DNA of 32,000 nucleotides, taken from Candidatus Saccharimonas sp. (lineage in GTDB: Bacteria; Patescibacteriota; Saccharimonadia; Saccharimonadales; Saccharimonadaceae). The DNA is taken from contig CP076101.2 of the NCBI GenBank assembly GCA_015256915.3, positions 450,001 through 482,000 on the forward strand. The letters run 5' to 3'. A program made the position numbers and the translations under genes. Positions 1-32,000 of the stretch are shown one piece after another (position 1 is the first letter of the stretch; each line of letters starts with the position of its first letter). A model generated the notes under the pieces. That model was not told where the DNA came from and made no database searches. It was given only the letters and a program-made list of their open reading frames with translations.

Positions 1-3000
1 AAATGGCATTCGAATTGCAGATTTCTCAACCTCGCCGAGAACCAAAATTATCTCACTCATACCTGGGAATTTTCCACAGATCTTCTTTACTGAAAGCAAT
101 GATTCATGATCACTTGGATTTTTAATATGTACGAAGACTCTTTGTATTTTTTCAGCTTGATAGTTTTCTGCTGATCTCGACGGATTTGATGTCGACTTTT
201 CTGAAGATCTATTCAAAACCGCACTGCTATTATTTTTAGGAGTAAATGCTTTTTTCTGTATATTTGAAACATTTTGCGAAACTGTTTTCGTTTGAGGAAC
301 TTTTCTCGCCTTTAAGTCATCTGCCCTACGACCAGTAGATTCATAATTTTCCAATTCTTCATCTGTTATTATCGAAACTGTTTCTGCTATAATCTGAGCA
401 TCAGATTTTAAATTACCTTCCCTATCGCGGGCGGAAATTTTTCCTTCAATTTTTAAAACCGCATCAATTTTAAGCTTTTCGCTAATTTCAGAATAAAGAT
501 TCGGGAAGATAATCACCTCTCCTTCAGAAGTTTTGTCTTCCATCTTCACAAACGCCATTTTTGTTCCAGATTTCGTTATAATCGTTCGAATATCAATCAC
601 AATTCCACCAATAGTCGCTTTTTGACCGTCAGTATTCGGTTGAACCTGTGAAAGTGGCTGAGTTTGCTCTTCGAAATATTTAACATATCTGTCGAGTGGA
701 TGCGCTGAGACGTAAAGCCCTAAAAGCTCACGCTCCCAAGTTAGACGCTCCTTGTCGGTGTGTTGTTTCGGCGCGTTGATTAATTCAATTGATGATTCAA
801 CTCGCATATCTTCAGCACCCGCAAAGCCGAATAAATCAGTCTGGCCTGAAAGTGCCTCTTTTTGAGATTTCGAACCATATTCCTGGATTCTTTCAAGATT
901 AAAAAGCAAATCTGAGCGAGTTCCAAATTGGTCAAAAGCCCCAGTCATAATTAATGAATCCCAGGCCTTTTTATTAAATTGGCGGGCGTTAACACGTTTT
1001 GCAAAATCTAAAATTGAAGTAAATTTACCGTCAGCTTTTCGAGCATTCAAAACTGCATCAACTGCACCACTACCAACAGCCTTCACCGCTAAAAGACCAA
1101 AACGAATTTTATTCTCGTGTGGTACAATTGCAAAATCCTTGAATGATTCATTTACATCTGGACCAAGAACCTCAATTCCCATAGAACGGCATTCGGCAAT
1201 CTCAATCGCTAAACGGTCGGTGTCATCAGAGTCGGCTGTCATTAATGCCGCCATGAAAGCATCTGGGTAATGTGCCTTAATATAAGCTGTCCAATAGGCA
1301 ATTAAAGCATAGCACGCCGCATGCGACTTATTGAAACAATAGTTAGCAAATTCCTCCAAATGTTCCCAGAAAGCCTCAACTTTTCCTCGGTCGGCGTTAG
1401 AATGTTTTACTGCTCCTTCAATAAACTCGCCCTTCATTTTCTTCATCAAGTCGATTTTCTTTTTACCCACGGCCTTTCGAAGCGTATCCGCCTGACCACC
1501 AGTAAATCCGCAAACTTCCTTCGAAATCTGCATAAATTGCTCCTGATAAACCAAAATTCCATAAGTATTTTTAAGAGCATTCTCCATATGATCTTCATAG
1601 TAAGTAACTGGCTCTTCACCGTGTTTTCGAGCAATAAATTTTGGAATTTCGCTCATTGGCCCAGGTCGATAAAGTGCAACCATGGCGATAATATCTTCAA
1701 ACTTTGAAGGTTTAAGCTCCCGCAGATATCGCTTCATTCCAGCGGATTCAAGCTGAAAAACACCGGTTGAATCACCACGAGCTAATAATTCATAAGCTTT
1801 TTTATCATCAAGGCCAAGTTTCGAAAGGTCAAGGTCAATACCATATGTTTTTTTGACAATTTTTTGCGCAGTTGAAATAATTGAAAGGTTTTTAAGTCCC
1901 AAAAAGTCCATTTTTAAAAGACCTAAATCTTCAACCTGGCCCATCGGAACTTGAGTTGCCACAACACCTTTTTGTGCCATTTCAAGAGGTAGATATTTCA
2001 CCAAATCGTCTGGCGCGATCACAACGCCACAAGCATGAACACCGTGGTTTCGAATCGTACCTTCAAGCTGCATTGCAAAATCATAAACAGTTTTAGCAGT
2101 TGGATTAGTTTCATATTCATGCTTTAAATCTTGGTCATTTTCGAGCGAAACTCGAAGTGGTATATGGCGGCCTTGGTTTGGATCTGGAACTAATTTAGCC
2201 ATACGATCGGCTTCAGAATAAGGAACCTCCAAAACTCGCGCCACATCTCGCACGGCGTTTTTCGCCATCATTTTACCAAAAGTCGCAATATTCGCCACAC
2301 GATCAATACCATACTTATCAGTACAATATTGAATAACCTCATTTCGACGCGTATCTTGAATGTCAACATCGATGTCTGGCATTGAAATTCGATCAGGATT
2401 TAAAAACCTTTCAAAAAGCAAGTCATATTCAAGCGGATCAAGATCAGTAATATGCAGAGCATAAGCAATAATCGAACCAGCAGCCGAACCTCGCCCTGGC
2501 CCAAAAACAATTCCTTGAGACTTTCCCCAGTTAATAAAATCTTGCACAATCAAGAAATAACCATTATAACCCATTCCATCCAGAACACCAAGCTCCATAT
2601 CAACTCGCTCAATAACTTCTTTCGAAAGTTTCTTACGAATTTCAGGAATCGTCATCTTCTTCACTTCATCAACAGGAATTCCAGCATATCTTTCACCTAA
2701 ACCTTGAAAAACTAACTTATCTAAAAAGCCTTTTTCACTTTCTTCACCTTCTGGAAGTGGAAATTTTGGAATTAAAATCTTACCAAATTCAAACTCAAAA
2801 TTAACTTTTTCTGCAATTTTTTTGGTATTCAAAATGATTTCAGGGTCAACTTTTCCCCATCGCTCGATAATATCTCTCGGGTCAGTGACAAAAAGGTCAA
2901 ATTCTTTTAGACTCATTCGCTTTTCGTCATTTAAGTATGAGCCCGTTCCGACACAAAGAAGGATTTCATGCGCATCTTGATTTTCATGGGTTAAATAGTG

Positions 3001-3690
3001 TGAATCGCAAGTTACAACCATTGGAATATCAAGTTCTTCATGAAGCCTAAATAGACCGTCATTAATTTCTTTTTGAACCTCCCAGTGATTAGGGCATTCT
3101 GGGTGACCATGGTCTTGTAATTCAAGATAAAAATCTTCACCGTAAACCGATTTGTACCAGTTAGCGAGTTCTTTTGCTTTTTCGAAATCTCCAGCCCGAA
3201 TTGATTCTGAAATTTCAGAACCAGCACAGCCACTCAAGCAAATAATGCCTTCTGAATGCTCTGCCATAATATCATGATCTATTCGCGGTTTATAATATTG
3301 ACCCTCAACCCAAGCCTTGGTTGTAAGTGAGCATAAATTCTGCCAACCAATTTGGTTTTTTGCCAACAAGACTAAGTGATAACGCGGTTTATCGTAGGAT
3401 GGATCTCGATCAAAGCGAGTTCGTGCTGCAACATAAGCCTCAATTCCTAAAATAGGCTTAACACCTTTTGAAGTTGCCTCTTTAAAGAATTCGATAGCAC
3501 CAGACATTGTCCCATGGTCAGTTATAGCCACAGCTTCCATTCCACTCGCTTTAACATTGTCAACCAAATCGTCAATTTTAGTTAAGCCATCAAGCAGTGA
3601 GTGATAAGTATGCGTATGTAAATGCACAAAATCACTCGGAACAAGTTCTTCAAAAGTTTTTGTTGTTTTTATTTTCTCCTCCAATTCCAT
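1..3690 (-). CDS. dnaE: DNA polymerase III alpha subunit (DnaE); N-terminal 1230 codons, C-terminus runs off the left window edge
   Basis: Hand translation of the minus strand from ATG at 3690 is uninterrupted down to position 1. It reads MELEEKIKTTKTFEELVPSDFVHLHTHTYHSLLDG (PHP domain), then GPGRGSAAGS, MPDIDVDI, GVFQLESAGM and LYRPGPM. An in-frame TAA lies 4 codons upstream of the ATG. The ORF is absent from the track only because no stop lies inside the window. Confidence 0.93.
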   Translation of the reverse strand, partial: MELEEKIKTTKTFEELVPSDFVHLHTHTYHSLLDGLTKIDDLVDNVKASGMEAVAITDHGTMSGAIEFFKEATSKGVKPILGIEAYVAARTRFDRDPSYDKPRYHLVLLAKNQIGWQNLCSLTTKAWVEGQYYKPRIDHDIMAEHSEGIICLSGCAGSEISESIRAGDFEKAKELANWYKSVYGEDFYLELQDHGHPECPNHWEVQKEINDGLFRLHEELDIPMVVTCDSHYLTHENQDAHEILLCVGTGSYLNDEKRMSLKEFDLFVTDPRDIIERWGKVDPEIILNTKKIAEKVNFEFEFGKILIPKFPLPEGEESEKGFLDKLVFQGLGERYAGIPVDEVKKMTIPEIRKKLSKEVIERVDMELGVLDGMGYNGYFLIVQDFINWGKSQGIVFGPGRGSAAGSIIAYALHITDLDPLEYDLLFERFLNPDRISMPDIDVDIQDTRRNEVIQYCTDKYGIDRVANIATFGKMMAKNAVRDVARVLEVPYSEADRMAKLVPDPNQGRHIPLRVSLENDQDLKHEYETNPTAKTVYDFAMQLEGTIRNHGVHACGVVIAPDDLVKYLPLEMAQKGVVATQVPMGQVEDLGLLKMDFLGLKNLSIISTAQKIVKKTYGIDLDLSKLGLDDKKAYELLARGDSTGVFQLESAGMKRYLRELKPSKFEDIIAMVALYRPGPMSEIPKFIARKHGEEPVTYYEDHMENALKNTYGILVYQEQFMQISKEVCGFTGGQADTLRKAVGKKKIDLMKKMKGEFIEGAVKHSNADRGKVEAFWEHLEEFANYCFNKSHAACYALIAYWTAYIKAHYPDAFMAALMTADSDDTDRLAIEIAECRSMGIEVLGPDVNESFKDFAIVPHENKIRFGLLAVKAVGSGAVDAVLNARKADGKFTSILDFAKRVNARQFNKKAWDSLIMTGAFDQFGTRSDLLFNLERIQEYGSKSQKEALSGQTDLFGFAGAEDMRVESSIELINAPKQHTDKERLTWERELLGLYVSAHPLDRYVKYFEEQTQPLSQVQPNTDGQKATIGGIVIDIRTIITKSGTKMAFVKMEDKTSEGEVIIFPNLYSEISEKLKIDAVLKIEGKISARDREGNLKSDAQIIAETVSIITDEELENYESTGRRADDLKARKVPQTKTVSQNVSNIQKKAFTPKNNSSAVLNRSSEKSTSNPSRSAENYQAEKIQRVFVHIKNPSDHESLLSVKKICGKFPGMSEIILVLGEVEKSAIRMPF

Positions 3691-3698
3691 ATATTTAT

Positions 3699-3728
3699 AT
3701 TATATCATACTCTCAATTATTTTTTCAA
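3699..3728 (-). promoter_or_regulatory. dnaE promoter: TTGAAA-N18-TGaTATAAT, with the -10 ending 8 nt before the ATG
   Basis: Minus strand reads TTGAAAAAATAATTGAGAGTATGATATAATATAAATATATGG. There is no Shine-Dalgarno between the -10 and the start codon. Confidence 0.55.
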
Positions 3729-3742
3729 CAAATCTCAACACG

Positions 3743-3770
3743 AAAAAACTCCACCGGTTAGGAGGAGTTT
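3743..3770 (-). terminator. Intrinsic terminator after 5S rRNA
   Basis: Minus strand AAACTCC-TCCTAACCGGT-GGAGTTT followed by TTTTCG. Confidence 0.55.
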
Positions 3771-3777
3771 CTTATAA

Positions 3778-3886
3778 TTCGGCACCGTGCTATTTTCCCA
3801 CTTTCGTAGTATGCTCGCCGCTACTGGGCTTAACTTCTGTGTTCGGAATGAGAACAGGTGTTTCCCCAGCGCCATGGGCACCGAAA
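3778..3886 (-). rRNA. rrf: 5S ribosomal RNA (short, about 106-109 nt)
   Basis: Minus strand TCGGTGCCCATGGCGCTGGGGAAACACCTGTTCTCATTCCGAACACAGAAGTTAAGCCCAGTAGCGGCGAGCATACTACGAAAGTGGGAAAATAGCACGGTGCCGA. It has the conserved CCGAAC and AGTTAAGC loop motifs and the ends pair. Boundaries are good to a few nt. Confidence 0.85.
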
Positions 3887-4074
3887 AAAGGTTTTGCGCT
3901 TCAACTCGCCACAAATTCCTAAGCGGTGAGCCAAAACCTCATTTCGATGTCCTTGGTATCATTTGGTAATGCCAAGATTTTAGATTGACTAGCGATTATC
4001 TTTGATAATCACCAAACACTAGTTAAGTCTACCATATTCACGCCAATAATACAAGATTATTTTAATGAATATGG

Positions 4075-7182
<3,108 letters not shown>

Positions 7183-7345
7183 TAACTAGTAATTGGTAAC
7201 AACCAATACTTGCCGTCAATCTTAAATTCTTATCTTCTTTTACATCACCAAATTGTTAAATTTCTCGCTCCCATTTTAAGAGCAAAACCATAAGTTCAAC
7301 TTTCGAAAGATTCGAACTCACTATCCTGATCTTAAACGCTTTACT

Positions 7346-7374
7346 ATTATATATTTTTGAATATTTTTTGTCAA
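7346..7374 (-). promoter_or_regulatory. Perfect sigma70-type consensus promoter (TTGACA-N17-TATAAT) about 165 nt upstream of the 23S 5' end
   Basis: Minus strand TTGACAAAAAATATTCAAAAATATATAATAGTAAAGCGTTTAAG. The sequence after the -10 resembles that of the 16S promoter. Confidence 0.7.
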
Positions 7375-7480
7375 TAGTTTTTTGCAATTTTATTTATTTT
7401 CTATTAAAATGCATTTTCTACTGATTTAATAAATATTCTCTCCTGAGAGGTTCAGGATGAACGTTCGCTAAGTAAATACT

Positions 7481-7509
7481 ATTATATATTATTTTACATT
7501 TGAATGCAA
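7481..7509 (-). promoter_or_regulatory. Second promoter upstream of 23S (TTGCAT-N17-TATAAT)
   Basis: Minus strand CTCTTGCATTCAAATGTAAAATAATATATAATAGTATTT. It lies immediately downstream of the tRNA-Ile terminator. Confidence 0.6.
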
Positions 7510-7526
7510 GAGTTTTTAAAAGTTTT

Positions 7527-7555
7527 ACAAAATAAAAACACTCCCTCTTGGGAGT
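7527..7555 (-). terminator. Intrinsic terminator directly after tRNA-Ile
   Basis: Minus strand ACTCCC-AAGA-GGGAGT followed by GTTTTTATTTTG. Confidence 0.65.
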
Positions 7556-7559
7556 TCTA

Positions 7560-7636
7560 TGGTGGGCGATGAGGGACTTGAACCTCCGACCTCGTCATTA
7601 TCAGTGACGCGCTCTAACCAGCTGAGCTAATCGCCC
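7560..7636 (-). tRNA. tRNA-Ile (anticodon GAU), CCA encoded
   Basis: GGGCGATTAGCTCAGCTGGTTAGAGCGCGTCACTGATAATGACGAGGTCGGAGGTTCAAGTCCCTCATCGCCCACCA. It folds as a cloverleaf with anticodon loop CTGATAA. The T stem GGAGG/CCCTC has one A-C mismatch. Confidence 0.9.
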
Positions 7637-7689
7637 ATATTCGGCTTTTTGCCAAAGAGAACTTTCGAAAAATATTCAAAAGCTTTCTT

Positions 7690-7764
7690 TGGTGGAGATA
7701 CAGGGACTCGAACCCTGGACCCCTGCTTACAAACAGGTGCTCTAGCCAACTGAGCTATATCCCC
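7690..7764 (-). tRNA. tRNA with Ala-type body (G3:U70, A73) but a non-canonical 16-nt anticodon arm containing UGU; CCA encoded
   Basis: GGGGATATAGCTCAGTTGGCTAGAGCACCTGTTTGTAAGCAGGGGTCCAGGGTTCGAGTCCCTGTATCTCCACCA. Acceptor, D and T arms are canonical. The anticodon arm CCTGTTTGTAAGCAGG is one nt short of the usual 17. See findings. Confidence 0.75.
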
Positions 7765-7786
7765 AGATTTTAACGAATACTATAAT

Positions 7787-7815
7787 AGTATATATTATTT
7801 ATTAATAAAATGCAA
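7787..7815 (-). promoter_or_regulatory. Promoter upstream of the tRNA pair (TTGCAT-N17-TATACT)
   Basis: Minus strand CTCTTGCATTTTATTAATAAATAATATATACTATTATAG. It shares the AAAAACTCTTGCAT upstream word with the 7481-7509 promoter. Confidence 0.5.
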
Positions 7816-7828
7816 GAGTTTTTTTCTT

Positions 7829-7863
7829 ATTAATAAAAATAGCCAATCTTTCGAAAGGCTATT
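7829..7863 (-). terminator. Terminator-like hairpin downstream of 16S
   Basis: Minus strand AATAGCC-TTTCGAAAGATT-GGCTATT followed by TTTATTAAT. Confidence 0.5.
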
Positions 7864-7868
7864 TAGTT

Positions 7869-7888
7869 TTAACAATTTAATTGTGCAA
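7869..7888 (-). repeat. 3' arm of the 16S processing stem, perfect 20-nt complement of 9597-9616
   Basis: Plus strand ttaacaatttaattgtgcaa is the exact reverse complement of ttgcacaattaaattgttaa at 9597-9616. The two arms bracket the 16S gene. Confidence 0.8.
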
Positions 7889-8022
7889 TCTATCTCAATC
7901 TGTGGTAAATTTTAGTCTTACCTTTAGAAGGCTAAATTCGAAAGTAAAATTTACAGAAACTTTCGAAAAGACCGACCTAGCTTCAAAGGTTGATTTCTCA
8001 AACCTTTGGCATAACTCTCCCT

Positions 8023-9550
<1,528 letters not shown>

Positions 9551-9596
9551 AAAGAATTATCAAATTGATAATCTATAAAATAGACTGACGATAAAT

Positions 9597-9616
9597 TTGC
9601 ACAATTAAATTGTTAA
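9597..9616 (-). repeat. 5' arm of the 16S processing stem
   Basis: Exact reverse complement of 7869-7888. It lies in the leader between the promoter and the mature 16S 5' end. RNase III (rnc) is encoded in this window. Confidence 0.8.
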
Positions 9617-9664
9617 AGTGTTCGCTAAACTCCGTTTTTTACTCCATTTGTTTAACGCTATACT

Positions 9665-9693
9665 ATTTTACCTAATTTTTTTTATAATGTCAA
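9665..9693 (-). promoter_or_regulatory. 16S promoter (TTGACA-N17-TAAAAT)
   Basis: Minus strand CTGTTGACATTATAAAAAAAATTAGGTAAAATAGTATAGCGTTAAAC. Confidence 0.7.
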
Positions 9694-9723
9694 CAGTTTT
9701 TTGGAACTTTTTTAAAGTTTTTT

Positions 9724-9754
9724 CAAAAAAAGAAAACCTCGCATTTTTGCGAGG
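9724..9754 (-). terminator. Intrinsic terminator of the 116-aa ORF
   Basis: Minus strand CCTCGCAAAAATGCGAGG followed by TTTTCTTTTTTT. Confidence 0.75.
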
Positions 9755-9780
9755 TATAAGGATTTTTCGAAAGCCAAAAA

Positions 9781-10131
9781 TTATTCAAAAAAGCTCAAAC
9801 TACGATATCCGATGAAACTACCATCTTCACCATATGCAGATTCACCAACTATCAATAAATCAGAAATTGTCCGGCCTTCAGCTCTTGCGGTATACGCAAT
9901 CTCAAAATCTACAATATAGAGTATACCAACCTTGAAGGGCGGTAAATCTCTTATTTCAATAGATTCAACCTTTGACATTGGAACCCCTCCAAGTGCTCCA
10001 TTGTCGGAGATCTCAATCTCTATTTTAGGACTATAACATTCTGATACAATTTTTAATATAGTTATATTGTCTTCATCTACAATATTAATTGTATGCTTCG
10101 TAAGATTAAAGATTTCAATATTGGCCATCAT
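9781..10131 (-). CDS. Hypothetical protein, 116 aa
   Basis: ORF-track frame, but the start is moved to the ATGATG preceded by AAGGAGGTCATA (MMANIEIFNLTKHTINIV...). I recognise no family. Confidence 0.6.
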   Translation of the reverse strand: MMANIEIFNLTKHTINIVDEDNITILKIVSECYSPKIEIEISDNGALGGVPMSKVESIEIRDLPPFKVGILYIVDFEIAYTARAEGRTISDLLIVGESAYGEDGSFIGYRSLSFFE

Positions 10132-10232
10132 TATGACCTCCTTTTTTTCCATTTTTGCTTTTCAGCACCGAATCCATAATTTTTTATAGACTCAGCGCCA
10201 AAAAGCAAACTTCAAAAGAGTTTTTTAGCTTT

Positions 10233-10283
10233 CGAAAAATAAAATGTACGAACTATAACTTTTAAAAGCTTAATTCGTACATT
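10233..10283 (-). terminator. lysS intrinsic terminator
   Basis: Minus strand AATGTACGAA, a 21-nt loop, TTCGTACATT, then TTTATTTTT. It lies 34 nt after the lysS stop. Confidence 0.7.
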
Positions 10284-10316
10284 ATTTTAACATATTTCTT
10301 GAAAAAAGTCAATATA

Positions 10317-11828
10317 CTAGAGATTTAACTCTGGGTAAATATCTTTCGTAATTTCTGAGATTTCATACTTCAATTGTGGGAAAGGTACGCCTTCGCGTGC
10401 AGTAACACCTTCGAAAATCCAAAAGACACGCTCTGAATATCCCATTCCACAAGCTGGCGGCATTCCGTATTCTAGCATCTCAACATAATCAATATCAAGC
10501 ATCATCGCTTCATCATCACCGTTATCTCGCATTTTTTGTTGTTCAACAAAACGATTCAGCTGGTCAATTGGATCGTTCAATTCGCTAAATAAATTACACA
10601 ACTCTGAACCCGCAATCACAACTTGTGCTCGCTGCGTCATTTCTGGTGAATCTGGATGAGTCTTTGCGAGTGGTGAAATAAATGTCGGCGTATTAACCAA
10701 CCAAATTGGTCCAACAACATCTTTTCGAATATTTTTCCATAGTTTATCAATTCCACGAGCTTTATTTTCAGTCTGTTCAACCTCTAAATTATTAGCTTTC
10801 AAAGCCGCTTTAACTTCTTCAAGCGAACAATTGTAAGGATTTAGACCATATCGTTTTTCGATAGTTTCAGCATAATCCCATTCCTCCCACTTTTTCGAAA
10901 GGTCAACATCAAAACTACCAAGCTTAAATTGTAAAGTTCCAAAAGTTTGCTCCAGAACATATTTAAACATCTCTTCTTGAAACTTCAAACCATCTCGCCA
11001 ATCCCAGTAAGCCGCATACCATTCCATCGCAATGTGCTCAGGCAAATGTTCATCTGAATAATTTTCATTTCGAAAGCGTGGGCCAAGATCATACACTTTT
11101 TCAAAACCAGCACCAAGCAAACGCTTTAACGGCAACTCATGACTAATTCGAAGATAAAATTGTGCATTATCAAGTGCATCCATATGTGTTACAAATGGAT
11201 TAGCGTCAGCCCCACCAGTTGTATGTTCGAGAACGGGAATATTGATTTCAAAGAAGCCTCTTGCGTTCAAAAAATCGCGTGTTGCTTGCCAAAACTTCGA
11301 ACGGCGCACAAAACGATCACGAACTTCAATATTTACGTTCATATCAACATAACGCCTTCGAAAACGCTCTTCCTTATTCGTAAAACCATCTTGCTCAGTT
11401 GGCATCGGGCGAAGAGATTTAGAAAGAAGCTTTAACTCTTGTGTTTCAACTGAAATTTCACCAGTTTTCGAACGAATCACTCTTCCGTTCGCCTGAACAA
11501 AATCGCCAACATCAAGTAGATTTAGATCTTTCAAACCAATTAGATTCTGATCTTTCGAGGTTTCAGCTATATTTTGAGCCGTGATAAAAAGCTGAATTTT
11601 CCCTGAAAAATCCCGCAGAACAATAAAAGCAAGTTTTCCAAATTTGCGAATTCCAGCAATTCGCCCAGCAATTTTCACTTCTCGGCCTTCCATTTTTTCG
11701 AAATTATTCACAATTTCGCCAGCCATTGCCGTTCGTTCGGTTTTGGCAGGATATGGATTTAGCCCAAGATTTTTAATTTCTTCTAATTTTCTCAATCGCT
11801 CTTCGCGTAATTCTTTCATTGTAGCCAT
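10317..11828 (-). CDS. lysS: Lysine--tRNA ligase, class II
   Basis: Translation has an N-terminal OB anticodon-binding domain and class II catalytic-core motifs (FRNE, GGA, GMGYSER-like). Start set at MATMKEL because the track start lies inside the promoter -10 region. Confidence 0.92.
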   Translation of the reverse strand: MATMKELREERLRKLEEIKNLGLNPYPAKTERTAMAGEIVNNFEKMEGREVKIAGRIAGIRKFGKLAFIVLRDFSGKIQLFITAQNIAETSKDQNLIGLKDLNLLDVGDFVQANGRVIRSKTGEISVETQELKLLSKSLRPMPTEQDGFTNKEERFRRRYVDMNVNIEVRDRFVRRSKFWQATRDFLNARGFFEINIPVLEHTTGGADANPFVTHMDALDNAQFYLRISHELPLKRLLGAGFEKVYDLGPRFRNENYSDEHLPEHIAMEWYAAYWDWRDGLKFQEEMFKYVLEQTFGTLQFKLGSFDVDLSKKWEEWDYAETIEKRYGLNPYNCSLEEVKAALKANNLEVEQTENKARGIDKLWKNIRKDVVGPIWLVNTPTFISPLAKTHPDSPEMTQRAQVVIAGSELCNLFSELNDPIDQLNRFVEQQKMRDNGDDEAMMLDIDYVEMLEYGMPPACGMGYSERVFWIFEGVTAREGVPFPQLKYEISEITKDIYPELNL

Positions 11829-11839
11829 AATTAACTCAT

Positions 11840-11868
11840 ATTTTAGCATATTTTCGATTTTTTTTCAA
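11840..11868 (-). promoter_or_regulatory. lysS promoter (TTGAAA-N17-TGcTAAAAT), with the -10 ending 11 nt before the ATG
   Basis: Minus strand TTGAAAAAAAATCGAAAATATGCTAAAATATGAGTTAATTATGGCT. Confidence 0.55.
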
Positions 11869-11883
11869 TTTTATAAAAAATAC

Positions 11884-11912
11884 TTGACTTTTTTATTTTT
11901 TAGTGATATTAT
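11884..11912 (+). promoter_or_regulatory. Promoter of the 38-aa ORF unit (TTGACT-N17-TGaTATTAT)
   Basis: TTGACTTTTTTATTTTTTAGTGATATTATA. Confidence 0.6.
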
Positions 11913-11953
11913 ATAAAAATCAGTCCACGGACTTAAAAACAGGAGGAATGCCA

Positions 11954-12070
11954 ATGGCAGAAAATGCAGTACATTCATCAACCGGTGGCCGCCCACATCA
12001 ATCTCAGCAAAAAGAATCTTCATCATCCTTGAATAGAGTTCCCCATTGGGACTCAGCTGAAGAGAGATAA
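11954..12070 (+). CDS. Small hydrophilic ORF, 38 aa (MAENAVHSSTGGRPHQSQQKESSSSLNRVPHWDSAEER); could instead be part of a small RNA
   Basis: AGGAGG lies 7 nt upstream of the ATG. The unit has its own promoter and its own terminator. It is below the ORF-track size cutoff. Confidence 0.45.
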   Translation: MAENAVHSSTGGRPHQSQQKESSSSLNRVPHWDSAEER

Positions 12071-12087
12071 GGATCCGCTGCACTTCA

Positions 12088-12117
12088 CCCTCGAAAATTT
12101 TCGAGGGCTTTTTATTT
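12088..12117 (+). terminator. Intrinsic terminator of the small ORF unit
   Basis: CCCTCGAAAATTTTCGAGGG followed by CTTTTTATTT. Confidence 0.8.
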
Positions 12118-12144
12118 GACTTTATTTATTTTTTATGTTATTAT
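12116..12144 (+). promoter_or_regulatory. Promoter of the 87-aa ORF (TTGACT-N17-TGtTATTAT)
   Basis: TTGACTTTATTTATTTTTTATGTTATTATAG. It is near-identical in layout to the 11884-11912 promoter. Confidence 0.6.
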
Positions 12145-12191
12145 AGTGAAATCCCATAGCCGAAAGGCTTAAAATTATTGGAGGTACCTTT

Positions 12192-12455
12192 ATGTTTCTT
12201 AGGCATGATATTGTACAGGTTCTATTTAGTAAAGACCAAAAAGGTAATTCTTGTATAACTATTGCAACAATAAAAAAAGTATTACCAGAACAAAAATGCG
12301 CTATTCTTGAAGGAGTAATATCTTATCGGGGAAAATTTCCGCTTAAAGCTTCAGAGTGTGCGTCCACCGTAGAAGAGGGTGCGAAAATCTCACTCAAGAG
12401 GCTTGTAAGAATTAATAAAAATGATATGCCCCCCATCTTGTCCATTATAGAATAG
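12192..12455 (+). CDS. Hypothetical protein, 87 aa
   Basis: ORF track. GGAGGT lies 7 nt upstream of the ATG. Flanked by its own promoter and a terminator. No family recognised. Confidence 0.55.
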   Translation: MFLRHDIVQVLFSKDQKGNSCITIATIKKVLPEQKCAILEGVISYRGKFPLKASECASTVEEGAKISLKRLVRINKNDMPPILSIIE

Positions 12456-12473
12456 AGTAGCACAAAAATAACT

Positions 12474-12498
12474 AAAAACCCGCATCTTCGCGGGTTTT
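12474..12498. terminator. Bidirectional terminator between convergent genes
   Basis: AAAAACCCGC-ATCTTC-GCGGGTTTTAAAAA. Confidence 0.8.
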
Positions 12499-12506
12499 AA
12501 AAATTA

Positions 12507-14303
12507 TTATTTTCCAAAAATAAGTCGCAAATAATCTTTCATCATTCGAGAGCCAGAGACCACAGGAACATAGCCTTTTAGCTGTTTTCGAATTTGTTTT
12601 TCAAGCAAATAATCATCTTTAAAAATCTGCCCAGCCCGATTCATTTGAAGATACAAAGACTTCAATTCGTCATTATAATTTGCGCCACTAACTTCTAAAC
12701 AAGGTGCCGGCGAAATATCCGCAACACCACCATCAGCCGTTGAAATTAGCATTTTAAGATTTGCTAAATCTTTCATAAACGAAGTTCCGCAAGCTTCTAG
12801 CCCAACAATCGGCACATTTATCGAAACATCTGAACCAACAGCCAAGGCTAAGCCTAATTCTTCATCATAATCTTGAATAAAATGAACTCTTTCACGCAAG
12901 AAATCATCTGATTCAATTTTTGAAAGTACAGAATTTAAAGTAGCTCGCATTTCAGTATCGCCTTGATGAACTTTTCCTGCCAAAATATAATGAGCGTTAT
13001 TTTCTCGCAAAATTCGGCGAAGCTCTTCCATGTTTTCAAAAGGCATCCAAGGGCGTTTATAAGATACGAATCGCCGTTTAAAATCAAAAAGCATCGCATT
13101 TTCAGGGATTTGTACCGCATGGCCATATTGATCTTTTCTATGAGCTAAAATCTGGTTTAGTTTTCTTCGACCAATCTTTCGAAAATCTCGAATATCTTTT
13201 GCACTAATTTTTGCTAAATTTTCTTTATAATTCTCTGTTGGTAAGTCAAATTTATCAAAAATATCTTTATTTCGAAAATCTTCTAAAATCTCAGGCAAAA
13301 CCCAAGTTGGTAAATCAATTCCATTTGTTATAGCTTTAAATTTAATTTTATCACCATTAATATCATGATAATCTGCAACATTTGCGTGAAGCCGCGAAAC
13401 ACCATTTTTTGCTTCAGCGAGTTCGATTGTAAGCGTTGAAAGCTTCAACCTATCATTTCGAAAAAGCCCAAAAATCCAGGTCTTCAAAGCTGAAGATTCG
13501 ATGTTTGGCATTACAATTCGGTTAAATTGGTCAAAAGAAAATTCACTTTCTGCTGCTTGAACTAAAGTGTGATTTGTATAAAGTGTGTGTTTTCGGACAT
13601 AAACAATCGCCTCGTAAAGATTCATTCCATTTCGAACGAGCTCATCAAGCCGAGCAACGGCTGCAAAAATCGTGGCGGTTTCATTTAATTGAATAACTGA
13701 AGGCTTTAACCCAACCATCTTCAGCGCTTTATAGCCACCGAAACCGAGTGAGACTTCTTGATAAAGTCTGTGGTCGCCAGAGCCATCTCCAGCATAAAGC
13801 TCACCAAAATTACTCTCACCCATTGTCAAAAATCGTGTTGAGCCAAGAATTTTTTGAAAAATATTTAGGCGGGCTGGTGGCATATTTTCAGTGTAAATTT
13901 CAACATCATCAAGATATTCAAAGCCGAAATCTCCTGGATTAACCGAAATAAATTCTTCTCTTTGGTCGAGATTATGAATTGATTGATGAAGCTCTCTTCG
14001 GTAAAACGGCGTTACACAAACAAATGGGATTTCAAGCTTTTCAGCCACTCGCCGAGTATCAGCCGCCAAAACACCCAAGCCACCACCACCTTTAATACCG
14101 TTACTTTTGTCGTAAACTTCCATTGTAAAATAAACATAAGGGCGTTCAGGAGATAATTTTTTAGTTAAATTCGCACGCTCAATCGCCTCATAGAATTCAC
14201 TAACATCTTCAATATTTTGGCCGACTCGCCGTCGGTTAATTTTTTCGAAATAATTTTCCACCACTTTTCCTTTTAGATTATTCTTATGTTTATATTTTAT
14301 CAA
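12507..14303 (-). CDS. glgP: Alpha-glucan phosphorylase, GT35 family (short form)
   Basis: VYFTMEV..GGGGLGVLAADT near the N-terminus, and an EACGTSFMK pyridoxal-phosphate lysine motif. The start is uncertain: the track uses a TTG abutting a TTGATA-N17-TAAAAT promoter-like site, and a GTG after AAGGAA 13-14 codons downstream is an alternative. Confidence 0.85.
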   Translation of the reverse strand: MIKYKHKNNLKGKVVENYFEKINRRRVGQNIEDVSEFYEAIERANLTKKLSPERPYVYFTMEVYDKSNGIKGGGGLGVLAADTRRVAEKLEIPFVCVTPFYRRELHQSIHNLDQREEFISVNPGDFGFEYLDDVEIYTENMPPARLNIFQKILGSTRFLTMGESNFGELYAGDGSGDHRLYQEVSLGFGGYKALKMVGLKPSVIQLNETATIFAAVARLDELVRNGMNLYEAIVYVRKHTLYTNHTLVQAAESEFSFDQFNRIVMPNIESSALKTWIFGLFRNDRLKLSTLTIELAEAKNGVSRLHANVADYHDINGDKIKFKAITNGIDLPTWVLPEILEDFRNKDIFDKFDLPTENYKENLAKISAKDIRDFRKIGRRKLNQILAHRKDQYGHAVQIPENAMLFDFKRRFVSYKRPWMPFENMEELRRILRENNAHYILAGKVHQGDTEMRATLNSVLSKIESDDFLRERVHFIQDYDEELGLALAVGSDVSINVPIVGLEACGTSFMKDLANLKMLISTADGGVADISPAPCLEVSGANYNDELKSLYLQMNRAGQIFKDDYLLEKQIRKQLKGYVPVVSGSRMMKDYLRLIFGK

Positions 14304-14326
14304 ATTTTCAAATTTTTATCAAATAA

Positions 14327-14355
14327 TTGACAAAATAAACCAAAAGTGTTATTAT
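14327..14355 (+). promoter_or_regulatory. Promoter of the 94-aa ORF (TTGACA-N17-TGtTATTAT)
   Basis: TTGACAAAATAAACCAAAAGTGTTATTAT. Confidence 0.6.
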
Positions 14356-14385
14356 TTATATATTCTATTTTGGAGGTACATTCTT

Positions 14386-14670
14386 ATGAATGAAAAACAT
14401 AAAGACGATGCTGCTACATTCTTTACTTTTTGTATATATATGTGCGCCATATTAGCCCTAGTCTCTTTCTGGGCTAAATTTCAAAATTTGCCCGAGCTAC
14501 AAAAAGAAGAGCAAAGAAATCAAATCAAAGCAGAGCTTGTTAAGAAAGGTGATTTAATTACAGTTAAAAATAACGAACTGGAAGATTATATAGCAGTTCT
14601 TAACAGTATAGGTCTGAGCTACGATCTAGAAAAGAATGACAGTCAAACAGTCATTCATGTTAATCGTTAG
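14386..14670 (+). CDS. Hypothetical membrane-anchored protein, 94 aa
   Basis: ORF track. GGAGGT Shine-Dalgarno. One hydrophobic segment (FFTFCIYMCAILALVSFWA). Confidence 0.55.
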   Translation: MNEKHKDDAATFFTFCIYMCAILALVSFWAKFQNLPELQKEEQRNQIKAELVKKGDLITVKNNELEDYIAVLNSIGLSYDLEKNDSQTVIHVNR

Positions 14671-14701
14671 TATAAGTCAGCAAACGCTGGCTTTTCTTTT
14701 T

Positions 14702-14740
14702 CGAAAAATAAAATCACCTTTCGAAATGAAAAGTGATTTT
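14702..14740 (-). terminator. rpsP intrinsic terminator
   Basis: Minus strand AAAATCAC, a 15-nt loop containing TTTCGAAA, GTGATTTT, then ATTTTT. Confidence 0.7.
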
Positions 14741-14746
14741 TTAGTT

Positions 14747-15085
14747 TTAAGCTTCTTCTAAAACTTCTTCTTTTGGTTGGTTACGGCGAAGCTTTTCGGC
14801 GTTTTTGATTGCACGAGTTTTTTGTGCAGGTTTTTTAACCCATTTTGGCATTTCAATTCCTGCTTCTTCCAAAAGTTTTACAACTCGTGGAGTTGGTTGA
14901 GCACCATTATAAAGATATTTTTCAGCCAATTCTTTTTCGATCTTGGCTTCTTTTGTATGTGGGTTATATGAACCAACATAGCTAACTACGCGCCCACTCG
15001 ACGGATGCCGATGCGCTTCCTGAACCGCTACGCGATAAACAGGATAACCTTTGCGACCTAATCGCTGTAATCTGATTGCTAGCAT
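14747..15085 (-). CDS. rpsP: 30S ribosomal protein bS16 with a basic C-terminal extension
   Basis: MLAIRLQRLGRKGYPVYRVAVQEAHRHPSSGRVVSYVGSYNP is a typical S16 N-terminus. Confidence 0.93.
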   Translation of the reverse strand: MLAIRLQRLGRKGYPVYRVAVQEAHRHPSSGRVVSYVGSYNPHTKEAKIEKELAEKYLYNGAQPTPRVVKLLEEAGIEMPKWVKKPAQKTRAIKNAEKLRRNQPKEEVLEEA

Positions 15086-15124
15086 TTAGATTATTTCCCT
15101 TTTATTAACTTTTATAGCTTTCTC

Positions 15125-15153
15125 ATTTTAACAAATTTTATAAAAAAAATCAA
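15125..15153 (-). promoter_or_regulatory. rpsP promoter (TTGATT-N17-TGtTAAAAT)
   Basis: Minus strand TTGATTTTTTTTATAAAATTTGTTAAAATGAG. Confidence 0.55.
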
Positions 15154-15169
15154 GGGTTATTTACGATCA

Positions 15170-15198
15170 TTGACTTTTTATTAAAATCATGGTATAAT
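15170..15198 (+). promoter_or_regulatory. Promoter of the 118-aa ORF (TTGACT-N17-TGgTATAAT)
   Basis: TTGACTTTTTATTAAAATCATGGTATAAT. Confidence 0.65.
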
Positions 15199-15233
15199 CT
15201 TGAAAGTTTAGTACATTTATTTGGAGGTGTAAC

Positions 15234-15590
15234 ATGATTTCGAAAGAAAAATGGGCAGAAATCAAGCTTGATTGGAAAAGATATAGTGGTGAATATATAG
15301 CCCTTATCTTCTGTAGCTTGCTTTTTCTTATTGCAATTTGGTTTTTTATATTTAGTCCTATAATAGAAGGCGTTCATAGAGAAGAATTAGCTTCACTTAA
15401 AACTAAAATTTTGCAAAAAATCGTAAATAATTCTGCGACTTTGGAGTTCTCAAACGAGAATGAAGCTAAGAAAGCAGAAGTAAATCTCAAGGAAATTTCA
15501 AAAAGAGATAAAATTTATTTCGAAAGTGTTAAAATCCATAAAAATGGTGAGAATTTCGAAATAAAAATCAACTTCAAAAGCGCAAAATAG
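15234..15590 (+). CDS. Hypothetical membrane-anchored protein, 118 aa
   Basis: ORF track. GGAGGT lies 5 nt upstream of the ATG. One hydrophobic segment (IALIFCSLLFLIAIWFFIF). Confidence 0.55.
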   Translation: MISKEKWAEIKLDWKRYSGEYIALIFCSLLFLIAIWFFIFSPIIEGVHREELASLKTKILQKIVNNSATLEFSNENEAKKAEVNLKEISKRDKIYFESVKIHKNGENFEIKINFKSAK

Positions 15591-15608
15591 ATTGCGCTTT
15601 TTTCTTTT
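15579..15608. terminator. Bidirectional terminator between the 118-aa ORF and rimK
   Basis: AGCGCAA-AATAGA-TTGCGCT followed by TTTTTCTTTT. The hairpin spans the ORF stop codon. Confidence 0.7.
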
Positions 15609-16524
15609 ATGCTCCAATTTTATCTTTTTTATTGCCGCGTTTTGCATTTCGCTCAATATAATCAATAATTTTACCTGCAACATCGCGATAAGTAACTTTT
15701 TCAATCCCGAATCCTGGGCTCGCATTAACCTCCAGAACCAACGGACCACGTGCTGAACGCATTAGATCAACACCAGCGATAGTCAAGCCCATTGCTTTTG
15801 CTGCCCGAACTGCCATTCGCTTTTCTTCAGGTGTAAGTTTAATCGGCTCACCTAATCCACCTTTATGCAAATTTGAACGAAAATCATCATCCAAACTTTG
15901 ACGTTTCATACTTGCCACCACTTGAGATCCAACCACGAAAGCGCGAATATCCGTTCCTGCCGACTCTTTAATAAATTCTTGAAGAAGTACGTTAGTTCCA
16001 TCAGAATTTGTCAAATAGAACGCTTGAAGCACTGATTTTGCAGCCTTTTTAGTTTCCGCTAAAACCACACCATTGCCGTGCGTTCCACGAGCAAGCTTAA
16101 TAATTGCGGGTGTTCCACCAATTTCTTCCAAAAGATCATCAATATCATTCGAATTTCGAGAAAACACCGTTTTTGGGATCGAAACACCATATTTTGCCAT
16201 AATTTGAGTTGAACGCAACTTATCTCGCGCACGCATAATTGCGATCGAACGATTCATAAAAAATGCTCGTGGATACGCCGCCTCAAGTTGACGAACAACA
16301 GACGTTCCATATTCGGTCATATGACTAGCAATTCGCGGAATAAAGGCGTCAAATTTACCAATATTCTCACCATCATACATCACTTTTGGATTTTTTTCAT
16401 CAATCGAAACATAACATTTTCCATAGGCAATAACCTCAACTTCATGCCCGCGACTTTCTGCCTCTTCTCGCAAACGTTTTGTTGAATAATTTCCCGGCCC
16501 ATTTGATAAAATTGCAATTCTCAT
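15607..16524 (-). CDS. rimK: RimK-family ATP-grasp alpha-L-glutamate ligase
   Basis: MRIAILSNGPGNYSTKRLREEAESRGHEV... with ATP-grasp motifs throughout. Start set at the ATG preceded by GGGAGA, overlapping the upstream stop as TAATG. Confidence 0.88.
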   Translation of the reverse strand: MRIAILSNGPGNYSTKRLREEAESRGHEVEVIAYGKCYVSIDEKNPKVMYDGENIGKFDAFIPRIASHMTEYGTSVVRQLEAAYPRAFFMNRSIAIMRARDKLRSTQIMAKYGVSIPKTVFSRNSNDIDDLLEEIGGTPAIIKLARGTHGNGVVLAETKKAAKSVLQAFYLTNSDGTNVLLQEFIKESAGTDIRAFVVGSQVVASMKRQSLDDDFRSNLHKGGLGEPIKLTPEEKRMAVRAAKAMGLTIAGVDLMRSARGPLVLEVNASPGFGIEKVTYRDVAGKIIDYIERNAKRGNKKDKIGA

Positions 16525-16970
16525 TATTGTTTTTCTCCCATCTGTTCCCATTCTTCATCAAGATTAATTTTTTGGCACGAATCAACCAAAACATTATTTT
16601 TAATCAAAAATGCGCGGCCAATCAGCATTTCAAATTTCATTTCCGAACGGTTGTCTAACCCAAATAACGCTTCAAATCTTTTGCCCTCAATCAAAATTCC
16701 AAATTTCACCAAAAAACGCTTTTTCACACCACCATGAGTGTTTCGAACATTTCGAAACCTAAAATCTTGCGTTTCAAAATGAAGTTTTTCATCACCGAAT
16801 AGATCAAAACTTAAAATACCATCTTTTTCGAAAATTTTTTCAGCATGAACAACTCCTGAAAAAGCTCCTGTATCAATTTTGGCGATAGTTTTAACTTCCG
16901 AGATCTTTTCTCCTGAAACATCAGTGAAAGTCACATCTTCAAAAGTTCCAAAAATCACTTTTTCTTCCAT
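16524..16970 (-). CDS. RimK-associated retropepsin-like protein (DUF785 / PF05618, 'putative ATP-dependent zinc protease' family)
   Basis: AKIDTGAFSGVVHA motif, about 150 aa in size, and translational coupling to rimK. AAGGAG Shine-Dalgarno. Confidence 0.75.
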   Translation of the reverse strand: MEEKVIFGTFEDVTFTDVSGEKISEVKTIAKIDTGAFSGVVHAEKIFEKDGILSFDLFGDEKLHFETQDFRFRNVRNTHGGVKKRFLVKFGILIEGKRFEALFGLDNRSEMKFEMLIGRAFLIKNNVLVDSCQKINLDEEWEQMGEKQ

Positions 16971-17014
16971 AAAAGAATCACTCCTTGCTGAATTTATTAT
17001 TTAAAATTATCTAA

Positions 17015-17043
17015 ATTTTACCACGTTATCTAATTTTTGTCAA
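17015..17043 (-). promoter_or_regulatory. Promoter of the retropepsin-like/rimK pair (TTGACA-N17-TGgTAAAAT)
   Basis: Minus strand TTGACAAAAATTAGATAACGTGGTAAAATTTAG. It begins 2 nt after the upstream stop codon. Confidence 0.65.
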
Positions 17044-17044
17044 A

Positions 17045-18406
17045 TTATTTCTTACCAACTTTAAGTTCATAGATCTGCCTTTGCTGGTCTAAATTATGTA
17101 TATTATTCTTCCCGCCAAGCAAAAAATCATCAATCAATGTCGGTGAATCAATATTTTCTTCAATATATTTCCAAATCTCTTGGCCACCATTAAAATAGCT
17201 CAGATCTTTAAACCAAGGTAACTCATCAGTTCCACGAAAAATCCTCTGTGTATTTCTATAAGCAATTTGACGTTTTTTATCGATATTCTCTTCCGAAAAA
17301 TTATTTTTGCCGTCTAAAATACCCATTCTCCAATTAGCTTCGAAAGCTTTACGAAAATTCATATTATTAAAATAAGCAAAGCCTGCCGTCAAATAATGTT
17401 GAACACCCGCTTCTTGATAATCGCCTTTTACGGCCATTTCCATAGCACGAGCGATTCCTTCTTCAGTGTTCATATATCCATCAAGCCCAGTCCTTAAAGC
17501 TTGATTATTATAAGCCTCACCCATTTGAGCACGCATATAGTGCGTTCCAATTTCGTGCACAACCAAACCTTCAAGCTCTTTTTTTGAAACTGGTTTTCGA
17601 TTTTTGGGAATAAAAATTTTCTTATCTTTTGCCGAAACCGCAATCGCACCAGAATCTTCCCATTCAACATTAAATTTCGAAAATCCATCTTTTTCAAAAC
17701 CTTTCAAAATATTTTCGAAAACTTCAAAAATCTCATCCGCTAAATATCTATCATCATCTTTTTTCGGAATAAGTTCTAATTGTTTTGAATATAAGTCTTT
17801 AATAATCTCACCAAAATTGTGAAAAACTTCATCGCTCGGCTTAAATCTTTCTATGTTTTGATTTAAAATTTCATCCTTTTTGATTAGTTCATAAAACTCT
17901 GAACGGATTTTTTCACCTTTGTCATCAAGCTTCAAAGTATCAATTTTTGTAATTTTATCTGAAAGTAGAGAATGGAATATCTCAAAGTCTGGCTCACCAT
18001 AAACTTCAATATTGTTTTTCATGAATTCTTCTTGAGCTTTTTGTTTGTCTGCTAAACTTTCAGCTTTTCGAAAATTACAGGCCGCTTCGAGCATTTTAAC
18101 AGTTTTAATTCTTGTTTCGAGTTGAGTATTGTACATTTCTCGCTCGATCTCACCAAGTGAATTATCGTTTTCAACCACTAAAATTGCATTCGAAATATTT
18201 TGGTAAAGATTTTCAATTTCACTACTATTTAACTTTTCATATTCATTATTTGGGTGAGAAAGATTATCATTTTCAAGAAATTCAGACTTTGCTTCATTTG
18301 CATTTTCTGGAGTAAATGTTGAAATGATTTTCGGCTCCGACTCTTTAAAAATCTCCCTTGTATCAAGAAGTTCATTTTTACCAAAATTGCTTTCGAAATT
18401 ATTCAC
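17045..18406 (-). CDS. DUF1704 / MATCAP-like (QEGLA-motif family) HExxH metallopeptidase with an acidic N-terminal region
   Basis: VHEIGTHYMRAQMGE (HExxH) followed by GYMNTEEGIARAME, where the family carries QEGLA. GTG start 3 nt after the rnc stop. Confidence 0.7.
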   Translation of the reverse strand: MNNFESNFGKNELLDTREIFKESEPKIISTFTPENANEAKSEFLENDNLSHPNNEYEKLNSSEIENLYQNISNAILVVENDNSLGEIEREMYNTQLETRIKTVKMLEAACNFRKAESLADKQKAQEEFMKNNIEVYGEPDFEIFHSLLSDKITKIDTLKLDDKGEKIRSEFYELIKKDEILNQNIERFKPSDEVFHNFGEIIKDLYSKQLELIPKKDDDRYLADEIFEVFENILKGFEKDGFSKFNVEWEDSGAIAVSAKDKKIFIPKNRKPVSKKELEGLVVHEIGTHYMRAQMGEAYNNQALRTGLDGYMNTEEGIARAMEMAVKGDYQEAGVQHYLTAGFAYFNNMNFRKAFEANWRMGILDGKNNFSEENIDKKRQIAYRNTQRIFRGTDELPWFKDLSYFNGGQEIWKYIEENIDSPTLIDDFLLGGKNNIHNLDQQRQIYELKVGKK

Positions 18407-18409
18407 AAC

Positions 18410-19126
18410 TTATCTCTTTTCGTTATTCTTATATTTTCGAATTGCCTCTCGAGCTGCTTCTTGTTGAGCAGTTTGTTTACTTGGTCCTTCACCTTCACCC
18501 ATTTTTTTATCACCAACAAAAACACCAAGAGTGAAATTCTTATCGTGATCTGGACCATCCTCTTTAAGAACTTTATAAATTGGAGTAAAACCATCTCTTG
18601 CTTGTGAAATCTCTTGTAGATAACTCTTTGGATCACGCCAAGATTCTTCCTCTAAAATTTGCGGCAGAGTACTCAAAATATTATCTGTGATATATTTTTT
18701 TGCAGCTTCGTAACCCTTATCAAGATAAATAGCACCCGTAGTTGCTTCGAAAGCATTTGCCAAAATCTGCTGGCGAGCCCTTGCAGAGCCTTGTTTTTCA
18801 CCACGGCTCATCCGAATTAGTTTTTCATAACCGAGTCTTTCGCCAGCCGCACCAATACTTTCAGTTCTAACCAACGCTGAACGCCAAGCTGTTAAAATTC
18901 CCTCAGGTTTATCATAGTTCGAAAATAGAAAATCAGTAGTAACGAGCTCTAAAACCGCATCGCCCAAAAATTCAAGTCGTTCATTATGTTCACTTGCTGA
19001 TTTTTTATGTTCATTTAAATAGCTTCGATGTGTTAATGCAGTCACTAATAAATCAATATTTTCGAAATCATAGCCAAGTTTCTCTTTCGCCCATTCATGA
19101 TAAGGCGCCAATAAAATTCCACTCAT
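18410..19126 (-). CDS. rnc: Ribonuclease III
   Basis: ERLEFLGDAVLE signature and a C-terminal dsRBD. The start overlaps the Nudix stop as TAATG, with an AGGAGA Shine-Dalgarno. Confidence 0.93.
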   Translation of the reverse strand: MSGILLAPYHEWAKEKLGYDFENIDLLVTALTHRSYLNEHKKSASEHNERLEFLGDAVLELVTTDFLFSNYDKPEGILTAWRSALVRTESIGAAGERLGYEKLIRMSRGEKQGSARARQQILANAFEATTGAIYLDKGYEAAKKYITDNILSTLPQILEEESWRDPKSYLQEISQARDGFTPIYKVLKEDGPDHDKNFTLGVFVGDKKMGEGEGPSKQTAQQEAAREAIRKYKNNEKR

Positions 19127-19623
19127 TATAAGTTCTCCTGTCTAATTTTTTTCATCGCAAGCAAAATTAGCTTACCGATATCTTCATATTCAATCTCATC
19201 CAATGCATCAGAAAAACTAAACCATCTAATACCATTCATCCAATCTTCTTTTTGGATCGCATCAGTATTACCAAGTGCTTTAACTAAAAAAACTTGAGTT
19301 GTCATTAAAACAAGCTTATCGATTCGCCTATATCGAAAATTTATTTTGCCAAGCCAGCCAATAATTTTTACATCATGAAGACCCGCTTCTTCCCCAATTT
19401 CACGCTTAGCAGTTTCTTGAGCTGTTTCTCCTTCTTCGATATGACCTTTCGGAATCGTCCAGCGGTCTTTCGAGTCTTGAATCAGCAAAATTTCAACTTC
19501 ATTTTTTTGATTACGACGAAAAATTACGCCACCAGCGGTCGGTTCACGAACAATTTCCTGAATTGAAGATCGGCGTGTTCTATGAAAATATTTTCGAAAA
19601 TGTTCAACCTTCTTGTTCGCCAT
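19126..19623 (-). CDS. Nudix hydrolase
   Basis: Nudix box [23 protein letters not shown]. Start set at ATG (MANKK), preceded by GGAGGA at 5 nt. Confidence 0.85.
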
Positions 19624-20059
19624 TTTGTTCCTCCACAAAAAGCTTATACGCCGTTCCTAATACGCCGTTAATAAACTTACTTGAATTATCGGAACCAAAC
19701 GCTTTAGCAAGCTCAACTGCTTCATTTATAGCCACTTTTGGTGGAACCGTTTCCCGAGAATAAAGCAATTCATAAAGCCCCATTCTTAAAACATTACGGT
19801 CAATTCGCGCAATCTGTGAAATTGGCCATTCTGGTGCCATTGGCTGAAGTTTCGTATCCAGTTCAACCTGTCTTTCAATAATCCCGTTTAATAAATCTTG
19901 AACGAATTGCTTATCTCCAATCGCTTCCTCATATTGCTTCATATTTCGAAAAATAATCTCAGCCAAGTCAACAGTTTTATCTTGCGCCTGAGAGCGAAAT
20001 TCATATTCATAAAGTGTTTGAAGAACAACAATCCTTCCTAAATGTCTATTTGATGCCAT
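19604..20059 (-). CDS. nusB: Transcription antitermination factor NusB
   Basis: [17 protein letters not shown]... and ...[13 protein letters not shown] are typical of NusB. Confidence 0.9.
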
Positions 20060-20131
20060 TTTTACGTAAGGTTCTTTCCTATATTAAAATATTATTATTT
20101 TTTGTCAAATAAAAATTAAAACGCCAGCAAA

Positions 20132-20311
20132 TTAAGCAGCTAGCGTTTTGTTTTCTTCGAGTTGCTTGTTTAGAGCTTTACCAGATTGTTTTTTAGTTGT
20201 GTAAACTTTCACTGGTGATTTTTTATTAACTCGACGAGCTAAATCCAATCGTAAGTGGCTGCGTCGCAAACCAGTCTTTCGAGGACTACTCTGTTTCTTT
20301 GGCTGTGCCAT
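20132..20311 (-). CDS. rpmF: 50S ribosomal protein bL32, 59 aa
   Basis: Hand translation gives MAQPKKQSSPRKTGLRRSHLRLDLARRVNKKSPVKVYTTKKQSGKALNKQLEENKTLAA. AAGGAG Shine-Dalgarno. A hairpin and T-run span the stop codon. The ORF is below the track cutoff. Confidence 0.8.
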   Translation of the reverse strand: MAQPKKQSSPRKTGLRRSHLRLDLARRVNKKSPVKVYTTKKQSGKALNKQLEENKTLAA

Positions 20312-20352
20312 TTAAAGTTTCTCCTTAGGTTTATTATTTTCCTTCAACATCA

Positions 20353-20381
20353 ATTATACCTTAATTTTAAAGATAAAGCAA
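20353..20381 (-). promoter_or_regulatory. rpmF promoter (TTGCTT-N17-TATAAT)
   Basis: Minus strand TTGCTTTATCTTTAAAATTAAGGTATAATTG. Confidence 0.55.
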
Positions 20382-20400
20382 GCTTTTTATGAATCTATTA

Positions 20401-20429
20401 TTGACTTTTTATTGTTTTTATGCTATAAT
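20401..20429 (+). promoter_or_regulatory. Promoter of the 183-aa ORF (TTGACT-N17-TATAAT), with the -10 ending 9 nt before the ATG
   Basis: TTGACTTTTTATTGTTTTTATGCTATAATAAAATCATTATG. Confidence 0.65.
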
Positions 20430-20438
20430 AAAATCATT

Positions 20439-20990
20439 ATGAAAAATTATGAAAACAAAAAAAATCAAATTCAAAATAATGAAATAGTAAAAATTAGTAG
20501 AAAAAAGTTAAAGCAATTTGGCACTTTAGCGATGCTCGCCGGAGCGCTTGGTGGTTGGTTTGGCCACGATACTTATAAAAATTATCAAGAAAACCACCCG
20601 CCAGAGATTTTCCAAAAAAGCCAAACTAAAGGTTTAGACAACTCTGAAATGGATTTTTCAAAATTTAAAAAAATTTCAGATAATGGCGGCGTAATCCATC
20701 TACAAAAAGGAGACGCTATAAGAAGCTCAACTGGCGAATATTACAAAAACCCTGAAAATTACACCCTCAGTGAATCAAACCATTCAGCAATTGGTATTAT
20801 GAATGCAGACAGGGATTTTACTGCTAAGGGCGAGGTTTATCTAGAAGATGGGGATAATCCAAAATTAATTACCAGAATTGAGAATTTTGAAAAAACGTCA
20901 ACTGGCGAAAATACTAAAATTGATATAAATATAGATAAAGACGGTTGGGTTGCAGTTGATGCAAATAGAGAAGACTTTCAGCAAAAATAA
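20439..20990 (+). CDS. Hypothetical membrane-anchored protein, 183 aa
   Basis: ORF-track frame. Start moved to ATG at 20439 because the track's TTG start sits inside the promoter spacer. One TM segment (FGTLAMLAGALGGWFG). Confidence 0.6.
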   Translation: MKNYENKKNQIQNNEIVKISRKKLKQFGTLAMLAGALGGWFGHDTYKNYQENHPPEIFQKSQTKGLDNSEMDFSKFKKISDNGGVIHLQKGDAIRSSTGEYYKNPENYTLSESNHSAIGIMNADRDFTAKGEVYLEDGDNPKLITRIENFEKTSTGENTKIDINIDKDGWVAVDANREDFQQK

Positions 20991-20991
20991 T

Positions 20992-21017
20992 AAAATGGAG
21001 GAATAAACCTCCATTTT
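20992..21017. terminator. Bidirectional terminator between the 183-aa ORF and leuS
   Basis: AAAATGGAGG-AATAAA-CCTCCATTTT. Confidence 0.8.
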
Positions 21018-21018
21018 A

Positions 21019-23460
21019 TTATTTAACTACAAAGTTAATTAATTTATTCGGAATGAAAATTTCTTTCAAAATCTCCTTGTCTTGCAAGAATTTTGAAACG
21101 TTATCTTCTGCTCTTGCAATAGCAAGAATTTCATCCTTTTCAGAGTTTGCCGAAACTTTAATTTTCCCGCGAAGCTTTCCATTAACTTGAACAATAATTT
21201 GAATTTCATCAGTTTTCAAAAGCTCTTCATTCCATTTTGGCCAGCCAGATTTTTCAATAAAGTCATTATTTCCAAGCTGCTGCCAGAGTTCGCTTGAAAT
21301 ATGTGGAGCAAATGGAACAAGCATTTTAAGTAAATCTTCTAAAATAAATTGCCAATCGTTCGAAAAACCTTCAAGTTTCAATTTATAAAGATCATTTACA
21401 AATTCCATCAGAGCAGCAACCGCAGTATTTAGGCTTTCGCGGTGAAAATCTTCAGTAACTTTCTTGATGGTTTTATGCTGGATTTTTTGGACTTCAGCAA
21501 AATTTGAAAGATTTTCAGCAGATTTTTCAGATTCAATAAACTCTTGAACCAAAACCCAAATACGATTCAGAAAACGATAAACTCCAGCTATACCTCGTGA
21601 ATCCCAAGAAGCGTCAACTTCATATGGAGCAATAAACATTTCATAAGTTCGAAGTGAATCTGCACCATATCCTTGGTCAATGACTTCAAGCGGATCAATA
21701 GTATTCCCCTTTGATTTACTCATTTTCGAACCATCTTCCGCATTGATATATCCGTGATAAAGGAGTTTTTTAACTGGTTCAGCAAAATTAGTTAGTCCCA
21801 AATCTCTAAAAACATGAGTCCAAAAACGAATATACAGTAAATGCGCAACCGCGTGGTCGCCACCAACATAATAATCAACCGGCGCCCAGTAATTTACAAG
21901 CTCAGGATCCCAAGCTTGTTTAGAATTTCGAGGGTCAGCATATCGCAAAAGATACCAGCTTGAGCATGCATAACCATCCATCGTATCGGTTTCACGAGTC
22001 ATTTTCTCGCCATTAATTTCAACTGTAATGAATTCTTTACTCTTAGCAAGGGCCGACTTTCCAGAATCATCAGGCTTAAAATCACTCAAAGTCGGAAGCA
22101 TCACAGGCAATTGATCCTCGGGGATTAAATGCTCTTTCCCATCTTTGTCATAAGCAATAGGAATGGGGCAGCCCCAATAACGCTGCCGAGAAATCAACCA
22201 ATCTCGCATTTTATATGTAGTTTTCGAGCGACCAAATCCAGATTCTTCAAGCCAGCCTAAAATCTGTTCGCGAACATCCTCTGATTTTTGACCGTTAAAT
22301 TCACCAGAGTTAACCATAACTCCTTCTCCATGATAGCAAGAATCATCATCCGCCATACTCTCAGGCTTCTCAACAACTTTTATAATATCCAAATCAAATT
22401 TTTTAGCAAATTCAAAATCTCGCTCATCATGAGCAGGAACCGCCATAACAGCCCCTTCACCATAGCCTCCAAGCACATAATCACTCACCCAAATTGGGAT
22501 TTTCTTACCATTCGCTGGATTTATTGCATAACTTCCAGTAAAAATTCCTGTCTTTTCTTTATTTTCTTGGCGCTCAATTTCAGATTTTTTAAGTGATTTT
22601 TTCTTATATTCTTCAAGTTTTTCTCTAGTTAAATCAGTAGAGAGTTTTTCGAGCAATTCATGTTCTGGTGCAATAGTTAAAAATGCCACGCCAAAAATAG
22701 TATCTGGTCGAGTTGTAAAAACTTTAATTTTTTCACCTTTTGCATTTCCGTCAGCAATTTCAAATTCAATCTCAGCACCCTCAGATTTTCCAATCCAATT
22801 TCGCTGCATCGTTTTAATCTTTTCTGGCCAATCTAATTCGTCAATATCAGCCAAAAGTTCGTCAGCATATGCAGTAATTTTAAAGAACCACTGAGTCATT
22901 TGTTTTTTCGAAACTTCTTCACCACAACGCCAGCATCGGCCATTTTCAACCTGCTCATTTGCGAGAACTGTTTTATCATTATCACACCACCACTGATAGC
23001 TTTCTTTACGGTAAGCTAGACCTTTTTTATACATTTCGCGAAAAATCCACTGTGTCCATTTGTAATATTCTGGATTTGAAGTGTTAATTTCTCGCGACCA
23101 ATCGATTGAAATTCCAAGTCGTTTAAACTGTTTTTTAAAATTTTCGATATTAGTTTTTGTGGCTTCTTGTGGAGATATTCCAGTTTTAATTGCATAATTT
23201 TCAGCCGGCAAACCAAAAGTATCCCAACCGATTGGGTTTAAAACATTTTTACCCTGCTGGCGATAAAAACGCGCGATCGAATCAACAATCGTATAGCTCC
23301 TTGCATGGCCTGTGTGAAGCCCTGCTCCACTTGGATACGGAAACATTCCCGAAATATACATTTTCTGTTTCGAAGAATCTGCTTCAACCTCATAAAGCTT
23401 TGATTCATCCCATTTTTTTTGCCACTTTTCTTCAATTTCAATCGGATTATATCTTTTCAT
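21019..23460 (-). CDS. leuS: Leucine--tRNA ligase
   Basis: 813 aa, HTGH (HIGH) and KMSKSKGN motifs, and a CP1 editing domain. Confidence 0.96.
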   Translation of the reverse strand: MKRYNPIEIEEKWQKKWDESKLYEVEADSSKQKMYISGMFPYPSGAGLHTGHARSYTIVDSIARFYRQQGKNVLNPIGWDTFGLPAENYAIKTGISPQEATKTNIENFKKQFKRLGISIDWSREINTSNPEYYKWTQWIFREMYKKGLAYRKESYQWWCDNDKTVLANEQVENGRCWRCGEEVSKKQMTQWFFKITAYADELLADIDELDWPEKIKTMQRNWIGKSEGAEIEFEIADGNAKGEKIKVFTTRPDTIFGVAFLTIAPEHELLEKLSTDLTREKLEEYKKKSLKKSEIERQENKEKTGIFTGSYAINPANGKKIPIWVSDYVLGGYGEGAVMAVPAHDERDFEFAKKFDLDIIKVVEKPESMADDDSCYHGEGVMVNSGEFNGQKSEDVREQILGWLEESGFGRSKTTYKMRDWLISRQRYWGCPIPIAYDKDGKEHLIPEDQLPVMLPTLSDFKPDDSGKSALAKSKEFITVEINGEKMTRETDTMDGYACSSWYLLRYADPRNSKQAWDPELVNYWAPVDYYVGGDHAVAHLLYIRFWTHVFRDLGLTNFAEPVKKLLYHGYINAEDGSKMSKSKGNTIDPLEVIDQGYGADSLRTYEMFIAPYEVDASWDSRGIAGVYRFLNRIWVLVQEFIESEKSAENLSNFAEVQKIQHKTIKKVTEDFHRESLNTAVAALMEFVNDLYKLKLEGFSNDWQFILEDLLKMLVPFAPHISSELWQQLGNNDFIEKSGWPKWNEELLKTDEIQIIVQVNGKLRGKIKVSANSEKDEILAIARAEDNVSKFLQDKEILKEIFIPNKLINFVVK

Positions 23461-23469
23461 ACTATCTAG

Positions 23470-23498
23470 ATTATACCAAAAATAGTATAAAAAATCAA
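23470..23498 (-). promoter_or_regulatory. leuS promoter (TTGATT-N17-TATAAT), with the -10 ending 9 nt before the ATG
   Basis: Minus strand TTGATTTTTTATACTATTTTTGGTATAATCTAGATAGTATG. Confidence 0.6.
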
Positions 23499-23502
23499 AA
23501 AA

Positions 23503-23976
23503 TCACCATAAAGCAATCTTATCGCAAATATATTCATTCTCATCAGTTAAATAAACCTCAACTAGCTCATTATTTTTGTAAAATTCAATTCTGTTTTGAA
23601 GATTGCTAATTTCCGGCTCAATAACACTATTCCACCAACTTTTACCAGAACGACATACAACACGCCTTTTATACTCTTGCATCACTCTTTTTTTAAAAAT
23701 ATTTGGTAAAATAAGTATAAAACTAATCTTTTTTGAAAGTAGTCGCTTTAAAATCTCATCGTCTTCACTAATAAATATAATTTCGAAATTACCCGAATAA
23801 TATTCTTCTTCAATTTTCTGTACACAAAAATCAAAAAAATGAGATCTTTCAGCTTCATTCATCATTTTAGTTTTACTACTTTCGTTAAATTCCATATCTA
23901 AAAATCGCTTTTTAGATATTTTTGAAAGAGTAGTTTTGCCCAAACAAGGATACGCTGCAATAATTTTAGTTTGCAT
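23503..23976 (-). CDS. Small P-loop NTPase/kinase-like protein, 157 aa
   Basis: Walker A-like AAYPCLGKTT at residues 7-16 and an acidic EIIFISEDDE segment. The ATG lies inside the last codons of ligA (11-nt overlap). Confidence 0.6.
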   Translation of the reverse strand: MQTKIIAAYPCLGKTTLSKISKKRFLDMEFNESSKTKMMNEAERSHFFDFCVQKIEEEYYSGNFEIIFISEDDEILKRLLSKKISFILILPNIFKKRVMQEYKRRVVCRSGKSWWNSVIEPEISNLQNRIEFYKNNELVEVYLTDENEYICDKIALW

Positions 23977-25987
23977 TTATTTCTTTCAAGAATTCATCTT
24001 CATCCATAACTTTTACACCTAGTTTTTCGGCCTTCGAAATTTTTGTTGCACCAACTTTTTCGCCAATTACCAAAAAATCTGTAGTTTTCGAAATTGTTTT
24101 TTGGAATTTTCCACCCAACTCTTCAATTTTTTCTGCAGCTTTTTCACGCGCCATTGTTTTTAGCGTTCCGGTAATTACAAAATTTTTACCACTTAAGATC
24201 CCTTCATTTTTTGCAAAATTTTGCACTTTCACGCCAAGATTAAACATTTTTGTTAAAACTCGCAAATTTTCATCATCATTAAAATATGCTAAAATACTTT
24301 CAGCAACTTTCTTACCAATACCATCAATTTCAAGAAGTTCTTCAAGCGTTGCATTACAAATATTTTCAAATTTATTAAATCTCTCCGCCAAAAGCTTTGC
24401 TGTTTCGCCACCGATATGTCTAATTCCAAGAGCTGAGATAAATTTTGAGAGTTCTGGACTTTTCGAAGACTCAATAGCTCCTAAAAGATTATTAACTGAA
24501 GTTTCTCCAAAGCGTTCAAGGTTTAACAAATCACTTTTTTGAAGATTATAAATATCAGCCAAATCTTGGATTAACCCTTTCTCAACCAACAAATCAACAT
24601 TTTTTTCACCAAGATTTTTAATATCCAAACCTGCTTTCGAAGCATAAAAGGTGACCGTTTTTTTCAAAATTAAGCTCGAATTTAAACCTTTTGCACGATA
24701 TGCAACCTCACCATTTGGTCGGTAAAACTCGATATCTGGGAACTGTTTCTCGAGCTCTTTTTTAAAATCGAAAACTTTAGCATTTTCTGGTCGAAGCTCC
24801 GGCAAAATCCGTAAGATTTTTGGAATAATATCGCCAGCTTTAAAAACTACTGCCGTATCACCAATCCGCACATCGAGTCGCTTAATTTCATCAGCATTGT
24901 GTAAACTTGCATGCCGAACAGTTGTTCCAGCAAGTTGAACCGGTGAAAAGACTGCAACAGGAGTTGCAATACCAGTTCGCCCAATAGAAATAACTATGTC
25001 CGAAATCACCGCCGTAACTTCTTCAGGGGAATACTTAAAAGCAATTGCTGCACGAGGCTGCTTTCCAACAATTCCAAGTTTCGAAAAATGCTCACGATTA
25101 TTAATTTTTACAACTAGCCCATCAGTATTAAATGGTAATTCTTTTCTCTTTTCACTCCAAAAATCAATAAACTCAATAACTTTTTTTAAACCGTTAATTT
25201 TTGAAGCTTGCTCATTTATCGTAAAACCAAGATTTTTTAATGCTTCATAAGCGAACTGGTTAGTAGGGATATCTTGTGGATTTTCACGAATTAGATCATA
25301 AGCTCGAAAATGTAGAGGTCGAGAAGCCGCAATTGAAGGATCAAGCTGGCGAATTGTACCTGCGGCCAGATTTCGTGGATTAGCAAATTCTGGTTCACCA
25401 TGCTCTTTTCGAACAAGATTTATCTTTTCGAAATCTTCCTTCAAAATAACAATCTCGCCGCGAACCTCAGTTCTTCCATTTTTAAAATTTTCAAATTTAC
25501 CACTTGCCTGTAAAAAAAGCGGAATATTTTTAATTGTTCTAATATTGCTTGAAACATCTTCACCAACAAAAGAATCACCTCGAGTAACAGCTCTCACAAA
25601 TTCACCATTCTCAAAAATAAGAGAACAAGCTAAACCATCCATTTTAATATCTGCAAAAAAATCCTCTTCAATATTTGGTTCAAGTTTTTTAATTCTCTCA
25701 AACCAATCAAAAATTTCTTTACTACTAAAAATATCATTTAAACTTAGCATTCTACTAGCGTGAGAAACCTTAATAAACCCACCCTTAACCGTATTTCCAA
25801 CTCTTTGTGTTGGTGAGTTTTTTGATATTATTTCTGGGTTTTCAGCCTCAATTTTCTTAAGCTCAGAAAAAAGTGAATCATAAACTGAATCTGGAACACT
25901 TGGATTATCAAGAGTGTGATATTCGAAAGAATAACGATTCAAAATCTCTAGCAAATCTTTATATCGAGTATTTTTATCTGTCCCCAT
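23966..25987 (-). CDS. ligA: NAD-dependent DNA ligase
   Basis: KMDGLA adenylation motif, OB fold, HhH repeats and a C-terminal BRCT region. Start set at the ATG preceded by GAAGGA. Confidence 0.95.
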   Translation of the reverse strand: MGTDKNTRYKDLLEILNRYSFEYHTLDNPSVPDSVYDSLFSELKKIEAENPEIISKNSPTQRVGNTVKGGFIKVSHASRMLSLNDIFSSKEIFDWFERIKKLEPNIEEDFFADIKMDGLACSLIFENGEFVRAVTRGDSFVGEDVSSNIRTIKNIPLFLQASGKFENFKNGRTEVRGEIVILKEDFEKINLVRKEHGEPEFANPRNLAAGTIRQLDPSIAASRPLHFRAYDLIRENPQDIPTNQFAYEALKNLGFTINEQASKINGLKKVIEFIDFWSEKRKELPFNTDGLVVKINNREHFSKLGIVGKQPRAAIAFKYSPEEVTAVISDIVISIGRTGIATPVAVFSPVQLAGTTVRHASLHNADEIKRLDVRIGDTAVVFKAGDIIPKILRILPELRPENAKVFDFKKELEKQFPDIEFYRPNGEVAYRAKGLNSSLILKKTVTFYASKAGLDIKNLGEKNVDLLVEKGLIQDLADIYNLQKSDLLNLERFGETSVNNLLGAIESSKSPELSKFISALGIRHIGGETAKLLAERFNKFENICNATLEELLEIDGIGKKVAESILAYFNDDENLRVLTKMFNLGVKVQNFAKNEGILSGKNFVITGTLKTMAREKAAEKIEELGGKFQKTISKTTDFLVIGEKVGATKISKAEKLGVKVMDEDEFLKEINAN

Positions 25988-27053
25988 CAACAATCCTTCG
26001 ATATAAAACGTAAATATAAACCGAACTTAAAACACAAGAAAAACAACTCATTAGGAGCATCGATATAGGTACGATCGGAATATTGACAAAGAATCCATTA
26101 ATTGAAATAAGCCAATTCATCAGCATAATTATTGGAATTATTATAATCGACCAAATTAAAGCAAGTATAAATATTAAAAATAGAATTCTCTTCAATATTG
26201 CAAGCCTCCTTTGAGAAACCATATCACCAGCAATTTTTAGAGCCTGTAGTGGATAGGTTCCTGGAATTGTGACAATAATCATTGCGAAAATTGAGCCCAT
26301 AACCCAAAAAGCTGAGAGTGAGAATAGCAATAGTATTGCACTAAAAAATACAGCTTGTTCTATTCCGCTCGATAAAAAACTTGTTGTTTTCGCAGCCGCA
26401 CCAACAATCGTTGCAATAAATACAGGAACTAATTGCATTAATATTACAATAGCAATAACCGTCATTGGGATAATAGGAGCTCCACAAGAATATAAAGCAT
26501 CTCTTAAATTTAGGTTCTTTTTTCCACTTAAAATATTTCTACAAATCTGAACTGTCGCGAGCCAAATAAATAGCACTATTATGGCAAACATCATCTGTTG
26601 AATTTCACTTGGTGATTGCACCAAGCCACCACTATTAAACGTTGCTGCCATGATCAACCCGGCTTTGCCAATTTCACCAAAAAAGCCTTCGAAATTTCCA
26701 CCGTTAGTAGTATCAACAACAGCTTGCAAGCTCGAAACAAAATTTTGGTCCATTAGCCCAATGAAAACAATACCAGCTAAAGCTGAGACTAAAACAAGAT
26801 TTCGAAAAATCTTTTTGTTATCCCGAATAAGCTTAAAAACAAGACCTAACAAATTCCAATAGCCCCCGATTTTTAAGGGTCGAACATAATCTATTTTTCT
26901 TGAAATTTTAAAGCTTCTATGTGGCCTGCGCGCTTTAAACTTTCTAAACCTTTCCAATATATTTTTTCGTAAATAAATTCTAATTCTTATATACCAAAAA
27001 TAAACTAAACTGATTTGTTCTTCATTCGAACTTAATATTTTCTTTCTAAACAT
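25974..27053 (-). CDS. Polytopic membrane protein, 359 aa, unknown function
   Basis: ORF track. Multiple hydrophobic helices. The start overlaps the htpX stop (TAATG) and the 3' end overlaps the ligA start. Confidence 0.7.
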   Translation of the reverse strand: MFRKKILSSNEEQISLVYFWYIRIRIYLRKNILERFRKFKARRPHRSFKISRKIDYVRPLKIGGYWNLLGLVFKLIRDNKKIFRNLVLVSALAGIVFIGLMDQNFVSSLQAVVDTTNGGNFEGFFGEIGKAGLIMAATFNSGGLVQSPSEIQQMMFAIIVLFIWLATVQICRNILSGKKNLNLRDALYSCGAPIIPMTVIAIVILMQLVPVFIATIVGAAAKTTSFLSSGIEQAVFFSAILLLFSLSAFWVMGSIFAMIIVTIPGTYPLQALKIAGDMVSQRRLAILKRILFLIFILALIWSIIIIPIIMLMNWLISINGFFVNIPIVPISMLLMSCFSCVLSSVYIYVLYRRIVDGDR

Positions 27054-27925
27054 TAAAACCTCGTGCTATTTTCTTTCAATCTGCTAATTCTGTCATCTAA
27101 AGGTGGATGTGTTGAAAATAATCTCTGAAAAAAGCCCTGTTTCATAGGATTGGAAATAAATAAGCTTGCCGTTGTTGAGTTTTGTCTTTTTAGAGGCTTG
27201 TTATTTTTCAACTTTTCAAGAGCGCTAATTAAACCATCTGGATACCTAGTTAATGAAACAGCAGTCGCGTCAGCCAAAAATTCACGCTGACGAGAAATTG
27301 CAAGTCTCGTTATTGTAGCTAAAAGCGGCGAAATTAAAACAAAAAATAATCCCAAGATTAAAGTGATTGGATTTTTCGAATCATCATCGTCGTCATTTAG
27401 AAAAATAAACCTTAAAACAATATCGGAAAGCATCCCAATAACAGCGGTTAAAGCAACCGCCGCCATTGAAACTCGAATATCATAATTCTTAATATGTGAA
27501 ATTTCATGAGCCATCACACCTTCAATTTCAACCTTATCCATATTTTCAAGAAGCCCTGTTGTTACACAGATCACAGAATTCTCAGGATTAGTTCCAGCCG
27601 CAAAAGCATTCATCGAAGAATCATTAAGAATATAAAGCTTTGGCATGGGTAAACCAGCAGTAATAGACAATGATTCAACTATTGAATAAAATTCAGGAGC
27701 GTCTTTTTTTGAGATCGGCTCAGCACCATTCATTTTTAAAGTAATTGCTGTCGAAATCTTATATTGAAATAATGCATAAAAAATAGCAAAAATTAATGTA
27801 AAAATAAAAATTGTTAAATCGTTATAGACATAAGAAAAATATAGCCCAATCCCAGAAATAATCGCAATAAATAATGAGAAAATAATCACAGTATTACGCT
27901 TATTCTGAGAAATTGAGCTATACAT
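27053..27925 (-). CDS. htpX: M48-family zinc metalloprotease HtpX
   Basis: HEISHIKNYD (HExxH), N-terminal TM helices, and C-terminal STHPPLDDRI. Confidence 0.92.
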   Translation of the reverse strand: MYSSISQNKRNTVIIFSLFIAIISGIGLYFSYVYNDLTIFIFTLIFAIFYALFQYKISTAITLKMNGAEPISKKDAPEFYSIVESLSITAGLPMPKLYILNDSSMNAFAAGTNPENSVICVTTGLLENMDKVEIEGVMAHEISHIKNYDIRVSMAAVALTAVIGMLSDIVLRFIFLNDDDDDSKNPITLILGLFFVLISPLLATITRLAISRQREFLADATAVSLTRYPDGLISALEKLKNNKPLKRQNSTTASLFISNPMKQGFFQRLFSTHPPLDDRISRLKENSTRF

Positions 27926-27951
27926 ATTTAATAAAACCTCTAAAAAATAAA

Positions 27952-28515
27952 TTAGAATTTTACTTGAGGCGCAGATTCAACTACTTTTCTATCTTCCACT
28001 TCGAAGAATTCCCTCTTTTCGAAACCTAATTTTTTAGCAAAAATATTAGTTGGGAATACTTTAATCTTAATATTAAGGTCTCGAACGCCACCATTATAAA
28101 ATCGGCGTGCACCTTGAATTTTATCTTCAATTTCTTGCTGTTGTTGTTGAAAACGTATAAAGCCCTCATTAGCCTTTAGTTCAGGGTAGTTTTCAGCAAC
28201 AGCAAACAAGCGGCCAAGCGCTTGTGAAAGTTCACCTTCAGCTTTAGCAGCGTCAGAAACATTGTTTCCAGCACCTATCAACCCAGCTCGTGCGCTACTT
28301 ACATTTTCGAAAACTTCTTTCTCATGAGCTGCATAACCTTTTACAGTCTCAACAAGATTTGGGATTAAATCTGCTCGATATTTTAGCTGAACAGCAATAT
28401 CACTCCAAGCTTCTTCAACTCTTTCATTAAGCCGCACAAGTGCGTTGTATTGGCTCCAAACAAAAAGCCCAACAAGGACAAGAACAGCAATAATTACAAT
28501 AATTGCAATTGTCAT
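27952..28515 (-). CDS. lemA: LemA family protein
   Basis: N-terminal TM helix, then YNALVRLNERVEEAWSDIAVQLKYRADLIPNLVETVKGYAAHE. Start set at MTIAII (GGAGAG Shine-Dalgarno) because the track's first 20 codons overlap tRNA-Leu. Confidence 0.9.
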   Translation of the reverse strand: MTIAIIVIIAVLVLVGLFVWSQYNALVRLNERVEEAWSDIAVQLKYRADLIPNLVETVKGYAAHEKEVFENVSSARAGLIGAGNNVSDAAKAEGELSQALGRLFAVAENYPELKANEGFIRFQQQQQEIEDKIQGARRFYNGGVRDLNIKIKVFPTNIFAKKLGFEKREFFEVEDRKVVESAPQVKF

Positions 28516-28545
28516 TTTATTATACTCTCCTACTATTGTTAAATT

Positions 28546-28633
28546 TGGTGCGCAAGGCGGGAATCGAACCCGCACGACTGTTTAGGTCAAGGGATTTTAA
28601 GTCCCTCGCGTCTACCAGTTCCGCCACTCGCGC
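28546..28633 (-). tRNA. tRNA-Leu (anticodon UAA), type II with long variable arm, CCA encoded
   Basis: GCGCGAGTGGCGGAACTGGTAGACGCGAGGGACTTAAAATCCCTTGACCTAAACAGTCGTGCGGGTTCGATTCCCGCCTTGCGCACCA. Confidence 0.92.
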
Positions 28634-28641
28634 ATATTTAT

Positions 28642-28670
28642 ATTTTACACGCCTTAACTACAAAAGTCAA
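28642..28670 (-). promoter_or_regulatory. Promoter (TTGACT-N17-TAAAAT), with the -10 ending 8 nt before the tRNA-Leu 5' end
   Basis: Minus strand TTGACTTTTGTAGTTAAGGCGTGTAAAATATAAATATGCGCGAG. It is embedded in a 9-bp hairpin ACACGCCTT/AAGGCGTGT. Confidence 0.55.
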
Positions 28671-28683
28671 GGCGTGTTTAAAC

Positions 28684-28995
28684 TTAAGCTTCATCTTTAT
28701 CAAGAAGTGGAGCAATAATCATAATAAATAGAGAAAAAGCACCAAGCACTAAGAATGTAGCCCAAGCTTTTCCCATTAATTCGCCTAGATTATTATCTAA
28801 CCAAATATATACTAGGCTGATTAAAGCACAAACCATAGCCGTAAAAATATTAAACCAAATGCAAATTTGTCGAATACTTTTCACTGTTTGACTATATTTC
28901 TTCTTTTTTGATACTGGAGCAACAACTACTGGGCGAACATTTGACTCATTCTCACCTTTTCGAATTTCTACAACTCTTTGATTTTCTTCTTTCAT
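28684..28995 (-). CDS. Hypothetical membrane protein, 103 aa
   Basis: ORF-track frame. Start moved to MKEENQRV because the track start overlaps tRNA-Cys. Two hydrophobic segments. Confidence 0.55.
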   Translation of the reverse strand: MKEENQRVVEIRKGENESNVRPVVVAPVSKKKKYSQTVKSIRQICIWFNIFTAMVCALISLVYIWLDNNLGELMGKAWATFLVLGAFSLFIMIIAPLLDKDEA

Positions 28996-29019
28996 ATGGT
29001 TTCCTTTACTTAAATATTT

Positions 29020-29093
29020 TGGAGGCACCTACCGGATTTGAACCGGTGTAAACGGTTTTGCAGACCGCTGCGTAACCACTCCGCCAAGGCGCC
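29020..29093 (-). tRNA. tRNA-Cys (anticodon GCA), U73 discriminator, CCA encoded
   Basis: GGCGCCTTGGCGGAGTGGTTACGCAGCGGTCTGCAAAACCGTTTACACCGGTTCAAATCCGGTAGGTGCCTCCA. Confidence 0.9.
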
Positions 29094-29146
29094 AAAGTGA
29101 TATAAAATGATTATATCACATATTTTTTAAAAAATAAACAATAGCA

Positions 29147-30445
29147 CTATTTTTTTAGAATTTTGACCAATTCTAGCTTTTCGCCAGTCTCCATATCTTT
29201 AAAAATAAATGAATTTTCAGAAATCTCCTTTTCACCAATTACTAAAGTATATTTAACACCTCGCTTATCAGCAAATTTAAAAGCTTTTTTCATAGTAAAA
29301 TCTTCAAGCAGAACTTCAGTATTTTTACCTTCTTTTCTTAATTCACCAGCAATTTCGAAAGACTTTTGAAGCTCGTTTTTACTCATTGGAACTATTAAAA
29401 ATTCCGCGGTTGAGCGTTTTGAAAATTTAAGCAAGCCTAAGTCTCGTAGGCACCAAAACAATCGCGTTAAACCAATTGAAGCACCGACTCCTGGTAGTTC
29501 TTCTTTCGAATAATATTCGCTTAAATTATCATAACGACCACCACTAGAAACTGAGCCAATTTCTTTGAAGTTGTTTAAATTTGTTTCAAAAACTGTTCCC
29601 GTGTAATAATCTAGACCACGAACGATTAACATATCGAGTTTGAAATATTTTTCTTCAACACCCATCATTTTTAACAATTTAGAGACTTCTGAAAGCTCCT
29701 TAATTCCTTTTTCGAATTGTTGATTTTTAATTTTTTGAGAAAGATTTTTTAGCTCACATATAACATTTTCAGCTGAACCTGAGATTTTAATAAAATCAGA
29801 AATTATTTGAGATTTTTCCCCTAAATTTAAATCAGTAAGTTGCTCTGAAAACTCCTCAGCTGAAATCTTCTCAGCACGATCAATCAAAGCCATAATTTTA
29901 GCTGATTTTTCAGTTAATCCAAGCCCTTCAATTAAACCACTTGTGATATTTCGGTTATTAATTCGAAGAGTAAAATTACCAAAATTTAGCTCTCGAAAAA
30001 TATTATAAATTACTGCAATAACTTCAGCATCATAAGAAATACTTAACTTGTCTCGCCCAATCACATCAATATCGCATTGATAAAATTCACGAAAACGACC
30101 TCGCTGCGCCCTTTCGCCGCGATAGACTTTACCAATTTGCGAACGTTTAAAAGGAAATTGCAACTGACCAAAATTCTCTGCAACAAATCTTGCAGTAGGT
30201 ACAGTTAAATCAAACCGCAAACTTAAATCGTTATCACCTTTCGAAAAACGATAAATCTGTTTCTCAGTCTCACCACCAGCTTTTGCAAGAAGGGTCTCCG
30301 TTCGCTCGATTACTGGCGTATCAATCGGAGTAAATCCGAATTTTTCATAATTTTTCTGAATAATTGCCATAATTCGATTAAATTCGAGCTGTTCTTCTGG
30401 TAATAACTCCATCATCCCAGGTAATGGTTTTGTATTAATTTTCAT
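29147..30445 (-). CDS. hisS: Histidine--tRNA ligase
   Basis: 432 aa, class II motifs (LRFDLTVPTARF, YRGERAQRGRFREFYQCD, GGRYDNL). GAGGA Shine-Dalgarno. Confidence 0.94.
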   Translation of the reverse strand: MKINTKPLPGMMELLPEEQLEFNRIMAIIQKNYEKFGFTPIDTPVIERTETLLAKAGGETEKQIYRFSKGDNDLSLRFDLTVPTARFVAENFGQLQFPFKRSQIGKVYRGERAQRGRFREFYQCDIDVIGRDKLSISYDAEVIAVIYNIFRELNFGNFTLRINNRNITSGLIEGLGLTEKSAKIMALIDRAEKISAEEFSEQLTDLNLGEKSQIISDFIKISGSAENVICELKNLSQKIKNQQFEKGIKELSEVSKLLKMMGVEEKYFKLDMLIVRGLDYYTGTVFETNLNNFKEIGSVSSGGRYDNLSEYYSKEELPGVGASIGLTRLFWCLRDLGLLKFSKRSTAEFLIVPMSKNELQKSFEIAGELRKEGKNTEVLLEDFTMKKAFKFADKRGVKYTLVIGEKEISENSFIFKDMETGEKLELVKILKK

Positions 30446-30529
30446 AATTCCTCAAATTCATTTTAATTGACTATTTAACTAAATGATACCATAAAATAGC
30501 GTTTTTTTCAAATTTCAAAAAGGCCATTT

Positions 30530-30558
30530 TTGCAGTTTTTGCACTAAAATGGTAAAAT
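30530..30558 (+). promoter_or_regulatory. rarA promoter (TTGCAG-N17-TGgTAAAAT), with the -10 ending 6 nt before the ATG
   Basis: TTGCAGTTTTTGCACTAAAATGGTAAAATATAGAAATGG. An in-frame TAA lies 4 codons upstream of the ATG. Confidence 0.65.
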
Positions 30559-30564
30559 ATAGAA

Positions 30565-31770
30565 ATGGATTACCAACAAAGAATTCCCCTTGCTGAAAAA
30601 ATGAGGCCAAAAAAGCTTGATGAAGTCGTTGGCCAATCTCACCTTATTGGTAAAAATGGAATTTTACGAAAAATAATTGAAAACAAAGAACCTATTAGCT
30701 TAATCTTTTGGGGGCCAGCTGGAACTGGCAAAACTACCCTTTCAAGAATTTTGGCGAATGAAGTCAATGCAGACTTTATTGAAATTTCAGCCGTCACTAG
30801 TGGCAAAAAAGATATCGAAAAGGTTATTGAACATGCTCGCCAAAACTGGAACCTAGGGACGCGAACAATTCTTTTCGTTGATGAAATTCACCGCTTCAAT
30901 AAATCGCAGCAAGATGCTTTTTTGCCGCATATTGAAAGCGGCTTAATAAATTTGATTGGGGCAACAACCGAGAATCCAGGATTCGAAATTATCACGCCGC
31001 TACTTTCAAGAAGTCGAGTCCTGTCGCTCAAGCCTTTAAATACTGAGGAGATTTCAAAAATCATTAAAAATGCACTTGAAAAAGTTTCGCCAAAAACAAA
31101 AATAGATCCAGAAGCACTCAAAATTCTCACTAAAATAAGTAGTGGCGATGCTCGAAATGCACTTGGAAATCTCGAGCTAATTTTAAATTTTGAAAAAAAT
31201 AACATTACACCGGAAGTTATTAAAAATTCAATCGAAAATCCAACCTTAATTTATGATAAAAATGGCGATTCTCATTATGACACAATATCAGCTTTTATTA
31301 AAAGTATGCGAGCCAGTGATGTTGATGCAACTGGCTACTATCTAGCTAAAATGCTAAACGCTGGCGAAGACCCAAAATATATCGCCCGCCGAATGATTAT
31401 TTTTGCAAGTGAGGATATTGGGCTAGCTGGAAATGGCGCCCTTAGTTTAGCAAATTCTGCTTTTGATGCGGTTGAAAAAATAGGAATGCCAGAAGCTAAA
31501 TATAATCTATTCCATGCTGCAATAGCTTTAGCAAAATCTAAAAAATCACGCGAAGCCACCGGAATTATGTATCAATCTTACAACTTAGCCCAAAAAGCTC
31601 CGAACGCCCCTATTCCTTTACACTTAAGAAATTCTACTTCTAAAATTACCGAGGAGCTAGGCTATAATAAGGGATACCAGTGGACGGCAGGTTTCAAGCA
31701 CCCAGAAGATAATCTGCCTAAAGAGGTTCGCGAGCTTATATCATTAGATAAGCAAAATAAAAAATCTTAG
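30565..31770 (+). CDS. rarA: Replication-associated recombination protein A (MgsA/RarA AAA+ ATPase)
   Basis: FWGPAGTGKTTLSRILA Walker A, ILFVDEIHRFNK Walker B, and a C-terminal MgsA domain (YYLAKML..GEDP.YIARRM). Confidence 0.93.
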   Translation: MDYQQRIPLAEKMRPKKLDEVVGQSHLIGKNGILRKIIENKEPISLIFWGPAGTGKTTLSRILANEVNADFIEISAVTSGKKDIEKVIEHARQNWNLGTRTILFVDEIHRFNKSQQDAFLPHIESGLINLIGATTENPGFEIITPLLSRSRVLSLKPLNTEEISKIIKNALEKVSPKTKIDPEALKILTKISSGDARNALGNLELILNFEKNNITPEVIKNSIENPTLIYDKNGDSHYDTISAFIKSMRASDVDATGYYLAKMLNAGEDPKYIARRMIIFASEDIGLAGNGALSLANSAFDAVEKIGMPEAKYNLFHAAIALAKSKKSREATGIMYQSYNLAQKAPNAPIPLHLRNSTSKITEELGYNKGYQWTAGFKHPEDNLPKEVRELISLDKQNKKS

Positions 31771-31807
31771 ATGGTGAATGGTCACCAGAAATTAAAGAAC
31801 TAACGAA

Positions 31808-32000
31808 ATGACATACAAAAGTAACAGATTAATATTGTTTCTGATATTCACTTTCTACATAATTATTCCGTTTTTATTACTAATTAATCCATTATTTTTT
31901 AAAAATAAATTCATAATTTTAACTATCAGCGGAATTTTAATTTATATTCTACTCAGATTATTAGGTTTCAATAACAGCTCCCTCGGCATCAAACCGGCAA
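31808..32000 (+). CDS. Partial membrane protein ORF (N-terminal 64 codons), runs off the right edge
   Basis: MTYKSNRLILFLIFTFYIIIPFLLLINPLFFKNKFIILTISGILIYILLRLLGFNNSSLGIKPA is hydrophobic and open to the window end. Function not assignable. Confidence 0.4.
   Translation, partial: MTYKSNRLILFLIFTFYIIIPFLLLINPLFFKNKFIILTISGILIYILLRLLGFNNSSLGIKPA

Follow-up and report, generated by a model that had tools for sequence, protein, structure and literature searches.

A hyper-abundant TTCGAA palindrome in a clade of human-gut Saccharimonas: a candidate self-DNA word akin to HIP1 and uptake sequences

Introduction

What keeps a six-base palindrome at ~2.6 copies per kb in a bacterial genome? The window analyzed here (the whole 32,000 nt stretch of DNA) holds 83 copies of TTCGAA, 40 of them within the 8-mer TTTCGAAA (1.25/kb), itself the top 8-mer of the window. 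The initial annotation had put these numbers at ~81 and ~40 and had recognized in them the statistics of DNA uptake sequences. That signature, a short, orientation-free word at ~1-2.6/kb, in every frame and in coding and non-coding DNA alike, survives strict null models. The interpretation as a whole is partly supported: the uptake-sequence reading is viable, and the methyltransferase alternative is at least as well supported.

Results

Counts and null models

Among hexamers of the form NNCGNN, TTCGAA stands at 83 and the next word at 19. G+C content is 37.3% overall and 33-36% outside the rRNA operon (an earlier estimate by eye was about one third). An order-0 model predicts 10.4 copies of TTCGAA and 1.03 of TTTCGAAA (previously given as ~10 and ~1), dinucleotide-preserving shuffles 20.4 ± 4.7 (maximum 35) and 3.2 ± 1.7 (maximum 9), and an order-3 Markov model 44 ± 6 and 7.2 ± 2.5. 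In coding DNA, where 72 and 32 copies are observed, permutation of synonymous codons yields 24.4 ± 4.1 and 8.1 ± 2.5; permutation of third positions, which preserves protein, codon families and dinucleotides, yields 49.2 ± 4.0 (maximum 61) and 18.5 ± 2.8 (maximum 26). All nulls free of the word miss the observed counts by 5-12 standard deviations. The initial annotation had allowed that codon- and dinucleotide-preserving shuffles might give similar counts; this objection fails because the observed 72 and 32 exceed the shuffled counts. It had also allowed that the enrichment might be confined to the window: 9.8 kb of adjoining sequence contains 25 TTCGAA and 12 TTTCGAAA (6.3 and 1.1 expected), a site density equal to that inside. 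The overabundance is real: in this gut Saccharimonas clade TTTCGAAA is ~3x commoner than proteins and codon usage allow.

Table 1. Coordinates of TTCGAA sites and other features in the window.
Feature	Position	Strand	Remarks
TTCGAA starts	9, 585, 670, 869, 1476, 1520, 1820, 2049, 2621, 3181, 7302, 7311, 7664, 7850		
TTCGAA starts	7937, 7962, 8897, 9766, 10231, 10410, 10724, 10894, 11069, 11147, 11296, 11357, 11467, 11697		
TTCGAA starts	12587, 13178, 13271, 13457, 13631, 14244, 14700, 14720, 15239, 15519, 15555, 16148, 16742, 16751		
TTCGAA starts	16827, 17339, 17676, 17714, 18067, 18189, 18392, 18436, 18746, 18918, 19061, 19593, 19945, 21359		
TTCGAA starts	21648, 21725, 22907, 23369, 23782, 24033, 24087, 24462, 24636, 25080, 25408, 25427, 25922, 26688		
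TTCGAA starts	26801, 27025, 27375, 28000, 28018, 28306, 28959, 29354, 29505, 29711, 29962, 30240, 30982		
dnaE (3' end beyond window)	1..3699	-	Pfam; 10 TTCGAA sites, all three phases
rRNA operon	3777..9551	-	Rfam, ARAGORN
5S	3777-3885	-	rRNA operon
23S	4076-7172	-	rRNA operon
tRNA-Ile	7560-7636	-	rRNA operon
tRNA	7690-7764	-	rRNA operon
Intergenic hairpin AATAGCC-AATCTTTCGAAAG-GCTATT	7838..7862		8-mer 7849-7856 in loop; direct sequence reading
16S	8025-9551	-	rRNA operon; TTCGAA at 8897
Housekeeping gene block	9781..31770		62 coding TTCGAA sites; class II aaRS, phosphorylase, S16, RimK cluster, RNase III, NUDIX, NusB, LeuRS, LigA, HtpX, LemA, HisRS, MgsA
8-mer pair, 20 bp apart	14699..14740		Downstream of rpsP (S16); 8-mer 14699-14706 follows a terminator-like hairpin, 8-mer 14719-14726 lies within stem-loop 14710-14740

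Placement along the window

Sites occur at 2.8/kb in intergenic and 3.1/kb in coding DNA, at odds with the clustering in non-coding DNA that had been claimed; only the full TTTCGAAA makes up a larger share of the sites between genes (8 of 10 intergenic versus 32 of 72 coding sites, p=0.046), the 8-mer usually being attained where there is no coding constraint. At least one site is found in 19 of the 22 genes. RNA genes are poor in the word (0.2/kb versus 2.8-3.1/kb elsewhere): the rRNA and tRNA genes, 5,035 bp together, have just one site, which starts at 8897 (earlier placed near 8898), and six more lie in the operon spacers (7302, 7311, 7664, 7850, 7937 and 7962). A site listed at 7321 does not exist, the actual ones being 7302 and 7311; both hairpins said to carry the word (7838-7862 and 14710-14740) are real. 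Spacing is slightly evener than random (CV 0.80 versus 0.98 ± 0.09, p=0.012).

Codon context and shape

Coding sites divide among the three codon phases as 23, 24 and 25, bearing out the earlier statement that all are used, and the dnaE examples given for it (CTT-CGA-AAG, ATT-TCG-AAG and GAT-TTC-GAA) are exact. The Arg phase (xTT-CGA-Axx) shows the greatest excess (25 versus 5.9 expected). In motif context CGA, favored over AGA, CGT, CGC and CGG, accounts for 72% of Arg codons (24-45% elsewhere), and TCG, favored over TCT and AGY, for 47% of Ser codons (8-15% elsewhere); TTC encodes Phe in 23 of 50 Phe-Glu pairs and makes up 20% of all Phe codons. The FE dipeptide itself has an observed/expected ratio of 1.41. 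A mutation bias keeping CpG mainly inside TCGA, proposed earlier, is rejected: CpG observed/expected is 1.14, only 83 of 1,227 CpGs fall inside TTCGAA, and the excess is greatest in the phase where CpG-creating transitions are non-synonymous.

Hexamers one base removed from TTCGAA sit at ~1x background: the complete palindrome is needed. Two of them, TTTGAA and TTCAAA, occur at 1.05 and 0.98 of expectation and are not depleted. The outer bases of the 8-mer are soft, independent preferences (T at -1 in 58 and A at +1 in 54 of 83 sites; 70% and 65% versus 40% and 35% background), and beyond ±1 the flanks carry no information. The excess of TTCGAA is a signal at the level of DNA, not one exerted via protein or RNA.

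Distribution among Saccharibacteria

All cross-genome comparisons are based on the housekeeping block, with ratios expressed as observed/expected under a codon-preserving null. The ratio is 2.9x in the window and 3.0-3.8x in L091, L002 and L001, falls to 2.1x, 2.0x and 1.75x in L092, L004 and L003, and is ~1x in L005 and L093; in terms of nucleotide identity, ~3x at 92-99%, 1.75-2.1x at 68-80% and ~1x further out. The excess is common to independent assemblies from separate studies and is kept in several lineages across divergence that saturates synonymous sites. It is heritable within, and confined to, one genus-level clade of human-gut Candidatus Saccharimonas. Sharing by related genomes, which the initial annotation had put forward as a check, holds for near relatives and is reversed in 12 other Saccharibacteria loci, where TTCGAA is avoided (0-0.47x). 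Six of these pooled have 4 sites versus ~40 expected, the kind of trace left by a cognate restriction enzyme, and avoidance is what had been predicted of an active endonuclease. Divergence among strains is mosaic, which suggests recombination.

Gain and loss of sites

Parsimony analysis of synonymous changes in 13 lineages (23 gains and 36 losses in total) shows word-creating changes at 2.4-3.4x background and destroying changes at 0.63-0.86x. For transitions, creation stands at 17/492 versus 381/25,513 for the CpG-type background (OR 2.4, p=0.002), destruction at 19/748 versus 294/7,437 (OR 0.63, p=0.057). A three-genome comparison gives 8/45 versus 312/8,655 (OR 5.8) for creation and 7/66 versus 264/2,511 (OR 1.0) for destruction. 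Single sites turn over nearly as quickly as other synonymous CpGs: L002 (92.5% identity) has 30 of 40 window sites in common, versus 67% for all hexamers, and site differences between close genomes are mostly TTCGAA<->TTTGAA or TTCAAA. Since creation runs above background and destruction near it, a weak, continuing directional bias maintains ~2.6 sites/kb with high turnover. Its magnitude (gain 2.4x, loss 0.63x, from only 17 and 19 events) falls between the predictions of repair, acting at the level of mutation, and of a fixation bias such as selection or uptake drive; the dynamics appear compatible with weak drive.

Discussion

A self-DNA word and its candidate reader

On the best reading, TTTCGAAA is a palindrome, strict in its core TTCGAA, that is hyper-abundant throughout the genome and specific to one lineage; it belongs to the class of HIP1 and the Neisseria and Haemophilus uptake sequences. 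Our leading proposal, to which we give a little less than an even chance, is that this word, with its restriction-modification-like hexamer specificity, is probably read by a TTCGAA methyltransferase and marks self-DNA. A clade-specific protein would read TTCGAA on duplex DNA with sharp six-base specificity; the likeliest reader would be a BstBI/AsuII-type DNA methyltransferase without effective cognate restriction. The bias may come from DNA with (methylated) sites being preferentially taken up, recombined or repaired, and the word would then act as a self mark in a naturally transformable phylum. The sharp hexamer, with one-off words at background, points to a methyltransferase, and metagenome methylomes include TTCGA*A among their methylated motifs. 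What would tie the word to a methyltransferase is resemblance and the change of sign among sister clades rather than a gene: 42 kb of the ~0.65 Mb genome contains no methyltransferase, endonuclease or competence gene, and the searched literature holds no methylation data for this lineage. Cultivated Saccharibacteria are documented to undergo natural transformation by way of comEC (PMC10633639), but competence alone explains nothing because competence genes are phylum-wide and the word is limited to one clade.

Alternative explanations

An uptake word recognized by sequence only, with no methylation, is unlikely, although viable. A competence-pilus or receptor protein of the clade would bind incoming TTTCGAAA, and preferential uptake with recombination would spread the word by molecular drive. 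Density (1.25-2.6/kb), use of all frames and depletion in rRNA match USS and DUS statistics; the word is favored over each synonymous alternative, leaves a slight dipeptide imprint as USS does, and shows gains raised and losses slightly lowered, as under a weak fixation bias (scaled S ~1-1.7), in a transformable phylum (PMC10633639) whose mosaic strain divergence suggests recombination. However, pure fixation bias would give ~8.5-11.5 losses rather than 19, known uptake sequences come with many singly mismatched copies whereas one-off hexamers here stay at background, the restriction-type avoidance in sister clades points to recognition of restriction-modification type, and the study of transformation in Saccharibacteria makes no mention of an uptake sequence (PMC10633639). 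We regard as improbable a functionless by-product of repair, in which a TTCGAA methyltransferase and methylation-directed or short-patch repair fix site-completing mutations (an Elhai-type ratchet) and the word builds up to saturation without purpose. Elhai's model predicts over-representation without selection, and it accords with accelerated creation of sites that are barely protected once made, with their high turnover and with even spacing, which fits saturation. The borderline reduction in losses is not predicted, and persistence across saturating divergence fits function equally well. Neither a methyltransferase nor a nickase was found in the 42 kb of genome, and we know of no demonstrated repair system of this ratchet kind.

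Distinctly improbable is a site for a nucleoid-associated or chromosome-organizing protein, with weak selection on local density and not on single sites. The palindrome with its A/T-tract-flanked CpG, the genome-wide coverage, the evenness of spacing and the exchangeability of sites would all suit such a protein, a role that Xu et al. put forward for HIP1; yet there is no candidate protein, and sister-clade avoidance is left unexplained. TTCGAA is all-or-none at six bases, a specificity rare among nucleoid proteins. A bias acting through T:G mismatches only, by mutation or very-short-patch repair that turns TTTGAA and TTCAAA into TTCGAA, is very improbable. CpG-creating synonymous transitions are raised in the motif context and dominate differences between close genomes, but they are expected by mass action anyway because TTTGAA and TTCAAA are the commonest one-off words, and neither is depleted. 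The CGA and TCG preferences need transversions or several steps, and T:G mismatch repair as sole cause is ruled out because the Arg phase, in which CpG-creating transitions are Gln-to-Arg or stop-to-Arg, shows the strongest excess. We give practically no credence to an artefact of composition or codon usage, or to a longer dispersed repeat of which the sites would be copies. Order-4 and order-5 Markov models reproduce the counts, but only by memorizing the word: their training set is the word-saturated window itself, so that the signal is absorbed into the model. The word-free nulls, the uninformative flanks and the independent assemblies refute this explanation.

Comparison with known systems

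The closest analogue of TTTCGAAA is HIP1 of cyanobacteria (GCGATCGC). HIP1 and Elhai's alternate HIPs are likewise 8-bp palindromes, the commonest octamers of their genomes at ~1/kb; HIP1 too lies in coding DNA (all frames) and non-coding DNA, is lineage-specific with exceptions and, in Elhai's description, has a sharp inner hexamer of methyltransferase size and softer outer bases. Its function is debated, as a repair by-product, in nucleoid structure and, lately, in promoting natural transformation when methylated; in Synechococcus, transformation increases with HIP1 in its methylated form. TTTCGAAA is another, AT-rich word in another phylum (Saccharibacteria/CPR), limited to one genus-level clade whereas HIP1 is phylum-wide, and its 8-mer excess is smaller (12-39x versus 15-300x). 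Its sites do not stand out clearly from controls in conservation, unlike those of HIP1 according to Xu et al., and the cognate methyltransferases of HIP1 are known whereas the TTCGAA reader is a candidate.

Neisseria DUS and Pasteurellaceae USS share with the TTCGAA word a density of ~1/kb, presence in genes in every frame, a small peptide imprint, scarcity in rRNA, occasional terminator hairpins, a naturally competent host phylum and dynamics compatible with weak drive. They are 9-12 bp long, non-palindromic and mismatch-tolerant, with many one-off copies, whereas the six bases of TTCGAA form a strict palindrome that coincides with a restriction-modification specificity. In E. coli, biased Dcm/Vsr very-short-patch repair over-represents the methyltransferase target CCWGG, with turnover dominated by C<->T changes at the methylated position; this is a minor effect that reaches only the T:G-derived words and depletes them. 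Turnover of TTCGAA is likewise mostly C<->T, at what would be the methylated position, but its excess is ~3x, greatest where transitions are non-synonymous, and the T:G-derived words are undepleted. Campylobacter jejuni CtsM/RAATTY discriminates DNA by methylation in transformation: there a short palindromic methyltransferase site serves as the self mark by which DNA is admitted to natural transformation, and a mark of this type would join the uptake and methyltransferase readings. Restriction-site avoidance (BstBI/AsuII, TT^CGAA) concerns the identical six-base word, and sister Saccharibacteria show it in classical form (0-0.2x); in the clade of the window the sign is reversed, and the ~3x enrichment does not allow an active cognate endonuclease there. 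The TTCGAA word of this gut Saccharibacteria clade looks like a 'self-DNA' word of the kind known from cyanobacteria (HIP1) and from Neisseria and Haemophilus.

Over-representation of the word

The window covers a housekeeping part of a Saccharibacteria genome. The nearest public records are human-gut MAGs labelled Candidatus Saccharimonas sp. or Saccharibacteria, and an ENA contig shows 100% identity across 11.4 kb. A direct count gives 83 copies of the hexamer TTCGAA and 40 of the octamer TTTCGAAA. The octamer is the top 8-mer of the window, placed above all A/T runs, and the hexamer outnumbers the next word of the form NNCGNN by 83 to 19.

Expected counts under null models, and the observed counts in coding DNA
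Model or count	Region	TTCGAA	TTTCGAAA
Order 0	window	10.4	1.0
Dinucleotide-preserving shuffles	window	20.4±4.7	3.2±1.7
Markov order 3	window	44±6	7.2±2.5
Observed	coding DNA	72	32
Synonymous codons permuted within genes	coding DNA	24.4±4.1	8.1±2.5
Third-position permutation (protein, codon family and dinucleotides kept)	coding DNA	49.2±4.0 (max 61)	18.5±2.8 (max 26)

Dinucleotide shuffles, Markov models of orders 1–3 and permutations of synonymous codons and of third positions together rule out an artefact of composition or codon usage. Markov models of orders 4–5 match the observed counts because the window on which they were trained is itself saturated with the word. Among the outcomes that, according to the initial annotation, would undo its claim were similar counts in codon- and dinucleotide-preserving shuffles, and enrichment confined to the window. 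Neither was found: in coding DNA the shuffled hexamer counts stay below the observed count in both permutations, and the adjoining 9.8 kb of the same genome hold 25 hexamers and 12 octamers against 6.3 and 1.1 expected, at unchanged density. Abundance was thereby checked over 42 kb of the ∼0.65 Mb genome; across these 42 kb the palindromic octamer is grossly over-represented, as in the class typified by HIP1 (the Highly Iterated Palindrome of cyanobacteria).

Placement of the sites

TTCGAA occurs in 19 of the 22 genes of the window and is spread evenly over the three codon phases (23, 24 and 25 sites), at 3.1 per kb in coding DNA and 2.8 per kb between genes. All coding frames and non-coding DNA are thus occupied irrespective of the protein encoded, which is again a mark of the HIP1 class; overall densities are 2.6 per kb for the hexamer and 1.25 per kb for the octamer. 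The reported near-absence of the word from rRNA and tRNA genes is borne out (0.2 per kb), but the clustering in non-coding DNA that was described with it is not seen at these densities, and there is no site near 7321, one of the positions cited. The full octamer is relatively commoner between genes (8/10 sites against 32/72 in coding DNA, p = 0.046), and two hairpins in the window contain it.

No close pairing of hexamer sites was detected: gaps are near-exponential and slightly under-dispersed. Over 41.8 kb, including window 9600–32000 and 11437–21206 of locus L082 (99 gaps), the coefficient of variation is 0.80 against 0.98±0.09 for random placement (p = 0.012), a slight excess of evenness that would fit a density-dependent or saturating process. 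Equal phases, intergenic density and palindromy exclude a signal at the level of RNA or protein.

Annotated features of the window and of two variant loci
Feature	Coordinates	Strand	Remark
dnaE	1–3699	minus	runs off window
rRNA operon, 16S-tRNA-tRNA-23S-5S	3777–9551	minus	
23S rRNA	4076–7172	minus	3,097 nt; aligns with the full length of a 2,925-position Rfam model, leaving about 170 nt extra
Second spacer tRNA	7690–7764	minus	Rfam 60 bits; ARAGORN 'tRNA-???, anticodon (gt)'
123-aa ORF	9781–10152	minus	beside 16S promoter region; no Pfam or NCBIfam match; no TTCGAA; matches PADLOC Unk_01 'unknown small protein, sometimes fused to CARF', E = 1.7e-10
Class II aminoacyl-tRNA synthetase, phosphorylase-like gene, rpsP, RimK/RimB-like/MATCAP cluster, RNase III			after rRNA operon
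S16/unknown ORF/RimK segment	14700–16900		∼86% identical to L091 and L002 (L091–L002 93%); flanking blocks 94–96%
RimK/RimB-like/MATCAP(QEGLA)-like cluster	15607–18406		strain-variable
Variant in L181	15056–17319 of L181		448-aa RimK-RimB-like fusion in place of MATCAP-like gene
Variant in L180	15055–16284 of L180		MATCAP-like gene shortened to 409 aa
NUDIX protein, NusB, LeuRS, LigA, HtpX, LemA, HisRS, MgsA			further along

Some features of the region stand apart from the word. The extra sequence of the 23S rRNA is possibly an insertion of the sort common in CPR bacteria, and the tRNA at the usual tRNA-Ala position looks to have a non-canonical anticodon loop. The mosaic divergence of the S16/RimK segment suggests a recombination import in the lineage of the window.

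Anatomy of the word and codon choice

T precedes the hexamer in 58 of the 83 sites and A follows it in 54 (the same trinucleotides elsewhere: 40% and 35%). These two outer bases behave independently, and no information is present beyond the immediate flanks, which rules out copies of a longer dispersed repeat. One or both outer bases of the octamer are missing at 43 of the 83 sites, so that deviations are concentrated at its first and last positions, a property that Elhai (2015) gives for HIPs; the 8-bp extension is most often attained where coding constraint is absent. Hexamers one substitution away occur at about background (0.2–1.25 times expected), with the exception of TTCGAG at 2.2 times. 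Because one-off hexamers are near background and information is present only at ±1, the target is a palindrome that is strict over 6 bp and extends softly to 8 bp. The exceptional hexamer is asymmetric between strands in the window (TTCGAG 18 against 8.1 expected; its reverse complement CTCGAA 12 against 9.6), probably reflecting the Glu codon GAG on the dominant coding strand.

Codon choice follows the word. CGA makes up 72% of Arg codons placed between ..TT and A.. codons and 24–45% elsewhere; TCG makes up 47% of Ser codons between ..T and AA.. and 8–15% elsewhere; and Phe-Glu pairs use TTC in 23 of 50 instances, against 20% of all Phe codons. The excess over the synonymous null is found in each phase: 25 against 5.9 in the Arg phase (xTT-CGA-Axx), 23 against 8.7 for Phe-Glu and 24 against 9.8 for Ser. 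Codon choice thus prefers the complete word to every synonymous alternative. The imprint on the proteins themselves is small (observed/expected 1.41 for FE and 1.23 for S[KN]).

Distribution among Saccharibacteria

LeuRS-centred loci were drawn from a one-genome-per-species collection and from metagenomes, and the codon-preserving null was run on each.

Observed/expected ratio of the word in LeuRS-centred loci
Locus	Nucleotide identity to window	Observed/expected
Window		2.9x (z = 11)
L001, L091, L002	92–96%	3.0–3.8x
L092	about 80%	2.1x
L004	about 68%	2.0x
L003	about 76%	1.75x
L005, L093	more distant	about 1x
12 other Saccharibacteria loci	distant	0–0.47x

The result is a comparison series that runs from threefold enrichment to tenfold avoidance of one word. 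In one avoiding group (L006, L007, L012, L013, L096 and L097, pooled) TTCGAA occurs 4 times against about 40 expected. For this word the background of the phylum is thus avoidance, the trace that a cognate restriction enzyme classically leaves, with one clade flipped to enrichment. Under-representation of a recognition palindrome, the hallmark of active Type II restriction, is present in the sister clades and not in the clade of the window, where the word is ∼3-fold enriched; the pattern suggests that restriction systems of the BstBI/AsuII type circulate among Saccharibacteria. None of 17 loci searched for a rival "dialect" carries a hyper-abundant 8-mer of its own of comparable standing.

Locus by locus, the six loci named, and also L015–L024, contain 0–1 TTCGAA against 6–7.5 expected. 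Several other words are mildly rare in the window under maximal-order Markov models (GATC 69 against 97, TGATCA 3 against 9.4, CTTAAG 4 against 10.5 and AACGTT 5 against 10.9); these deficits may be footprints of other restriction systems.

Gain and loss of sites

At 92.5% identity the window and L002 share 30/40 and 30/43 of their sites, against 67% for all hexamers; differences are mostly TTCGAA against TTTGAA or TTCAAA. The sites common only to these two match a wide variety of words in the more distant L003 and L004, some with amino-acid changes. In a majority-polarised trio comparison, synonymous transitions creating the word stood at 8/45 against 312/8,655, and those destroying it at 7/66 against 264/2,511. 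The addition of ten loci of the species group gave a 13-lineage alignment with 3,196 definite changes by parsimony; the word was gained 23 times and lost 36 times. Synonymous transitions that create it number 17/492 against 381/25,513 for CpG-type controls (OR 2.4, p = 0.002; all controls OR 3.4, p = 3e-5), and those that destroy it 19/748 against 294/7,437 (OR 0.63, p = 0.057; all controls OR 0.86, not significant). The trio had suggested accelerated creation of sites that are then unprotected; with 13 lineages and a CpG-matched background this is softened to gain at 2.4-fold and loss at 0.63-fold. The synonymous positions concerned have a G+C fraction of 0.60 in context, compared with 0.22 elsewhere; such a contrast amounts to a directional bias of scaled strength about 1.7, which would predict gain at 2.05-fold and loss at 0.39-fold. 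Taken together, the rates show that the sequence is still being pushed weakly toward the word while individual sites turn over rapidly.

At the strain level (99.2–100% identity) one variable site only was present. A further locus, L171, has 446 private substitutions (about 2.7%), several-fold above its neighbours in the tree, which suggests imported segments or a mixed assembly.

Possible causes of the enrichment

The bias acts on DNA, is directional, applies to the whole word and is inherited within the clade, with sharp specificity for the hexamer and soft specificity for the octamer. Mutational explanations were weighed against these properties. The initial annotation had entertained a mutation bias that keeps CpG mainly inside TCGA; this is contradicted by a CpG observed/expected ratio of 1.14, with the word contributing 7% of CpGs. 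Correction of T:G mismatches by a Vsr-like activity would convert TTTGAA and TTCAAA into the word, the very pairs by which the window and L002 mostly differ; as sole cause it is nonetheless ruled out by the phase-specific and codon-choice tests, since the excess is strongest in the Arg phase, where CpG-creating transitions are non-synonymous, since the favoured codons outdo alternatives reachable only by transversions (CGA is preferred to AGA and CGY, TCG to TCT and AGY), and since TTTGAA and TTCAAA are not depleted (1.05 and 0.98 of expected). Nor is the word the relic of a past burst, because the excess is kept among lineages whose synonymous sites are mutually saturated, and gains are ongoing; whatever causes it must be passed on within the clade. 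What the 13-lineage data do not separate is a mutation-level bias in repair from a fixation bias, whether through selection or through a drive in uptake or recombination.

We infer a protein that recognises the word in double-stranded DNA with specificity of the restriction-modification type. Our leading reading, held tentatively at a little short of an even chance, is a self-DNA mark read by a methyltransferase and upheld by weak drive. TTCGAA is the BstBI/AsuII-type site. This identity, the methylation of the motif TTCGA*A recorded in metagenome methylomes and the avoidance of exactly this word by sister clades point to a TTCGAA methyltransferase that restriction no longer opposes in this clade. 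The methylated motif comes from a hot-spring metagenome methylome, the sole relevant match in a search for TTTCGAAA, TTCGAA methyltransferases and Saccharibacteria methylomes. No methyltransferase domain or motif was found in 42 kb of the ∼0.65 Mb genome, no methyltransferase motifs in any clade locus scanned, and no reader protein among all ORFs of the window and the next 10 kb searched against Pfam, NCBIfam and PADLOC. Nor do the 42 kb contain com genes.

Such a mark could lead to enrichment by two routes. Marked DNA might be preferentially taken up or recombined: natural transformation by way of comEC has been shown in cultivated Saccharibacteria (PMC10633639), Synechococcus is transformed up to about 100-fold better with methylated HIP1, and HIP1 abundance co-varies with DNA-transfer genes. 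Alternatively, a methylation-directed repair ratchet of the kind proposed by Elhai would enrich the word with no function required. A more specific proposal, possible but on balance doubtful, is that TTTCGAAA is a self-recognition word for natural transformation, DNA that carries it, probably methylated, being favoured in uptake or recombination. The methylation would probably be the work of a clade-specific TTCGAA methyltransferase left without its restriction partner, and drive would have written the word ∼1,700 times into ∼0.65 Mb (extrapolated from 2.6 per kb). If true, this would be the first uptake or self-DNA signal in the Candidate Phyla Radiation and an independent second origin of a HIP1-type system.

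The species is present in dozens of gut assemblies, and with population data this plentiful drive and selection could be told apart. Gene order is the same in relatives that are strongly enriched, weakly enriched, neutral or avoiding, so that a comparison of gene content could pinpoint the methyltransferase, receptor or repair gene responsible. Should the word boost uptake or recombination, addition of TTTCGAAA to transforming DNA would be a practical tool for engineering Saccharibacteria; should it be a by-product of repair, no other case to date would support Elhai's ratchet as clearly.

Comparison with known systems

The enrichment is a real, statistically very strong and unusual feature: a palindrome of the HIP1/uptake-sequence class in a gut Saccharimonas clade. 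In the literature that could be searched, we found neither TTTCGAAA nor any other hyper-abundant word described for Saccharibacteria. To our knowledge hyper-abundant short palindromes are rare, and HIP1 is the only well-studied one.

The word is not a footprint of the Dcm/Vsr type, which involves conversion of T:G to C:G only and depletion of the derived words; neither holds here. Uptake sequences of Neisseria and Pasteurellaceae (DUS and USS) occur at ∼1 per kb across core genes, are rare in rRNA and have copies in terminators, all of which holds for the Saccharimonas word. However, DUS and USS are 9–12 bp long and non-palindromic, with abundant mismatched copies, features that the word lacks. 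It is DUS/USS-like in its statistics but not in its sequence features.

HIP1 is the closest known system. A quasi-periodic chromosomal distribution, with periods of 10–90 kb, is a feature of its class. HIP1 has stood unexplained for 30 years and has only now been tied to methylation-dependent transformation. HIP-carrying genomes encode a DNA methyltransferase specific for the inner hexamer (Elhai 2015), and individual HIP1 sites are reported to be conserved between genomes (Xu et al. 2018), whereas the Saccharimonas word is without clear site conservation. The two further differ in sequence and phylum, and here the clade is much narrower and younger and the fold-excess smaller. The Saccharimonas word would be an independent and much younger example, in a phylum of tiny-genome epibionts newly tractable to genetics via natural transformation. 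They are nevertheless alike in being octamer palindromes built from a hexamer with soft ends, in density, in independence of reading frame and in the debate over mechanism to which both give rise.
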